Assembly (NCBI GenBank): GCA_041671505.1
Contig: JBAZBK010000011.1
Span: forward strand, 20,830 to 84,829
Direction of reading: 5' to 3'
Origin: Thermoanaerobaculia bacterium
GTDB lineage: Bacteria; Acidobacteriota; Thermoanaerobaculia; Gp7-AA8
Length of the DNA stretch: 64,000 nt
A program made the position numbers and the translations under genes. The notes beneath the pieces are model-generated. The model did no database searches. It was not told the origin of the DNA and was given only the letters and a program-made list of their open reading frames with translations. Below are positions 1 through 64,000 of this stretch, in pieces. Each line of letters opens with the position of its first letter. Position 1 is the stretch's first letter.

Positions 1-145
1 CGGAATGGACCCAGCGATGCTTCGGGAAGAAGAAGGCGCCCGCGAGGGCGAAGAAAAACCAGCCCTGGATGACGGGCAGAAGTGCACCGGCCACACCCAT
101 GAAGAGGCAGGCGACGCCGAAGCCGATGCGGGTTGGATGGCTCAT
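1..145 (-). CDS. Small membrane protein, N-terminal part only (gene runs off the window). YbaN/DUF454-like is only a weak guess.
   Basis: Hand translation of the minus strand from the ATG at 143-145 gives MSHPTRIGFGVACLFMGVAGALLPVIQGWFFFALAGAFFFPKHRWVHS, which is hydrophobic. An AGGAGAAGA Shine-Dalgarno lies just upstream, and the gene starts a few nt after the mutase stop. It is not in the ORF track because it is truncated. Confidence 0.35.
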   Translation of the reverse strand, partial: MSHPTRIGFGVACLFMGVAGALLPVIQGWFFFALAGAFFFPKHRWVHS

Positions 146-152
146 TCTTCTC

Positions 153-1781
153 CTAGAACCCCTGGTCCGTGTGTTCTCCGAAGGTAGTCTTCAGTGTTGA
201 GACGATCTCACCGATCGTGGAGTTACGCCTGACCGCCTCGACGATCGCCGGCATCAGGTTCGTGCCGTCGGCTGCGGCGCGGTCGAGCGCCTCGAGAGCG
301 CGGAGATGCGCCTCCTGTCCATGCGAAGCGTCGCGGTGCCGTCGGAATTCCACGAGGCGCGCCACCTGGTCGCGCTCGACCGACTCGTCGATCTTCATGA
401 TGGGCAGTGGGGGGCTGCCACTGTCGGCGAAATCGTTCACGCCGACGACGATGTCCTCGTGCTCCTCGATCGCCCGCTGGGCCTTGTAGGCGGCGTCGCC
501 GATCTCGTTCTGGACGAATCCCGTTTCGATCGCAGCGAGCGAGCCGCCCATCTCGTCGAGTTTCTCGATCAACGCGCGCGCCTCGCGCTCGATGTCGAGC
601 GTGAGCGCCTCCACGGCGTAGGAACCGGCGAACGGATCGACGGTCATCGTCACTCCCGACTCGTACGCGAGGACCTGCTGCGTCCGGAGAGCGATCCGCA
701 CGGAGTCTTCGGTCGGCAGCGCGAGTGCCTCGTCGCGCGAGTTCGTGTGGAGCGACTGGCATCCGCCTAACACGGCGGCGAGCGCCTGGTAGGCGACGCG
801 GACGACGTTGTTCTCCGGCTGCTGCGCGGTGAGCGTCGAGCCGGCCGTCTGGGCGTGGAAGCGGAGCGCGAGCGATTTGGCGCTCTTCGGCGCGAAGCGG
901 TCGCGCATCAGCTCCGCCCAGAGTTTCCGCGCGGCGCGGAACTTGGCGACCTCCTCGAGGAGATTGTTGTGCGCGTTGAAGAAGAACGAAATTCGCGGGG
1001 CGAACGAGTCGACGTCCAGGCCCCGCTCCACGGCGGCGCGAACGTACTCGAGCCCGTTCGCGAGCGTGAAGGCGACCTCCTGCACCGCGGTCGAGCCCGC
1101 CTCGCGGATGTGGTAGCCCGAGACCGAGATCGTGTTCCACCGCGGAACTTCCTTCGAGCAGTATTCGAAGATGTCGGTCACGAGGCGGAGCGACGGCTTC
1201 GGCGGGAAGATGTAGGTGCCGCGCGCCGCGTACTCCTTGAGGATGTCGTTCTGGATCGTGCCGTTGAGCTTGTCCCAGGAGATGCCGCGCCGCTCGGCGA
1301 CGACCATCACCATCGCGAGCAGGATCGACGCCGGGGCGTTGATCGTCATCGAGACGGAGATCTTATCGAGCGGCAGCTGATCGAGCAGCGTCTCCATGTC
1401 GTCGATCGTGTCGATCGCGACGCCGACCTTGCCGACCTCTCCCCGCGACAGCAGGTCGTCGGAGTCGAGGCCGATCTGCGTCGGCAGGTCGAAGGCGACC
1501 GAGAGCCCGGTCGTCCCGCGCTCGAGAAGGTAGCGGTAGCGCTCGTTCGATTCCTTCGCGGTCGAGAAACCGGCGTACTGGCGCATCGTCCAGTGGCGGC
1601 CGCGATACATGGTCGGCTGCACGCCACGCGTGAACGGATATTCGCCCGCATCACCGAGGTCGCGCGACGGGTCGAAGCTGCGGTCGCGCAACGAGCGGTC
1701 GTCGTAGGCCACGGGAATCTCGAAGCCGGAGCTCGTCGTGACGGGTTTCGATTCGGCGCGGTCTTTCGTCTTCTCGGTCAT
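153..1781 (-). CDS. Methylmalonyl-CoA mutase family protein, catalytic (substrate-binding TIM barrel) subunit without a fused B12-binding domain
   Basis: The 542 aa ORF contains the characteristic segment [57 protein letters not shown] and the rest of the mutase large-subunit fold. No C-terminal cobalamin domain is present. Confidence 0.9.
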
Positions 1782-1904
1782 GATCGTTCCCTGCCCTGTT
1801 CATTGTATCGTCGGGAGCGGCGGAGGCTGTGACGCAACAACCCGGCCTGCGAAGGCGCGCGGTGTACACTTTCCCACCCGTGCTCCCGAGCGCGGAGGTG
1901 AGCG

Positions 1905-3842
1905 ATGGAGACGGCGGAATCGAACCACGGCTTGTCGGCCGCCTCCGTCGCCGCGCCGCGTCGAAGCGGACCGTCCGCCTGGGCCGCGATCACGCTCTCC
2001 ACGCTCGCGGGTTTCGGCCCGCCCCTCGCCCCGGTCGCCGGCGGACTCGACGCCGGATGGCAACTCGGACTCAGCTGGGCGCGGGAGCTCGGGCTTCACT
2101 GGGGGAGCGACTTGATTTTTACGTACGGACCGTGGGGACATGTCGTCGCCGCGATTCCTCTCTCGTCGTCCCTCGTATGGAGCTCCGTCGTCGCTCAGTT
2201 CGTCGCGCTTTCGCTCGTTGCCTGGGCGAGTTGGCGGCTGACCGAGGCGCGCGGACTCTGGTGGTCGGCTCTTCTCGCCTTGCCGGTGACAGCTGCTGCG
2301 GCGAGCAGTGGCGTCGCGACCGCGCTCTTCCTCGGCATCGTGCTCGGATGCTTCGTTCTCGTCTTCGATGCGCGACTCACGAGCCGAGTCGTTTGGTTTG
2401 TGGGGGGGCTCGCGGGTTTCAGCGTCCTGATCAAATTCAATACCGGTACCGCTGCGATCGCGATCGGCGCGTTCGCGATGCTCGCGACGGTTCGCTGGCG
2501 TTTCGCGCTCGCCGGCTTCATTGCGTCCTCCCTCGCGGGTTTCGTTGGCGGCTGGCTCGCGGCCGGGCAGACGCTTCGCGATCTGGTTCCGTGGCTGAAG
2601 GGAAGCGTCGAGCTCGCCGCCGCATACCCGACGGCGATGCGGCACGTTCGTGACGATCTGGCGGGCTGGCTTCCGCTCGCCACGCTCGCGTTTGGCCTCG
2701 GCATGACCGCACTGCTCGGCGGGGTCAGCTGGATGCGCGGGGCGGAGCTTCCGGCGCGCCGCCGTGTTGCGCTTGCGCTGGCCGTGGCGGGAGCAGCGTT
2801 CGCGCTGTATCTCGCGAGCGCGACGCGTCTCGACGCTGGACATCTCGGGCTTCTGCCGATCGGTCTCTTCATCCTTGGTGTGCCGATTGCCGGGTCGTTA
2901 GGCCGGCCCGGCGCCTCCCCCGGCCGGCCGTCGTCCCGAGTCCCAATCGCGTTGGTAGCAGCGATCACTGTCGTTTGCGTGTCAGTCAGCGTTGCAATTC
3001 TCGGAAGGGAAGGCGCCGCGCAGTACTTCCATCCCGTCCGCTCGCTCGGGACTCTGGAAGGGGAGTTGAGACTTGCAGTGAGCGAGAACGCGCGGTCGGC
3101 GGCTCTCGAAGCCGATAGGGGTGCGATCCGCGATGCCTACCCGGTTCCGTCCTGGGAGCTGACGACCCTCAACCCGACCGCCGCGAGCCTCACGGGGCCT
3201 CTGCCCGCGGTCGTAGCGGCACTTCGCGGAGGTTCGGTTCACGTGGAGCCGTGGGCCATCAGTCTTGCGTGGGCACACGGGCTCGATTGGAGTCCCATGC
3301 CGGTAATGCAGAGTTACGCCGCCTACACGAGCCGGCTCGACGAGCTGAATGCGGCGGCGTTGACGCGCCCCGAGGGACCCGCGGGCATCCTGCGGCAATC
3401 CGCGGCGATCGACGACAAGTACCCGCTATGGGAGTCGCCCCGCTATCAGCTCGCGATGCTCTGCAACTTCAGACAGGCGTCGACCGATGGACGATGGCAG
3501 GCTCTGGTCCGCGCAACCGGCCGATGCGAGCGGCCCCGAATCATCGCGACGGCCACCCTCGGGCACGGCGTGCAGATCCCGGTGCCGAAGCTCGGGGGCG
3601 CGCTCATCGTCGCGGAGCTGTCGCCTCGCCACGGAAGCTCCAGTGCGACACGCAAGCCGGCTCTCGTCTTCTGCGGGCCCAGGGCCTACCGGCTGAGTCA
3701 GGGTGTTCCCTCGGGTCCTCTCGTCCTGCGCGCGGAGGCCTCGGGATGGGACAAGCGCGTGATGCCCGCGCCGTGCGAGACGCTGAGTGCAGACCGGTCG
3801 GTTGAGGTAACGTTCAGTTCGGTGAAGGTGAGGGAAGAGTAG
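1905..3842 (+). CDS. Polytopic integral membrane protein of unknown function with a large C-terminal soluble part
   Basis: The 645 aa ORF has many hydrophobic helices in its first ~370 aa (LVWSSVVAQFVALSLVAWASW, VLVFDARLTSRVVWFVGGLAGFSVLI and others). Its composition is coding-like, unlike the Arg-rich antisense ORFs. No family was recognised. Confidence 0.5.
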   Translation: METAESNHGLSAASVAAPRRSGPSAWAAITLSTLAGFGPPLAPVAGGLDAGWQLGLSWARELGLHWGSDLIFTYGPWGHVVAAIPLSSSLVWSSVVAQFVALSLVAWASWRLTEARGLWWSALLALPVTAAAASSGVATALFLGIVLGCFVLVFDARLTSRVVWFVGGLAGFSVLIKFNTGTAAIAIGAFAMLATVRWRFALAGFIASSLAGFVGGWLAAGQTLRDLVPWLKGSVELAAAYPTAMRHVRDDLAGWLPLATLAFGLGMTALLGGVSWMRGAELPARRRVALALAVAGAAFALYLASATRLDAGHLGLLPIGLFILGVPIAGSLGRPGASPGRPSSRVPIALVAAITVVCVSVSVAILGREGAAQYFHPVRSLGTLEGELRLAVSENARSAALEADRGAIRDAYPVPSWELTTLNPTAASLTGPLPAVVAALRGGSVHVEPWAISLAWAHGLDWSPMPVMQSYAAYTSRLDELNAAALTRPEGPAGILRQSAAIDDKYPLWESPRYQLAMLCNFRQASTDGRWQALVRATGRCERPRIIATATLGHGVQIPVPKLGGALIVAELSPRHGSSSATRKPALVFCGPRAYRLSQGVPSGPLVLRAEASGWDKRVMPAPCETLSADRSVEVTFSSVKVREE

Positions 3843-3899
3843 AGTCGATCCAGCGACGTACTTTGTTGGTGCGGCGCAGGGACACCGCTTGTCGTGCTT

Positions 3900-6800
3900 C
3901 TACGGGACTCGAATCCGTGCCGAGCGTGCGATGAGTTGACGGTAACCGATCGACGCTGCCTGTCGTTCGACTGTCGCGAGCGCACGTTTGCCTTCGCGCC
4001 GCGAAGCGGGATCGGTCCGGAGTATCGTCGCCCGTACGAGTAGCGCATCGAGCTCGAGCAGCTTCGTTCCCATCGACGCAGCCGCTGTCGCCGCCGTCTC
4101 GGCCCGGGTGGCACCGTCTCCGCGGGTCGCAGCTTCCGCGCCGCGCAGCGCCGCCAGCTCGATGGCGAGCATCGAGCGCTCGACTTTGCCCGCGCTCGTC
4201 GCGAGGGCGTCTGCCGCCGCGAGCTCCACCTTCGCCGATTCGAGCTTCCCGCGCGATCGAAGGGCGCGGGCCGCGACGAGGTGCGCGCGGAGCTCGGCTT
4301 CGATGAATTTCCCCTCGCGAGCGGCGGCCGAAGCCTCGCCGGCGGCGCGGAGTGCCTCGTCTATCCGGCCCTCGTCGAGGTCGATCGCCGCGATCGCGAC
4401 GCGGCTGTCGAGCGTCTCGCGCTTCTCTCCCGCCTTCTCGCGGATCGCGAGTGCTTCGCGATGCCGTGCGAGCCCTCCGTCGGCTTCGCCGAGCGCCGCG
4501 AGCGTGTCTCCGAGGTTGTAGAGTGCGACCGCTTCCATGTGAGCGCTTCCGCTCGTCTTCGCGATCTCAAGCGCGCGCTCCAGGTCGCTGCGCGACTGAC
4601 GGAGGTTCCCCGCGAGGTATTGGAGATAGCCGATGTTGTCCCAGGTCCCCGCGAGGAACACCTTGTTCTGGATTTCCTCGAAGATCGGGCGTGACGCGAG
4701 ACAGAGACGCATCGACTCGTCGAGGTTCCCGTCCTTCATCTCGAGCACGGACTGATTCACGACGCCGAGCGCTTCGGCGCGACGGTTTCCGAGCTTCTTT
4801 CCCATCTCCCGCGACTGGCGGTAGTACGTTCTTGCCGCCGCGTAGTCGCCGCGGGAGAACGCGAGCGAACCCATCCGGTTGATCGTCATCGCTTCGCCTC
4901 CGACGTCGCCGAAGCTGCGGAAGACTTCGAGTGATCGCCGGAACGGCTCGTTCGCATCGTCGAGGCGTCCGATTCGCTGCAACGCGTTCCCTTCGACCGA
5001 GAGGGCGTTGGCCCAGAGCAGGCTCGCGCCTGATTCCTGCGCCTTCTTTTGCGCCCGCTTCGCTGCGGCGAGCGCTCCGGGATAGTCGGCCGCGGCGAGC
5101 TTCACGTTCGCTTCGGTGAGCTCGATCGACCCGAGGTCGCGCGTCGGCAGCCCTTCGCGCGGAATCCCGGCGAGCGTCTCGAGTGCGTTCTTCGGCTTAC
5201 CCCCGTTCGACTGCATCTGCGCGAGCTGCTTCCGAAGCTCAACGTCGTCGGGCTGGAGCCGGACGAGCTGTTCCGACGCGGCGATTGCCTCGTCCCACTT
5301 GCGCGCCATCTCAAAGTAACGCGCCGCGATCGAAAGCCGGTCGCGTTCGCCGAGGCGTCCCGCGAGCTCGTGCGCGCGCGACGCTTCGGCGAGCGCGTCC
5401 TTGTCGAACGCGAGGCGGCCGAAGGCGATGGCGAGCGCTTCGTGCGCGCGCGCGAACTCGGGATCGGCGGCGACCGCTTCGCGGAGCCGGTCACGCGCCG
5501 CGAGCGGGTCCCACGCGCGGAGACGGTCGAGCCCCTCGGCGTAGAGCCTCAGCGCGCGATCGTTTGCCGGTCGTGCGGCCGCGAGACGCACCGTCTGCTC
5601 GGTGTTGAGCGGCGACCCGCCGAGACGCGAACGGAGCACGCTGCCGGAACGGGTGACGAGGTCGAGGAGCTCGGCATCAGTCCCCTCGATCGCGTCGGCG
5701 GCGATCGTGTCTCCGGTCGCCGCGTCGATCAGCCTAACGTCGACTCTGACGCGACCGCTGCCCGCCGGGTCGCGCAGGAACGATCCGGAGACGACTCGCG
5801 TCGCGCCGAGGTTCTCGCGCACCGCGGTGAGCACGCGGTCGAACGGCGCGTCCATCCCGCCGAGCCTCCGCTCGTCGAGCACTCTCGCGACCTGCTCGGG
5901 CGCGATGATGCGTGCCCCTCCGGCCTCACTGATCTCCGTGGCGAGCATGTCGGCAAGCGCGGTCGACATCCAGTCGAACGCGGGATCGCGCGAGAGGTTC
6001 CGGAATCCGGTGACGGCAACGGCAACAGAACGAATGGGCCTCGCTGCAGCGAGTGGTGTTGCCGGCGGCGGGGTTCTCGACGCGATCCAGAGCCCGGCCG
6101 CGGCCGCGGCGAGGATGAAGGCTGCGACCAGGATGGCCGAACGGCGTCCCGGGAGTGACGGAGTCGATGACATCGGCGCGGCGCTGTCCGCATCGAGCGC
6201 GGAGATGATCTCGTCGACGCTCCTGAATCGCTTCGACGGTGTGCGGTCGAGGCAGCGCATCACGATCGCCGAGAGAACAGCGGGAATCGAGGGATTGGAG
6301 AGCCTCGGCGGCGGAGGGTCTTCCTGGATGCGCCGCATCGTTGCGACGAGAGACGATCCCTTGAAGGGATGCGCTCCGGTGAGGGTCTCGTAAATGACGA
6401 GACCGAGCGCGTAGATGTCGGTTGCGACGCTCGCCGGCTCGCCGCGGAACTGCTCGGGGGCCATGTACGCGAGCGTGCCGACCAGGATTCCGGGCGTCGT
6501 CCTGAACTCGTCGCCGGCTGCCTCCGTGACGCGCCGTGCAAGGCCGAAGTCGGTGATTACCGCGCGCTGCGAACCGTCAGCGCGACGCGCAAGCACGACG
6601 TTCTCCGACTTCAGGTCGCGATGAATCACGCCGAGCCGGTGCGCGGCTGCGAGTCCGCTGCAGATCTCGCGGATCACTCGCGTCGCGTCCGTCAGGTCGG
6701 GCGGCCCCTGAGCGCGGAGGTAGTGTCCGAGCGTCCGCCCGTCGAGCAGCTCCATCGTGACGAACGAGAGGGGATCGGCGCCCGACGAGTCGATATGGAG

Positions 6801-7142
6801 ATCGAAGACGCGGCAGATATTGGGATGAGTCACCCGCCGGGAGAGCTGGATCTCGCGCCGGAAGCGGACCATCGACGGCTCGTCGGTCGCGAGATCGCGC
6901 TGAATCAGCTTGATCGCGATCGCCTCGCCGAGTTCGAGGTCGTCCGCTTCATAGACCTCGCCCATTCCGCCGCGCCCGATGAGGCGGACGACTTTGTAGC
7001 GGGAGTCGAGCGTGTCGCCCGGCTTGAAGCGTGCCTCCGCTCGATCGATCGGCGGCGCGGAGCCATCGTCGCGGAGAACGAGCGTGTCGTCGTTACCCTC
7101 GGACGGTGCGTCGTGAGCGTCGACGTCGCGTTGGTCGACCAT
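3900..7142 (-). CDS. Ser/Thr protein kinase with one TM helix and a long C-terminal TPR-repeat region
   Basis: Kinase motifs are present: LIGRGGMGEVY, AIK, HRDLKSENVVL, DFGLA and APE. A TM segment (ILVAAFILAAAAAGLWIA) and about 600 aa of TPR-like repeats follow. The ORF is open to 7358, but its first 72 codons are Arg-rich junk. I place the start at the ATG at 7142 (MVDQRD), so the start is uncertain. Confidence 0.88.
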   Translation of the reverse strand: MVDQRDVDAHDAPSEGNDDTLVLRDDGSAPPIDRAEARFKPGDTLDSRYKVVRLIGRGGMGEVYEADDLELGEAIAIKLIQRDLATDEPSMVRFRREIQLSRRVTHPNICRVFDLHIDSSGADPLSFVTMELLDGRTLGHYLRAQGPPDLTDATRVIREICSGLAAAHRLGVIHRDLKSENVVLARRADGSQRAVITDFGLARRVTEAAGDEFRTTPGILVGTLAYMAPEQFRGEPASVATDIYALGLVIYETLTGAHPFKGSSLVATMRRIQEDPPPPRLSNPSIPAVLSAIVMRCLDRTPSKRFRSVDEIISALDADSAAPMSSTPSLPGRRSAILVAAFILAAAAAGLWIASRTPPPATPLAAARPIRSVAVAVTGFRNLSRDPAFDWMSTALADMLATEISEAGGARIIAPEQVARVLDERRLGGMDAPFDRVLTAVRENLGATRVVSGSFLRDPAGSGRVRVDVRLIDAATGDTIAADAIEGTDAELLDLVTRSGSVLRSRLGGSPLNTEQTVRLAAARPANDRALRLYAEGLDRLRAWDPLAARDRLREAVAADPEFARAHEALAIAFGRLAFDKDALAEASRAHELAGRLGERDRLSIAARYFEMARKWDEAIAASEQLVRLQPDDVELRKQLAQMQSNGGKPKNALETLAGIPREGLPTRDLGSIELTEANVKLAAADYPGALAAAKRAQKKAQESGASLLWANALSVEGNALQRIGRLDDANEPFRRSLEVFRSFGDVGGEAMTINRMGSLAFSRGDYAAARTYYRQSREMGKKLGNRRAEALGVVNQSVLEMKDGNLDESMRLCLASRPIFEEIQNKVFLAGTWDNIGYLQYLAGNLRQSRSDLERALEIAKTSGSAHMEAVALYNLGDTLAALGEADGGLARHREALAIREKAGEKRETLDSRVAIAAIDLDEGRIDEALRAAGEASAAAREGKFIEAELRAHLVAARALRSRGKLESAKVELAAADALATSAGKVERSMLAIELAALRGAEAATRGDGATRAETAATAAASMGTKLLELDALLVRATILRTDPASRREGKRALATVERQAASIGYRQLIARSARIRVP

Positions 7143-7366
7143 GAGTGGCTTGGGGAGATTATCGCAGAGGGGCGCGTGGGCCGCATCACGACCAGCCTCG
7201 CGCGCCGCGCGCGGACGGTCGATGTCACTGTGCCCACGGCGGCTCCGGCGTCGCTCGGCCCGGCGTGAGGACGCGCGATTCCCCGCCCCTCCCGGAGGCG
7301 GTTTTCGCCGGTCCATCGTTCGCTCGGGGCATTTCTCCACCGTGGTTGGTAGAATCACCGCGCCAC

Positions 7367-8500
7367 ATGGGTATCTCGGGAAATCTCCGCACTATGGCAC
7401 CGGGCGATCTGCTCCAGTGGCTCAACTTTGCCCAGAAAACGGGAACCCTCGTTTTGACGCAGGGCGGAGTGGAGAAGAAGATCTTTTTCCGCGAGGGGCG
7501 GGTGATCTCCTCCGCGTCGACCGACCCGCGCGAGTACCTCGGCCAGTTCCTCATGAGCCACGGCTACATCACCGAGGAACAGCTGACGAAAGCGATGCAG
7601 GAGCAGGCGCGCACCAAGCGGCTGCTCGGCAGGATCCTCGTCGATCTCGGTGTGATCTCCGAAAAAGATCTCGGCCGCCTGATGCGCGAAAAGGCCGAGG
7701 AGTCGATCTACGAGATCTTTCTCTGGAGAGAGGCGGAGTTTCACTTCATCGACGACGAGCTTCCGAGCATGGAGATGGTCCCGCTGCAGATCGACGTGAC
7801 CGGAATCATCATGGAGGGATCGCGGCGCATCGACGAATGGAAGCGGATCACGCGGCTCGTGCCCGATCGCGAGGCGGTGCCGGAAGTGATCTCGCCGATC
7901 GACTCCGCGTCGCTGCATGAAGTCCCGAGGCGGATCGTCGAGGCGGTGAACGGACATCGCTCGATCGAGGAGCTGATCCTGGAGAGCCGCTCGTCGCATT
8001 TCAAAGTGGCGAAGACGGTCTGTGAATTCGTCGAAGCAGGGTTCATGCGCGTGGGCAAGCGGATTCAGCCTCCCGTGCGCACGCCGAGCGCGGAGGTTCG
8101 GGCCGTCAGAACCGAGGCGGATGAGCTCTCGTCGCTTCTCAATCACGCGCAGGAAGCGTTGAGAGCGAGCGATTTCGACAAGACGCTGCGGATGCTCAAG
8201 GCTGCGCAGAACGTCGACCCGACCAATCCCAAGGTCGCGAGCGCGCTCAAAGGCGCATCCGCCATGATCCTGAACGCGCTCGAGGCGGAGGGGATCGTTC
8301 CGAAGAAAGTCCCGAAACTCGTGAAGGACTTCGATGAGATCAGTCAGATGAACTTCACGCCTAACGAAGGGTTCATGATCTCGCGCATCAATGGAACATG
8401 GGACATCGGCTCGATCTTGAAAATCAGCCCGCTTCGGGAGATCGATTCGCTGCTCATCCTTCGCAAGCTCCAGCGCGACGGGATCGTGAAGTTGATTTGA
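7367..8500 (+). CDS. PATAN/DUF4388 domain-containing protein
   Basis: N-terminus MGISGNLRTMAPGDLLQWLNFAQKTGTLVLTQGGVEKKIFFREGRVISSASTDPREYLGQFLMSHGYITEEQL is a typical DUF4388 signature. The ORF is open from 7145, but the upstream part looks non-coding, so the ATG at 7367 was chosen. Confidence 0.75.
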   Translation: MGISGNLRTMAPGDLLQWLNFAQKTGTLVLTQGGVEKKIFFREGRVISSASTDPREYLGQFLMSHGYITEEQLTKAMQEQARTKRLLGRILVDLGVISEKDLGRLMREKAEESIYEIFLWREAEFHFIDDELPSMEMVPLQIDVTGIIMEGSRRIDEWKRITRLVPDREAVPEVISPIDSASLHEVPRRIVEAVNGHRSIEELILESRSSHFKVAKTVCEFVEAGFMRVGKRIQPPVRTPSAEVRAVRTEADELSSLLNHAQEALRASDFDKTLRMLKAAQNVDPTNPKVASALKGASAMILNALEAEGIVPKKVPKLVKDFDEISQMNFTPNEGFMISRINGTWDIGSILKISPLREIDSLLILRKLQRDGIVKLI

Positions 8501-8754
8501 GGCAGGCGAGAGGCGAAGGGCGAGAGGCGATGAGCAGGCAGCGAGCGGCTCGGGGTTTCGGTCCTGCTTCGTGGCTGACTTGAGGCAGGCGAAGGGCGAG
8601 AGGCGATGAGCAGGCGACGAAAGGCCTGGCGGTTCGATCCTGCGTCTTAAGCTGAATCCGATCGAATCGCGATTTCCGACACAGAGTGCGACGCGTGCAG
8701 TCGCCCAAGGCTCCTGACTGCTCATCGCCTCTCGCCCTTCGCCTCTCGCCTCGC
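8498..8754. repeat. Heptamer-array inverted repeat, GGCGARR family, locus A (two direct arms plus one inverted arm)
   Basis: Arm 1 at 8505-8539 reads GGCGAGA GGCGAAG GGCGAGA GGCGATG AGCAGGC. Arm 2 at 8588-8615 is the same minus one unit. The inverted arm at 8718-8754 reads CTGCT CATCGCC TCTCGCC CTTCGCC TCTCGCC TCGC. The reverse complement of 8722-8754 matches 8505-8537 perfectly (33 nt). Confidence 0.9.
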
Positions 8755-9227
8755 TACTCGAGCCCGACCTTCGCTCTGATTCTCGTCTCCAGCGCATTCA
8801 TCTCGCCGTCGTCGGTCTCGTGGTCGTAGCCGAGGGCGTGGATGAGGCCGTGCAGGAGCAGGTAGCGCACTTCGGTGGTGAGTGAGTGGCGTTCGTCCCG
8901 CGCCTGGCGCCGGGCCTGCGGCAGCGAGATCACGATCTCTCCGAGCGAGTGGTCGCCGACGTCGGCGGAATCGATGTCGATCCCCTCGAACGTGAGGACA
9001 TCGGTCGTCTTGTCCTTCCCTCGGTAGGCGCGGTTCAGCTTCCGCATCGCGGAGTCGTCGACGAAGGCGATCGACACCTCGTCGACGGGCTTCCTGACCG
9101 CACCGGCGGCATCGAGCCGCGCGAGGCAGCGGCGCACGAACGCGCCGAGATCCTTGCGCGACAGGCCGCGCACGGCGGGGCCGGAGACGTCGACTTCAGT
9201 TCCTGCGGTCTGCGTTCTGCTCTTCAC
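8754..9227 (-). CDS. ybeY: Endoribonuclease YbeY (rRNA maturation factor)
   Basis: The zinc-binding motif HGLIHALGYDH is present. Size (157 aa) and position downstream of phoH match the conserved phoH-ybeY pair. Confidence 0.9.
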   Translation of the reverse strand: MKSRTQTAGTEVDVSGPAVRGLSRKDLGAFVRRCLARLDAAGAVRKPVDEVSIAFVDDSAMRKLNRAYRGKDKTTDVLTFEGIDIDSADVGDHSLGEIVISLPQARRQARDERHSLTTEVRYLLLHGLIHALGYDHETDDGEMNALETRIRAKVGLE

Positions 9228-10233
9228 GTCTCCGCTCCTTCGCTGCCTTGTCTTCGCGGTCCCGCGTGTCGTAGGCGGTGACGATGCGGCCGACGAGTGG
9301 ATGACGGACGACGTCCTTGTCGGTGAACTGGAAGGTCTGGATACCGCTGACTCCCCCGAGGATCTCGACGGCGACCTGCAGCCCCGACTTCTTTCCTTCG
9401 GGGAGATCGGTTTGCGTCACGTCGCCGGTGATGACGGCCTTCGAGCCGAAGCCGAGCCGCGTGAGGAACATCTTCATCTGCTCGGGCGTGGTGTTCTGCG
9501 CCTCGTCGAGGATGATGAAGGCGTCGCTGAGCGTTCGTCCTCGCATGAACGCGAGCGGCGCGATCTCGATCACGTTGCGCTCGAGCAGCTTCGAGACTTT
9601 CTCGAATCCGATCAGGTCGTATAGGGCGTCGTAGAGCGGGCGCAGGTAGGGGTTCACCTTCTCCGCGAGGTCGCCGGGAAGGAAACCGAGCTTTTCACCT
9701 GCCTCGACCGCGGGGCGGCAGAGGATGATCCGCTTGATCGTCCGCGCGTTGAGCGCGGAGGCGGCGACGGCGACGGCGAGAAACGTCTTTCCGGTGCCGG
9801 CCGGGCCGAGCGCGAAGGTCATGTCATTCTCTTCGATCGCCTGGAGGTACTGTTTCTGCGCGAGGTTGCGTGGCGTGGCGACTCGGCGCGACGCCGCGCG
9901 ATCGCGGTCGTCGAGGAAGAACTCGACGAGGCTCGCCTCCGGGTCCTCGCTCACGACGCGGACCGCCGTGATGATCTCGTTGCGCGTGACGGGATAGCCG
10001 CGCTCGATGAGTGCCTGCATCTCGGAGAGCACCTTCCCGGCGGCGCGCGAATTGGGCTCGTCCCCGCGCAGGAAGAGCTCGCTCCCGCGCGCGGAGATCC
10101 GGACGCCGAAGGCGTCCTCGACCAGCCGGAGGTTCTCGTCGTGGATCCCGAAGAGCGTGCTCGTCACCGAGCCCTCGCCAAGAGCGATGCTGATGCCGCC
10201 GTTTTCCGTCACGCGCATGTCGTTCGATGCCAT
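9196..10233 (-). CDS. phoH: PhoH family ATPase (YbeZ-like)
   Basis: Walker A GPAGTGKTFLAVA is present with PhoH-type downstream motifs (ILDEAQN, ITGDVTQTDLP). The ORF is 345 aa. Confidence 0.9.
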   Translation of the reverse strand: MASNDMRVTENGGISIALGEGSVTSTLFGIHDENLRLVEDAFGVRISARGSELFLRGDEPNSRAAGKVLSEMQALIERGYPVTRNEIITAVRVVSEDPEASLVEFFLDDRDRAASRRVATPRNLAQKQYLQAIEENDMTFALGPAGTGKTFLAVAVAASALNARTIKRIILCRPAVEAGEKLGFLPGDLAEKVNPYLRPLYDALYDLIGFEKVSKLLERNVIEIAPLAFMRGRTLSDAFIILDEAQNTTPEQMKMFLTRLGFGSKAVITGDVTQTDLPEGKKSGLQVAVEILGGVSGIQTFQFTDKDVVRHPLVGRIVTAYDTRDREDKAAKERRREEQNADRRN

Positions 10234-10557
10234 TCAGTACCTCGGTATATTCGGGTTCACCGTGATTGACCAATGGTCGATTCCACCTCGGAGCGATCGC
10301 GCCCCGATTCCGTGTTGCCTGAGGAAGAGTGCTGCCTGGAGCGATCTCGCGCCGTGATGACAGTAGACGATCACCTCGCGGTCCCGCGGGATCTCCATCA
10401 ATCTCGCCGGGATCGTCTGCATGGTGATCAGGGTGCTTCTCTCGATGCGGGCGAGCTCGTTCTCCTGCGCCAGTCGAACGTCGAGAAGATAGATGTCTTC
10501 GCCCGCGGTGATGCGCGTCGCGAGCTCGTCACACGAAATCTCGATCTCGTCGATCAT
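10234..10557 (-). CDS. Rhodanese-like domain protein (single domain)
   Basis: MIDEIEISCDELA...EVIVYCHHGARSLQAALFLRQHGIGARSLRGGIDHW contains the active-site loop CHHGARS. The start at 10557 overlaps the rsmD stop (ATGA). The longer ORF to 10827 is an in-frame read-through across rsmD. Confidence 0.8.
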   Translation of the reverse strand: MIDEIEISCDELATRITAGEDIYLLDVRLAQENELARIERSTLITMQTIPARLMEIPRDREVIVYCHHGARSLQAALFLRQHGIGARSLRGGIDHWSITVNPNIPRY

Positions 10558-11117
10558 GTGTCGGAAAGAGCGAAAAACGCGATCGCGACATTCCCGTAGC
10601 GTGCGTCGCGAGTGAAGCGGAGTCTCGAAAGGGACAGATCCTCGAGCGCGGAAAGTCCCGCCCGGTGTTCGATCGCGACGATCGCCCCGGGAGAAAGCGG
10701 CAACTTCGCGTCGATCTCGACCAGCGTCGCGGTGTCGAGCTTCAGGTCGTACGGAGGATCGGCGTAGACGAGATCGAACGGAGGCTCCGATGCGATCGCG
10801 CCGAGGGCTTGCGGCAGCTTCCCGCAACGGACGTCGAGCTCCAGCTCGAGCGAGAGGGCGATTCCCGAGATGGCTGCTGCGCCGCGTTGCGACTCGTCGA
10901 TCGCGAGCGCGTTCCCCGCTCCACGCGAGAGCGCTTCGATCGAAAAGATCCCCGTGCCTGCGAACAGGTCGAGGAAGCGGGCGCCGGCGAGCCGGTCGCG
11001 AACGATGTTGAAGTACGCCTGGCGTGCACGATCCGAGGTCGGCCTGACCTCGACTCCCCTGGGCAGCTGGATCCGTCTTCCGCGAAGCGATCCTCCTGTG
11101 ACCCGGACTCCCGGCAT
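10554..11117 (-). CDS. rsmD: 16S rRNA (guanine966-N2)-methyltransferase RsmD
   Basis: Contains the DLFAGTG SAM-binding motif and the VYADPPYD catalytic motif. The 187 aa size is typical. Confidence 0.85.
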   Translation of the reverse strand: MPGVRVTGGSLRGRRIQLPRGVEVRPTSDRARQAYFNIVRDRLAGARFLDLFAGTGIFSIEALSRGAGNALAIDESQRGAAAISGIALSLELELDVRCGKLPQALGAIASEPPFDLVYADPPYDLKLDTATLVEIDAKLPLSPGAIVAIEHRAGLSALEDLSLSRLRFTRDARYGNVAIAFFALSDT

Positions 11118-11120
11118 CGG

Positions 11121-11924
11121 CTATTCGATTTCCCGCCCGAGGACCGCGTGGAAATTCGTGTACACGTCCTGTGTCGACACGTAGATCGTGATCGGGTCCT
11201 TCGTCGCCCTGAGCTCGAGCAGCGTCCCCTCGTTCTTGATCGAAATCACCTGGTAGAGCTTCTGGTCGTCCCCGATCAGCCTGTCGCCGAGCCTCGGCCG
11301 ATAGGCGATCATCGGGTTCGTGACCTCGCGGTCTTCAGAGAGAATTCTCACGAGGTCATCGAGGACCGTCCGGAGCCGTTGAATGTTCTCCGGGAGGATT
11401 CGCGAGTTGGCGAACTTGACCTCGGCCGGTGTCCCGTCGTCTCGGTAGCGCCGGAGGTACGCGGTGTCCTTCGAGATCGCAAGTCCCATGTCGAACCTCG
11501 CGAGTTCCTCGATCTGATCGATGGAAAGCAGGCTGAGGTAAATGTCGATGGCGCCGGGCGGGATGTGTACGCGCTTGCGGAGCCGCGCTCCGCCCGCGTC
11601 GATGTGGAGGACGACGAGTCCTCCTTCGAAGATCGAGACTCGCTGAAGTGATCCCGACGATTTCGAGCTGTAATCGAGCATGGGGCGGGGCAACCGCCCG
11701 TCGATCAGCTGGGAGCCGAGCGCAGGAGCCGCGCCGTTGAGCTCGGCCGAGTTGTAGTTACGGGTGTCGAGCTTGCTTTCGTCAGGTGTCGGGATCGAGA
11801 TCGCGGTGCCGAGCTCCGTCGGCACCGGGGAGTCCTGCGCCGAAGTTGGCGACGCCGACGTGAACGCGGCCACCGCGGCAATGGCCGTGGCGAGCGCGAG
11901 CTGCGTGGTCGGACGAGGCCTCAT
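11121..11924 (-). CDS. Exported hypothetical protein
   Basis: Has an N-terminal signal-like segment (MRPRPTTQLALATAIAAVAAFTSASPTSAQ), balanced amino-acid composition, and 4-nt overlap coupling with the upstream cca-family gene. No family was recognised. Confidence 0.55.
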   Translation of the reverse strand: MRPRPTTQLALATAIAAVAAFTSASPTSAQDSPVPTELGTAISIPTPDESKLDTRNYNSAELNGAAPALGSQLIDGRLPRPMLDYSSKSSGSLQRVSIFEGGLVVLHIDAGGARLRKRVHIPPGAIDIYLSLLSIDQIEELARFDMGLAISKDTAYLRRYRDDGTPAEVKFANSRILPENIQRLRTVLDDLVRILSEDREVTNPMIAYRPRLGDRLIGDDQKLYQVISIKNEGTLLELRATKDPITIYVSTQDVYTNFHAVLGREIE

Positions 11925-13165
11925 TCCTTCCGGTCTTGCTCTCTAAGATAATCCAGCGCGGCGCGGCGCGCAAAAGCCGGCGCCTCCCCCGGCGTGATCG
12001 CGCGGCCGAAAATCGCGCGGGAGGTGGCCCGCAGGGCGGCGCCGACCCATGGGCCAGGCGGCACGCCGAGCTCCGACGCACTCGAGACGAAGCGTGTGGC
12101 GACCGCCTCCTCGAATCGTTCGACGAGCGGTCGCACGGTCGGCTCCAGCAGCGCGGCAACGACCCGTTCCTCGGGCAGCATTGCGCTCAGCGTGTCGAAT
12201 ATCGCGGCGTCAGCCGACAGGGCGGTGAGCTCCCGGGTACGCCGTCGCGGATCACGCGCGATCCTGGCGAGGAGGTCGCGCGCGCGTTCTCTCATCGGTG
12301 CTCCGGCAAGCGTCCCGGCGTCGAGCCGCGCGTTGGCGAGAAAGAGTGAGAGCTTCACGAGCGTTGGGTCCGCGCCGGAGCGAGCGAACGCGTTCGCTTC
12401 ACGTTCGTACCGCTCGAGAGCTTCCGTCTCAGCCGGCTCGCGCAGTACGCCGAGAATCGTCGCGAGGGCGCCGCTTCGGGCGATCGCCGCGAGTGCTGCA
12501 GCTGCGCCGGGAGACTCGTCGCACACGTACAGAAGCTCTCTCCAGATCCTCTCCTTCGAAATTGTCGCGAACGCATCGTTCGCGATCGCGTCTGAGAGCC
12601 AGCGGTGCGTCTCGGGCTCCCATCCGAATCCGAGCCGGGCAGCGAACCGGAAGCCGCGGAGGATTCGCGTCGGGTCGTCGAGGAAGCTCGCCCCATGCAG
12701 CGCGCGCAGAAGGCGACTGCCGAGATCCGCGACACCGCCTGTCGGATCGACGAGCGTCCACAAGGAGAGCTCGAGAGCGATGGCGTTCACCGAAAAGTCG
12801 CGCCGAAGCAGGTCCTCTTCGATGCCTGCCGGCTCGACGACCGGCAGTGCGCCGGGCTGCGGGTAGCGTTCCCGGCGTGCGGTCGCAACATCGATCTCGC
12901 CGCCTTCGGGCAGTGCGACTTTGAAGGTGAGGAAGGAACCGGGGACGCGCAGTTCGGATCCCGTGTGCTGCGCGAGCTCGCGCGCGACGGTTTCCGCGTC
13001 TCCTTCGACCGCGATGTCGAGATCGCGCGAAGCGATACCCAGCAGCATGTCGCGAACCGGGCCGCCGACGAGAAAGGCGCGAGCTCCCACGCGGCGCGCG
13101 GCGCTCTCGACGATCTCGATCGCCTGCCCGGGCGCTCCTCCGGGCCTTGCGATGTCGGCCCTCAT
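11921..13165 (-). CDS. CCA-adding enzyme / poly(A) polymerase family nucleotidyltransferase
   Basis: The N-terminal motif FLVGGPVRDMLLGIASRDLDIAVEG is the GG..RD...DxD motif of class II tRNA nucleotidyltransferases. The ORF is 414 aa. Confidence 0.8.
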   Translation of the reverse strand: MRADIARPGGAPGQAIEIVESAARRVGARAFLVGGPVRDMLLGIASRDLDIAVEGDAETVARELAQHTGSELRVPGSFLTFKVALPEGGEIDVATARRERYPQPGALPVVEPAGIEEDLLRRDFSVNAIALELSLWTLVDPTGGVADLGSRLLRALHGASFLDDPTRILRGFRFAARLGFGWEPETHRWLSDAIANDAFATISKERIWRELLYVCDESPGAAAALAAIARSGALATILGVLREPAETEALERYEREANAFARSGADPTLVKLSLFLANARLDAGTLAGAPMRERARDLLARIARDPRRRTRELTALSADAAIFDTLSAMLPEERVVAALLEPTVRPLVERFEEAVATRFVSSASELGVPPGPWVGAALRATSRAIFGRAITPGEAPAFARRAALDYLREQDRKE

Positions 13166-14010
13166 CCGATCACCTCCGCATACGCGAGGCGGAGTGCTTC
13201 ACGGCGCGTCTCCGCGCGGAACTGGTCACGGACCTCCGCCGCCGCCGTGAGGATCGGCGTTGCGCGCTCCGGCTTGAAGAGCATGGTCACGATTGCGTGG
13301 GCCATCTCGTTCGGGTCGCGGCTCGGACAGAGCGCAGCCGCGCGCCCGTCGGCAGTGCGCCTGCGGTTCGCCGCGGTGCGCGTCGCGACGAGAGGCAGCC
13401 CGAGCGCGAGCGCTTCGCCGACCATGCCGTCGAGATCGGTTTCCTCGTCCGCGAGGTCGACCCAGAGGTCGAGCGTCGCCATCTCGTCGGCCGTGGGCGG
13501 CGTGTCGAAGAGAAACCAGTCGATGTCGTCGCGGAACCGCCTGATACGCGCGTCGGCGAGATCCCGGGCCGACTCGGAGCGCGAAGACTGGCGCTGCGAG
13601 CCGACGCGTCTTCGCGCGGATGCGGCGCGCGGAGGGCGAGGAGCAAAGTATTCGTCCGCCACCGGCTCGGCGATCCGCTCGGCGAGAATTCTCGCCTGCG
13701 CCCTCGGCCGGTGGCCGAAGAACGGGCGGGACGCGCCGAGGCTTCGGTCGGCGAGCCACGGCGCGCCGCCCGTCGCCGAGAGGAGCTGGTGTGGCACGGT
13801 GCCCGAGCCGTAAACGTGAAGCAACTGGGGCGCGGAGCTGCGCAACGCGCGCGCGATCTCGCCTTCGGAGCGAGCTTCCAGCCCGGGTTCGCTCCGCCCC
13901 GGAAGGCACCATCGATCCTCCGTGGGTGCCTGCGAACCGGCGCTGTCGAGGCGGAAGCACTTCAGGTCGAAATGCGAGCGGGTGGCGAGAAGGAGCCGGG
14001 CAACGCGCAT
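13162..14010 (-). CDS. Glycosyltransferase family 1-like protein (divergent, function uncertain)
   Basis: The C-terminal half resembles the GT-B C-domain (EALALGLPLVATRTAANR). The stop overlaps the cca-family start by 4 nt. Three frames are open here, and this one was chosen for composition and coupling. Confidence 0.45.
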   Translation of the reverse strand: MRVARLLLATRSHFDLKCFRLDSAGSQAPTEDRWCLPGRSEPGLEARSEGEIARALRSSAPQLLHVYGSGTVPHQLLSATGGAPWLADRSLGASRPFFGHRPRAQARILAERIAEPVADEYFAPRPPRAASARRRVGSQRQSSRSESARDLADARIRRFRDDIDWFLFDTPPTADEMATLDLWVDLADEETDLDGMVGEALALGLPLVATRTAANRRRTADGRAAALCPSRDPNEMAHAIVTMLFKPERATPILTAAAEVRDQFRAETRREALRLAYAEVIG

Positions 14011-14142
14011 CGGGGTCCATGTTAGTCCGAAACCCGATGCGGCAGCGACGTGCGGAGGCCACTCACGGACGCGGATTCGGGTCAGCCCATCGTACGGAAA
14101 GCGCTCGACTTACAGTAGAATCACGACTGCTGGTCATTCGAG

Positions 14143-15432
14143 ATGGATATTGGCGTTTGCACTGATCGTGACGATCTTCTCGGGACGCTTTCCGGGAAAT
14201 GCCCCGAGCACTCGTTTCGCCGATGCGGCGACCGGGTGAATTCCGATCTCGTGATCGTCGATCACAGTTCGGTCGCCGCGGCTCCTGCGAGTGGCGGGCT
14301 CTTTACCGTTCACGTGGGCGACGGTGGCGCTGCTCCGGCCGGGCCGGACGAGGTCTGGGTCACCGAGCACGAGATGGTGGAGCATCCGCACGCGGTGCTC
14401 GGTGCGGCCGAGCGGGTAGTCACCCTGCGACGCAGGTTGCTCGACCTCGAGGAGACGGCAGCGGCCGATGCTGAGGTGAGGAGCCTTCTCTCCGAACCCG
14501 ATCTCGAGACGTTCTGCCGCAGGGTCTCCGAAGCGCTGTCGCACAGCCTGCCCGTCACGACGACGAGCTTCTACTTTCACGATCCCGTGCGCGAGACGTT
14601 CATTCGCGCATGGAGCGATGAACGCGACACGCACACTGACGAAGAGCTCGCGACGCAAGTCCTGGAGAAACTGCACGACGTGGTGGGAGAGAAGCACCCG
14701 CACGTGACGGTGGAGACGCTCGACGGCTCGCTGCGCCTTGCGCTTCCGATGCTTTCGGGGGAAGACCTGATCGGTATTTTTGCCGGGCGAATCGAGCGCG
14801 GAGTGCAGGTTGGCGATGAGGCTCTCGACGAGGCGACGCGATACGTCGCGTCGATCATGCCTCTGATCGTGAACGCGCGGCAGTTCAGCCAGAGTCGCGA
14901 CCTCGCGATGCGCGACGACCTGACGAAGGCGTTCAACCGCCGCTTCTTCGAGAGCTACCTCGACGAGGAGATCGAGAGGACGCGCCGTTACGGCTCGGTC
15001 TTCAGCATCATCTTCCTCGATCTCGACGACCTGAAGAACATCAACAGCTCGCATGGCCACCTGACCGGCTCGCGCGTACTTCAGGAAGTCGCGAAGCGAG
15101 TGCTCACGGCGGTGCGCACGATCGACAAGGTGGTCCGGTTCGGCGGCGACGAGTTCTGCATCATCCTTCCGGAGACCGACAAGGACCAGGCGATGAGCGT
15201 GGCGATGCGCGTCCGCAAGTCGATGTCGGCCATGCCGTTCGAGATCGAGGAGACGCTCGAGGTTCGGATCACGGCGAGCTTCGGCATCGCGACGTATCCG
15301 ATTCACGCGCTGAGCAAGGACGGGCTGATCCGCCAGGCCGACGAGGCGATGTACCGCGTGAAATCGACGACGAAGAATGCGATCGGGGTCGCGGGCGAGT
15401 ACAACTCGAGCCGCGCCGGAACCGGAGTGTGA
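14143..15432 (+). CDS. Diguanylate cyclase (GGDEF domain) with an N-terminal GAF-like sensor region
   Basis: The GGDEF domain has an intact active site (RFGGDEFCIILPE) and an RxxD I-site (RTID) five residues upstream. The DDLTKAFNRRFF lead-in is present. Confidence 0.85.
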   Translation: MDIGVCTDRDDLLGTLSGKCPEHSFRRCGDRVNSDLVIVDHSSVAAAPASGGLFTVHVGDGGAAPAGPDEVWVTEHEMVEHPHAVLGAAERVVTLRRRLLDLEETAAADAEVRSLLSEPDLETFCRRVSEALSHSLPVTTTSFYFHDPVRETFIRAWSDERDTHTDEELATQVLEKLHDVVGEKHPHVTVETLDGSLRLALPMLSGEDLIGIFAGRIERGVQVGDEALDEATRYVASIMPLIVNARQFSQSRDLAMRDDLTKAFNRRFFESYLDEEIERTRRYGSVFSIIFLDLDDLKNINSSHGHLTGSRVLQEVAKRVLTAVRTIDKVVRFGGDEFCIILPETDKDQAMSVAMRVRKSMSAMPFEIEETLEVRITASFGIATYPIHALSKDGLIRQADEAMYRVKSTTKNAIGVAGEYNSSRAGTGV

Positions 15433-15481
15433 CCGGGCGCGAGCTCGCGCTGCCGGCTTCGCTTCGATCCCCCATTACGAC

Positions 15482-16621
15482 ATGTCCGAAGAGCTGACGA
15501 TCCAGGGTTCCCTCTCCGAGACGACCGTGCCCGACCTGTTCCGGACGGTCATCCGGAGCCGCGAGACCGCGGTCGTTTCGATCGCGTGCGAGTCGCGGCA
15601 GGACTCCTATTACTTCCTCGACGGCCGGCTGGCCTTCGCCTCGAGCAACTCGCGCGACCTCGGCCTTGCCGACGTGCTTCTCACCGCGGGCGAGATTTCG
15701 CTTGCACAGTACGAGGTGGCGATCTCGAAAGCGGGTGTCGCGCGCCGCATCGAGGAGGTGCTCGTCGAGACGGGCGCCGTAGCCCGCGAGGACATGCCTC
15801 GCGCGCTCGAGATGCAGATCACTCGCATCGTCAACGACGCGATCTCCCTCGGGTCGGGCGACTATTCGATCGAGTTTCTCGCTTCGTTCCCGTCCGAGCT
15901 CACCGCCGTCTCGATCGAGTCAGACAAGCTGATCCTCGCCGCAATCGGCGCGGTCGACCGGTGGAGCGTCGTCGAGCGTGGGATCGGCAGCACCGAGCGG
16001 GTCATACGGCAGCTTCCGGGCGCTGACGCGCGAGCCTTCGCGCTCGAGCTTTCCGAAGGTGAGGCCCAGGTCTTCGGCCTTCTTTCCGAGCCGCTCAGCA
16101 TCGCGACCGCGTGCGAGCGCAGCTACCTGCCTAACTTCGTCGTCTGCCGGACGATATGGGCGCTTCTCGTCGCCGGCATGGTCGAAGACGTTCGCGAGAC
16201 GAGCGACGAGGCCGGCCACGAGCGTCGCGAGATGATCGCCACCGAGTACGAGCTCGAAGGCGAGGTCGAGCGATACAACACGGTCTTTCAGGACTTCTTC
16301 GGCGTCGTCTTTCAGCGGATCGGCGATTACGCCTATGACTTCGTCGACCGCGTGGTCACGCGCGTCTCGCCGCGGAACATGCAGTACCTGACCGGCATCA
16401 GCATGGTCAACGAGGGACGGCTCGACATCGACCAGCTGCTGACCAACCTCGGCCCGGCGAACGCGCACGACAAGCGGCAGATCGTGCAGGATCTGATGAA
16501 CGAGATGCTCTACGGCTGGGTGCTGGAACTCCGGACGGAGTTCGGCGACCAGCTCGACGCCGCGATTGCCGCCGCGCAGGAAAAAATCCGAGGTACGGTC
16601 CCTGGAGCGCCGTCCCGATGA
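15482..16621 (+). CDS. PATAN/DUF4388 domain-containing protein (second paralogue)
   Basis: MSEELTIQGSLSETTVPDLFRTVIRSRETAVVSIACESRQDSYYFLDGRLAFASSNSRDLGLADVLLTAGEISLAQYE matches the DUF4388 pattern. The ATG at 15482 was chosen over the longer ORF start at 15377. Confidence 0.7.
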   Translation: MSEELTIQGSLSETTVPDLFRTVIRSRETAVVSIACESRQDSYYFLDGRLAFASSNSRDLGLADVLLTAGEISLAQYEVAISKAGVARRIEEVLVETGAVAREDMPRALEMQITRIVNDAISLGSGDYSIEFLASFPSELTAVSIESDKLILAAIGAVDRWSVVERGIGSTERVIRQLPGADARAFALELSEGEAQVFGLLSEPLSIATACERSYLPNFVVCRTIWALLVAGMVEDVRETSDEAGHERREMIATEYELEGEVERYNTVFQDFFGVVFQRIGDYAYDFVDRVVTRVSPRNMQYLTGISMVNEGRLDIDQLLTNLGPANAHDKRQIVQDLMNEMLYGWVLELRTEFGDQLDAAIAAAQEKIRGTVPGAPSR

Positions 16622-17307
16622 GGCGATTCCCGATTGCAGCTCTGCTGGCTCTTCTTCTTCTCCCGCTCGCCGCCGCCGCGGCGGCTCCTCCGAAAGGAGA
16701 GTGGGAGGCGATCGAGGCCGATTACAAGTGGCTCGAAACGCTTCGCGCCGCCGCGCCCGCGATCGATCCCGCGCTCCCGCGGAAGCAGCGGATCGAGACC
16801 TATCTGCAGAACGAGCGCAAGGTCGAGCCGGTTTACGCCCGCTTCATCGAGAAGCTCGAAAACTATTACCAGAAGACTGGCGATCCGCGTGCGGCACAGC
16901 TGTTTGCGCGCGAGAAGATCCGGATTGGCGACGGCTACATGGAGATCCTCTCGCGCTACGACCGCGCGATCAACATGTACCGCGCGGCGCTTTACATCGA
17001 CCCGAACAATGCCGAGGCGAAGACCAAGCTCGAGCTCGCGGAGGCAAAGCGCCACATCTCGCCCGACAATTTCCTCAAGGTCACCGCGGGAATGAGGGAG
17101 TCGGACGTCCAGGCGCTCCTCGGCGATCCGCGCGAAGACTGGATCCGGCAGAAAATCGAGGGCTCGCGCGTTTTCTCGGTGTGGATCTACCCGCGCCGCG
17201 ACGGCGGCGCCGCGGCCGTCTATTTCGAGAGTGGTGTCGTCTACCACACGAACTGGGATGCGGCGCCGGCGCCGGCGCCGGTTCGCGAAAAGGACGAAGC
17301 TGACTGA
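16618..17307 (+). CDS. Exported protein with TPR-like helices and a C-terminal BamE/SmpA-OmlA-like domain
   Basis: Has a signal peptide (MRRFPIAALLALLLLPLAAAAAA). The C-terminal segment FLKVTAGMRESDVQALLGDPRED...VWIYP resembles the SmpA/OmlA fold signature. The start overlaps the previous stop (ATGA). Confidence 0.5.
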   Translation: MRRFPIAALLALLLLPLAAAAAAPPKGEWEAIEADYKWLETLRAAAPAIDPALPRKQRIETYLQNERKVEPVYARFIEKLENYYQKTGDPRAAQLFAREKIRIGDGYMEILSRYDRAINMYRAALYIDPNNAEAKTKLELAEAKRHISPDNFLKVTAGMRESDVQALLGDPREDWIRQKIEGSRVFSVWIYPRRDGGAAAVYFESGVVYHTNWDAAPAPAPVREKDEAD

Positions 17308-17323
17308 CGGGAGGGTGTGAGCG

Positions 17324-17965
17324 ATGGAAGACCAGCAGCTGAACGACGATTCGCATTACGAGATCTCGCTGACCGCGACACAGGCGTTCGTAGCCTTCGT
17401 ACTGCTCCTGCTGTCCCTCGCCGCTTCGTTCGCCTTCGGGGTGATGGTAGGCCGTGGCCAGCTCGACCCCGCCGCGGCGAAAAAGTCCGAAGGGGCAGAG
17501 ACGACGGTGATCACCGAGCGGCCGATGCCGGCGATGGCGACCGCGACCGAGGCCGTCGAAGAGGCCCAACCCGAGGTGCCTGCCACCGGGACGGGTGAAA
17601 GCGTAGAGATCACACCGGCGCTGGCGACCGCCGCGCCCGCTCCTCCGAAGGAGACCGCACCCGCCAAGGCGACTCCGCCAGCCACTGCGGCCGTCATGCC
17701 GCCGGTGACGACGACTGCGGCACCGGCAACGGCTGGTCCCGCGTGGGCTCAGCTCCTCGCCACGAGCGACGCGAAACGCGCAGAGGCGCTCGCTGCGAAG
17801 CTGATCGACGTCGGCTTCACCTCCGCATTCGTCGATCGCGTCAAAGGCGAGAAGGGGACGGTCCACCGCGTCAGGGTCCGCTTCAAGAGCGAGGCGGAAG
17901 CGAGGGCGGCGGTGCCGAAACTCCAGCCTTACACCACGGAAAAAGTGCTCGTGACGATGAAGTAG
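17324..17965 (+). CDS. SPOR domain-containing protein (peptidoglycan-binding, division-associated family)
   Basis: Has an N-terminal TM helix, a Pro/Ala-rich linker, and a C-terminal SPOR-like segment (WAQLLATSDAKRAEALAAKLIDVGFTSAFVDRVKGEKGTVHRVRVRFKSEAEARAA). Confidence 0.75.
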   Translation: MEDQQLNDDSHYEISLTATQAFVAFVLLLLSLAASFAFGVMVGRGQLDPAAAKKSEGAETTVITERPMPAMATATEAVEEAQPEVPATGTGESVEITPALATAAPAPPKETAPAKATPPATAAVMPPVTTTAAPATAGPAWAQLLATSDAKRAEALAAKLIDVGFTSAFVDRVKGEKGTVHRVRVRFKSEAEARAAVPKLQPYTTEKVLVTMK

Positions 17966-18027
17966 CTTCGAGTCTGTCGGGAGCGCGGCACGGCGGCGGC
18001 AGGCTCGCCGCAGGGGAGAGAGTCGCC

Positions 18028-18810
18028 ATGCAGAAGAAGGGGCGCACCACGACGCCGCAGATCGAGACGCTTCGGCGATCGCAGCAGAAGAAGAAATCGG
18101 CTGCCGATCCCACCGAAGTGCTCGACAAGGCGATCTATCACCTCTGGGAGACGATCAACGATCTGGAGGAGATCCAGCCCGAGCGCGTCGAGCATTTCCG
18201 CGTGTCGATCTTCGGAAGCTCGCGAATCCGTCGCGGCGATCCGGTGTACGACGAGGTCAAGAAGCTCAGCTACGAGCTCGCTCACGCCGGGATCGACATC
18301 GTCACCGGCGGCGGTCCGGGGCTCATGGAAGCAGCGAACTCCGGTGCGGTCGAAGGGCAGATCGACAGCAAAGCGCGCTCGTTCGGTCTCCCGATCCACA
18401 TGCAGAGCGAAGAGCAGACGAACCCGTTCGTCGATCGGGTCTTCCGCCACCGCACGTTTTTTTCCCGCCTTCACCATTTCGTGCGCCTTTCCTCGGCGTT
18501 CGTCGTGTTCTCTGGAGGGATCGGGACTTGTCTCGAGGCGTTCATGGTCTGGCAGCTGCTGCAGGTGCGGCACATGAAGGCGCACCCGTTCATCCTCGTG
18601 GGCGACATGTGGCCCGGTTTGCGTGACTGGATGAAAGAGACGATGGGCAAGCGCGGTTTAGTAGGCCCGAACGACCTCGACCTGGTCACCATGGTCGATG
18701 CAGCGGACGACGCCATCCCGGTGATCCTCGCCGAGTACGAAGAATTCAGGAAGGAAAAGAACAGCAATGATCAGCGAACAGCAGGTACTCGACGCCCTGC
18801 GCGTAGTTAA
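18028..18810 (+). CDS. LOG family / TIGR00730 Rossmann-fold nucleotide-binding protein
   Basis: Contains VSIFGSSR...AHAGIDIVTGGGPGLMEAANSGA and later GGIGTCLE motifs. The ATG at 18028 is preceded by GGGGAGAGAG. The ORF is open from 17743, but that part overlaps the SPOR gene. Confidence 0.8.
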   Translation: MQKKGRTTTPQIETLRRSQQKKKSAADPTEVLDKAIYHLWETINDLEEIQPERVEHFRVSIFGSSRIRRGDPVYDEVKKLSYELAHAGIDIVTGGGPGLMEAANSGAVEGQIDSKARSFGLPIHMQSEEQTNPFVDRVFRHRTFFSRLHHFVRLSSAFVVFSGGIGTCLEAFMVWQLLQVRHMKAHPFILVGDMWPGLRDWMKETMGKRGLVGPNDLDLVTMVDAADDAIPVILAEYEEFRKEKNSNDQRTAGTRRPARS

Positions 18811-19891
18811 GTTTCCAGGTCTCAGCCGCGACATCGTGTCGTTCGGCTTCGTGAGGGACGTGAGCATCGACGGTGGCGCGGTGTCGTTCACCCTCAAGTT
18901 TTCCACCGAGAATCCGCAGATCGCGCAGCAGGTGGAAGCGCAGGCGCGCGAGGCGATCGGTCGCCTTGCCGGCGTGACGAAGGTCGAGGTGAACGTGGAA
19001 GTAGGCTCGCGGGCAGCGACTGCTTCGGTCGCCGCAGGCCCGCTGCGCTCTCTCGAACGGGTGAAATACCTGATCGCCGTCGCCTCGGGCAAGGGGGGAG
19101 TCGGCAAGTCGACCGTCTCGACAAACCTCTCGCTCGCCCTCACGAAGCTCGGCCACAAGGTCGGCCTGCTCGATGCCGACATCTACGGCCCGTCGCAGCA
19201 GATGATGCTCGGCATCGAGGGACGGCCGCAGATCGACGAGAGCGACGAGAAGATCATTCCGATGGAGCGGCACGGCGTGAAGATGATGTCGCTCGGACTG
19301 ATCACCGAGCCCGACACGCCGGTCATCTGGCGTGGGCCGATGGTGATGAAAGCGCTCGAGCAGTTCCTCGTCGACGTGAAGTGGGGCGAGCTCGACTTCC
19401 TCGTGATCGACCTTCCGCCGGGCACTGGCGACGCGCAGCTGACGATCACCCAGAAGGTGCCGCTCACCGGCGCCGTCATCGTGACGACGCCGCAGGACGT
19501 CGCCCTCATCGACGCGCGCAAGGGGCTCGCGATGTTCCGCAAGGTGAACGTGCCGGTTCTCGGGATCATCGAGAACATGAGCTACTTCATCTGTCGGCAC
19601 TGCGGCGAGCGCGAGGAGATCTTCGGGCATGGCGGCGGGCAGAAGACCGCCGAGCGTCTTGGCGTTCCGTTCCTCGGCGAGGTCCCGATCGATCCGAAGG
19701 TCGTCGTCGGCGGCGACTCCGGCGAGCCGATCGTCAGCCTCGATCCCGATTCACCCGCGACGGCGGCATTCATCAGCCTCGCGAAGCAAGTGAGCGACGC
19801 TGTTCGATTTCGCCCGCCCGCTGATTTCGGCGGCCACGACCACGACCATGACCACGATCACGGCCATGGGGGCCACGACCACACGCATTAG
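18767..19891 (+). CDS. apbC: Mrp/NBP35 (ApbC) iron-sulfur cluster carrier ATPase with an N-terminal DUF59-like domain and a His/Asp-rich tail
   Basis: Contains the deviant Walker A (ASGKGGVGKST) and the CxxC motif (FICRHCGE). The N-terminus is MISEQQVLDALRVVKFPGLSRDIVSFGFV and the C-terminal tail is GGHDHDHDHDHGHGGHDHTH. Confidence 0.9.
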   Translation: MISEQQVLDALRVVKFPGLSRDIVSFGFVRDVSIDGGAVSFTLKFSTENPQIAQQVEAQAREAIGRLAGVTKVEVNVEVGSRAATASVAAGPLRSLERVKYLIAVASGKGGVGKSTVSTNLSLALTKLGHKVGLLDADIYGPSQQMMLGIEGRPQIDESDEKIIPMERHGVKMMSLGLITEPDTPVIWRGPMVMKALEQFLVDVKWGELDFLVIDLPPGTGDAQLTITQKVPLTGAVIVTTPQDVALIDARKGLAMFRKVNVPVLGIIENMSYFICRHCGEREEIFGHGGGQKTAERLGVPFLGEVPIDPKVVVGGDSGEPIVSLDPDSPATAAFISLAKQVSDAVRFRPPADFGGHDHDHDHDHGHGGHDHTH

Positions 19892-20003
19892 AACGCGGAA
19901 CCGAGAAGCGAGCTTCTCGTTGATATGAAAGAAGAGGGCCGCCGATATCCGGCGGCCCTTCGTTCATTCCTTGTTCTGTCTTACGGTTTCGCGTTCCGCG
20001 TTC
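19891..20003. repeat. Heptamer-type inverted repeat, GAACGCG family, locus G
   Basis: The outer arms GAACGCGGAA (19891-19900) and TTCCGCGTTC (19994-20003) are perfectly complementary, and each overlaps a stop codon of the convergent genes. The right arm reads CGGTTTCGCGTTCCGCGTTC. Two nested hairpins lie at 19902-19919 and 19936-19958. Confidence 0.8.
19936..19958. terminator. GC-rich hairpin between convergent apbC and the DUF2378-like gene (candidate bidirectional terminator)
   Basis: A 9-bp perfect stem (GGGCCGCCG / CGGCGGCCC) with an ATATC loop. The flanks are only weakly A/T-rich (GAAAGAAGA on the left, TTCGTTCATT on the right). Confidence 0.5.
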
Positions 20004-20604
20004 AATCGTCCCAGCGAAGGTCCCACTCGCAGTGGGCGGCGCCGCGGGTCATGCACACGTCGTGCGCAATCTTGACGTTCTTTACCTTCGTCATCTCCGC
20101 GAGCCCCTGGCACCAGCCGGTGAGCCGTGCGCAGTGCGCCTTCTCCGACGGGAAGTCCTTGAGCTGAAAGCGCACGTGGGTCTTCGACTGGTCGAGGATG
20201 ACGAGCTTTCCGGTGTTGTGAATCGAGCTCCAGAACGTTCCGACCTTTGCGATGAGCGAAGGAGGCGTCAGGGCCATGAGAAAGACGCGATACATGCCGA
20301 CCGAGTCGGCGAGCTCGGTGAGGCCGGCGCGTCTGCCGAACGTGTCGAGGTCTTCGCCTTTCGCCTTCGCTCCCGCTTCCGTCAGGCGATTGAGCATCGC
20401 TTCGGGTATGGCCAGCGAGGGGATGACCTTCCCTCGCACCAGAGTCGCATCGTCGGGAGAAAGCGTGGCGACGGCCGCGTCGAACTGCTCGCGAGTGAGC
20501 TCCTGCTCGAGGAACTTCACGAGGCTCTTGAGGATGGTTCCCTTCGATGTAGCGATGCCTGAAGTCGTCACGGCGTCCTCCTCGATGCGGCGGTTGAGAC
20601 TCAT
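20002..20604 (-). CDS. DUF2378 (TIGR02265, 'Myxococcus paralogous family')-like / HNOB-V4R-like ligand-binding domain protein
   Basis: The 200 aa protein starts MSLNRRIEED...SKGTILKSLVKFLEQELTREQFDAAV and ends CMTRGAAHCEWDLRW (a V4R-like Cys pair). The ATG at 20604 overlaps the queG stop. The family assignment is from memory only. Confidence 0.5.
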   Translation of the reverse strand: MSLNRRIEEDAVTTSGIATSKGTILKSLVKFLEQELTREQFDAAVATLSPDDATLVRGKVIPSLAIPEAMLNRLTEAGAKAKGEDLDTFGRRAGLTELADSVGMYRVFLMALTPPSLIAKVGTFWSSIHNTGKLVILDQSKTHVRFQLKDFPSEKAHCARLTGWCQGLAEMTKVKNVKIAHDVCMTRGAAHCEWDLRWDD

Positions 20605-21635
20605 TGTCGCAGAGATCTGCGTTCGCGCGAGTCGAGTGCTGCGCGAATGCCCTCGTCCGTCTCGCCTTTCGACGATTCCAGCGCATCGGCGGAGACGCTG
20701 TCTGCCGCGAGAAGGGCGTTGCGGATCATCCCTGCGCGCTTGGCGCGCTTGATCGCGCTGCCGCGGAAGAGCGAAGAAAAATCGGCCTGGGTCATCGTGA
20801 TGAGATCCGTGACCGGGCGACCCGAATATCCGGCGCGCGTGCGGAATGCCGAGTGTCCCCCAGGCGCGTGCGCATTCCACGGGCAGACTTCCTGGCAGAT
20901 GTCGCAACCGAAGACGTTTCCGGCGAGCCGATCCGACAGCGGCGCGTCGATCGCGCCCCGGTGCTCGATCGTCAGATAGCTGATGCAGCGATTCGAGTCG
21001 ACGAAGCGCTCGCGGTCGATGGCGTCGGTGGGGCACGCGTCGATGCAGCGCGTGCAATCACCACAACGGTCAGACACCTCGGCGATATCGAGGTCGTGCT
21101 CGAGCGAGGTGACGAGCGTGCCGATGAAGAAGTACGAGCCGATCTCCGGGTCGATCAGCATCGCATTCTTCCCGATCCACCCGAGGCCAGCTTGCGCGGC
21201 GAGCGAGCGATCGGAAAACGGGCCCGTGTCGACGTAGCGCCAGCTCTTCGTTCCGGGGGCGAGCGACGACAGGAGTGATTCGAGCCGCTGCAGAACGTGT
21301 TCGACGACGTCGTGGTAGTCGTCTCCTTGCGCGTATCGAGCGATCCCGTTCGAGAGAGAGTCGGAAGGCGAGGGCGACCGGTCGGCATCGTAGGGAACCA
21401 GGATGACGATCACCGATCGACCCCATGGGAACCGGTCGCGAGGAGTGCGGCGTTTTGCGAGGTTGCTCCGCAGATAGGCCATTCCCGCTTCGCGGCCGTC
21501 GCGCAGCCACTCCGCGAAACGCTCGACGTGCTGGTCGGTGAGCGACGTCGCGCCGACGCGGATCGCCCCGAGGCGCAGCGCCTCGCGCTCGAGCTCGCTC
21601 CAGATGGCGCTGAGAGGCGTGGTCGGTTGGGGCAT
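20601..21635 (-). CDS. queG: tRNA epoxyqueuosine(34) reductase QueG
   Basis: Two 4Fe-4S ferredoxin motifs are present (CGDCTRCIDACPTDAI and CDICQEVCPWN), along with the typical N-terminal region and a HEAT-like C-terminus. The start is at 21635 (MPQPTT) or 21668. Confidence 0.85.
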   Translation of the reverse strand: MPQPTTPLSAIWSELEREALRLGAIRVGATSLTDQHVERFAEWLRDGREAGMAYLRSNLAKRRTPRDRFPWGRSVIVILVPYDADRSPSPSDSLSNGIARYAQGDDYHDVVEHVLQRLESLLSSLAPGTKSWRYVDTGPFSDRSLAAQAGLGWIGKNAMLIDPEIGSYFFIGTLVTSLEHDLDIAEVSDRCGDCTRCIDACPTDAIDRERFVDSNRCISYLTIEHRGAIDAPLSDRLAGNVFGCDICQEVCPWNAHAPGGHSAFRTRAGYSGRPVTDLITMTQADFSSLFRGSAIKRAKRAGMIRNALLAADSVSADALESSKGETDEGIRAALDSRERRSLRQ

Positions 21636-21694
21636 CTCTTGTGGCGAAGGCCTCCGGCCTGCGCGCAACGGCCGGAGGCCGTTGCCACTAATCG

Positions 21695-22516
21695 CTATGC
21701 GTCGATCCGGTCGAGCAATCCCTGAATCATCGACTCGGGCACGAGTATCGAGCCGATCGTCTTCGGGCCGCCGTTGCCGTGATCGTCCGAACCACCGGTC
21801 GTGAAGAGCCCCCGGTCACGGGCGAGTTTCTCGTAGTAGTCGCGCTGCGGCTCGTCGATGTCGGGATGGCGCGTCTCGATGCCGTCGATGCCGGCTTCGA
21901 TCAGCTCGTTCACGATGCGGCGGTGGTCGCGGTAAACCGAGGGATGCGCAACGGAGGTCACGCCACCCGCGTTGCGCACGAGCTCGACGACCTCGTCGAT
22001 CCGGAATCGCTGCTTGTCGACGAACGCGGGGCGTCCGTCGCCGAGGAACTTCCTGAAGGCGGTATCGAGGGAGTCGACGGCGCCCATCTCGACGAGAGCT
22101 CGCGCGACGTGAGGCCGGCCCAGCGCGCCGTTGCCGGCGATCTCGCGGACCCTCTCGATGCTCACCGGGTATCCGAGCTCGCGGAGGCGCTCGACCATCA
22201 TCTCACCGCGCGTGTCGCGCGTCCTGCGAAACGAGGCAAGGCGCGATTCGAGATCAGGATCGTCGAGGTCGACGCCGTACGCCAGTACATGTACGTCGAC
22301 ACCGTCGTGCTGGCACGAGAGCTCGGTGCCCGGGACGAGAACGATCCCGCGCGAGCGCGCGTACGACGCCGTCTCCCGCGACGCGGTCAGGTTGTCGTGA
22401 TCGCTGATGCTGAGGATCGAGATACCGGCCGCGACCGCGCGATCGACGAGATCCCGCGGCTCGTAGAGCCCATCGGAATGCCTGGTGTGGGTGTGAAGAT
22501 CGGCGACGCGTCCCAT
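21695..22516 (-). CDS. PHP domain metal-dependent phosphoesterase (TrpH/YciV-like)
   Basis: MGRVADLHTHTRHSDGLYEPRDLVDRAVAAGISILSISDHDNL carries the PHP H-x-H and DH motifs. The ATG at 22516 was chosen, and the upstream ORF extension lies in the repeat region. Confidence 0.8.
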   Translation of the reverse strand: MGRVADLHTHTRHSDGLYEPRDLVDRAVAAGISILSISDHDNLTASRETASYARSRGIVLVPGTELSCQHDGVDVHVLAYGVDLDDPDLESRLASFRRTRDTRGEMMVERLRELGYPVSIERVREIAGNGALGRPHVARALVEMGAVDSLDTAFRKFLGDGRPAFVDKQRFRIDEVVELVRNAGGVTSVAHPSVYRDHRRIVNELIEAGIDGIETRHPDIDEPQRDYYEKLARDRGLFTTGGSDDHGNGGPKTIGSILVPESMIQGLLDRIDA

Positions 22517-22536
22517 CGCCGAAGAATAGCAGATGG

Positions 22537-22697
22537 GGAACGCGGAACTGGAAACGCGAAACGCGGCACCGAATTGTGTCGGAATCGTCGGCGGGATCGA
22601 GAGACACGAAAACAAAAAGGAGAGAGCAAGCCTTTGCTGCCGGCGCTGCTCTCTCCCTTTCGCGGTTTCGCGTTCCGCGTTATGCGTTCCGCGTTTC
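22537..22697. repeat. Heptamer-array inverted repeat, GAACGCG family, locus H
   Basis: The left arm at 22538-22565 reads GAACGCG GAACTGG AAACGCG AAACGCG. The right arm at 22661-22695 reads CGCGGTT TCGCGTT CCGCGTT ATGCGTT CCGCGTT and runs into the stop codon at 22697-22699. A nested inverted repeat GGAGAGAGCA / TGCTCTCTCC lies at 22619-22656. Confidence 0.85.
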
Positions 22698-22999
22698 TAC
22701 CGGATTGCCTTGCCGGCGCTGATGAGGGCGTTGCCGGTTGCGCGGCGGGCCTTCTTCACGACCGGGGCTGCCGCGTCCTTCGCATCTTCTGCGACGCGGA
22801 CTGCGGTCTTCTTGACCTTCGCGGCGACCCTCGCCGTCGTTTTCTTCGCCGCCTTGATCTTCGGAGCGGCGGCCTTCTTCACGGCCTTGATCTTCGGCGC
22901 GGCCGCCTTCTTCACCGCCTTGACCGCGTTTGCGGTCGTCTTCTTGGCAGTGGCCGTCATCTTGTTGACTTTCTTCTTGATCTCTTTTTTAGTCACCAT
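22697..22999 (-). CDS. Histone H1-like Lys/Ala-rich DNA-binding protein
   Basis: The 100 aa protein is extremely K/A-rich (KKTTANAVKAVKKAAAPKIKAVKKAAAPKIKAAKKTTARVAAKVKK). This composition is typical of bacterial H1/Hc1/AlgP-like proteins. Confidence 0.7.
   Translation of the reverse strand: MVTKKEIKKKVNKMTATAKKTTANAVKAVKKAAAPKIKAVKKAAAPKIKAAKKTTARVAAKVKKTAVRVAEDAKDAAAPVVKKARRATGNALISAGKAIR
22851..22924. repeat. 33-bp tandem repeat (2.2 copies) inside the H1-like gene
   Basis: GCCTTGATCTTCGGAGCGGCGGCCTTCTTCACG (22851-22883) is repeated with 3 mismatches at 22884-22916, with a partial third copy after it. It encodes the 11-aa unit AVKKAAAPKIK. Confidence 0.85.
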
Positions 23000-23069
23000 G
23001 CTTTGATGTGCCTCCTTTTCCGTTACTTACGGGGAACGGCTTCAGTGTAACCGATTAACGTGCACGACA

Positions 23070-25892
23070 TCACGACCGCGACACGATCGCGTCACAGCGG
23101 TCGCACGTTCCGCGCGCTTCGCTGACCTCTTCGCGATACTGCCAGCAGCGCATGCACTTCGCCCCTCGCGCCGGTTTCATCACGATTCCGACCGTTCCGA
23201 TTCCCTCGAACGTGATCGCCTCAGAGTCGCTTTCGGACGACGAGCGATCGAAGTCGACGTGCGAGACGATGAGCAACCGCGCGAGGTCGTCGGCCGCTAC
23301 GCCTCCGGTCAGCGCTTCGGGCACGAAGTCGCCGGTCAGGACGATGTCGGCCTCGAGCGACTTGCCGATCTGCTGCGCGGCGCGCGCGCGTTCGAGCACT
23401 TTGTTCGCTGCTTCACGCAGGCGGAAGATCCGATCCCAGGCGGCTGCATCTTCCGCGTTGATGCGCGACTTCGAGAAGTCGGGGAACCCCGCGAGATGCA
23501 CGGAAGCCTCGGTGGCGCCGCCCATGCGCTCCCAGATCTCGTCGGCGGTGAACGACATGATCGGCGCGACCACGCGCACGAGACCCGAGAGGATCATGTG
23601 CAGCGCCGTCTGCGCGGAGCGGCGGAGCTTCGAGTCTTTCGCCTCGATGTAGAGCGTGTCCTTGATGACGTCGAAATAGAGCGCCGAAAGGTCGACCGTG
23701 CTCAGCTCCAGGAGTTTGTGGTAGATGACGTGGAACTCGAGCTCCTCGTATCCCCTGAGGCAGCGCTCGAACGTCTCGTGCGCGCGATTCACAGCCCAGC
23801 GGTCGAGCGGATCCATCTCCTCGAACGGGAGCGCGTCCTTCGACGGATCGAAGTCGGCGTAGTCGTTGAGGTTGCCGAGCATGAAGCGGCAGGTGTTCCG
23901 GATCTTCAGATACGCTTCGGAGATGCGGGCGATGATCTCGTTGCCGATCGCCATGTCGTCGCGGTAGTCGATCATCGAGACCCACATCCGCAGGATGTCG
24001 CCGCCATGCTTCTTGATGACGTCCTCGGGGGCAACGACGTTGCCCAGCGACTTGGACATCTTCCGCCCCTTGTCGTCGACGACGAAGCCGCAGGTCACGA
24101 CCTGCCCGTACGGCGCTCCACCTTCGATGGCGGTGCCGACGAGCAGCGACGACTGGAACCAGCCGCGATGCTGATCGTGCCCCTCGAGATAGACCGCGCT
24201 CGGCCAGCCTAACTCCGGGCGGCTCTTGAGCACGGCGACGTGCGAGCAGCCCGAGTCGAACCAGACGTCGAGAATGTCGTTCTCCTTGCGGAACGACGAG
24301 CCGCCGCACTTGCAGCGGAAGCCTTCGGGAAGGAAGTGCTCCGCCGGGTGCGCGTACCAGGCGTCGGCCCCTTCGGCGCGGAACGCCGCGACGACGCGCG
24401 CGAAGAAGTCTTCGTTGCAGACGGTTTCCGAGCAGCCTTCGCAGTAGAGCACGGTGATCGGCACACCCCAGAGGCGCTGGCGCGAGATGCACCAGTCGGG
24501 ACGGTTCTCCACCATGCCGCGGATCCGTTCTTCGCCCCACTTCGGGAGCCACTCGACTTTCGCGATCTCCGCGATGGCGCGCTCGCGGAGCGGCGCCTTG
24601 CCGGTCGAAGAGACGCGGTCCATCGCGATGAACCACTGCTCCGTCGCGCGGAAGATGATCGGGTTCTTGCAGCGCCAGCAGTGAGGGTAGCTGTGGCGGA
24701 TGCTCTCCGAAGCGAGGAGCACGCCGCGCTCCTTCATCCTCTCGACGATGAGGGGATTCGCCTTGAAAACATGCAGTCCCGCCCAGTCCGTCACGTCGGG
24801 AGTGAACTCGCCTCGGTGGTTGACCGGCGTGTAAATCTCGAGCCCGTACTCGACGCCGAGACGGTAGTCGTCGGCACCGTGTCCAGGCGCGGTGTGGACG
24901 AGGCCGGTGCCCGCTTCGAGCGTCACGTGTTCGCCGACGACGAAGATCCCTTCGCGGTCGAGGAACGCGTGCCGGTAGTGCTTCCTGTCGAGCTCGGGTC
25001 CTTTGAAGGTGCGGACTACCTGCGGATCAGTCCAGCCTGCCTTCTTTGCGACTCCCTCGAGCAGCTCTTGGGCGACGATGTGGAGGCCGTCGGGCACGCG
25101 GACGAGCGCGTAGTCGTGTGAGGGATGGAGCGCGATCGCGAGGTTTGCGGGAAGCGTCCACGGGGTCGTCGTCCAGATTACGGCCCAGGCGGCCTCACCC
25201 GACGCGATGCCGAGTGCCTCGGCGGCGTCCTGCCCGAGCGGGAAGCGGACGAAGACCGAAGGCGAGGTGTGGTCGTCGTACTCGACTTCCGCCTCCGCGA
25301 GTGCGGTCTGGCAGTGGGTGCACCAGTGCACCGGCTTGAGCCCCTTGTAGACGAGACCTTCCTTGAAGAAGCGGCCGAGCGCGTCGGCGATGTCGGCTTC
25401 GTAGCCGAATGACATCGTCGTGTAGGGGTTCGGCCAGTCACCGAGAACGCCGAGACGCTTGAAATCTTCGCGCTGGAGATCGACGAACTTGCCGGCGAAG
25501 TCACGGCAGGCGCGACGGAACTCGACCGCTGACATCTCCTTCTTCTTCGGGCCGAGCTCCTTGTCGACACGGTGCTCGATCGGCAGGCCGTGGCAGTCCC
25601 AGCCGGGAACGTAAGGCGAGTCGTATCCCATCATCGTGCGCGACTTGACGACGATGTCTTTCAGGATCTTGTTGAGCGCGTGGCCGATGTGAATGTGACC
25701 GTTCGCGTACGGGGGGCCGTCGTGCAGGACGTGCTTCTTCCGTCCGGCGGACAGTCTGCGAATCTGTCCGTAAAGATCGATCGAGTCCCACTTCGCGAGC
25801 CGCGCCGGCTCGTTCTGCGGGAGGTTCGCCTTCATTGCGAGCCCGGTTTTGGGGAGGTTGAGGGTTTTCTTCAGATCGTCTTTGTCGGCCAT
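23070..25892 (-). CDS. ileS: Isoleucine--tRNA ligase
   Basis: The 940 aa protein has a HIGH-type motif (PYANGHIHIGH), a KMSKS motif, the CP1 editing domain, and a C-terminal Zn-finger (CMRCWQY...CDRC). Confidence 0.96.
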   Translation of the reverse strand: MADKDDLKKTLNLPKTGLAMKANLPQNEPARLAKWDSIDLYGQIRRLSAGRKKHVLHDGPPYANGHIHIGHALNKILKDIVVKSRTMMGYDSPYVPGWDCHGLPIEHRVDKELGPKKKEMSAVEFRRACRDFAGKFVDLQREDFKRLGVLGDWPNPYTTMSFGYEADIADALGRFFKEGLVYKGLKPVHWCTHCQTALAEAEVEYDDHTSPSVFVRFPLGQDAAEALGIASGEAAWAVIWTTTPWTLPANLAIALHPSHDYALVRVPDGLHIVAQELLEGVAKKAGWTDPQVVRTFKGPELDRKHYRHAFLDREGIFVVGEHVTLEAGTGLVHTAPGHGADDYRLGVEYGLEIYTPVNHRGEFTPDVTDWAGLHVFKANPLIVERMKERGVLLASESIRHSYPHCWRCKNPIIFRATEQWFIAMDRVSSTGKAPLRERAIAEIAKVEWLPKWGEERIRGMVENRPDWCISRQRLWGVPITVLYCEGCSETVCNEDFFARVVAAFRAEGADAWYAHPAEHFLPEGFRCKCGGSSFRKENDILDVWFDSGCSHVAVLKSRPELGWPSAVYLEGHDQHRGWFQSSLLVGTAIEGGAPYGQVVTCGFVVDDKGRKMSKSLGNVVAPEDVIKKHGGDILRMWVSMIDYRDDMAIGNEIIARISEAYLKIRNTCRFMLGNLNDYADFDPSKDALPFEEMDPLDRWAVNRAHETFERCLRGYEELEFHVIYHKLLELSTVDLSALYFDVIKDTLYIEAKDSKLRRSAQTALHMILSGLVRVVAPIMSFTADEIWERMGGATEASVHLAGFPDFSKSRINAEDAAAWDRIFRLREAANKVLERARAAQQIGKSLEADIVLTGDFVPEALTGGVAADDLARLLIVSHVDFDRSSSESDSEAITFEGIGTVGIVMKPARGAKCMRCWQYREEVSEARGTCDRCDAIVSRS

Positions 25893-25962
25893 GGGGAGTC
25901 CTTCCGTGACAAGTGGGCGAAACTAACACCCGGGAGGCGCGAATTTCAAGGAAAGGAGAAAG

Positions 25963-26092
25963 GCGATTTCGGATATCGGATATCGGATTTCGGATTTGAG
26001 AGGTGCGCGGAGTGCGCCAGGTGAGGCCGTTGACGCGGATCGATCAGGTGGGCGAAGCCAAATCCGAATTCCGCAATCCGAAATTCGAAATC
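25963..26092. repeat. Heptamer-array inverted repeat, CGGATWT family, locus I
   Basis: The left arm at 25963-25997 reads GCGATTT CGGATAT CGGATAT CGGATTT CGGATTT. The right arm at 26060-26092 reads AAATCCG AATTCCG CAATCCG AAATTCG AAATC and ends at the mltD-like stop codon (26091-26093). Confidence 0.85.
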
Positions 26093-27494
26093 AAAGCCCG
26101 CCGGCCGTGACCGCGTGTGTAGGCGATACGCGCAGCTTCTGGCCGCTCTTGAGCACCGCCTTGCGCGAGAGGTTGTTCATCGCGCGGAGCTCGTCGACCG
26201 AAAGGCCGTGTTTCTTCGCGATCGCGAAGAGCGTGTCGCCCTTCCTCACCGTGTGGTACTTCGACTTCGGTTTCTGCGAGAGGCTGGCAGAGAGCTCGGT
26301 CTGGCTGACCGGAACCCAGATCGATGCGCCGGTGCGGAGCTTTCCGATCCCGCCGTTCATCGCCGAGATCGTGCGCGGCTCGGAGCCGAGCTTGCGCGCG
26401 AGCGACTTGAGGTTGTCGCCCTTCCTGACGGTGTAGTGCGCTACCCGAAGGTACGGGTCGTCGCCGCGGAGGCTCGACGCTGACGCGGCCACTCGGCGCG
26501 CCGACTGTTTAGGCACTCTGACGTTGATCGTTCCTGGCGGGGTCACGCCGCGACGGAGCATCGGGTTCAGATCTCGGATGACGCGCTCGTCGACGCCGGC
26601 AGTCTCTGCGACGTACCTGAGCGAGACGGGGCCCGGGACCGCCACTTCCACCGAGTCGTCGACCTGCTCGACCGGCTCGCAAAGCTGGAAGCCATGCGCC
26701 TCCGGCTCGCTAACGATCATCAAAGTCGCGAAGAACGTCGGAACGTAGCCGCGTGTCTCGCGCGGCAATGCGGACTTCGAGGAGAGCTCCCAGAAACTGC
26801 CGGATCCGCTCGACGCGAGACTCCGGCTCACGCGGCCCGGCCCCGCGTTGTACGACGCGAGCGCAAGCGGCCAGTCGGCGAACTTCGCGTGCAGGTCCTT
26901 GAGGTAACGCGCGGCCGCCCTTGTCGAGCGCTCGGGGTCGGCGCGCTCGTCGACCCACCAGTCGACGCGCAGACCGTAATCGCGCGCCGTTCCCGGCATG
27001 AACTGCCACATTCCGTACGCGCCGACGCGCGACACGTTGGAGTTGATGTAGCCGCTTTCGATGACGGGAAGATAGGCGAGGGCGCGCGGAAGCTCATGCT
27101 CGTCGAGGATCGCGTCGATCATCGCCCGGTAGCGCGTCGAGCGGTCGAGCGATGCCTGGATCCTCGGTCTGAGGTCGGTCGAGAAGAGGTTGAGCGCACC
27201 GAAGACGGTCGGGTGGTCGGGAATCTCGATCGATGTCGCCGCCTCGTAGTCGGCGATCAGTCCCGCGGCGGTCTCCGCCTCGCGCTCGAGGATGAACGAG
27301 TGCACGCTCTCGAGCGCCTCACTGAATTCGGCGACGTCGCCATGAAGGGTTGCCGCGGGAGAAACGGCAGCGACCGGCGCAGGCGCCGGCCGAGGAGCAG
27401 GGGGCATACTGTTCGTAGCGCAAGCGGCGAGCAGCAGCGAAAGCCCCGCGATCGTCAGTTTCCTCGCGATCATCGTCGTTCTCGCTCCCACCAC
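26091..27494 (-). CDS. Lytic murein transglycosylase (SLT domain) with C-terminal LysM repeats, MltD-like
   Basis: Has a signal/lipobox-like N-terminus (LLLAAC) and SLT motifs (ESGYINSNVSRVGAYGMWQFMPGTARDYGL). LysM modules are present (YTVRKGDNLKSLARKLG, YHTVRKGDTLFAIAKKHGLSVDELRAMN). Confidence 0.85.
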   Translation of the reverse strand: MVGARTTMIARKLTIAGLSLLLAACATNSMPPAPRPAPAPVAAVSPAATLHGDVAEFSEALESVHSFILEREAETAAGLIADYEAATSIEIPDHPTVFGALNLFSTDLRPRIQASLDRSTRYRAMIDAILDEHELPRALAYLPVIESGYINSNVSRVGAYGMWQFMPGTARDYGLRVDWWVDERADPERSTRAAARYLKDLHAKFADWPLALASYNAGPGRVSRSLASSGSGSFWELSSKSALPRETRGYVPTFFATLMIVSEPEAHGFQLCEPVEQVDDSVEVAVPGPVSLRYVAETAGVDERVIRDLNPMLRRGVTPPGTINVRVPKQSARRVAASASSLRGDDPYLRVAHYTVRKGDNLKSLARKLGSEPRTISAMNGGIGKLRTGASIWVPVSQTELSASLSQKPKSKYHTVRKGDTLFAIAKKHGLSVDELRAMNNLSRKAVLKSGQKLRVSPTHAVTAGGL

Positions 27495-27511
27495 CCCATC
27501 GGTCGGGCGCC

Positions 27512-28735
27512 TCAGTGCGCCGTCCCGAAATCGATTTTTAAGTTTACCTGATAAATGTCGGCCGTGTCCTGCAGATCGACGATCTGCTCCTCGACCTGCA
27601 GGGCATTCCTCTCGCCATCCTCGAGCTGAACCGTGATCCTGACTCGCTTCGTTTTCGAGGTCGCGGCACCCTCGGCCTTGAGTGTAATCGTCTTTGGCGT
27701 TCTCCTCGCGGATGCGCCGAGCAGGTTGAGTGCGTCGAGCGCCGACGTCGCGCTCTTCCTCGTTCCCTGGGTCGCGTTCTTGCGGAGCGCATCGAGCTCG
27801 GCCATCACGTCGACCGACGAGCGCACCTTCACGTGCTTGACCTCGGGCGCTTCGACAGCTGCCGGTACGCCGGGAGTCGGCGCCACAGCCTCGACCACGC
27901 GAGCCACTGGCGCGGTAATGGGGGCCTGTGCTGGGGGCTTCGGCGCCGGCACCGGCGGAGCTTCGATCACCGGCGCGAGCGCCGTCGCAGGCGGAGGGGC
28001 CGCGGGGGCGGCAGCAGCAGCGGCGGCAAGAGCCGGTGGCGGCGCGGGTCCCGATTTCGGAGCGGATTTCGCCGCTTCATGTGCGGTCGGTGCCTGACTC
28101 CGATCGCGAACGATCGGAGCGATCTTGGTCGCGGGCTCGTCGCCCATCATGCGCTTGCGCAGGTTCTTGAGCGTCAGCTTCGAGATGAGCTTGAGGGTCT
28201 CGAAGACCCCCTGGCCGGTAACTGCGGAAGACTCGGTGAACTCGTACTTTCCTTCCGGGTCCATGATCCGCTGGAGCTCGTCGGCAGGAAGGATCGCCGA
28301 GAGGTCGCGCTTGTTGAGCTGCACGACCACCGGGAGCTCGTCGAGGTCGAGGCCGATCTCCGCGAGGTTCTCGCGGAGGTTGCCGAAGCTCTCGAGGTTT
28401 GCGTCGACCATCGCCTTTTGCGAATCGGCGACGAAGACGAGGCCGTCGGCGCCTTTGAGCACGAGCTTGCGGGTCGTGTTGTAGAAGACCTGACCCGGGA
28501 CGGTGTAGAGCTGAAGGCGGGTCTTGAAGCCGCCGATCACGCCGACGTCGATCGGCAGGAGGTCGAAGAAGAGGGTTCGGTCAGTCTCCGTTTCGAGGCT
28601 GACCATCTCTCCCCGGCTCCCTGGAGAGGTCTTCTGGTAGATGTAATGGAGGTTTGTGGTCTTTCCGCAGAGGCCCGGACCGTAGTACACGATCTTCGCG
28701 GCCATCTGCATCGTCGCGTAATTGAAGAAGACCAT
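27512..28735 (-). CDS. MglA-family small GTPase fused to a Pro/Ala-rich linker and an uncharacterised C-terminal domain
   Basis: The first ~195 aa align by eye with Myxococcus MglA (KIVYYGPGLCGKTTNL, TDRTLFFDLLP, LYTVPGQVFY, NKRDL). About 210 further residues follow. The start is at 28735 (MVFFNY). Confidence 0.85.
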   Translation of the reverse strand: MVFFNYATMQMAAKIVYYGPGLCGKTTNLHYIYQKTSPGSRGEMVSLETETDRTLFFDLLPIDVGVIGGFKTRLQLYTVPGQVFYNTTRKLVLKGADGLVFVADSQKAMVDANLESFGNLRENLAEIGLDLDELPVVVQLNKRDLSAILPADELQRIMDPEGKYEFTESSAVTGQGVFETLKLISKLTLKNLRKRMMGDEPATKIAPIVRDRSQAPTAHEAAKSAPKSGPAPPPALAAAAAAAPAAPPPATALAPVIEAPPVPAPKPPAQAPITAPVARVVEAVAPTPGVPAAVEAPEVKHVKVRSSVDVMAELDALRKNATQGTRKSATSALDALNLLGASARRTPKTITLKAEGAATSKTKRVRITVQLEDGERNALQVEEQIVDLQDTADIYQVNLKIDFGTAH

Positions 28736-28787
28736 CCGCTCCTGCTCCGAGGTAGGGATCGATGGTAGCACCCGCTTCCAAAACGAA

Positions 28788-29627
28788 TCAAGGAAGCGGG
28801 AGCGCGCGAAGAGCCTCGTGGATGCTCATCACGCGGGGGTTGTCAGGGTCGCGTTCGAGAACGATTTCACAGAGCGCGAGCGCGAGGCTCGCGTACGTTG
28901 CCTTCATTGTCGGCTCAGCCGAGAGAAGATCCAAGTGTTTTCGGACGACCGCTTCGTCGCCGCGAACGACGGGCCCGGTAAACCTCGCCGTGCCGCTGCT
29001 GCGACGCCAGTTCTCGATCGCAGAGATCGCGAGTGCGGCGAGGTCGTCGACTCCCACCCCCTCAACTCCTGCGCCGGCGAGCAGCCGTTCGCTCATCGAG
29101 AGGAGCGCGGCAGGGTAGTTCGCCGCGAGCACTGCCGCCGCGTGGTAGGTCGCCTTCGCGGCAGCCGTGACGCGCGTGAGGCGGGCGCGCGCGCGCAGCG
29201 CGATCGCCTCTGCGACCTCGAGCGCTTCCTCGGGGCCTTCGACGACGAGCAGCGCGTCGTCGAGCGCTCCGTCGGCGCCTCGCGGCGGCAGCGAGCGCAG
29301 CGGGTGGAGGCTGAACGACCGCGCGTGTGGCGCGAAGAGTGAAGCGGGATGCGACCCGCTCGCGTGGAACAACCAGACCTCGTCGCGCGCGAGGGCCGCC
29401 AGTTTGCCGCACATGAGTGGAAGCGCGTCGTCGGACACGGCGACGAGGACCAGGTCGGCGCGCGTGATGACCTCTTCGATCGAGGTACGCGATGCCGCGA
29501 GAAGCTCCGGAAGGCCGCTTGGTGAGGCTTCCCGGAGCGCCACGCCAATGACCGGGTCGCCAGCCGAGCGCCACGCGCTTCCGAATGCCCACGCGGCACG
29601 GCCGCCGCCGATGATGCCGAGACGCAT
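28788..29627 (-). CDS. Rossmann-like / DUF2520 domain-containing putative oxidoreductase
   Basis: Has an N-terminal dinucleotide-binding motif (MRLGIIGGGRAAWAF). The overall layout resembles the F420/NADP-oxidoreductase-like plus DUF2520 family. Assignment is from memory. Confidence 0.6.
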   Translation of the reverse strand: MRLGIIGGGRAAWAFGSAWRSAGDPVIGVALREASPSGLPELLAASRTSIEEVITRADLVLVAVSDDALPLMCGKLAALARDEVWLFHASGSHPASLFAPHARSFSLHPLRSLPPRGADGALDDALLVVEGPEEALEVAEAIALRARARLTRVTAAAKATYHAAAVLAANYPAALLSMSERLLAGAGVEGVGVDDLAALAISAIENWRRSSGTARFTGPVVRGDEAVVRKHLDLLSAEPTMKATYASLALALCEIVLERDPDNPRVMSIHEALRALPLP

Positions 29628-29722
29628 TCCGATAGTCTAACGGTGTTCTGCGTTGCGAAATCGGCGGCGAGGGCCGAAACTGGTCGGCGGCGGGGTGGAG
29701 GCAGATCCCCCGATCGCACGAC

Positions 29723-31258
29723 ATGCAGGTCCCATTCGAACTGCGGCGCAAGCTGCTCCAGCTCGAGGCGCTCTACGACATCGGGCGGGCGCTCAGCTCG
29801 CTGCGCCCCGAAGGGGATCTTCTCGACGAGCTGATGCAGAGAGCGGTCGCGGTCCTCGACGCGACGATCGGATTCGCAGTATCGCTCGACGCCGAATCGC
29901 AGCTTCAGCATCTCTACGCGCTCGGCTTGCGGGAAGGTGAGTCGGCCGAGCGGGTGATGGCGACCGAGCCGGTGCGGCGCGTGCTGGCGATGCGGACGCC
30001 GCTTTCGACCACCGTAGGCGAGTTCCTGGGCGAGCCGGGGGGCGCTGTGCTGGTCGCGCCGCTCCTCGCGGGTGACGCCCTGCTCGGTGCCGTCGGAGTC
30101 GTCGGCAAGGAAGAGCGCGGCGCGGCGCCCGGAAGCTTCGTCGAGGACGACCTGCGCTTTCTCGCGTCGCTTGCGACGATCGGCGCTGCGGCGATCGACA
30201 ATTCGAGAAACTTCGCCAGGCTCAACAGCATGCGCGAGTCGCTCGAGAGCGAGAACCGGACGCTGCGCGAGAGGATGCTCCGCGAGTTCAGCGACAGGCT
30301 GATGATCGGCGACTCGCCGCAGATGCAGAAGGTGATGGACCTCGTCGCGCGCGTCGCCGACAGTCATGCGAACGTCCTGATCCGCGGCGAGTCGGGAACC
30401 GGCAAGGAGATGATCGCGCGCCTCGTGCACGGCAACTCGCCGCGCCGCGACAAGCCGTTCATTGCGCTCAACTGCGCGGCGCTTCCCGAAACGCTGCTCG
30501 AGTCCGAGCTCTTTGGCATCGAGCGCGGCGTGGCGACGGGAGTCGAGGCGAGACCCGGAAAATTCGAGCTCGCGCAGGGAGGGACCGTGTTCCTCGACGA
30601 GATCGGCGACATCCCGCTCACCCTCCAGGCGAAACTGCTGCGCGTCCTGCAGGAGCGCGAGATCGAGAAGCTCGGAGGGCGGAAGAGGATCAAAGTCGAC
30701 GTCCGGATCCTCGCGGCGACTCACCGGTCGCTCGAGACGATGATCGAAAAGGGTGAGTTCCGGCAGGATCTCTACTACCGGCTCCGCGTCGTCGAGATCA
30801 AGCTGCCTCCGCTCAGGGAGCGGCGACAGGACATTCCGAAACTCGTGCGCTACTTCCTCGACAGGTACGGGAGACGCGAGGGGCGGCCCGACATCCGGCT
30901 CGCGCCCGAGGCGCTCGACAGGATTCTCTCGTACTCGTTTCCCGGCAACGTGCGCGAGCTTGAGAACCTGATCGAGGGGGCGGTGGCGCTCGCCGTCGAT
31001 CCGGTGATCAGCGCGGCTGATCTTCACCTCGGAAGCTTGAGCGACGCGCCGGGAGTGGCAGCGAGCCAGGGGTTCGGGGCAGATCTCCCCACCCTTCGTG
31101 AGCTCGAATTGCGTTATGTCGCGAAAGTCCTCACCGAAACGCGGGGCAACATGTCACACGCATCGAGGATCCTCGGTGTCGACAGGAAGACTGTGTATCG
31201 ACTTCGCGACTTGTTGTCCCAAAATAGGCCAATTGCTGAATTTACGGACATTAACTGA
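29723..31258 (+). CDS. Sigma-54-dependent transcriptional activator (GAF sensor, AAA+ domain, Fis-type HTH)
   Basis: Contains Walker A (GESGTGKE), a GAFTGA-equivalent loop region, Walker B (VFLDEIGD), the R-finger region, and a C-terminal HTH (NMSHASRILGVDRKTVYRL). Confidence 0.9.
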   Translation: MQVPFELRRKLLQLEALYDIGRALSSLRPEGDLLDELMQRAVAVLDATIGFAVSLDAESQLQHLYALGLREGESAERVMATEPVRRVLAMRTPLSTTVGEFLGEPGGAVLVAPLLAGDALLGAVGVVGKEERGAAPGSFVEDDLRFLASLATIGAAAIDNSRNFARLNSMRESLESENRTLRERMLREFSDRLMIGDSPQMQKVMDLVARVADSHANVLIRGESGTGKEMIARLVHGNSPRRDKPFIALNCAALPETLLESELFGIERGVATGVEARPGKFELAQGGTVFLDEIGDIPLTLQAKLLRVLQEREIEKLGGRKRIKVDVRILAATHRSLETMIEKGEFRQDLYYRLRVVEIKLPPLRERRQDIPKLVRYFLDRYGRREGRPDIRLAPEALDRILSYSFPGNVRELENLIEGAVALAVDPVISAADLHLGSLSDAPGVAASQGFGADLPTLRELELRYVAKVLTETRGNMSHASRILGVDRKTVYRLRDLLSQNRPIAEFTDIN

Positions 31259-31415
31259 ATCTATCTATTTTCAATAGTTTACGGCATTTTGTGTTCGTTG
31301 CTTGGTAGACATGTAGAGAAAATACCCAATACCTGAGGCGCGCCCGTTTGTGGTGTCTAGCTGTTAAGTCTTTAAAACAAATAGGTTACGTGTCTCGTGC
31401 GAATGCGGCTGAAGT

Positions 31416-31431
31416 TGGCAGCCGGATTGCT
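31416..31431 (+). promoter_or_regulatory. Candidate sigma-54 (-24/-12) promoter
   Basis: TGGCAG-N5-TTGCT has the exact consensus spacing (TGGCAC-N5-TTGC). It lies ~160 nt downstream of the activator gene, after an AT-rich tract, and ~48 nt upstream of the micro-ORF start. Confidence 0.6.
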
Positions 31432-31478
31432 CTCTCCCTCTGCGGGTTCCAAACCCACGCCAGTTGAGAGGGACGACA

Positions 31479-31640
31479 ATGACCGCACTCGTACGCAGAA
31501 AGCTCGAAGTTGCCGTGAATGCACGGTACGTGTTGCCCGCAGTGCTCGCGATGAATACACTGCTTCTGTTCGCGTACGACAGCCTGCTCGGGATCCCCAG
31601 CTGGATCAAGGTCGCGGCGACGCTGTTTCTCCAGTTCTAA
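31479..31640 (+). CDS. Small hydrophobic protein (53 aa), hypothetical
   Basis: Hand translation gives MTALVRRKLEVAVNARYVLPAVLAMNTLLLFAYDSLLGIPSWIKVAATLFLQF*. The third codon positions are mostly G/C, as in the flanking genes. It is preceded by GAGAGGGAC and is below the 60-aa cut-off of the ORF track. Confidence 0.4.
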   Translation: MTALVRRKLEVAVNARYVLPAVLAMNTLLLFAYDSLLGIPSWIKVAATLFLQF

Positions 31641-31666
31641 CGCCGAATGGCTCCAGGTCCGAACTG

Positions 31667-32116
31667 ATGACTGACGCCGTCGATCGACAGGTCGAGCTCA
31701 CTCTTCCAATGGTCGAGGATATCGAGCTCGCCGTCATCAAGACCGCCGCCGACCTGGCACGCACCGTCGGCATGGGCAGCGTCGAAATCGACGAAGTCTC
31801 CCACGCAATCATCGAAGCCTGCATCAACGCGCGCGAACACGCGTGTTGCGCCGATGAGCGCATCTATCTAAGATTCCTCGGAGGGATCACAACCGACGGT
31901 CGGGCGAAGCTCGAGGTCTGGATCAAAGACCGTGGCGTCGGTTTCGACCCTTCGAAGGTGAAGCCTCGTGAGCCCGGCAAGGCCGACGCTCCTCGCAAAC
32001 GAGGCTGGGGGCTCCAGATCATGCGCGCCCACGTCGACGACCTCGAGATCAGCTCGGGTGCCGACGGTACCACCATCCATATGGTCAAATTCTCCGAGAG
32101 ACGACGCGATGACTGA
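31667..32116 (+). CDS. Anti-sigma regulatory factor / RsbW-SpoIIAB-type Ser-protein kinase (HATPase_c_2)
   Basis: Contains an N-box (IIEACINAREHA) and G-boxes (DRGVGFD and RGWGLQIM), and is ~149 aa. The upstream part of ORF 31397-32116 looks non-coding. Confidence 0.75.
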   Translation: MTDAVDRQVELTLPMVEDIELAVIKTAADLARTVGMGSVEIDEVSHAIIEACINAREHACCADERIYLRFLGGITTDGRAKLEVWIKDRGVGFDPSKVKPREPGKADAPRKRGWGLQIMRAHVDDLEISSGADGTTIHMVKFSERRRDD

Positions 32117-32471
32117 CGACTTGAAAGTGACGGTCCAGCGCAAAGGCGATGCGGCGGTCCTGTACACGCGGGGCTACATCAACAACCTCGGGGGTGAGGA
32201 GATCGCTTCGCGCGCCTACGAGCTCATGGACGACGGCATCCGCACTCTCATTCTCAATCTCCAGGAGACGAAGATCGTCAACTCCATCGGAATCAGCATC
32301 CTGATCGAAGTCATCGAGAAGATGACCGAGAAGGAAGGGCAGATCGCCTTCTGCTGCCTTACTCCGGTCATTCAGAAGACCTTCCAGATCATGGGCCTCG
32401 CGCAATACGCAAAGATCTTCCCCGACGAAGCGAGCGCATCGCAGGAGCTCGGGCTTCCCGCCGCGTCGTAA
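32109..32471 (+). CDS. STAS domain anti-sigma-factor antagonist (RsbV/SpoIIAA-like)
   Basis: The 120 aa protein starts MTDDLKVTVQRKGDAAVLYTRGYIN. A conserved phosphorylatable Ser lies in the context IVNSIGISILI. The start overlaps the kinase stop by 8 nt. Confidence 0.8.
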   Translation: MTDDLKVTVQRKGDAAVLYTRGYINNLGGEEIASRAYELMDDGIRTLILNLQETKIVNSIGISILIEVIEKMTEKEGQIAFCCLTPVIQKTFQIMGLAQYAKIFPDEASASQELGLPAAS

Positions 32472-32511
32472 GACGGGACCTCACCATCCAACCAGAAGCT
32501 TGAAGATTCAG

Positions 32512-32636
32512 AGGCCGGGCGCGGGCCCTGGCTCGTTCACGTTCACGGGATTTTCACTCCCGTTTCAGTCGCACTGAACGACGCTGCTCGCGCCCGGGCT
32601 GTTCCGTGAACGTGAACGCTTCCGAGCCCGAGCCCG
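32512..32636. repeat. Nested inverted repeat between the STAS and PP2C genes, locus L (hexamer-type arms)
   Basis: CGTTCACGTTCACGG (32534-32548) and CCGTGAACGTGAACG (32604-32618) are a perfect 15-bp inverted repeat built from 2 x GTTCAC. Outer GC-rich arms (GCCGGGCGCGGGCC at ~32514 and GCGCGCCCGGGC at ~32589) are present. A run GAGCCCGAGCCCGG followed by TTTTT lies at 32624-32642. Confidence 0.7.
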
Positions 32637-32744
32637 GTTTTTCTTCGCAGTCCCGCATCACCCCGGCGTTCCCGCGTCCAGCAGGTCTCGCTCGGACGAG
32701 CTCACCAGAACCCGCGGCCCTCCTTTCCCGTATCCAACATCACG

Positions 32745-34484
32745 ATGTCATTACCGTTCGAGCCCGCCGAGAGGCGTAAGATCGGCATCAACCGACGACT
32801 CACGGGGAGCTGGATGCAACTGACGGCGACGCTGTTCGACGAGCTTCAGGCGATCGAGAAGATCGCGCCGCGCGCGGCGTCCGCCTCACGGCGGCGCGCC
32901 GAGACGATTCGCGAGGTGCTCTCGCGGCATCTGCCATACAGCCGCATCGGCGTCTACTTCGACGATTCACAGCGCGGTGAGCTCGTGCTCGCCGCAGCGA
33001 TCGGCAGCGGTCTCCCCGACGCTCTAGAGCGTCTCTGCGTGGTGCGCGAGCCCGGGTCGGTCCTGCAGCAGTGCGATCCTCCCGCGGACTACCTCGTCCC
33101 GCTCGCTTCGTCGAAGGAGGTTTTCGGTGCGCTCGTACTCGGCGGAGGCAGCGCCCAGGCGCTCGACGAGAACGGGCGCTCGAGCCTGCGCGCGTTAGGC
33201 GCGTACCTGTCCGCACTGCTTGCGGCGAGCAGGCTCGCGACCGAAGTCCGCGACGGCGATTTCCAGATGCGCCTGCAGATGTGGGAGCTCGAGTCGCTCT
33301 ACGACATCGGTCTCTCGATCGCCTCGATGCTCGACATGGGCCAGCTCGGCGACGAAATCCTCGTAAGGACGATGTCGCTCGTCAACGCGCGGCGCGCCGC
33401 GCTCTATCTCCGGCAGGGGACGCGTTTCGCGCTCCATCAGGCTCTCGGAGGAGCGCGCGCGCAGTTTCTCGACGACGAGCTGAGCCCCGATGCGGTGAAG
33501 ACTCTTCTCGACGCCGGCGAGCCGGTCGCGTTCGAGAAAGGCGCGGACTGTATCTTCCCCGGATGTGAGACGCTGGTCGCGATGCCGATCCGCTCGTCGA
33601 ACGGCGAGGTGATCGGCGTCCTCGCCGCGGCCGACCGCGAGTTCCGCGACGGCTCGGTCGGACCGTTCGAAGATGGCGAGCTTCGCCTGCTCCACCGGTT
33701 CGCGAACCAGGTCTCGATCGCCCTGCAGAACGCGCGACTTCACCGTGACGCGCTCGACAAGCAGGCGATCGAGCGCGACCTCGAGCTCGCCGGCTCGATT
33801 CAGAACAACATTCTTCCGCGCACCCTGCCGACGACCGAGGGGTACGAGATCGCCGTGCTGCACAACCCGGCACGCCAGCTCGGGGGCGACTACCACACCT
33901 TCTTCGAGCGCGACGGTGTCATCTCCGCCTGCGTCGCCGACGTCTCCGGGAAGTCGGTCCCCGCGGCGATCCTCGTTTCCGCGCTTCACGCGGCGCTGCA
34001 ACTCCTCTTCCACGAGCGGCGCCCGCTCGGAGAGATCGCTGAGGAGCTCAACCGGCACATCCACCGCTGGTCGTCGGAGTCGAAGTTCATCACCTTCATC
34101 ATCGCGACGATCGACCGTAAGGCGGAGGAGATCCGTTACGTGAATGCCGGGCACAACCCGGCGTTCATCGTCCTCGACGGAAAGGTCGAGACACTCCATT
34201 CGCACGGGCTTCCGATCGGCATTCTCGGCGCGAGCCGCTACGAAGCGCAGACCCGTCCGTTCCCTGCCGGCTCTCTTCTCGCGCTCTACAGCGACGGCAT
34301 CACCGAAGCGAACAACGTCGCGGAAGACGAGTTCGGCCCCGTGCGCCTGACCGACATCCTCACGGCGAACGAGACCAAGAGCTGCGCGGCGATCCGCGAC
34401 CTGATCCGCGACGAGGTGCGGGAGTTCGCCGGCGAGGCGCCACAGTACGACGACCAGACGGTCGTGCTGGTGAGGACGAGCTAA
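32745..34484 (+). CDS. PP2C-family (SpoIIE/RsbU-type) Ser phosphatase with N-terminal GAF domain(s)
   Basis: The C-terminal domain has motifs GGDYHTFF, ADVSGKSVPAAILVSALHAALQ, LYSDGITEA and DDQTVVLV. The central GAF-like domain begins WELESLYDIGLSIAS. Confidence 0.85.
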   Translation: MSLPFEPAERRKIGINRRLTGSWMQLTATLFDELQAIEKIAPRAASASRRRAETIREVLSRHLPYSRIGVYFDDSQRGELVLAAAIGSGLPDALERLCVVREPGSVLQQCDPPADYLVPLASSKEVFGALVLGGGSAQALDENGRSSLRALGAYLSALLAASRLATEVRDGDFQMRLQMWELESLYDIGLSIASMLDMGQLGDEILVRTMSLVNARRAALYLRQGTRFALHQALGGARAQFLDDELSPDAVKTLLDAGEPVAFEKGADCIFPGCETLVAMPIRSSNGEVIGVLAAADREFRDGSVGPFEDGELRLLHRFANQVSIALQNARLHRDALDKQAIERDLELAGSIQNNILPRTLPTTEGYEIAVLHNPARQLGGDYHTFFERDGVISACVADVSGKSVPAAILVSALHAALQLLFHERRPLGEIAEELNRHIHRWSSESKFITFIIATIDRKAEEIRYVNAGHNPAFIVLDGKVETLHSHGLPIGILGASRYEAQTRPFPAGSLLALYSDGITEANNVAEDEFGPVRLTDILTANETKSCAAIRDLIRDEVREFAGEAPQYDDQTVVLVRTS

Positions 34485-34530
34485 ACCACTGCTCACCACC
34501 TGATGGCCTCGAGTTAAGAGCGGAGCTACC

Positions 34531-34624
34531 GAAGTTAGAAGTTAGAACGATGAATGTTGAATCCAGAAAAGCCGCTACGGCTTCTCTTCTGGATTCTCAA
34601 TTCATCGTTCATCGTTCTAACTTC
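34531..34624. repeat. Heptamer-array hairpin, GAANNNN family, locus J (AT-rich)
   Basis: The left arm reads GAAGTTA GAAGTTA GAACGAT GAATGTT GAATCCA GAAAAGC CG. After a 3-4 nt loop, the right arm has reverse complement GAAGTTA GAACGAT GAACGAT GAATTGA GAATCCA GAAGAGA AGCCG. Confidence 0.9.
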
Positions 34625-34657
34625 AAGTTTGCTTCAGTTGACCTAAGGCCATTGTGC

Positions 34658-35440
34658 TTACCCTTCGAACTTCGGCGCTCTCTTCTCGAAGAACGCCGCG
34701 ATTCCCTCGGTTGCCTCGCTTGACATGAATGCGGCAAGCTGGTGCTCGACCTCCATCGAAAGCTGATCGGCGAGCGACTGCCACTCCGAGGCGTGCACGG
34801 CGCGCTTGATCCCTTCCACGGCGATGCGGGGCCCGTCGGCGATCGCGCGGGCGAACACCGCCGTTTCGGACGCGAGGCTCTCCGCCGGCACGACCCGATC
34901 GATCATTCCGATTTCCAGCGCCTCGCGCGCGTCGACCGCGCGGCCCGACATCATCAACTCCATCGCGCGTCCCTTGCCGACGAGCCGCGGCAGAAACCAG
35001 GTGCCGCCCCAGTCGGGGTGCAGCCCGATTTTCACGAACGACTGGGCGAACTTCGCATTCTCCGAAGCGATCCGGTAGTCGCAGGCGAGAGCGAGGTTGC
35101 AGCCGGCGCCGGCGGCGATCCCGTTCACCGACGCGATGACGAAGTGCCGCATCGCGCGGAGCCGGGCGACGATTTCTCCGCCTGCCTCGAGCAGCCCGCG
35201 GAACGTCGCGGCATCGCCCGATTTCTGCAGGCCGCTCATGTACTCGACGTCGCCGCCCGCGCAGAACGCGCGGCCTGCCCCGGTGATGACGACGACGCGG
35301 AGCGTCTCGTCGTCCGCGACTTCCTCGAGCGCGGAGATGAGATCCTCGCGCATCGTTCCTGCGAATGCGTTCAGTTTTTCGTTGCGGTTGAGTGTGATCG
35401 TCGCGATGCCCGACTCGCGCTCGAGAAGTATCTCGTTCAT
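34658..35440 (-). CDS. Enoyl-CoA hydratase/isomerase family protein
   Basis: The 260 aa protein starts MNEILLERESGIATITLNRNEKLNAF and contains the crotonase oxyanion-hole region VVVITGAGRAFCAGGD. The longer ORF to 36139 is a read-through across the repeat. Confidence 0.9.
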   Translation of the reverse strand: MNEILLERESGIATITLNRNEKLNAFAGTMREDLISALEEVADDETLRVVVITGAGRAFCAGGDVEYMSGLQKSGDAATFRGLLEAGGEIVARLRAMRHFVIASVNGIAAGAGCNLALACDYRIASENAKFAQSFVKIGLHPDWGGTWFLPRLVGKGRAMELMMSGRAVDAREALEIGMIDRVVPAESLASETAVFARAIADGPRIAVEGIKRAVHASEWQSLADQLSMEVEHQLAAFMSSEATEGIAAFFEKRAPKFEG

Positions 35441-35480
35441 CGTGATGGTGCTCCCGGCGGCGAGTGTACCTATGAATGCA

Positions 35481-35678
35481 GGCGAGAGGCGATAGGCGAG
35501 AGGCGATAGGCGAGAGGCGATGAGCCGGCCACCGCCGTCTGCGTCGGCAAAGTTCATGTCTCGGGCCGCGGAAGTCAGCGACCGTGCGCGGGACCGCACC
35601 AGCCTCCGGCGTCTGGTGCTGCCCGGCATTCCGCAATCCCGCTCCCCTCGTCGCCTCCCGCCTGTCGCCTCTCGCCTC
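35481..35678. repeat. Heptamer-array inverted repeat, GGCGARR family, locus B
   Basis: The left arm at 35481-35529 reads GGCGAGA GGCGATA GGCGAGA GGCGATA GGCGAGA GGCGATG AGCCGGC. The right arm at 35649-35678 reads CGTCGCC TCCCGCC TGTCGCC TCTCGCC TC. The centre is ~120 nt and unique. Confidence 0.9.
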
Positions 35679-35710
35679 CGACGGCAGAATTTCGCCACCC
35701 GGCCGGATCG

Positions 35711-36826
35711 TTGGACATTGTGATCATGGCCATGAGAGGCGCGACTCTCGAGGATGCGCTCCACGCCCGCACGACAGAGAGCCGCGAGCTCGTGGAGGCG
35801 CTCGACGCCGGCGCGATCCGCTGCGTCGCGTGCGCTCATCGATGCCGCATTCAGCCGGGGCATGCCGGTGTCTGCAGGATCCGCTGGAACGACGAAGGGA
35901 AGCTGATGGTTCCGCGAGGGTACGTCGCGGGCATCGCCGTCGACCCGATCGAGAAGAAGCCGTTCTTTCACGCCTACCCTGGCGCGAACGCGCTGTCGTT
36001 CGGCATGCTCGGCTGCGACTACAAGTGCGGCTACTGCCAGAACTGGATCACCTCGCAGTCGTTGCGCGACCCCGTCGCGGGAGCGGAGCCCCGCGACATC
36101 GAGCCCGAAGAGATCATCGCGCTCGCGAAGAAGCACCACGCGCGCGTTCTCACCTCGACGTACAACGAGCCGCTTATCACCTCCGAGTGGGCCGTCGAGG
36201 TCTTCCGTCTCGGAAAGGCCGAAGGTCTTGCGTGCTCGTACGTGTCGAACGGCAACGGGACTCCCGAGGTGATCGAGTACATTGCTCCCTGGGTCGACCT
36301 CTACAAGATCGATCTCAAGGCCTTCGACGAGACGAGTTACCGGAAGTTAGGCGGCAGGCTCGGCCCGGTGCTCGACACGATCCGCGAGATTCACCGGCGA
36401 GGCATCTGGCTCGAGGTGCTGACGCTCGTCGTGCCCGGATTCAATTCGTCGGACGAGGAGCTGACGAAGATCGCGGAGTTCGTCGCGAGCGTCGATCCGC
36501 GGATTCCGTGGCATATCACCGCGTTCCACCAGGACTACAAGATGACGGCCAACGACGATACCGATGCCGGCACGCTGATGCGGGCGTGGAAGATCGGACG
36601 GAGTGCCGGACTGCACTACGTCTATCCGGGCAACATCCCTGGCGTGTTCGGCGATCTCGAAGGAACCCATTGCCCGTCGTGCGCAAAGCTCGTGGTCGGG
36701 CGTATCGGTTTCCGCGTCACGGCCTACCGGCTTCGCGACGGCTGCTGCCCCGATTGCGGCGAGCGCATCCCGGGGCGTTGGGCCGAGCCGGGCGACAACG
36801 GCGCCCGTCCGCGCGCCGTGTTCTGA
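35711..36826 (+). CDS. AmmeMemoRadiSam-system-type radical SAM enzyme (pyruvate formate-lyase activase-related)
   Basis: Contains the N-terminal Cys cluster IRCVACAHRCRIQPGHAGVCRIR, the segment DPIEKKPFFH, the radical SAM motif CDYKCGYCQNW, and the C-terminal pair CPSC...CPDCG. Family naming is from memory, and the exact start is uncertain (35711 or the Met codons a few positions downstream). Confidence 0.8.
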   Translation: MDIVIMAMRGATLEDALHARTTESRELVEALDAGAIRCVACAHRCRIQPGHAGVCRIRWNDEGKLMVPRGYVAGIAVDPIEKKPFFHAYPGANALSFGMLGCDYKCGYCQNWITSQSLRDPVAGAEPRDIEPEEIIALAKKHHARVLTSTYNEPLITSEWAVEVFRLGKAEGLACSYVSNGNGTPEVIEYIAPWVDLYKIDLKAFDETSYRKLGGRLGPVLDTIREIHRRGIWLEVLTLVVPGFNSSDEELTKIAEFVASVDPRIPWHITAFHQDYKMTANDDTDAGTLMRAWKIGRSAGLHYVYPGNIPGVFGDLEGTHCPSCAKLVVGRIGFRVTAYRLRDGCCPDCGERIPGRWAEPGDNGARPRAVF

Positions 36827-36827
36827 T

Positions 36828-36957
36828 ATGGAGTGCGCAAGCGAGGCTTGCGCTCTTCCACGCCGAAGCGAAGCTTCGGCGGTCAACTCCGATCGACGTT
36901 AGGCGGAAGCTGCGCTTCCGCCTGGAAGGGCGCAAGCTGCGCTTGCGCACTCCACAT
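36828..36957. repeat. Compound palindromic element between convergent genes, locus M (not heptamer-periodic)
   Basis: The arm at 36828-36882 reads ATGGAGTGCGCAAGCGAGGCTTGCGCTCTTCCACGCCGAAGCGAAGCTTCGGCGG. It is ~85% complementary to the arm at 36902-36957. Each arm also contains two local hairpins (GCGCAAGC/GCTTGCGC and GCCGAAGC/GCTTCGGC). Confidence 0.85.
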
Positions 36958-36960
36958 CAC

Positions 36961-38199
36961 TCACCGCACTCCCGACGTGTACGGCCCGAAGATCGATTTG
37001 ACCGTACCCGACTCGTCCTTGTTGTCGACGACGTAGACGCGGTAGGTCTTGCCGCCCGGCTCGACGCGGATCACGATGTGGCCCGCGTCGGACGCGACCT
37101 TCGTCGCGCGCGGCCCGATCGCCGCCTTCGTCGCGTCGCGGAACTGCGTGATGAAGACGTCGCGCGGCGCGCTCCAGATGCGCGTCGACAGCAACCGCTT
37201 GAGAACGTCGGGCGAAGGATGCGTCGGCGACCAGGCGGGAACGACGATGACTCGCGGCTGAAGTGTCCCGAGGGAAAACGGATTCGCCGGCTCGATCGAG
37301 CCATGGTGATTGACGACCATGACGTCGGTCTTCCCGATCGCCTTCGCGATCGGCGTCTCCATGTCCCACCATGCAGGCGCGCCGGGCTCCGGCTGGCCGT
37401 AGAGATCGCCACCTGTGTAGAAGCTGAACTTCCCATAACGAATGCGAAGCGCGATGCTGCAGCTGTTCTCCGGGGCGCGGTCTCCCTTTGGAAGTTCCTT
37501 CTGCGGCGGGAAGCGATCGACTACGTCGTTCCCTTTGCCGGTCCAGACGATGCCGTTGCCGGCGACGGCGCGAACCTCGAGCCCCGGGAACGCGGCGGCG
37601 TCGCGAACGGAGACGAGCTGGTCGCTGCGTCCGACGCGAATCTTCTCCCTGATGATTCCCCGAGACCTCGCGGTGTAGTCGGCGAATTTCCTGTAGTTGT
37701 CGATTACGTCGCCCACCGGAGTCGCGGGCTCGCCATAGTCGGGGAAACCCCGATCGACGAGCTTCCGGATCGGCACCTGTTCGTTCACCGCGGCGAGACC
37801 GACGACGGCGAACCCGCCTTCGGCCGACTTGCGCGCCGTCGGCTGCGGATTGCCGATGTGATCGGGATGGAAATGCGTCGCGACGGCGAAGTCGATCCGC
37901 ACGTCGTCACCGGCCACACGCTTCAGGTATCGCGCGATCCACTCTCCTGCGCCCCGGCTCGCGTCGGGCATCGCGGTCGCGAGCGGGATCCCCTCGCCCG
38001 CATCGCCCGCGTCGACTAGCAGCGTCGTCCCGTCGGGAAAGACGATGAACGCCGCATTGCCACGGCCGGTGCTGATCTGGTGGATGTCGAGGTGGCCCCG
38101 CGTCCAGGGTGGCAGGGTCGGCGACGGCGAATCGGCGAATGCGCTCGTCGCGCCTAACAACAGGAAGAGCACGACGGCGGAAAGGCGGAAGAGTCGCAT
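36961..38199 (-). CDS. Exported MBL-fold metallo-hydrolase (ComEC/Rec2-related lactamase-like domain)
   Basis: Has a signal peptide (MRLFRLSAVVLFLLLGATSAFA). MBL motifs are present (AAFIVFPDGTTLLVDAGD, ATHFHPDHIG, VVNHHGS). Confidence 0.7.
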   Translation of the reverse strand: MRLFRLSAVVLFLLLGATSAFADSPSPTLPPWTRGHLDIHQISTGRGNAAFIVFPDGTTLLVDAGDAGEGIPLATAMPDASRGAGEWIARYLKRVAGDDVRIDFAVATHFHPDHIGNPQPTARKSAEGGFAVVGLAAVNEQVPIRKLVDRGFPDYGEPATPVGDVIDNYRKFADYTARSRGIIREKIRVGRSDQLVSVRDAAAFPGLEVRAVAGNGIVWTGKGNDVVDRFPPQKELPKGDRAPENSCSIALRIRYGKFSFYTGGDLYGQPEPGAPAWWDMETPIAKAIGKTDVMVVNHHGSIEPANPFSLGTLQPRVIVVPAWSPTHPSPDVLKRLLSTRIWSAPRDVFITQFRDATKAAIGPRATKVASDAGHIVIRVEPGGKTYRVYVVDNKDESGTVKSIFGPYTSGVR

Positions 38200-38319
38200 G
38201 GTCACCTCGGGGGTCGGGGCTAAGCGGTTAGGGAATGCTCGAGCTGTCGGGTCGCTCCCGATTCTAGCAACGGTCACGATGGCGGCGAGGTCGCGCCGCG
38301 GGTTGTCACCGATTTGCTT

Positions 38320-38356
38320 CCGGCGAGGCCCGCGCGCCGACGCGCGTCCTCGCCGG
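38320..38356. other. 37-nt GC-rich near-perfect palindrome downstream of the ICMT-family gene
   Basis: The sequence CCGGCGAGG-CCCGCGCGCCGACGCGCGT-CCTCGCCGG has a 9-bp outer stem plus an inner CGCGCG/CGCGCG pairing. There is no U-tract on either strand, so it is not a canonical intrinsic terminator. Confidence 0.6.
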
Positions 38357-38389
38357 AGCTTCGGAGAAGCCGGCATCGGGAGCGGGGGT

Positions 38390-38980
38390 TCAGTAAACGA
38401 ACGGGATGAACCGCTTCGTTCGACGCATGTACTCGCGGTACGGCTCGCCGAGAGTCTCGACGAGCGCGATCTCTTCGGCGCGAACCCTTCGACTGTAGGC
38501 GCATGCGCTCAGCCCCATGAGAGCTGCGACGCTCAGCAGACTGCCAAGCGCGATTCCAACGCCGAGGAAGAGCAGGAGTCCCGCGGCGTAGGAAGGATGG
38601 CGAACCCAGCGGTACGGGCCGTCCTGGATGACGGGCTGGTCTTGAGTGACGGTCACCGTGCCGGTGAAATGGCGGCCGAGGGTCCGAAAGCAGATCCGGC
38701 GGAGCACGCCACCAGAAAGGAGCAGCAGAGTGCCGACAACGAGCGCGGCGCGCGGTTGAGGAATCAGCCCCCACGGCACGAACGCGAGGCCGAATGCGAG
38801 AACGATCGCGGTCTGGTTCGCGATGAGGATGAAGCGCATCGTCCCCTGATCCTGCGGGCCCGGCTCGCTCGAGAGCGACTTCCGGATGAGCTTTCCCTCC
38901 GCGACGAAGGCCCAGACGTAGATGATCCAGAAGGCGATTGCTTCCGGGTAGCGGAAGACCGGCGGGACGTTGATCTGCAT
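38390..38980 (-). CDS. Isoprenylcysteine carboxyl methyltransferase (ICMT)/phospholipid methyltransferase family membrane protein
   Basis: Has multiple TM helices and the family motif GPYRWVRHPSYAAGLLLFLG, followed by EE..L...LG..Y..Y near the C-terminus. Confidence 0.8.
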   Translation of the reverse strand: MQINVPPVFRYPEAIAFWIIYVWAFVAEGKLIRKSLSSEPGPQDQGTMRFILIANQTAIVLAFGLAFVPWGLIPQPRAALVVGTLLLLSGGVLRRICFRTLGRHFTGTVTVTQDQPVIQDGPYRWVRHPSYAAGLLLFLGVGIALGSLLSVAALMGLSACAYSRRVRAEEIALVETLGEPYREYMRRTKRFIPFVY

Positions 38981-39075
38981 GAGCGGCTCCAGTGTCCTCG
39001 AAAACCGGCTCCGGGAGAAGGGCGGGCGACGGACGCGGCCTTCGCCGCGCCCGTCGCCGCTCCTGGCGATTCCGC

Positions 39076-41034
39076 TTACGCGCTCTTCTTGTCGGTCGCA
39101 GCCTTCCGGAAGTGCGAGATGAGGGTCGACGCGAGGCCTTCGAAGCTTCCTCCCCCGCCATTCGACGAGAGCGTCAGCACCTCCGGGACGATCCTCTGCT
39201 GGAACTTGCCTAACGCCTCGATCGCGTTGACGATCGCCGTCGCCTCGCGGCCGACCGCGTCGCGCTGCGCCTCGTAGCCCTTCGCGCGGGCGAGACCCAC
39301 CGCTTCGATCTCCGCGCTCTTCGCGCGACCGGTCTCGCGGATGTAGGTCGCCTCACCGTCGGCCTCGAGCTTGCGCGCGGCCGCCTCGTTGTTCTTGATC
39401 TCGACGCCGACCTGCGCCTGCGCGAGGCGAGCCTGCATGTCGGCCGTGCCGCGCGCCTTCTCGGTCTCGATGCGGACGCGCTCGGCCTCCTGCTGACGCT
39501 GATACGTCTGGATCTCCTGCGTCGCAATCTCGCGCTCGGTGAGCACCTTTACGAGCTCGGCCGGCAGCACCACGTCCTGGATGTAGACACCCTTTGTCAC
39601 CACGCGATACTGCGAAAGCTGCTGTTTGATGTGCGCGAGCGCCTGCTGCTGCACCTCCTGCCTCGTCTCGATGAAGCTGATCGCGGGCATGCTCTGCAGC
39701 TTGTCGCGGAAGTGATTCCCGACCGCGGCCTGCAGTACCTCGTTGACGAGGTTCTTCATCGTGCCGACGATCGAGATCACGTACGGCGCCTCGGTGTCGG
39801 GGACGTGGATCTGCACCTGTAGGTCGATCTTGAATACGAATCCCTCGCGGCTCTTCGCCTCGATCTGCTGCAGGCGCTCGTCGAGCTTGTGCGCCATCGA
39901 GACGGCGTTCGCCCAGTTGAGCGTCAGGATCGACGTCGGGACGATCTCCGCCTGGTAGCAGCGCGGGTTGATCGCGTACTTGCCGGTCCGCAGAGGCTCC
40001 TGCCAGATGCCGCGATGTCCCGGCCTGACGAGGCTTCCGTGCTGGAAGTCGGCGCCCGAGGTGTCCTTGGTCGGCAGGCCGACGAACGACTTCATGACCG
40101 CGACCTGGCCCTGCTGCACGACGAGCATGGGGACCTTTTCGACGCTTACGAGGAACGGATTCAGCGTGTAGCCGCCGTAGAGCAGCGGGTCGTGCTGCAT
40201 GCCGATGCGGCCGCCCGCCTCCAGAAACTTCTGAAAGTCCTGGTAGTTGTTGTGCAGCTCGTTCTTCGAACCGAGGATCGATTCGATGAGCTTCGCGTCC
40301 TGCTCTCCCGAGACTTCGAGCTCGCCGACGTCGCGAAAGCCGCCGATGCGGCTGGCGATGTCGCCCGCGGGGAGCGGATCTCCTTCGTATGCCGTGATGA
40401 TTCCGACCATGTCGATGATCTCGCCTTCAGTCACCTGCGGCTCGACACGCACGACTTCGAGCTGTTTCGGGTCGAGGCCGAACGCCTTGCAGCTGAGCCG
40501 TTCGTTTCGGCCGTTGCGGATCTGCAGCTCCGTCGAGACGGGGAGGCCGTAGACCTGGCTCTTCGTGATCACCAGGAAGCCGACGGGGTGGATCGGTACG
40601 AGCGTTCCCGGAGGGAGCACGGGGCGCTGCACGCCCTTCTGGCCACCCTTGCCGACGAACGAGCGGACGTCACTGAAGCTGCCGAAGACGCTCTTGTACG
40701 CGGCCGACTTCGCGCCGATCGGAAGCGGGGCGCCGACCTGCGCGATGACGACGCCGATCTCGCCCGCGGGGACCTGCACCCAGGGGAACTTGTCGACGCG
40801 ATAGAGCACCGCGAGCTTCCAGCGGAGCCCCGGCATCAGGAGATCGGCTTCGTAGCCGGCTTCGCCGCCGAAAGCGATCGGGTTGTCGTCGTGGAGCTTG
40901 CGGAACGAGAGTCGCTTCGTGACGAGGCCGACCTCGTTAGGTCCGATGCGGTGCAGCGACGCGAGGGAAAGCATCACGCCGCCTGCGACGATTGCGGCGA
41001 GCAGCGTGGTGAGGATGAGGCTTAGAAGAGTCAT
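39076..41034 (-). CDS. SPFH/Band 7 (flotillin-like) membrane protein, unusually long
   Basis: Has an N-terminal TM helix (MTLLSLILTTLLAAIVAGGVML), an SPFH-like core, and a flotillin-type Ala/Glu/Gln-rich coiled coil (QRQQEAERVRIETEKARGTADMQARLAQAQ...). The ATG at 41034 has a GGAGAAAGGAAG Shine-Dalgarno. The ORF is open to a GTG at 41064. Confidence 0.8.
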   Translation of the reverse strand: MTLLSLILTTLLAAIVAGGVMLSLASLHRIGPNEVGLVTKRLSFRKLHDDNPIAFGGEAGYEADLLMPGLRWKLAVLYRVDKFPWVQVPAGEIGVVIAQVGAPLPIGAKSAAYKSVFGSFSDVRSFVGKGGQKGVQRPVLPPGTLVPIHPVGFLVITKSQVYGLPVSTELQIRNGRNERLSCKAFGLDPKQLEVVRVEPQVTEGEIIDMVGIITAYEGDPLPAGDIASRIGGFRDVGELEVSGEQDAKLIESILGSKNELHNNYQDFQKFLEAGGRIGMQHDPLLYGGYTLNPFLVSVEKVPMLVVQQGQVAVMKSFVGLPTKDTSGADFQHGSLVRPGHRGIWQEPLRTGKYAINPRCYQAEIVPTSILTLNWANAVSMAHKLDERLQQIEAKSREGFVFKIDLQVQIHVPDTEAPYVISIVGTMKNLVNEVLQAAVGNHFRDKLQSMPAISFIETRQEVQQQALAHIKQQLSQYRVVTKGVYIQDVVLPAELVKVLTEREIATQEIQTYQRQQEAERVRIETEKARGTADMQARLAQAQVGVEIKNNEAAARKLEADGEATYIRETGRAKSAEIEAVGLARAKGYEAQRDAVGREATAIVNAIEALGKFQQRIVPEVLTLSSNGGGGSFEGLASTLISHFRKAATDKKSA

Positions 41035-41339
41035 GGCTCTTCCTTTCTCCACGCCTGCAGACACCCGTCAGCCGAAGGGTTGGATGCAGGCTGGGCTCTG
41101 CTCCACGAGGGGGACGCGCGAGGCGGCCGCACGCAAATCACGCGACGTTGGAGCAGTGCTCAGACGGGAGAGAGAGCCCGAGGGCTACGCGCGCCAGAAC
41201 CGGCGGTGCTGGGAATGCAGGCGGGGGACGTGGAGGAGAACGAAGGTACCGCTGTCCATGACCCTAACATGCATCCGCGCGGGCGAAACGTCAAGCTATC
41301 GAGAGGTGGATTGCGATGGGAGAGCGTGGAAAGGGCTGG

Positions 41340-41450
41340 GGAGCAAGGAGAAAGGAACAAGGAGCAAGGAGAAAGGGGAAGGGGACAAGGAGAAGGGATG
41401 CCACCGAGGGTCGGGTTCCCTTCTCCGTGCTCCTTTCTCCTTTCTCCTTC
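41340..41450. repeat. Heptamer-array hairpin, GGAGMAA family, locus K
   Basis: The left arm at 41340-41397 reads GGAGCAA GGAGAAA GGAACAA GGAGCAA GGAGAAA GGGGAAG GGGACAA GGAGAAG GG. After a ~20 nt loop, the right arm at 41418-41450 reads CCCTTCTCC GTGCTCC TTTCTCC TTTCTCC TTC and ends 4 nt before the ychF stop. Confidence 0.9.
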
Positions 41451-41454
41451 GGCC

Positions 41455-42540
41455 TCACCCGTGCCGGATGTTCATGATGTCGCCGTCCTGGACGACGTAG
41501 GTCTTGCCTTCGAGCTGCCAGTGGCCCGACTCCTTCGCCTTTGCGAACGACCCGCCGGCGGAGAGGAAGTCGTTCCAGTGCACCACCTCAGAGCGAATGA
41601 ACTTGGCATAGAAGTCGGAGTGGATCACTCCCGCCGCCTCCTGCGCCGTCATGCCGACGCGGATCGTCCAGGCCCGGCACTCGTCTTCGCCCACCGTCAG
41701 GAACGACTGCAGCCCGAGAAGCGCGTACGCCTCGCGGATCAGGGTGTCGAGCGCCGACTCCTCGATCCCGTACTCGTCCATGAAGACGCGCGCCTCCTCG
41801 GCCGACAGCGCCGAGATCTCCATGTCGATCTTGCCGAAGAATCCGAGCACGCGTGTGCGCAGCCCGGCCTTCGCCGCGGAGATGAGGGCGACCTCCTCCT
41901 TCAGGATCGGCTGCTGCGTCTCGTCGAGATTCAACGCGATCAGCATCGGCTTGAGTGACAGGAGCTGATAGGTCTTGAGGAGGTGAAGCTCGTCCTTCGA
42001 CAGGTCTTCGTTGCGGAGAGGCTTCTCCTCCTGCAGCCACGCGAGGCACTTCTCGAGGACCGGAAGCTCTTTCTTCATCAGCTCGTCGTGCGTGCGGCCG
42101 AGCTGCTTCCTGATCTTCTCGATGCGCGGCTCGAGCACCGCCATGTCGGCGATGATGAATTCGGTGTCGAGCGTCGTGACGTCGCGCAGCGGGTCGATCG
42201 TCCTGTCGGGATGCGGCACGGTGTCGTCCTGGAAGAGCCGGACGACGTGGATCATTGCGTCGTTCGTTTTCACCGCGGAAAAGAAGCCTGTCGTGAACTG
42301 TGTCGTGCCGCTCGAGCCCTTCTTCAGGCCGACGACGTCGACGAAGTCGATCGTGGCGTGGACCGTGCTTTTCGGCTTGAAGATTTCGGCGCTCTTCTCC
42401 AGCCGGGCGTCGGGGATCTTCACGATCCCGTGGTGCGGATCACCCTTGGCCAGCGTCGCCGCGTCGATGTGAGTTTTCGTGACCGCCTGGAACAGGGTCG
42501 ATTTTCCGGAGAAGGGGAGCCCGACGATGCCGATCTGCAT
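41455..42540 (-). CDS. ychF: Ribosome-binding ATPase YchF
   Basis: MQIGIVGLPFSGKSTLFQAVT (G1 motif) is present. The 361 aa protein has the TGS-like C-terminus ending DGDIMNIRHG. Confidence 0.92.
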   Translation of the reverse strand: MQIGIVGLPFSGKSTLFQAVTKTHIDAATLAKGDPHHGIVKIPDARLEKSAEIFKPKSTVHATIDFVDVVGLKKGSSGTTQFTTGFFSAVKTNDAMIHVVRLFQDDTVPHPDRTIDPLRDVTTLDTEFIIADMAVLEPRIEKIRKQLGRTHDELMKKELPVLEKCLAWLQEEKPLRNEDLSKDELHLLKTYQLLSLKPMLIALNLDETQQPILKEEVALISAAKAGLRTRVLGFFGKIDMEISALSAEEARVFMDEYGIEESALDTLIREAYALLGLQSFLTVGEDECRAWTIRVGMTAQEAAGVIHSDFYAKFIRSEVVHWNDFLSAGGSFAKAKESGHWQLEGKTYVVQDGDIMNIRHG

Positions 42541-42574
42541 GGAGTGAATACCTCAGGTTCGCGACGTTATCGCA

Positions 42575-42748
42575 GGCGGGAGGCGAAAGGCGAGAGGCGA
42601 TGAGGCGAGAGGCGATGATGCGAGAGTTCAAGGGGGCTTCCGATTCGTCCAATCCGAGGCCGAAGTCCGTAGGATTCGTGGCGGGTCAGAGCGACTGCGG
42701 CAGGCACCGCGCCTGCTCATCGCCTCTCGCCTTTCGCCTCTCGCCTCG
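42575..42748. repeat. Heptamer-array inverted repeat, GGCGARR family, locus C
   Basis: The left arm at 42575-42624 reads GGCGGGA GGCGAAA GGCGAGA GGCGATG, then a 1-nt slip (A), then GGCGAGA GGCGATG ATGCGAG. The right arm at 42711-42748 reads GCCTGCT CATCGCC TCTCGCC TTTCGCC TCTCGCC TCG. Confidence 0.9.
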
Positions 42749-42803
42749 TCCGTGGCTGGAGTTTTCCCGCCTCCACGGCTACCATGCGCTCCGCGGTCAC
42801 CGC

Positions 42804-43136
42804 ATGAGTGAGTTTGAGAAGGTCGCTGATGTCGCCGAGCTTCCTGTCGGAAGCGTGAAGGCGTATGTCGTCCGGGGGCGGAAGGTGGCCGTGTGCCATA
42901 CCGCGCGCGGATTTTTTGCAACCGACGATTCGTGCCCGCATCGCGGCGGACCGCTCAGTGAAGGGGATATTCTCGGCGACGAGATCGTCTGCCCCTGGCA
43001 CCTCTGGTCGTTCCGGCTCGACACCGGTCTAACCCCCAACAGCCTTCCCGGCATGCAGGTCCGCGTCACCATTCACGAAGTCCGTGTGGACGGTGATGCG
43101 GTCCTGGTCCGCCTGACGAACGAGGAGCGCCCGTGA
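42804..43136 (+). CDS. Rieske [2Fe-2S] domain protein (NirD-like small ferredoxin)
   Basis: The 110 aa protein has the Rieske ligand motifs CPHRGGPL and CPWHLWSF. The ATG at 42804 was chosen, and the upstream ORF extension lies in the repeat. Confidence 0.8.
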   Translation: MSEFEKVADVAELPVGSVKAYVVRGRKVAVCHTARGFFATDDSCPHRGGPLSEGDILGDEIVCPWHLWSFRLDTGLTPNSLPGMQVRVTIHEVRVDGDAVLVRLTNEERP

Positions 43137-43771
43137 ACCCGAAACCGCTGAAACACATCGATCTGCACTCGCCCGTGGGGCGCCTCGAGGCGCTCTACCG
43201 CCAGATCGACGAGCCGCGCGGCGTCGCCGTCGTCTGCCATCCCCATCCGCTGCATGGCGGAACGCTGCACAACAAGGTGGTCTTTCGCGCCAGCCGCGGC
43301 CTCGAGCGGCAGGACGTTTCGACGCTGCGCTTCAATTTCCGCGGCGCCGGCGCCAGCCAGGGGAGGCACGACAACGGTGAAGGGGAGCAGCAGGACGTCG
43401 AGGCGGCGATCGACTGGATGCAGGCCCGGCACCGCGGCGCCAGGCTCTTCCTCGCCGGCTTCTCGTTCGGCGCGTGGATCGCAAGCCGCGTCGCCTGGTC
43501 GCGCGACGACGTTGCCGCATTGGTGCTCATCGGCTCGCCGGTGAACAAGTACGACATGAGCTATATCCGCCACGCCCCGCAGCCGATCCTTTTCCTCCAG
43601 GGATCTGAAGACGAGTTCGGAGACGTCGACACGCTGGCGAAGATCGTCGAAGGGTGCCGCAACGCCGAGCTCATCGTCGTCAACGGCGCCGACCACTTCT
43701 TCAAGAACCAGGTCGAGATCGTCGAAGAGACGGTCTCCGAGTGGATCGGGGAAGTGTTAGGCAAAAAATAG
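43133..43771 (+). CDS. Alpha/beta hydrolase fold protein
   Basis: Contains VVCHPHPLHGGTLHNKVV and the nucleophile elbow GFSFGA, and is ~212 aa. The GTG start overlaps the Rieske stop (GTGA). Confidence 0.7.
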   Translation: MNPKPLKHIDLHSPVGRLEALYRQIDEPRGVAVVCHPHPLHGGTLHNKVVFRASRGLERQDVSTLRFNFRGAGASQGRHDNGEGEQQDVEAAIDWMQARHRGARLFLAGFSFGAWIASRVAWSRDDVAALVLIGSPVNKYDMSYIRHAPQPILFLQGSEDEFGDVDTLAKIVEGCRNAELIVVNGADHFFKNQVEIVEETVSEWIGEVLGKK

Positions 43772-43773
43772 TG

Positions 43774-43911
43774 CCGAATTCCGAGTTCTGAGTGCTGAGG
43801 ATCTCGCCGCTGTCAGCGTTTCTGGGGCGTGCTCCATGGGCGCTGTTGCCTGCTGATCGCCTCTCGCCCGTCGCCTCTTGCCTTGCCTGCTATGGCCTCT
43901 GGCCTATGGCC
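43774..43911. repeat. Two heptamer arrays without mutual complementarity, locus D
   Basis: The left array at 43774-43808 reads CCGAATT CCGAGTT CTGAGTG CTGAGGA TCTCGCC. The right array at 43848-43910 reads GCCTGCT GATCGCC TCTCGCC CGTCGCC TCTTGCC TTGCCTG CTATGGC CTCTGGC CTATGGC. Together they fill the spacer between two stop codons. Confidence 0.85.
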
Positions 43912-43915
43912 CGCC

Positions 43916-45349
43916 TTACTTCAGGCTCTTCAGCCTCAGCTTCGCCTCGCCGTTCTCGGGCTCGATGGCGATGACGTCTTCGTAGCAGGCGCGGGCGCGA
44001 GCCGTCAGGCCGGCGCTCCGGTAGAGGTCGCCGAGGGTGAGGATCGCCTCGGTGAAGTTCGGATTCGCGGAGATCGCCCGCTGCAGGCTCTCCATCGCCT
44101 CGCGCTTCCAGTTCGGGTTCTTCTGCTGGCAGGTCGAGAGTAGGAACCACGCCTCCGCGTAGTCGGGCACGTAGGTGACGCTCTGCCGAAGCAGCATCAT
44201 CGCCCCGTGGTATTCCCCCTCGGTTACGAGCTCGCGCGCCTTCGTGAAGTTCGCCTCGGCGATGCTGCGGCGGACGATCATCTTGTGGACCGCGCGCATG
44301 TCGCTTCCGCGCCCCTGCGACATCAGCCGGTCGTACTCGCCGCGCTTCGCGGTGCTGGTGAGTACGTCGTGTGCGCGGTCGAGGGTCTGTATCGTCTCGT
44401 TCAGGATCGGACGCAGGACCACGGGATACGACGACGGATCGAACAGCTTTCTGAGGCGTTCGTAATTGGCGACGATGTTCGAGCGGGTCGTTCCCTTCGG
44501 CAGGTCGAGGAGCTTGTAGTAATCGCTCCGCTCCGCGTGGCGCGCGAAGGCGAAGGCGCGGAGCGAGCGCTCGTCGGAAGTTCCGAGCGACGACATGATC
44601 GCGAGGTCGCGCGCGGATCGTTCGATCTCCTCCTTGTCCTCGTGTTTCTGGTCGGCCCGCTCGATCTCGTAGATGCCGAGTGAGAGCATTTCGACCGCGA
44701 CGCGAACGGCAAGAACTGCCTCGCGTCCGGCCCGCTTGACGAAGTCGCCGATCGTAGCGGCCTCGCTGAGCGTCTCCGCGAGGCGCCGTTCGTCGTCGTT
44801 CACCGGAATGACGTCGAGCGTGAACCGCGGCTCGCGGGCGAACTCGATCCTGCGGGTCAGATCGCCGATCGACCGCTTCAGGGCGAGCCCGCTGGAGATG
44901 CCGCGGATTCCTTCGAGCACGAGCGCTGCCGTCGACGGAATGAAGACGCGCCGCTCTGGTTCGAGCGCGTCTCCGGGAATCCACGCACAGTTCCCTTCTT
45001 CGAGCGAAAAGAGCGGAAGCACCACGCCTTCGATCCATTCGCGCAGAAGCGGCCCGGCGCGATCGGACCCGACGACCGAGGCATCGAAGAATCGGAGCGC
45101 GAGGTCGGGCCCGTCGATTTCGCGGAGCGCGGCTCCCGCGCCTGGCGCGATGTGCCCGCCTTTCTCCAGGAAAGCGCCGATCGAAAGCGCGGGCGCGGAG
45201 GTCGAAGCGAGGACGAGGTCACCCTGGACCCACCAGAGGTCGGTGCGCCGGTCGCGTACGACAACCGTCAGTCGTCCGCTGTCACGCTCGCTGATGATCG
45301 GCGCGATGACGGTGCAGAGCGGCGTGATTTCCAGACTCTCGAGGCTCAA
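43916..45349 (-). CDS. PATAN/DUF4388 domain protein with a degenerate J-like domain and C-terminal TPR repeats (third paralogue)
   Basis: Has an N-terminal DUF4388-like segment (LCTVIAPIISERDSGRLTVVVRDRRTDLWWVQGDLVLASTS). The central segment DYYKLLDLPKGTTRSNIVANYERLRKLFDPSSYP...GEYDRL is J-domain-like, with FDP in place of HPD. The C-terminal TPRs include AWFLLSTCQQK and ILTLGDLYRSAG. Confidence 0.7.
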   Translation of the reverse strand: MSLESLEITPLCTVIAPIISERDSGRLTVVVRDRRTDLWWVQGDLVLASTSAPALSIGAFLEKGGHIAPGAGAALREIDGPDLALRFFDASVVGSDRAGPLLREWIEGVVLPLFSLEEGNCAWIPGDALEPERRVFIPSTAALVLEGIRGISSGLALKRSIGDLTRRIEFAREPRFTLDVIPVNDDERRLAETLSEAATIGDFVKRAGREAVLAVRVAVEMLSLGIYEIERADQKHEDKEEIERSARDLAIMSSLGTSDERSLRAFAFARHAERSDYYKLLDLPKGTTRSNIVANYERLRKLFDPSSYPVVLRPILNETIQTLDRAHDVLTSTAKRGEYDRLMSQGRGSDMRAVHKMIVRRSIAEANFTKARELVTEGEYHGAMMLLRQSVTYVPDYAEAWFLLSTCQQKNPNWKREAMESLQRAISANPNFTEAILTLGDLYRSAGLTARARACYEDVIAIEPENGEAKLRLKSLK

Positions 45350-45361
45350 TCCCTGTTCCTT

Positions 45362-46063
45362 CTACTGGAACGCGTAAATGTCGATGTTGGCCCTGTTTCG
45401 AAGGCGTTCGGTCCACCGCCGCACTTCCTGTTCGAGTCCCTCGGAGCGCAGTGATTCCCTGAGTTGCTCGCGCACCTCGGCGAGTGGCGGGACGGGCTGC
45501 CCCGCGTCACGCCTCTGCTGGCTCCAGGATTCCCGATAGTAACGCTCAATCTCGTCGAGCGATATGAAGATCAGCGGCGCGAAGCGCTCCTCGATGTATG
45601 CGTCGATCTGAAGTCGTCTTTGGATGATCTGGCGGAGATTCGTCTCATCCATCCCCGAGGACGAGAGGCGCGCGAACATCGCTTCCTTCGAGCCGTCGGC
45701 ACGCGCGAGGATCTCGATCCGCGCGTCGACGTCCGCGGGGCGCACGTCCTTGAGCCCGAAGCGCTCCGCGTCTCGTCGCTGAAGCAGAAAGTCGATCGCG
45801 GTGCTGAGCACGCGGCGCCGGTAGTCCGTCTCCTGCTCCCCCTCGCGGCGCGGGATCAGGTCCGCGCGGATCAGACGCTCGACGTCGCCCGTGGTGATCA
45901 CCTGGCCCTCGACCACCGCGGCGATCCGGTCGATGATCTCGGCGCGGGCAGAAGTAGCCCAGACCATCAGCCCGAAGGCGATGGCGAGCGCGCACCTGGG
46001 AAGACGGCCTGCGTGAAACATTCGGGCTGGAGGCACTTTGCCCCTCCGTCGGGGAATCGTCAA
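45362..46063 (-). CDS. SurA N-terminal domain-like periplasmic chaperone (no PPIase domain seen)
   Basis: Has a signal-like N-terminus followed by EIIDRIAAVVEGQVITTGDVERLIRADL, which is typical of the SurA_N family. The start is uncertain (46063 or the internal Met at MFHAGR). Confidence 0.6.
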   Translation of the reverse strand: MTIPRRRGKVPPARMFHAGRLPRCALAIAFGLMVWATSARAEIIDRIAAVVEGQVITTGDVERLIRADLIPRREGEQETDYRRRVLSTAIDFLLQRRDAERFGLKDVRPADVDARIEILARADGSKEAMFARLSSSGMDETNLRQIIQRRLQIDAYIEERFAPLIFISLDEIERYYRESWSQQRRDAGQPVPPLAEVREQLRESLRSEGLEQEVRRWTERLRNRANIDIYAFQ

Positions 46064-46082
46064 CTGTCTCGCTCCGTTGGTC

Positions 46083-46111
46083 TTGACACTTCGGCGCGCG
46101 CTTTCTACATT
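46083..46111 (+). promoter_or_regulatory. Candidate sigma-70 promoter of the hrcA operon
   Basis: TTGACA (46083-46088), a 17-nt spacer, then TACATT (46106-46111). The -10 element overlaps the left arm of CIRCE. Confidence 0.6.
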
Positions 46112-46136
46112 GGCACTCGCGAGTAAAGAGTGCTAA
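46110..46136 (+). promoter_or_regulatory. CIRCE operator (HrcA binding site)
   Basis: TTGGCACTC-GCGAGTAAA-GAGTGCTAA compares with the consensus TTAGCACTC-N9-GAGTGCTAA with one mismatch. It lies immediately upstream of hrcA. Confidence 0.88.
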
Positions 46137-46138
46137 CG

Positions 46139-47236
46139 ATGGCGAACAGGTCGGGACAGCTGCCCCAAAAGACGACGCTCCGGCTCGAGGATCTCGAGCC
46201 GCGCTTCCGCGACGTGTTGCGCGAAATCGTCCTCGAGTACGTGTCGAGCGGTGAGCCGATCAGTTCGCGGTCGCTTGCCAAGAGCGGTCGATTCGCGCTT
46301 TCCCCGGCGACACTCCGGAACGTCATGGCCGATCTGGAGGATCTCGGGTTCCTCCAGCAGCCGCACACGTCGGCCGGGCGCGTCCCGACCGACCGTGGCT
46401 ACCGCTATTTCATCGACCACCTGATGCGGTCGCGCCGGCTGAGTCAGCTCGAGCGCGAACAGATCGACGGAGAGGTCGGCCGCGCCGACGAAGTCGACGA
46501 GATGATGCATCACTCCTCGCGCCTGCTCTCGAAGCTGAGCGACCAGGTAGGCATGATCTTCATGCCGAAGCTGAACCAGCTGGTGATGCGCAGCATCGAC
46601 TTCATCCCGGTATCCGACACCAAAGTGATGTGCGTGATCGTGGGGACGAACGGGGTGGTGGTGAACCGCATTCTCGAGGTGCCGGCGGTGCGCGGCCGCG
46701 ACGAGCTCGAGCGAATCAGCCGCTACCTCACCGCGGAGTTCGCTGGTTGCGCCCTGGAGAACTTCCTCGCGGCGCTCCGCACGGCCGTGTCGGGCGAGCG
46801 GGCGCGAGAGGACCAGGACTGGCGCGAGTCGATCGAGTTCAGCATGAACGCCGTCGAGGAAGTCGTTCCGGTCGACGAGGAGCTCTGTGTCGAAGGGGCC
46901 ATGTCGGTCATCCGGAAGCCCGAGTTCTCCGAGGGACGGGCCCTCAACAGGATCGCGGTGGTTCTCGAGCACAAGCGTGAGCTCGTTTCGATTCTCGGCG
47001 AGCTGCTCGTCGAGGGGGGGACGCAGATCCTGGTCGGCTCCGAGAGCAGTTTCACGCGTGCCCACAATGCCAGCCTCGTGGTGACGAGCTACGGTCCGGC
47101 CGGCCGGCCGCTCGGGCTCGTCGGCATCCTGGGCCCGACCCGCATGGAATATGCGAGAATGGCTCCTCTGGCGGATTATCTGGCGAAGGCGCTCAGTCGG
47201 AAGATCGAGGAGACTGAGCAGGAGAACGAGTCTTGA
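46139..47236 (+). CDS. hrcA: Heat-inducible transcription repressor HrcA
   Basis: Typical N-terminus (LREIVLEYVSSGEPISSRSLAK...ATLRNVMADLEDLGFLQQPHTSAGRVPTDRGYRYF). The ATG at 46139 is preferred to the GTG at 46130, which lies inside CIRCE. Confidence 0.9.
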   Translation: MANRSGQLPQKTTLRLEDLEPRFRDVLREIVLEYVSSGEPISSRSLAKSGRFALSPATLRNVMADLEDLGFLQQPHTSAGRVPTDRGYRYFIDHLMRSRRLSQLEREQIDGEVGRADEVDEMMHHSSRLLSKLSDQVGMIFMPKLNQLVMRSIDFIPVSDTKVMCVIVGTNGVVVNRILEVPAVRGRDELERISRYLTAEFAGCALENFLAALRTAVSGERAREDQDWRESIEFSMNAVEEVVPVDEELCVEGAMSVIRKPEFSEGRALNRIAVVLEHKRELVSILGELLVEGGTQILVGSESSFTRAHNASLVVTSYGPAGRPLGLVGILGPTRMEYARMAPLADYLAKALSRKIEETEQENES

Positions 47237-47883
47237 CCGAGCGGGACGATCTCGAAAAGAACGTTGACGACGATACCTACGTGATCGAAGACAGCGGAGA
47301 AACGCTCGAATCCTTCGATCTCGATGCGGAACAGCGGGCCGCGGAGGCGACCGGCATCGCGCCCGTCGCGGAGAGCGCGCAGGTCGAAGAGCTCCGGCGC
47401 GAGAACCACGAGCTCCGCGACCGGCTGCTTCGCTCCCGCGCCGACATCGACAATTTCCGCAAGCGCACTGAGCGGGAGAAGCAGGACTTCTACCGCTACG
47501 CGCTCGCCGACATCATGCGCGAGCTTCTTCCGGTGCTCGATAATTTCGAGCGAGCCCTCGCCGCGAGCGCGCAGTCGGCGCAGGACATCCTCGTTGGCGT
47601 CGACCTGATCTACAAGCAGTTTTCCGACGTGCTGAGCAAGGCGGGACTCCGTGCCGTCGACGCGGCGGGCGTTCCGTTCGACCCGAGCGTCCACGAGGCG
47701 GTCGCCCGCGACGATGAGTCGCCGCTCCCCGCCCACGCGGTCACGACGATCCTTCAGAAGGGCTACATGCTCAACGAGCGCCTCGTGCGCCCCGCGATGG
47801 TGCGCGTCTCCTCGGGAAGCGTTGCCCAGGCCGACATGCCCCCGACCGGAGAAGGCGGGGACGGAAGCGGGTCGGAAGGTTAG
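47233..47883 (+). CDS. grpE: Nucleotide exchange factor GrpE
   Basis: Has the coiled-coil N-terminus and the GrpE signature (DNFRKRTEREK, LLPVLDNFERAL, GVPFDPSVHEAV, LQKGYMLNERLVRPAMVRV). The TTG start overlaps the hrcA stop. Confidence 0.9.
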   Translation: MTERDDLEKNVDDDTYVIEDSGETLESFDLDAEQRAAEATGIAPVAESAQVEELRRENHELRDRLLRSRADIDNFRKRTEREKQDFYRYALADIMRELLPVLDNFERALAASAQSAQDILVGVDLIYKQFSDVLSKAGLRAVDAAGVPFDPSVHEAVARDDESPLPAHAVTTILQKGYMLNERLVRPAMVRVSSGSVAQADMPPTGEGGDGSGSEG

Positions 47884-47886
47884 GCG

Positions 47887-49728
47887 ATGGCGAAGATTCT
47901 CGGCATCGATCTCGGTACGACGAACTCCTGCGTCGCCGTCGTCGACGTGGCGACACCGCAGGTGATTCCGAACCGGGAAGGCAGCCGCACCACCCCTTCG
48001 GTGGTCGGATTCACCGAGGATGCCGAACGCCTCGTCGGCCAGATCGCAAAGCGCCAGGCGATCACGAATCCGTTCAACACGATCTACGCGATCAAGCGCG
48101 TCATCGGCCGGAAGTTCGTATCCGACGAAGTGACGCACGCGAAGAAGGTGCTTCCCTACCAGGTCACCGAGGCGTCGAACGGCGACGTGAAAGTGAAGAT
48201 CCGCGACCGCGAGTTCTCCCCGGAGGAGATCTCCGCGTTCATCCTCATGGAGATCAAGACTTTCGCCGAGGAGTTCCTCGGGGAGGAAGTGACCGAGGCG
48301 ATCATCACGGTCCCGGCCCACTTCAATGACGCGCAGCGGCAGGCCACGCGCGATGCGGGTCGCATCGCGGGCCTCGAGGTCCTCCGCATCATCAACGAGC
48401 CGACTGCAGCCGCGCTCGCCTACGGCCTCGACACGAAGGGGACCCGGAACATCGCAGTCTACGATCTCGGCGGCGGCACATTCGACGTGTCGATCCTCAA
48501 GCTCGAGGACGGCCTGTTCGAGGTCCTCTCGACCTCCGGTGACACTTACCTCGGCGGCGAGGACTTCGACAAGCGGATCACCGACTGGCTCATCGAAGGC
48601 TTCATCAGAGATGCGGGCATCGACCTGCGCGAGGACAGGATGGCGCTTCAACGCCTGAAGGAAGCCTCGGAAAAGGCCAAGTGCGAGCTCTCGATGAACG
48701 ACGAGACTCGCATCACGCTCCCCTTCATCTCCGCCGATTCCTCGGGGCCGAAGCACCTCAATCGCGTGCTGACGCGGTCCGACTTCGAGACGATGGTCGA
48801 GGACCTGATCCAGAAGACGATCGACCCGGTGAACGACGCGCTCTCGCAGGCAGGGCTCACGGCGGAGAAGATCGACGAGGTCGTCCTCGTCGGCGGGCAG
48901 ACGCGCATGCCGCGCGTGATCGAGGCGGTTCGCAAAGCGTTCGGACGCGAGCCCGACCGGAACATCAATCCCGACGAGGTCGTCGCGATAGGCGCCGCGA
49001 TCCAGGGCGGCATCATGCGCGGCGACATCAAGGACATGGTCCTTCTCGACGTCACGCCGCTCTCGCTCGGCGTCGAGACCAACGGATCGCTCTTTACCAA
49101 GATCATCGAGCGCAACTCGACGATCCCGACGAAGAACTCGATGATCTTCACGACGGTTTCGGACAACCAGACGAAGGTCCAGGTACACGTGCTGCAGGGT
49201 GAGCGCGAGTTCGCCAAGGAGAACAAGAGCCTCGGCAAGTTCGACCTGGTCGGCATTCCCGCCGCGCCGCGCGGCGTCCCGCAGATCGAGGTCACCTTCA
49301 GCATCGACTCGAACGGCATCGTCAACGTCACGGCGGTCGACCAGGCGACCGGGCAGTCGACCGGCGTGCAGATCAATCCCGCCGGCGGCCTCTCCAAAGA
49401 CGAGATCGACCGGCTCGTCAAGGACGCGCAGGAGCACGCCAAGAGCGACGCGGCGCGCAGGGAGCAGCGCGCCCTCATGAACCGTCTCGAAGGAATGATC
49501 TACACCAACGAGAAGGTTTTTCGCGAATTCAGCAAGCTGTTGAACGATCCCGATCGCGACAGGGTCCAGAAGGTAATCGCGAAGTGCAAGGAAGCGCTCA
49601 ACAGCGAATCGAAGCAGGCGCTCAACGATGCGATCTACGACCTGCAGCTGGCGTCGAAGATCCTTACGAGCGTCATGCTCTACAACCCGATGAAGTCCTC
49701 CCTCGGGACGGAAGAGCCTCCGCGCTGA
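47887..49728 (+). CDS. dnaK: Molecular chaperone DnaK (Hsp70)
   Basis: Begins [18 protein letters not shown] and contains [12 protein letters not shown] and other Hsp70 signatures. The ORF is 613 aa. Confidence 0.97.
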
Positions 49729-49771
49729 CCGCGCGCCGGGCATCCGTCACGACTCCAGGGCGCGAGCCCCG

Positions 49772-50890
49772 ATGGCGACCATGAGCTCCACGCAAAAAAG
49801 CGACTATTACGAAGTACTGGGCGTCAACCGCGACGCGAGCCTCGAGGAAATCAAGAAGGCCTACCGCCGCCTCGCGGTCAAGTACCACCCCGACAAGAAC
49901 CCCGACCATCCCGACGCCGATGAGAAGTTCAAGGAGGCGTCGGAGGCCTACAGCGTGCTCTCCGATCAGGACAAGCGCGCGCGCTACGACCGCTTCGGTC
50001 ATCAGGGAGTCGGCAGTCAGCCGTTCAACGCTGCCGATTTCGTCGATTTCTCGGACATTCTCGGCGATATCTTCGGCTTCGGCGATCTCTTCGGCGGCGG
50101 CCGGAAGCGCGGCAACAGGCCCGTGCGCGGTGCCGACCTGCGCTACGACGTGACGATCTCCTTCGAGGACGCTGTTTTCGGCAAGGAGCTCGACGTCGAG
50201 ATCCCCCGCAGCATCACCTGCGGCACCTGCAAGGGGACGGGCGCGAAGGCGGGAAGCGCGCCCGTCAGCTGCACCGGCTGCGGAGGCCGCGGACAGGTGC
50301 GCTTCCAGCAGGGTTTCTTCGCCGTCTCGCGGACCTGCCCGCAGTGCGGCGGCTCGGGCCAGACCATCAAGGACAAGTGCGCCACGTGCAACGGCGCCGC
50401 GCGCGTGCGCGAGACCCGCAAGCTGACGCTCCGGATTCCGCAGGGAGTCGACGAGGGCTCGCGCCTTCGCGTCGGGGGTGAAGGCGAAGGCGGGATCAAC
50501 GGCGGCCCGCCGGGCGACCTCTACGTCTTCATCGACGTCGCCGAGCACGAGCATTTCGTCCGGAAGGACTACGACATCCACGCGGAAGAAGAGATCAGCT
50601 TCACTCAGGCGGCGTTAGGCGCCGAGCTGAAGGTGAAAACGGTATGGGGCGAGGAGTCCCTCCCGATTCCGCCCGGAAGCCAGCCCCAGGACACGATCCG
50701 CATGCGAGGCAAGGGTGTTCCGTTCGTCGAGGGCAACGGAAAGGGCGACCACTGGGTGCACGTGAAGGTCCGCGTCCCGAAGAAGCTCAGCGACGAGCAG
50801 CGGACTCTGCTCGAGCAGTACGCCGAGCTCGAAGGCGACGACGTGAAGGAACGTGGCGTGCTCGACAAGGTGAAGGAGTTTTTCTCCTAA
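49772..50890 (+). CDS. dnaJ: Molecular chaperone DnaJ
   Basis: The canonical J domain has HPD ([33 protein letters not shown]). A G/F region and four CxxCxGxG zinc-finger repeats are present. Confidence 0.95.
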
Positions 50891-50892
50891 GA

Positions 50893-51198
50893 GCAGGCGC
50901 GAGGCGACAGGCGAGAGGCGATAAGCAGGCCAAAGGCCAGAGGCCAGAGGCCAAAGCAGGCAGTGGATTCGGAGCGCCGGCGCAAGCCGGCGTTTTCTAG
51001 TTGTAGCGCCCGTGTTCCTTCGGAAGGTCGGCGAGCGTCACGCCCGCGGAGCGCTTCGTCTCGCTGCCCTCCGGTAAGACGCCTCTATGCCTGCGCGGGC
51101 CGCGGGTGCTACGAGCGGTGCCTCGCGAACACGACCGCTCGCGCCTGCTTTGGCCTTTGGCCTGCTTATCGCCTCTCGCCTATCGCCTGTCGCCTGTA
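50893..51198. repeat. Composite heptamer-array inverted repeat (GGCGARR plus GGCCARA units), locus E
   Basis: The left arm at 50896-50961 reads GGCGCGA GGCGACA GGCGAGA GGCGATA AGCAGGC CAAAGGC CAGAGGC CAGAGGC CAAAGCA GGC. The right arm at 51143-51198 reads GCCTGCT TTGGCCT TTGGCCT GCTTATC GCCTCTC GCCTATC GCCTGTC GCCTGTA. The centre is ~180 nt. Confidence 0.9.
50975..50996 (+). terminator. Rho-independent terminator of dnaJ, nested in the centre of repeat E
   Basis: A CGCCGGC stem, GCAA loop, GCCGGCG stem and TTTT tract. Confidence 0.7.
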
Positions 51199-52093
51199 GT
51201 CGCGAACGCTCCCGCCCACCATTCGCCGCGCGTGCGTTCGTCGACGAGAGCGAGGCCGTTCGTCGAGGCGGCGGCGATCACGTCGTCCTTCTGTGCGATC
51301 AGGATGCCGCTCGTGATGAGCCTTCCGCCGGGCGCGAGCGTGGGAGCGACGTGCGGGAGGAGCTCGGCGATGACGTGCGGAAGGATGTTCATCGTGATGA
51401 CGTCGAAGTGCCGCGATGGCGCGAGGGCTTCCGCCGACGCGAAGAAGTACGAGACCCGCTCCTCCGGGATTCCGTTGCGCGAGAGGTTCTTCGCGACGAC
51501 TCCCCAGGTGTCGGCGAGGTCGTTGTCGAAGCCGAACGCGCGGCGCGTGCCGAGCAGCGCCATGGCGATCGCGAGGATGCCGCTCCCCGTGCCGACGTCG
51601 AGGCCGCTCGCTCCCTCGAGGGGGATGGCTTCGAGAAGCTCGAGGCACATCCACGTCGTTTCGTGGGAGCCGGTGCCGAACGCCTGCTCCTGTGGGATGA
51701 CGATCGCGAGCCTCTCGCCCGGAGCGATCAGGTCGGCCCGCGGCGCGACGACGAAGCGGGCGCCGATCTCCATGGCGACGAGCGAGTCTTCGTAGTGCGC
51801 GAGCCAGTCGACGCGCGCCCGTGTAGATCGGCGAGGCGAGACCCCTTCGAGCTGCTCGAGCAGCTTCACCGCCATGTCGAGGGACGCTTCGTCGGGAAAC
51901 CAGGCGACGACGATCGTTCGGTCGCCGTCGGCTTCGTGCGCGCTTCCCGACGAGCCCGCCGCGTAGAGCTCCCCCGCGATCAGGTCGAGAAGATCGTCGC
52001 GGTCGCCCGGGACCGCGATCTCGAGTACCGGGTCGAACGACGAAGGCTCCGGGGTTTCCGGAGCCTTCGGGGAATCAACGTTGCGCCGATCGC

Positions 52094-52097
<4 letters not shown>
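51180..52097 (-). CDS. prmA: Ribosomal protein L11 methyltransferase PrmA
   Basis: Contains QAFGTGSHETT and the SAM motif LDVGTGSGILAIA. There is no in-frame ATG after the upstream gene, so the GTG at 52097 (overlapping the gltA stop, GTGA) is proposed. The last ~6 codons (TTGDRR) lie in repeat E. Confidence 0.8.
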
Positions 52098-53386
<1,289 letters not shown>

Positions 53387-53495
53387 TGAGACTACCTCCG
53401 CTCCTCGTGTGGTCGGCCCGTAATCTATCACGAAGCGCGCGCGGCGCCGGGCGCGCGGAGGGCCCGATTTCCGAGGCCGGCTGCGACGCCGCGCG

Positions 53496-54218
53496 TCATC
53501 CTCGCTCGCGCATGTCGCCCCAGAGCGAGCCGGCGATGACGAGGGCTGCGATCGCCGCCGTCTCCGCCCTCAGGCGCCTCGGCCCGAGACGGCGGATCTC
53601 GCAGCCGTGTTCCGTCGCGAAGCCGGTTTCCGCCTCACTCCAGCCTCCTTCGGGCCCGACCAGCAGGACGAGACGTTCGGGGCTCGCGGAGATGACGCGG
53701 GTTTCGGGGGCGTCGGCGTCGAAGAGGACGCGTGCGCAATCGCGTGCGATCAGCGATGCGAGAGGCTCGGGGGCACCGAGCTCCGGGACGCGCGCGCGCC
53801 CCGACTGCTTCGTCGCCTCGAGCAGAATCCGCTGCCAGCGCTCGGAGCGTCCCGCGACGCGCTCCGGCTTCGTCTCGATCCTCTCGCAGATGACCGGAGT
53901 AATGCGTGCGACACCGAGCTCGCACGCCTTCTGCAGCACGAGCTCGAATTTCTCCGGCTGGATGAGCGCCTGTGCGAGCTCGATCGCGACGGGCGACTCG
54001 CGCGAAGGGATCGAAGGCTCCCGGATCTCGATTGAGACCGACGATTTCGTCACGCTCCGGACCGCTGCTCCGGCCGCGGCGCCGAGACCGTCGATCACCT
54101 CGACCAACTCGCCTTCGCGAACGCGGCTGACCCTCGCTGCGTGATGGAGCTCGTCGCCTTCGAGCTCGACGATCGAGCCGGCGACGAAGGGTCCGCGCGC
54201 GAGGAATCGTGCCTTCAC
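53496..54218 (-). CDS. rsmE: 16S rRNA (uracil1498-N3)-methyltransferase RsmE
   Basis: Has a PUA-like N-terminus (ELEGDELHHAARVSRVREGELVEV) and the C-terminal SPOUT motif LVLLVGPEGGWSEAE...LGPRRLRAETAAIAA. The start is uncertain (GTG at 54218 or ATG at 54266). Confidence 0.8.
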   Translation of the reverse strand: MKARFLARGPFVAGSIVELEGDELHHAARVSRVREGELVEVIDGLGAAAGAAVRSVTKSSVSIEIREPSIPSRESPVAIELAQALIQPEKFELVLQKACELGVARITPVICERIETKPERVAGRSERWQRILLEATKQSGRARVPELGAPEPLASLIARDCARVLFDADAPETRVISASPERLVLLVGPEGGWSEAETGFATEHGCEIRRLGPRRLRAETAAIAALVIAGSLWGDMRERG

Positions 54219-54301
54219 GGCGAAACGATAGCCGATTCGGAGATGTCGTGACAGCCGTCGGCACACACGGCGATGTCGATTTCTTTTAGAATCTCGCCTT
54301 C

Positions 54302-56782
54302 ATGGACGAGACTTCGAACCGCCCGGGAGCGCCGCTGCTCGCGATCTTCTTCGTGTCGGGAGTCAGCGCGCTGGTTTACCAGATCGTGTGGTTGAAGCAC
54401 CTCGGGTTCGTCTTCGGGAACTCCGTCTACGCGGCGGCGACGCTGATCGCCGTCTACCTTGCCGGTCTCGGCTTCGGCGGCTATCTCTTCGCGGGGGCGT
54501 TTCGCCGCCGCAATCCGCTGCTCGTTTACGCGGTGCTCGAGGCGTGCATCGGCTTGCTCGGCTCGCTCTCCCCGCGATTTTTTCAATGGCTCGATGCTCT
54601 CTACGTGGCGGCGTATCCATCGATCGGCGACTCGCCGTTCGCGCTCGCCGTCGCGCGCGCGGCGATGGCTGCGCTCTTCCTGCTTCCGCCGACGATCCTC
54701 ATGGGCGGGACTCTGCCGATACTCGTTCGCTGGGTGACCCGCGAGCGTCTCGACGGAGGCCGCGCGGTCTCGGCGCTCTATGCCGTCAACACCTTCGGGG
54801 CCACGGCAGGCGTGGCGCTTTCCGGTTTCTACACGATTCCGACGATCGGGCTGCTTCTCACGTTGACCTGTGCCGTGGCTCTCAACTTCGTGCTCGCGGC
54901 CGTGTCGCTCGTTCTCGCCTGGAGCCAGGGAGGAATGAACGCCGCCGCAACCGAGCCGGTACGGGCGGAAGTTCCGGGCGACGAGGCGGCGCCGGCGTTT
55001 TCCGCGATGCCGGCGAGGATCATCCTCCTCGCGAGCTTCCTCATGGGGCTCACGTCGATCGCCGACGAGGTCTTCTGGTCGCGGATTCTCGTGCTCCATC
55101 TCGGCAGCAGTGTCTACTCCTACTCGCTGATGCTCTTCTCGTTCCTCGTCGGCCTGGCGGTCGGGAGCGCGGCGGTGTCGACGGTCATCGAGCGCGCCGA
55201 TCTATCGAAGCTCCTGGCTCGACTCCAGATCGCGCTCGCCGTCGTGCTCGCGATTCAGATTCACCTGTTCGTGAAGTTCCCCGACATCCTGGAGTGGTTT
55301 GGCGGCCTGACCGGCGTGGAGAGCTACGAATCGCGGCTCCTTGCATTCCTCGGGAGCGTGCTCGTGGCGATCCTCCCGCCGACGGCGCTGATGGGAGCCA
55401 CGTTTCCCGTCGCGGTGAAGCTCTACAGCCGCCTCCGCCAGCAGAGCGAGAGCCGCGGAGTGGGGACGGTCTACTTCTGGAACACGATCGGCAGCATCCT
55501 CGGGTCGCTCGGTGCCGGCTTCGTATTCGTGCGGCTTCTCGGATCGCAGAACGGCCTCTTCACGATGGCTGCAATCAACCTGGCAGTTGCATTGATCCTT
55601 CTCGCGCGCTTGACGGAAGCGAGAAAGGAATGGCGGGCTCTCGCAGCGGGCGCCGCCGCACTCGCCGTTGCGTTCGTCGCGGCGAAGCCCGATCAGGTCA
55701 TTCTCTCCGCCGGCATCTTCGTCGACGAGAAGGCGCCGATTCTCCTGTTCCGGGAAGACGTGACGGCAACGGTCACTCTGCGAAGAATGGGTGACGGATT
55801 CCTCTCTCTCGAGCTGAACGGCGTGAACGTCGCGGGGAGCGCGAGGGACCTGCGCGGAACGCAGAAGTTGCAGGGGCATCTGCCGCTGCTGATGCACCCG
55901 AATCCGAAGAAAGTTCTGCATATCGGGTTCGGCAGCGGCGGTACCGCGTACTCGGTGTCGCTCCATCCCGTCGAGAAGATCACGATCGCGGAGATCTCTC
56001 CCGAGGTGCTCGAGGTCTCCGACCGCGAGCTGCGCTCGGAGAACCACGGCGTGCTCGAGGACAAGCGGGTGGTGGCGGAGATCAACGACGGGCGCAACTT
56101 CGTTCTCGCGACTCCGGAGAAGTTCGACGTGATCCTCTCGGACTCGATCCACCCGCGCTACGCCGGCAACGGCTCGCTCTACACGCTCGACTACTTCAGG
56201 CTCTGCCGCGAGCGGATGAACCCCGGCGGCGTGATCTCGATGTGGCTTCCGACCTATTCGCTGACGACGCGCAACTACGTGCAGATCGTTCGCGCCTTCC
56301 ACGAAGCCTTTCCCAACACGACGATCTGGTACGTGCCGAACGTGCCTAACGCGTTCACGATCGTGATCGGCCGGCTCGAGGAGGGACCGATCCCGCTCGA
56401 CAGGATCGAATCGCGGATCTCGCCCGCGGTTCGAGCCGACCTCGAGTCCGTCGGGATCGCGAACGTCTACGAGATGGCGAGCTCGCTCATGCTCGATCCT
56501 GCCGGAGTCGACGTGATGGTCCGTGGAGTCCCTCCGCACATCGACGACCTCCCCTCAGTGGAGTACGAGAGCGGGCGGCTGATCGACCGCCAGGGAAGCT
56601 GGATTCGGAACTTCGCGCTCCTTCAGCGCTTCGAGACGCCGGTTCCGCGCGCTTTCAGCGGCGCGCGCGAGCCGGAGCTCATGGAGAGAGCAGGGGAAGT
56701 CCGCGACCGGAGAGTCGAGGATCACCTGCGGATTCTCGTCCGGACCTTCATGCCGCAGGCGATGCCGAAGCCGCAGCAGTAG
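54302..56782 (+). CDS. Fused multi-TM (MFS-like) / spermidine synthase-like protein
   Basis: About 480 aa carry ~12 TM helices. A class I methyltransferase/aminopropyltransferase fold follows (VLHIGFGSGGTAYS, DVILSDSIHP). Confidence 0.8.
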   Translation: MDETSNRPGAPLLAIFFVSGVSALVYQIVWLKHLGFVFGNSVYAAATLIAVYLAGLGFGGYLFAGAFRRRNPLLVYAVLEACIGLLGSLSPRFFQWLDALYVAAYPSIGDSPFALAVARAAMAALFLLPPTILMGGTLPILVRWVTRERLDGGRAVSALYAVNTFGATAGVALSGFYTIPTIGLLLTLTCAVALNFVLAAVSLVLAWSQGGMNAAATEPVRAEVPGDEAAPAFSAMPARIILLASFLMGLTSIADEVFWSRILVLHLGSSVYSYSLMLFSFLVGLAVGSAAVSTVIERADLSKLLARLQIALAVVLAIQIHLFVKFPDILEWFGGLTGVESYESRLLAFLGSVLVAILPPTALMGATFPVAVKLYSRLRQQSESRGVGTVYFWNTIGSILGSLGAGFVFVRLLGSQNGLFTMAAINLAVALILLARLTEARKEWRALAAGAAALAVAFVAAKPDQVILSAGIFVDEKAPILLFREDVTATVTLRRMGDGFLSLELNGVNVAGSARDLRGTQKLQGHLPLLMHPNPKKVLHIGFGSGGTAYSVSLHPVEKITIAEISPEVLEVSDRELRSENHGVLEDKRVVAEINDGRNFVLATPEKFDVILSDSIHPRYAGNGSLYTLDYFRLCRERMNPGGVISMWLPTYSLTTRNYVQIVRAFHEAFPNTTIWYVPNVPNAFTIVIGRLEEGPIPLDRIESRISPAVRADLESVGIANVYEMASSLMLDPAGVDVMVRGVPPHIDDLPSVEYESGRLIDRQGSWIRNFALLQRFETPVPRAFSGAREPELMERAGEVRDRRVEDHLRILVRTFMPQAMPKPQQ

Positions 56783-57005
56783 TTCCAGACTCACTCTCCA
56801 CACGCGGCGAGGAGGCGGCCCGAAGCGTCGAATTTGGTGCGGCGTGCCGTCGATCTTCGTTTTTTGTGAGATGGCTCACGTTACCTGCCGGAAGGAGTAC
56901 TATCTTTAGTTGCAACGAACATAGCGGGTACCGGTTCGGCACGAACCCGTACCCATGAAAAGCGAAGGGGCGTAGAGCCCCTTTTGTGTTTCGAGGAGGT
57001 TTTTC

Positions 57006-57884
57006 ATGAAGGCTCGGTTGCTCCCGATTTTCGGACTCGTCGTGATTCTCGGGCTCGTCGCGTGCAATGGTGAGAAGTCGGTCACCGGAACGAATGGGAT
57101 GCGGCAGGTGGCGGGGAAGGTCGTGCCGGTTGGCGACATCGAGGGCTCGAGTCCGCAGGGGATCGAAGTCCGCGTGCGCGGGGTCGGCATCGCCGCCGTG
57201 ACTGACGCGACCGGCAGCTTCGCACTGACCGGGGTTCCCGACGGCGCGCTCGAGCTGTCGTTCAGCCGCTCGTCCGACGGCATCGGCGCGACGCTCGAAG
57301 TCGACGCCGGAGCGGACGCCCTGATCGTCGAGCTTCAGCGCAACAGCGCGAGCCCCCGGCGGCGCGGGGCGCGTTCTCCGCGCATCCAGATTGAAGGCCC
57401 GATCACCGCGGTGTCGGACACTTCGATCACCGTTCTCGACGCGAGCCGCAAGATCGAGGTTACCGCCGCGATCGTCGCAACCACGACCATCCGCAAAGGC
57501 AACCGGAAGCTGACTCCCGCCGATCTCGCCGTCGGCAACCAGGTGCACGTCACCGCCTCTCCCAATCCCGACGCGACCTACAACGCGATCGAGATCAAGC
57601 TGCAGGAAGGCGAAGACGACGGCGGCGTCGGCGACGACGATCCGCCTGCCAAGCGCGAGCTCGAGGGTCCCGTGGTCGCGATCAGCGCCGCATCGATCAC
57701 CGTGACGGATGCCTCGACGGGCGAGCAGACCGCCGTGATCAATGGCGACACGGTGATCCGGAAAGGCGGCACGACGCTGACGACCGCCGACATCAAGGTC
57801 GGCGACCGCGTCCACGTCAAGGCGAAGGTCGAGGCAGACAACTCGCTCACCGCGCTGGAAATCATGGTGCAGAACAACCGGTAG
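57006..57884 (+). CDS. Lipoprotein with two DUF5666-like repeats
   Basis: Has a lipobox (LGLVAC), a carboxypeptidase-regulatory-like N-domain, and two ~70-aa repeats (ITVLDASRKIEVTAA...TIRKGNRKLTPADLAVGNQVHVTA and ITVTDASTGEQTAV...VIRKGGTTLTTADIKVGDRVHVKA). Confidence 0.65.
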   Translation: MKARLLPIFGLVVILGLVACNGEKSVTGTNGMRQVAGKVVPVGDIEGSSPQGIEVRVRGVGIAAVTDATGSFALTGVPDGALELSFSRSSDGIGATLEVDAGADALIVELQRNSASPRRRGARSPRIQIEGPITAVSDTSITVLDASRKIEVTAAIVATTTIRKGNRKLTPADLAVGNQVHVTASPNPDATYNAIEIKLQEGEDDGGVGDDDPPAKRELEGPVVAISAASITVTDASTGEQTAVINGDTVIRKGGTTLTTADIKVGDRVHVKAKVEADNSLTALEIMVQNNR

Positions 57885-57907
57885 ACCCTCCCTGCCGGCC
57901 GGCCTGC

Positions 57908-57943
57908 GAGACGACCCCGTGCAACCGGGGTCGTCTCTTTTTT
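57908..57943 (+). terminator. Rho-independent terminator
   Basis: A 12-bp perfect stem (GAGACGACCCCG / CGGGGTCGTCTC) with a 6-nt loop, followed by TTTTTT, 24 nt after the lipoprotein stop. Confidence 0.85.
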
Positions 57944-57996
57944 GTTCATCGCGTATTTGAAGCCTCACAGCGGCGGGGCGCCGCTATGATTCCTCG

Positions 57997-59610
57997 ATGC
58001 TTCGGCTGCTCCCTCGAACTCTTCAGCAGAATCCCCGGCTGCGGAGGCTCGTGCTTCCTTCGGTCGCGATCGCGCTGGCGTCGATCCTCTGCGCCGTTGT
58101 GATCCACTTCGCCTCGAGTGTCGAAGGGAGCGTTTCAGATCGCGCCATGCGTCTCGCAGGAATGGGAGACTTCGAGGCGGCCGACAGGCTCTTCGTCGAG
58201 GCGCTCTCGGCGAAGGCCGACTTCGAGACGCTGATTGCCTTCATCGACAACCGGGCCGCGATCGTGCAGCTCGGCGAGGCCTCCCGCCTTGCGGCGCCGC
58301 AGGAGGCACCGCGCGTGTCGGGTGGCGACGAGCTCGTCGAGCGTTACCTCTCGAGCCCGGGCATGAGCGAGGCCGAGGCGCGCATGGCGCGCTACTGGTT
58401 CGAGGTGAGGTTGCGCGATCCTGGCACCGACTCGCGCCCGGTGGTCGTGCTCGCAGACCTGACCCCCCCGGAGAGGCACGCCAATCAGCTGCTCGCGCGG
58501 GCGGCGATGCTGAACGACGACCTCGGTGAGGCTGCGCGTCGATACGAGCGTGAAGGGCTGGCGTTTCCGCGAGAGGCGGAAGGCGATCTCGAGCGCGCGC
58601 TCGCGCTGTGGAAGGAGCTCGGCGCGTGGGATGAGATTCGTGCCCGGATCGATGATCCGCGCTTCCGCAGCGTGGTCGGTCCGAGGCTCCGTGTGACCGT
58701 CGCAGAGCACGATCGCGACTGGCCGCTGCTCCTTCTATGGATCTGGCCCGCGAGCTTCGAGGGGATCGGCGCGTGGCCCGTCGCGCTCGCCGCACTGTCG
58801 GCGGTTCTCTGGTTTCTGATCGTCGCCACTCTCGGCCGGATGTCCGAGCCGGAGCGCGGGCGGCGGCTGCTGTACGTTGCGGCGTTCGCGCTCGGCGTGC
58901 TCAGCGTCTACCCGACGCTACTGGTGATCACGGCCGAGGAGTCGATCTGGAGTCTCCGCCAGGTCGGGGAGATCATCCCCGACGCGATCTACTTCGTGTT
59001 CGGCGTCGGATTGCGGGAGGAGGCGTGCAAGCTGCTGCTCTTTCTGCCGCTGCTGCCACTTCTCCGGCGTCGGGGATCGCGGCTGGAGGCGCTGACTTGT
59101 GGCGCGCTCGTTGGACTCGGCTTCGCGGCCGAAGAGAACGTTCTCTACTTCCAGAGCTTCGACGTGTCGGTCGCCCTGACTCGATTTCTGACGGCGAATC
59201 TTTTGCACGTGTCGCTCACGGCGCTCGCCGCGCTGGCCGTCTACGATGCCTCCAGGGCCTGGAACCGCTCGACGGAGATCCTCAACGCGACGCTGCCGAT
59301 GGTCGTCCTGCTGCACGGCGGCTACGATTTCCTGCTGTCGAGCCCGCAGCTCGGCGAGTTGTCGTTTCTCTCCATGACCCTGTTCGTGCTGATCGCACAG
59401 CGCTTCCTGCGAGAGTTCACGAACCTTTCCACTGCACTGGAGCAGGAGAGGGTCCTGCGCTTGTTCGTCGTCGCGATCTCTCTCATCACCGGCGCGTCGT
59501 ACATCTACGCGACGACTCTCGTCGGACCGCTCCTCGGCTTCGCCTACGTCGCTACCGGCCTTCTCGGTGTCGCGATCTTCGTCTACATGTTCGTCAGGGA
59601 GTTGGCGTGA
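57997..59610 (+). CDS. PrsW-family intramembrane metalloprotease with a ~250-aa N-terminal extension
   Basis: The C-terminal multi-TM region has PrsW-type motifs (REEACKLL, GLGFAAEENVLYF, ANLLHVSLTA, HGGYD). The N-terminal part has one TM helix plus a helical soluble region. Confidence 0.65.
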   Translation: MLRLLPRTLQQNPRLRRLVLPSVAIALASILCAVVIHFASSVEGSVSDRAMRLAGMGDFEAADRLFVEALSAKADFETLIAFIDNRAAIVQLGEASRLAAPQEAPRVSGGDELVERYLSSPGMSEAEARMARYWFEVRLRDPGTDSRPVVVLADLTPPERHANQLLARAAMLNDDLGEAARRYEREGLAFPREAEGDLERALALWKELGAWDEIRARIDDPRFRSVVGPRLRVTVAEHDRDWPLLLLWIWPASFEGIGAWPVALAALSAVLWFLIVATLGRMSEPERGRRLLYVAAFALGVLSVYPTLLVITAEESIWSLRQVGEIIPDAIYFVFGVGLREEACKLLLFLPLLPLLRRRGSRLEALTCGALVGLGFAAEENVLYFQSFDVSVALTRFLTANLLHVSLTALAALAVYDASRAWNRSTEILNATLPMVVLLHGGYDFLLSSPQLGELSFLSMTLFVLIAQRFLREFTNLSTALEQERVLRLFVVAISLITGASYIYATTLVGPLLGFAYVATGLLGVAIFVYMFVRELA

Positions 59611-59773
59611 GGGAGGCGAGAGGCGGAAGGCGAGAGGCGAGAGGCGAGGGGCGAAAGGCGAGAGGCGAGAGGCGAAAGGCGATGAGGAGGCAGCGCTTCG
59701 GTGACTAAGGGCTCCGCAACGTTTGGATAGTCGGCGCTCCTGCCTGCTTGTCGCCTCTCGCCTGTCGCCTTCG
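59611..59773. repeat. Heptamer-array inverted repeat, GGCGARR family, locus F (asymmetric arms)
   Basis: The left arm at 59615-59691 has ten GGCGxxx units (GAGA, GGAA, GAGA, GAGA, GAGG, GAAA, GAGA, GAGA, GAAA, GATG) plus AGGAGGC. The right arm at 59742-59773 reads GCCTGCT TGTCGCC TCTCGCC TGTCGCC TTCG. The element starts at the PrsW stop and ends 2 nt before the MFS stop. Confidence 0.9.
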
Positions 59774-59775
59774 TT

Positions 59776-60969
59776 TCACGAGACCGTCGCCCGCGCCTTC
59801 GCCCGAATCGCGGCCACGAGCCCCGGCACTCCGAGCGCCATCGTCAGCCAGAAGAATGCGACGAATCCTAGACTTTGCGCGAGCAGTCCGCTCGTGGTGC
59901 CGGCGAGCGATCGTGACAGCCCCATGATCGCGGTAAGGAGCGCGAACTCTGTCGCCGGATCCTCGCGGTCGCACGACGTCATGAGGAACGAGAGGAAGGC
60001 GGCTGTGCCCATGCCGCCGGCGAGGTTCTCGACGACCGAAGCCGTGTACATGGAAGCGCGTCCCGCACCGGTGGCCGCGGCGATCGCGTAGGTCGCGTTC
60101 GACGCCAGCTGGATGACGCCAAGCTCCACGAGCGCTCGCCCGAGCCCCCGCTTGCCTACCCAGAGCCCTCCCGCGATCGCGCCGACGATCGTGCAGCCGA
60201 TTCCGATCACCGTCGTGGCCGTGCCGATCTCGGCGACGCCGTAGCCGCTGTCGACCCAGAACGGCTTGATCATGTGGGCGAGCGTCGAGTCACCGAGCTT
60301 GTAGAGGAGCGCGACGGCGAGAATCGTCGCCATGTCGGGGCGGGCGAGCCAGCGACGCAGCGCGGGAATCGGCGACAGGGTCGTGCGGGGCACCCGCTCG
60401 TGACGGATGAACAGGGTTGACGCGAGGCAGGCGAGTGAAAGCGCTGCGCCTGCCGAGAACGCCACTCGCCATCCCCACGAGCCGGCGATCGCCGCGAGGC
60501 CGCCGCCGGCGACGATGATGGCCACGCGATATGTCGCAATTCGGGTCGAGTTCACGATTCCGACGTTCGCGGGTGTGCTCGTCGCGACGGCGATGGCGTC
60601 GATGGCGACATCCTGCGTCGCCGACGCCAGCGCGAGCGCCGCGGCGGCGACCCAGAAGAGCGGCGAGCCGGCTTCCCCTCCGAAGCCGATGAACATCAGC
60701 GCCGCCGCGACCGAGACGAGGGCGCCGCGCATCCACCCCGCGTAGCTGCCGAGGCCGTCGACGAGCGGTGCCCAGAGAAACTTCAGAGTCCAGGCAAGGC
60801 CGATCGTTCCCAGGAATCCGATTTCCGCCAGGGGAACTCCCCGCTCCCGGAGGTAGAGCGGTAAAAGCTCGGAAACGATGCCGTACGGCATCCCTTCGGC
60901 GAAGTAGAGGGAGCCGATCAGGAGGAGGAGCGGTCGGTGCGCTCGAAGCTGCCCTGGCGGCTCGCTCAT
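59776..60969 (-). CDS. MFS transporter, AmpG-like
   Basis: Has 12-TM hydrophobic architecture with an N-terminus (LLLIGSLYFAEGMPYGIVSELLPLYLRERGVPLAEIGF) typical of the AmpG/lysophospholipid transporter subfamily. The start is at 60969 (MSEPPG) or 61008. Confidence 0.75.
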   Translation of the reverse strand: MSEPPGQLRAHRPLLLLIGSLYFAEGMPYGIVSELLPLYLRERGVPLAEIGFLGTIGLAWTLKFLWAPLVDGLGSYAGWMRGALVSVAAALMFIGFGGEAGSPLFWVAAAALALASATQDVAIDAIAVATSTPANVGIVNSTRIATYRVAIIVAGGGLAAIAGSWGWRVAFSAGAALSLACLASTLFIRHERVPRTTLSPIPALRRWLARPDMATILAVALLYKLGDSTLAHMIKPFWVDSGYGVAEIGTATTVIGIGCTIVGAIAGGLWVGKRGLGRALVELGVIQLASNATYAIAAATGAGRASMYTASVVENLAGGMGTAAFLSFLMTSCDREDPATEFALLTAIMGLSRSLAGTTSGLLAQSLGFVAFFWLTMALGVPGLVAAIRAKARATVS

Positions 60970-61129
60970 CGGTGAGGCATCGTGGCAGAAGCTGCCGGGG
61001 CTTCGCAACCGAGCCGTTCCGGATTGGTATATTCTTTGGTGACACGAGCCGGCCTCGGGGGACGAAACTGTTTAAATCCACGACTTCCCTGCTAGAATGC
61101 GCCGCTGATTCACACCCCGGACAGGGGAA

Positions 61130-61870
61130 GTGTCGGAGCAGATATTGAAGGTAACGGCCGTCGTCGCCGCCTACAACGAGCAGCAGACGATCGCGAACGT
61201 ACTCGGTTCGCTTCAGCGGAGTCCTCTCATCGACGAAATCATCGTCGTGAGCGACGGTTCCACTGACGCAACCGTCGAGATCGCCCGCGCGCACGATGTC
61301 CGCACCATCGCCCTTCGCCGCAATCAGGGGAAGGGTTACGCGATGCGCCTTGGCGTCGAGCACGCGTCGAACGACGTGATCTTCTTCGTCGATGCCGACA
61401 TGCTCGACCTGAGCGACCAGCACATCTCCTCCCTCGTCCGCCCCGTACTGGAGCGGAAGTGCGAGATGAACGTCGGCATCCGCCACCGCGGCCCGATCCG
61501 GAACTTCCTCCACCTCAAGGCGCACATGGGCCCCGTCCTCTCGGGCATCCGCGTGATGCGGCGCGAAGTGTGGGAGGCGGTCCCGGCGGCTTACATGGAG
61601 CGCTTCAAGATCGAGCTCGCACTCAACTACTTCTGTGCGGCGTCGGGTTACAGGCAGCGGAACACGGTGATCTACGAGCTCGGTCACGTCATCAAGGAAT
61701 CGAAGCGCGGGATCCTCCGCGGACTCGCGCAGCGCGTCGACATGACGACCGAAGTCATCCTCCTTCACTTCGACCTCTATCTCTTCCAGACCTGGCGTTG
61801 GTCGGTCGAGGGCGATGTCCTCTCCGGCGCCCAGGAGTACGACCTCTTCGAGGCCGAGCTGGTCGATTAG
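61130..61870 (+). CDS. Glycosyltransferase family 2 protein
   Basis: VTAVVAAYNEQQTIANVL...VVSDGSTDAT...FVDADM are GT-A fold DxD-type motifs. The start codon is GTG. Confidence 0.8.
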   Translation: MSEQILKVTAVVAAYNEQQTIANVLGSLQRSPLIDEIIVVSDGSTDATVEIARAHDVRTIALRRNQGKGYAMRLGVEHASNDVIFFVDADMLDLSDQHISSLVRPVLERKCEMNVGIRHRGPIRNFLHLKAHMGPVLSGIRVMRREVWEAVPAAYMERFKIELALNYFCAASGYRQRNTVIYELGHVIKESKRGILRGLAQRVDMTTEVILLHFDLYLFQTWRWSVEGDVLSGAQEYDLFEAELVD

Positions 61871-61991
61871 CGCTCCCCGGTCGGCGATCGGGTGTCGAGC
61901 TCTGCCGTCGCCACGCGACGCCTCGCAATCCGGGCCCCCGGTCGGGTGCGCTATCATCCGCGCTGCTTTTTCCAGCTGAAGAGGTGAACCG

Positions 61992-63236
61992 ATGACGACT
62001 CCTGACCGCAGCACGGGCCTTTCGCTCGAGGAAGAGTTCGAATTCCTCCGCAAAGGCGCCGTCGACCTGATCGACGCGGCCGACCTGAAGGCGAAGCTCA
62101 AGCGCGCCCGCGAGAAGGGCAGGCCTTTGCTCGTGAAGGTCGGCTTCGATCCGACCGCGCCCGACATCCACCTGGGACACACGGTCGTCATCCGCAAGAT
62201 GCGCCACTTCCAGCAGATGGGGCATCGCGTGGTCTTTCTCATCGGCGATTTCACTGGGATGATCGGCGATCCCTCGGGGAAGAAGGCTACGCGACCCGCG
62301 CTCTCGCGCGAGGATGTGATGGCCAATGCCGAGACGTACCGCCGCCAGATTTTCAAGCTCCTCGATCCGGTCGCAACCGAGGTGCGGTTCAATTCCGAAT
62401 GGCTCGGGGCCCTCGGCGCTGAGGGGATCGTCAGGCTCTGCGGGAAGTACACGCTCGCGCGAATCATGGAGCGCGACGACTTCCGCAAGCGCTGGGAAAG
62501 CCATCAGCCGATCTCGATGCACGAGCTGCTCTATCCGCTCGCCCAGGGGTATGACTCGGTTGCCCTGCAGTGCGACGTGGAGATGGGTGGCACCGACCAG
62601 CTCTTCAACCTCCTCGTCGGACGTGACCTGATGCGCGAATACGGGCAGGAGCCGCAGGTGGTGCTGACGATGCCTCTGCTCGAGGGCCTCGACGGCGTCG
62701 AGAAGATGTCGAAATCGCTCGGCAACTACATCGGCATCGACGATGCGCCCGACGCGATCTTTGGCAAGGTGATGTCGATCTCCGACGACCTGATGTGGAA
62801 GTACTACCTGCTCTCGACAGACCACTCGCCCGCGGAGATCGAGGCACTGCGCGCCGAGGTTGCCTCGGGCAAGGTTCACCCGATGGACGCGAAGCGCGCG
62901 CTTGCGAAGTCGATCATCGCCGACTTCCACGAGGTGGGCGCCGCCGAGCGCGCCGAGGCGGAGTTCCGGAGGATCTTCAGCGAGCGCCAGGCTCCCACCG
63001 ACGTGGAGACAGTCGAGCTTCCGGCGGCGGAGGCGGCGATGCCGGTCGTGAAGATCGTCGTCGCGGCGGGTCTCGCGCCGAGCAACAGCGAGGCGAGACG
63101 GCTCGTCGAGCAGGGTGGCGTCTACGTCGACGATGAGAAAATGAGTGACCCGAAGGCGACGCTCGACTGTGCGGCGGGCCGCGCGTACATGTTCAAGGTC
63201 GGCAAGCGACGCTTCGCGCGCGTGTCGTTCGTGTAA
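61992..63236 (+). CDS. tyrS: Tyrosine--tRNA ligase
   Basis: Contains a HIGH-type motif (DIHLGH), KMSKS, and a C-terminal S4 domain (SNSEARRLVEQGGVYVDDEK). Confidence 0.95.
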   Translation: MTTPDRSTGLSLEEEFEFLRKGAVDLIDAADLKAKLKRAREKGRPLLVKVGFDPTAPDIHLGHTVVIRKMRHFQQMGHRVVFLIGDFTGMIGDPSGKKATRPALSREDVMANAETYRRQIFKLLDPVATEVRFNSEWLGALGAEGIVRLCGKYTLARIMERDDFRKRWESHQPISMHELLYPLAQGYDSVALQCDVEMGGTDQLFNLLVGRDLMREYGQEPQVVLTMPLLEGLDGVEKMSKSLGNYIGIDDAPDAIFGKVMSISDDLMWKYYLLSTDHSPAEIEALRAEVASGKVHPMDAKRALAKSIIADFHEVGAAERAEAEFRRIFSERQAPTDVETVELPAAEAAMPVVKIVVAAGLAPSNSEARRLVEQGGVYVDDEKMSDPKATLDCAAGRAYMFKVGKRRFARVSFV

Positions 63237-63336
63237 GGTTCGCCGCCGGCGGTCCCGTCCGCTTTACAGCCCCCGTGTTACCCCGACGAGGCCGGAAAGG
63301 CGTATGCTCCCTCCATCGAAACGATTGGAGGTTTGT

Positions 63337-63954
63337 GTGAAGAAACGCGTCTGGATTGTCGCCTTCGTCTGCCTGCTGCTCGCCGTTCCGGCACTCGCGG
63401 GTGGGTTCGAACTGACTCCGACCATCGGCTACAGGTCAGGAGGAGATTTCTCGCACCTGTCATTCAATGGTGAGCCGGCCGAATTCTCTCTCGATGACGG
63501 TGAAGAGTATGGGCTGATCGCGACGTTTCCGATCACGCACCGGCTCGACTTCGAGTTCCGCTGGACACATCAGGGGACCGACCTGTCGCCGACCCAGGTT
63601 CACGCAGTCGGCCCGAATCATGTGAGCACGGACTCCTATCTCGGCGGGCTGGTCTTCTTCATTCCTGTCGACAGCAAAGTCGTGAGGCCGTTTCTGAACG
63701 TCGAGATCGGAGCGACGCAGTTCGACGTGAACGAAGGCTTCACCGGTGAGGCCGGATTTGCCTACGCCCTTGGCGGAGGCTCGAAGTTCTACCTGGGCGA
63801 TCATTTCGGCCTTCGTGTCCAGGGAAGCTACCTGTCGGGAAACATCCCGGGCGGGCACGACGTTTTTTGCAGCGCTGACGGCTGCTACTCCGGTACGTCA
63901 CGGAACTCCGTCGGTCAGTTCGAGCTCACGGGCGGGGTCATCTTCAGGTTCTGA
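63337..63954 (+). CDS. Outer-membrane beta-barrel (OmpA-like transmembrane / porin family) protein
   Basis: Has a signal peptide (KKRVWIVAFVCLLLAVPALAGG), alternating-hydrophobicity strands, and a C-terminal aromatic residue (GGVIFRF). The GTG at 63337 is preceded by GGAGG. Confidence 0.65.
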   Translation: MKKRVWIVAFVCLLLAVPALAGGFELTPTIGYRSGGDFSHLSFNGEPAEFSLDDGEEYGLIATFPITHRLDFEFRWTHQGTDLSPTQVHAVGPNHVSTDSYLGGLVFFIPVDSKVVRPFLNVEIGATQFDVNEGFTGEAGFAYALGGGSKFYLGDHFGLRVQGSYLSGNIPGGHDVFCSADGCYSGTSRNSVGQFELTGGVIFRF

Positions 63955-64000
63955 TCCCGATTCAATGCATCCCAATGAGAAAGGGCCTGGCTGCGTGCCG

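Follow-up and report, generated by a model that had tools for sequence, protein, structure and literature searches.

Intergenic hairpins with heptanucleotide-array arms in a Thermoanaerobaculia-like Acidobacteriota genome

Period-7 arrays and intergenic hairpins are confirmed as genuine in a 64-kb stretch (the window) of a Thermoanaerobaculia-like Acidobacteriota genome, where at least six unrelated unit sequences coexist within one architecture. On balance, these elements probably form a REP/BIME-like population of small palindromic repeats, intergenic and non-coding, that was amplified in this lineage and has spread into tolerated sites.

Arrays and elements between genes

The initial annotation of this DNA had set intergenic enrichment over dinucleotide shuffles as a check, and the enrichment was found: lag-7 autocorrelation in the intergenic DNA of the window is 0.343 against 0.272 ± 0.006 in shuffles (z = 11.8), with further peaks at the harmonic lags 14 and 21, and the coding DNA of the window has no lag-7 signal (0.258). 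Our own scan of the window at periods 3–12 gave seven arrays scoring 12 or more at period 7, versus 0–2 at each other period. Period-7 arrays occur at 14.1 per 100 kb in the window and at 0.3 per 100 kb in 754 kb of other Acidobacteriota contigs, a sign of lineage specificity. TRF recovered period-7 arrays with the claimed units at all loci for which they had been reported (8504/8725, 22539/22665, 25965/26060, 34531/34601, 35480/35642, 41340/41417, 42574/42720, 43890, 50894/50927/51148/51169 and 59613/59751). As a caveat to the 3–10 units originally given, the arrays at 19.9 and 34.5 kb are short, with about 2–3 units only.

On the revised gene map, 13 of the 37 spacers that measure at least 40 nt bear an element. 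Ten elements are long hairpins whose arms are heptad arrays, two are related nested palindromes that lack the period, and in one spacer the arrays are not complementary. All 13 are listed below in window coordinates, with no strand assigned to any; I numbers denote inverted repeats and z is the folding z-score.

8501–8753, GGCGAGA-family element filling the convergent DUF4388/ybeY spacer from stop to stop; left arm as two direct copies (8504–8541 and 8587–8613), right arm 8714–8751, with identical arm unit strings; I3 97% and I12 100% complementary; RNA z = −7.1
19889–20004, GAACGCG-type element between a convergent mrp/apbC-like gene and an unnamed gene, both stop codons overlapped by its short degenerate arms; terminator-like hairpin in the centre (19935–19959); RNA z = −6.0, DNA z = −6.98
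22537–22696, GAACGCG-type element in a tandem (− strand) spacer; arms 22539–22571 and 22663–22695, the right arm adjoining the stop of gene 22697–22999; − strand hairpin and T-run in the centre; I14, I23; RNA z = −3.6
25965–26092, CGGATAT/CGGATTT element; arms 25965–25998 and 26059–26092, the right arm overlapping the SLT-LysM gene stop; I7, 85%; DNA z = −3.94
32515–32637, nested palindrome without 7-nt period, GTTCACGTTCACGG type, downstream of the STAS gene; member of a dispersed family; I8; RNA z = −2.8
34497–34650, GAAGTTA/CGATGAA composite between convergent spoIIE-like and enoyl-CoA hydratase genes; core 34531–34624; I5, I13; DNA z = −9.03
35480–35678, GGCGAGA-family element in the divergent hydratase/radical-SAM spacer; arms 35480–35524 and 35642–35678; I9, 90%, and I16, 93%
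36824–36959, nested palindrome without 7-nt period, filling the convergent radical-SAM/MBL spacer; termini TGAT(R)TGGAGTGCGC; I1; DNA z = −12.22
41334–41460, GGAGAAA/GGAGCAA hairpin directly 3′ of the stop of ychF (− strand); arms 41340–41398 and 41417–41449 around an 18-nt loop; several registers (I4, I11, I15, I24); DNA z = −4.95
42574–42747, GGCGAGA-family element in the divergent ychF/Rieske spacer; arms 42574–42626 and 42716–42747; I6, 97%
43772–43915, two non-complementary arrays adjoining both stops of a convergent pair: a CCGAATT/CTGAGTG-type array (43772–43800) and a composite GGCCAKA plus GGCGAGA solo arm (43847–43915), G-rich on the − strand
50894–51197, nested element in the convergent dnaJ/prmA spacer; GGCGAGA outer arms 50894–50923 and 51167–51197, inner GGCCAGA arms 50927–50956 and 51148–51163; dnaJ terminator-like hairpin in the centre (about 50971–51000); the right arm encodes the last prmA codons; I2, 92%; RNA z = −8.6
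59613–59772, GGCGAGA-family element between convergent prsW and MFS genes; left arm 59613–59689 (about 10.6 units), right arm 59737–59772 (about 3 units); several registers (I10, I20–22); RNA z = −4.3

Elements occupy seven of the eight convergent spacers and six of the 29 others (Fisher p = 0.0011). Ten or eleven of the 13 touch a stop codon; eleven were originally claimed. The elements at 35.5 and 42.6 kb sit in divergent (5′) spacers; the start of the hydratase gene at 35.5 kb was set from its Pfam match. No transposase or other mobilising gene was found in the window, and the neighbours of the elements are ordinary housekeeping genes.

Variation among related genomes

Arms gain or lose 7- or 14-nt units between relatives. 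The left arm of the prsW–MFS element counts 10.6 units in the window against 4 in genome L001, the 35.5-kb element has 6 units as against 19 in its L199 orthologue, and the inner arm at dnaJ–prmA differs by about two units between the window and L001; unit-number polymorphism at orthologous spacers, proposed earlier as a check, is thereby documented. A variant unit at dnaJ–prmA changed from GGCGACA to GGCGACG in both arms between two genomes.

Some sites are empty in L203 and L002, where the spacers are 5–6 nt long or the genes overlap. In L203 the 36.9-kb site is a 6-nt spacer and the 43.8-kb site a 5-nt spacer, and no target-site duplication was evident when filled and empty sites were compared. 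A second copy of the 36.9-kb palindrome lies 3′ of ychF in L199. Unit families also differ among genomes at the ychF 3′ end (GGAGAAA type, 36.9-kb type or GGCGAGA type), in the spoIIE–ECH spacer (GAAGTTA, GCCTTCT or GGCGAAG), in the STAS–spoIIE spacer (32.5-kb type or GAACGCG) and at the prsW 3′ end (GGCGAGA or GGTCAWA), and such same-site replacement is seen between genomes about 89% identical in DNA. Nesting recurs as well: a 32.5-type element lies within GGCGAGA arms in L199 and L095, and GAAGTTA within GTTGTTA arms in L026.

The 34.5-kb composite recurs at a non-orthologous locus of L026 with more than 90% identity. Within the window the statement that centres share no similarity stands; inner stems, however, are specific to a family, as this recurring core illustrates. 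Among three genomes, 31 of 33 and 28 of 29 arm positions of the 42.6-kb element are invariant, versus roughly 30 of 110 in its centre. The prsW element is retained in relatives down to 66% protein identity.

Folding, arm sequence and competing explanations

These elements account for 23 of the 25 longest inverted repeats in the window with arms within 450 nt, and the same arms pair in multiple registers, as had been described. Folding exceeds that of shuffles, with z-scores of −2.0 to −12 for RNA and −3.9 to −12.2 for DNA. The elements at 32.5 and 36.9 kb are indeed related nested hairpins without 7-nt periodicity (I8 and I1), and the 43.8-kb spacer, whose arrays had been called non-complementary, shows no folding beyond shuffles (z = −0.1 for RNA, +1.17 for DNA). 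RNA stability has no sense-strand bias among the elements; the antisense RNA of tandem spacers folds equally well or better. Canonical terminator-like hairpins lie within element centres, upstream of the second arm.

A role as bidirectional terminator or 3′ stabiliser is possible. That the elements are dedicated, selected bidirectional terminators or mRNA 3′-end stabilisers, with arrays simply being the fastest way for mutation to lengthen a stem, is in our judgement unlikely, despite the occupied convergent spacers, the abutted stop codons, the very stable folding energies and the persistence of the prsW–MFS and ychF–Rieske elements in diverged relatives. For cyanobacterial STRR hairpins, too, a part in termination or in the stability of transcripts has been proposed (PMC2670836). 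However, the terminators precede the second arm and should therefore release the main transcript before a long stem can form. In addition, two elements lie in divergent 5′ spacers, arrays in one convergent spacer are not complementary, antisense RNA folds no worse than sense in tandem spacers, mismatches between arms are tolerated at unit position 6 with the core fixed, and convergent spacers of 5–6 nt suffice in relatives.

The arm sequences themselves are strongly patterned. The 55 GGCGANA units all agree at positions 1–4, and 51 of them have A at position 5; position 7 is restricted to A or G, and position 6 is unconstrained. Between the two arms the core shows no mismatch in 76 comparisons and position 6 shows 7 in 19, so that sequence rather than pairing is conserved. 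The main-family arm module reads (stop)-R(1–3 nt)-GCAGGCG-(AGAGGCG)n-ATG-AGCAGGC, its middle being the tandem heptanucleotide array, and its termini are common to six window loci and to other genomes. The G-rich arm comes first in 47 of 50 pairs, across phyla.

This pattern could point to arrays that serve as platforms for a protein or filament reading single- or double-stranded nucleic acid in 7-nt steps, with the hairpin secondary, and we regard this as quite improbable. The invariant GGCG core with one free position, and the conservation of arms but not of centres, fit the earlier proposal of binding arrays; Xanthomonas units likewise combine a conserved core with free positions (PMC4692102), and cold-shock domain proteins bind heptamer repeats, one per heptamer (PMC4679880). 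Against the proposal, different unit families replace one another at the same site. To read at least six unrelated units within one architecture in 64 kb, more than one protein, or one that recognises shape, would be required, and no candidate protein was identified. Nor is GGCGANA privileged: in a large collection, heptamers made by scrambling its bases occur in arrays at about the same rate.

A purely local origin without mobility, by which terminator hairpins grow outward in 7-nt slippage steps and hairpin-templated strand switching copies one arm to the other, has a small probability. Differing unit numbers between arms and between orthologues, the paired GGCGACA-to-GGCGACG change, concentric shells around terminators and the over-representation of heptamer SSRs in many bacteria, for which polymerase slippage has been proposed (PMC4679880, PMC4692102), are all consistent with it. 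It leaves unexplained, however, the identical arm termini at six window loci and in other genomes, the complex non-periodic palindromes at different sites, the more than 90% identical composite at a non-orthologous locus and family replacement between closely similar genomes. G-quadruplexes or other non-B DNA, proposed for G-rich heptamers of Xanthomonas and Nostoc and motivated by G-rich arrays near ORF ends (PMC4692102), are very improbable here: G runs reach GG at most in GGCGAGA, GGCCAGA and GGAGAAA and are absent from GAAGTTA, GAACGCG and CGGATAT, so three-tetrad structures cannot form, and what unites all families is that the second arm is complementary; G tracts are not common to them.

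We therefore favour dispersed hairpin repeats that grow by slippage. A REP/MITE-like family was one of three roles proposed initially and is the best supported, by unit polymorphism, empty sites, replacement, nesting and the composite at non-orthologous loci. Each arm would be a copy of a family-specific module, gaining and losing units presumably through slipped-strand mispairing in 7-nt steps. Spread may involve a trans-acting copying or transposition activity, or recombination between copies, with insertion where it is tolerated, at gene 3′ ends and above all in convergent spacers. With the G-rich arm 5′, any transcript would meet the purine-rich arm first, and the C-rich arm would pair on emergence. 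Because ordinary terminators lie inside the centres, bracketed and apparently not replaced by the elements, the long hairpin would form only in read-through RNA or single-stranded DNA, and a host benefit, if any, would most likely be a fail-safe bidirectional barrier to read-through or a structure protecting 3′ ends. This explanation leaves the strict preference for 7 nt unaccounted for, and the conserved 42.6-kb arms and the persistent prsW element could, judging from sequence comparison, instead mean a direct function.

Comparison with known repeat systems

REP, BIME and REPIN sequences of proteobacteria are short, abundant intergenic repeats, often in inverted pairs with long hairpins; a single REP is by itself imperfectly palindromic, is tagged GTAG or CGTC and has no internal tandem periodicity. 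The window elements resemble them in their enrichment after genes and between convergent genes, their mosaic modules, several families per genome and sequences near a family consensus. They differ in that their arms are purine-rich, not self-complementary and internally periodic, and no RAYT gene was seen. With MITEs (Correia, RUP, Nezha) they share a non-coding nature, terminal inverted repeats, insertion polymorphism and nesting. MITE copies share internal sequence, usually with target-site duplications, whereas the window centres are unrelated between loci and target-site duplication is not evident. Centres that are not conserved among copies, unlike those of classical MITEs, and arms that are not self-palindromic, unlike REPs, count against the favoured explanation, as do the lack of a transposase or other mobilising gene in the window and of an evident target-site duplication.

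STRR (short tandemly repeated repetitive) heptanucleotide sequences of heterocystous cyanobacteria were reportedly described by Mazel et al. in 1990. These are 7-bp tandem repeats in several sequence families, intergenic and in some cases hairpin-forming like ours; for hairpins between genes such as hupS and hupL, roles in transcript stability, termination or translational coupling have been proposed, none of them established (PMC2670836). The window elements have neither the STRR1–3 consensus sequences nor a cyanobacterial host, and we found no description of stop-codon-bearing termini, nesting or site replacement for STRRs. For long SSRs with 5–11-nt units, Mrazek et al. (2007) are reported to have found the heptanucleotide class most abundant in many large non-pathogen genomes and to have proposed polymerase slippage as the cause (PMC4679880, PMC4692102). 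Their study regards such arrays as SSRs; the pairing of inverted arrays, the defined arm ends and the dispersal of the window elements exceed simple slippage. TAACTGA repeats of marine Beggiatoaceae are also intergenic heptamer arrays, of 2–6 units and with a patchy cross-phylum distribution, but they are direct repeats just upstream of start codons, with one inverted case only (PMC4679880), in contrast to the inverted pairs of the window.

A close likeness is to the GGGAATC arrays of Xanthomonas campestris and X. axonopodis (Rehm et al. 2015, PLoS One), and the kind of element is not new: the earlier view that it belongs to no described family is contradicted by these paired convergent heptamer arrays at ORF 3′ ends (PMC4692102) and by the STRR hairpins (PMC2670836). 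In the Xanthomonas arrays, heptamers that keep a constant core and leave one or two positions free are repeated in tandem, and most arrays come as convergently oriented, stem-loop-capable pairs. They lie on average 28 nt from the upstream ORF, near its 3′ end, and are under-represented in divergent spacers; 89–93% are intergenic, each genome has 70–75 convergent pairs, and unit number varies between species at the same genes, with no role established (PMC4692102). The window elements belong to another phylum and have other unit sequences, which are not G4-capable. They further differ from the Xanthomonas arrays in the coexistence and mutual nesting of several unrelated unit families, in arms that end in defined non-repeat sequence containing or adjoining a stop codon, and in the evidence for family replacement and for empty sites.

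Intergenic heptad arrays and their hairpins

The heptanucleotide arrays that the initial annotation described in the intergenic DNA of the window are real. Tandem Repeats Finder recovered period-7 arrays with the annotated units at every locus named, and in a simple periodic-run scan seven arrays of period 7 reached a score of at least 12, compared with zero to two at each of the other periods within 3–12. The window has a G+C content of 65%, and its genes were mapped from codon usage, with a Pfam check on 27 of them. The lag-7 autocorrelation of intergenic DNA was 0.343, versus 0.272 ± 0.006 in dinucleotide-preserving shuffles (z = 11.8), with harmonics at lag 14 (z = 5.1) and lag 21 (z = 5.3). 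Coding DNA gave a period-3 signal only, so the period-7 signal is intergenic only.

The arrays are also paired as inverted repeats, as had been claimed: these elements account for 23 of the 25 longest inverted repeats with arms up to 450 nt apart, and the same arms were seen to pair in multiple registers shifted by 7 nt. Element-bearing spacers, compared with shuffles, gave folding z-scores of −2.0 to −12 as RNA and of −4.95, −9.03, −6.98, −3.94 and −12.22 as single-stranded DNA. At 43.8 kb, where the arrays had been described as non-complementary, there are indeed two unrelated arrays that do not fold (z = −0.1 and +1.17). Taken together, the autocorrelation, inverted-repeat, folding and spacer results confirm the observation, with small caveats. 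The arrays at 19.9 and 34.5 kb have only 2–3 units. The statement that the centres (the sequences between the two arms) share no similarity holds between loci but not throughout, as some sequence is family-specific and inner stems are common within some families. No Rfam match was obtained at gathering score over the whole window, and a tRNA and tmRNA scan of the window found nothing. Other tandem repeats were noticed:

22842–22923: 33-nt tandem repeat, 2.5 copies, 89% match, inside the small gene 22697–22999, which has only a weak apolipoprotein-like repeat match; a coding 11-residue repeat
35734–35816: 42-nt tandem duplication, two copies, 80% match, at the start of a radical-SAM gene just past the 35.5 kb element
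19834–19868: period-6/18 repeat (CCACGA) at the 3' end of an Mrp/ApbC-like gene just ahead of the 19.9 kb element, probably encoding a His/Asp-rich tail

Every arm of the main family (GGCGAGA/GGCGANA units), read in its G-rich direction, starts with GCAGGCG within 1–3 nt of a stop codon and ends with a GGCGAT(G/A) unit followed by AGCAGGC; these termini also occur in related genomes. The 55 GGCGANA units have GGCG without exception at positions 1–4 and, in 51 cases, A at position 5; any base can follow at position 6 (G 26, T 14, A 8, C 7), and position 7 takes A or G. When the two arms of a pair are compared, 0 of 76 sites mismatch at positions 1–4 and 7 of 19 at position 6, which shows that the sequence is kept, and not merely the pairing. 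The elements are modular and concentric. At 50.9 kb (the dnaJ-prmA site), GGCGAGA arms enclose GGCCAGA arms, which in turn enclose a centre with the dnaJ terminator-like hairpin, and the 8.5 kb element has two left arms and one right arm.

Elements occupy 13 of the 37 spacers of at least 40 nt in the window gene map, and are concentrated between convergent genes (7 of 8 convergent spacers versus 6 of 29 others; Fisher p = 0.0011). Two of the 13, at 35.5 and 42.6 kb, are flanked by divergent genes, the former being counted as such because the start of the hydratase gene was corrected. Within the window the arms adjoin stop codons, and at 51180–51197 the right arm codes the final codons of prmA. 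Of 93 arrays at the loci fetched for comparison, which span many phyla, 47 lie next to a sense-strand stop (−25 to +60 nt); in 24 of the 47, this stop falls 0 to 8 nt ahead of the array. An ORF ends on the opposite side at only 17 of the 93. In a distant relative (L117, 4692–4725), the C-terminus of an MFS protein is coded by arm-like sequence (GAGAGGCGATCAGCGAGAAG). Arrays with T at unit position 6, such as that at 35480–35522, create TAG, TGA and TAA at the junctions GGCGATA-G, GGCGATG-A and GGCGATA-A, and T at this position is present in the terminal unit of nearly every arm. Since 7 is coprime with 3, successive T-bearing units give stops in all three frames.

Elements placed in this way could be dedicated transcription terminators or 3'-end stabilisers, one of the roles originally suggested for them. 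Several centres (19.9, 22.6 and 50.98 kb) contain a GC hairpin with a T run, but this inner hairpin lies upstream of the second arm, so the main transcript should stop before the long stem forms. In the long hairpins the second arm is not followed by a T run, so they do not conform to the definition of an intrinsic terminator, which calls for a GC-rich, short-looped hairpin with a U tract immediately behind it. A consensus terminator scan of the window gave overall counts not clearly above those of shuffles and backs only the individual named sites. Minimum free energies and G-U counts on both strands revealed no sense-strand bias in tandem spacers, a comparison of low power with four spacers. 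We consider a dedicated terminator or stabiliser function unlikely.

Cumulative GC skew climbs almost monotonically over the 64 kb. The plus-strand RNA of most elements is somewhat more stable and has more G-U pairs; a difference in composition between the strands is consistent with this, and selection need not be involved. Hairpins without heptads were also found, which indicates that the genome uses canonical terminators as well:

21636–21694: hairpin with a 21-bp stem, after gene 21695–22516 (z = −4.2)
57908–57937: textbook terminator with a T6 run, after a DUF5666 gene

Lineage density and spread across phyla

The lineage is unusually dense and diverse in these elements, with at least six families of units among about 13 elements in 64 kb. 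Period-7 arrays number 14.1 per 100 kb in the window, versus 0.3 per 100 kb (2 arrays in 754 kb) in other Acidobacteriota contigs, where their rate is the same as that of other periods. These control contigs, which carry 65–71% SPFH orthologues, come from a scan of a metagenome collection with the SPFH protein; as a search for closer relatives, the scan returned only relatives at this level.

Arrays of GGCGANA were found in a genome scan at more than 111 loci in many phyla, in taxa that include Gemmatimonadales, Casimicrobiaceae, Vibrio/Photobacterium, Streptomyces, Roseiflexus, Verrucomicrobiota and Planctomycetota, and many of them share the inverted architecture. A privileged status of this unit across phyla was rejected, as the viral collection held 16 GGCGANA loci versus 33, 18 and 15 for scrambled heptamers of the same composition; these counts indicate that heptad arrays are widespread whatever their sequence. 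Four heptamer patterns were used to fetch 82 loci from the viral collection (L206–L287); these contain 301 period-7 arrays and 41 inverted pairs, so that contigs classed as viral also carry heptad-array hairpins.

The G-rich arm is the 5' arm in all 22 GGCGANN pairs of the fetched loci and, when pairs are counted irrespective of unit, in 47 of 50, among them 14 of the 15 that belong to other families; on the viral contigs it is 5' in 33 of 41 pairs. Since the two strands of an inverted repeat have the same order of arms, a polymerase arriving from either side comes to the G-rich arm first. If this rule and the abutment of stop codons, both observed across many phyla, are upheld in a proper survey, they would constrain all general models.

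On a broader reading, heptad-array hairpins would form a general class of gene-end elements across phyla, with common rules: the G-rich arm would always lie 5', the first arm would begin at a stop codon or only a few nucleotides away, and the unit would have an invariant core of 4–5 nt with a free position. They would be maintained by a trans-acting activity that works in a 7-nt register and would not be by-products of polymerase slippage. The candidates for such an activity are a nucleic-acid-binding protein and a copying or transposition system directed at gene ends or hairpins. We regard this generalisation as quite unlikely. More doubtful still is that the arrays serve simply as binding sites read in 7-nt steps, although the invariant core with its free position lends this some degree of support.

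Change between related genomes

The arrays change in steps of 7 or 14 nt; whole elements are gained and lost at gene ends, where they also nest and take each other's place; and the sequence of a family is maintained while the centres drift. The genomes compared were relatives at approximately 88–91% DNA identity (L001 and L199) and more distant ones (L203, L117, L002, L116 and L118); the best protein matches of the window are in MAGs of Acidobacteriota/Thermoanaerobaculia. Differences in unit number at orthologous spacers were found at the prsW-MFS (59.6 kb), 35.5 kb and dnaJ-prmA sites. The two arms at prsW-MFS have 10.6 and 2.9 units in the window versus 4 and 4.4 in L001, the 35.5 kb element has 6 units in the window versus 19 in L199, and the inner right arm at dnaJ-prmA differs between genomes by a 13-nt indel, about two units. 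In L203, empty sites were found in which the convergent genes flanking the 43.8 and 36.9 kb elements are spaced by 5 and 6 nt, respectively, and in L002 prsW and the MFS gene overlap. No target-site duplication was evident between filled and empty sites, a comparison made between genomes that differ by 10–20% and across junctions that overlap stop codons. At the following sites, one element stands in the place of another:

ychF 3' end: GGAGAAA hairpin in the window; a copy of the 36.9-type palindrome in L199, its terminal TGA being the ychF stop; a degenerate GGCGAGA type in L203
spoIIE-ECH spacer: GAAGTTA, a GCCTTCT-type array of about 17 units, or GGCGAAG, depending on the genome
STAS-spoIIE spacer: 32.5 type or GAACGCG, depending on the genome
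prsW 3' end: GGTCAWA units in L116, GGCGAGA in the others

Elements of the 32.5 type are nested within the centres of GGCGAGA elements in L199 and L095. The 34.5 kb composite has a copy of more than 90% identity at a non-orthologous locus of a Thermoanaerobaculia MAG, between namZ-like and pseudouridine synthase genes, where it is enclosed by additional GTTGTTA arms. Where the same element is retained, the arms are the conserved part. At 42.6 kb, 31 of 33 and 28 of 29 columns are invariant among three genomes in the arms, versus about 30 of 110 in the centre, and at dnaJ-prmA the arms are 93–98% identical around a centre with a 60-nt indel. A variant unit at the latter site has changed from GGCGACA to GGCGACG in both arms, one unit out of register, which fits either compensation or copying from arm to arm.

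Other differences and features were noted in the same comparisons. The approximately 250–290 nt upstream of the SPFH/Band-7 gene (41053–41300) are conserved in L199 and L203 up to the start of the variable ychF 3' element; this stretch has no Rfam match and could be a leader or regulatory RNA. The window has an ICMT/PEMT-family methyltransferase gene (38390–38980) with the SPFH and MBL genes on either side; at the syntenic positions in L199 and L203 this gene is missing and the spacers measure 188 and 131 nt, respectively, a gene-level indel. Four independent short-read contigs with prsW orthologues (L003, L115, L116 and L118) end in or at the heptad array after the stop codon; heptad repeats thus fragment short-read metagenome assemblies.

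We propose that the elements may spread by a trans-acting copying or recombination process into sites where insertion is harmless, and the stop codons carried at their termini would allow a gene to tolerate insertion at its very end. Rho loads on unstructured C-rich RNA (rut sites), and from this general behaviour the G-first order might serve to hide the C-rich arm, which would otherwise be unstructured RNA of the Rho-loading kind. Any benefit to the host could lie in a fail-safe barrier to read-through between convergent genes, or in 3'-end protection. Purely local slippage combined with hairpin-templated copying is very improbable, as it cannot account for the shared termini or for the dispersed complex palindromes. 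The density and diversity of the elements, together with relatives at graded distances that show turnover directly, allow models based on slippage, mobile elements, terminators and binding platforms to be tested against one another.

Comparison with known systems

Two readings, integron attC sites and G-quadruplexes, were set aside on the basis of unit sequences and gene context, the latter being excluded by the unit sequences. REP elements are imperfect palindromes of 20–40 bp with a GTAG or CGTC tag, and the gene for the associated RAYT (a Y1 transposase) is flanked by repeats. Unlike REPs and REPINs, the elements described here have arms that are purine-rich arrays (termini GCAGGCG...AGCAGGC), are not self-complementary and lack a GTAG or CGTC tag. 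No transposase was detected by Pfam in 27 of the approximately 55 window genes, among them every gene flanking an element. Terminal inverted repeats are a likeness to MITEs; however, the internal sequence is not common to the copies, as the centres are unrelated between loci and diverge fast between orthologues, and the likeness extends to shared inner stems in some families only.

Heptanucleotide arrays of the STRR type have reportedly been noted in bacteria since 1990, and a study from 2007 is said to have found heptanucleotide arrays to be the commonest class of long SSR. In heterocystous cyanobacteria the consensus units of STRR1–3 are CCCCAGT, TTGGTCA and CAACAGT. None of these occurs in the window, and the host is a member of the Acidobacteriota; the likeness lies in intergenic tandem heptanucleotides that sometimes form hairpins. 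PMC2670836 places hairpins of the cyanobacterial 7-bp STRR repeats between genes and gives their function as unknown. Heptamer SSRs are over-represented in many bacteria, with polymerase slippage suggested as the cause (Mrazek 2007, as reported in PMC4692102). The TAACTGA heptamers of Beggiatoaceae are direct repeats located upstream of start codons (PMC4679880).

The closest counterpart is in Xanthomonas, where two genomes contain 186 and 183 GGGAATC arrays (Rehm et al. 2015, PMC4692102). These are 89–93% intergenic, at a mean distance of 28 nt from the upstream ORF, and each genome has 70–75 pairs in convergent orientation with the potential to form stem-loops. Their units combine conserved and free positions, the two species differ in unit number, and the authors found no function but proposed a role as G-quadruplexes (PMC4692102). 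The elements described here resemble these paired arrays in their tandem heptamers with a conserved core and variable positions (here GGCGANA, 55 units), their mostly intergenic location near the 3' end of the upstream ORF, their two convergent, stem-loop-capable arrays, one per strand, and their variation in unit number at the same genes among related genomes. They differ in their units (GGCGAGA, GGCCAGA, GAACGCG, CGGATAT, GAAGTTA and GGAGAAA), whereas GGGAATC has G tracts of at least three, which permit G-quadruplexes to form. The initial annotation recognised no described family; with the Xanthomonas paired arrays (PMC4692102) and the STRR hairpins (PMC2670836), the kind has already been described, though it is little studied. 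The elements are thus not categorically new, and the material could help to settle an old question about heptad arrays. What is new in the window, relative to these systems, is the phylum, units that are not of the G-quadruplex kind, several co-resident families, nesting, stop-bearing termini and direct evidence of turnover.
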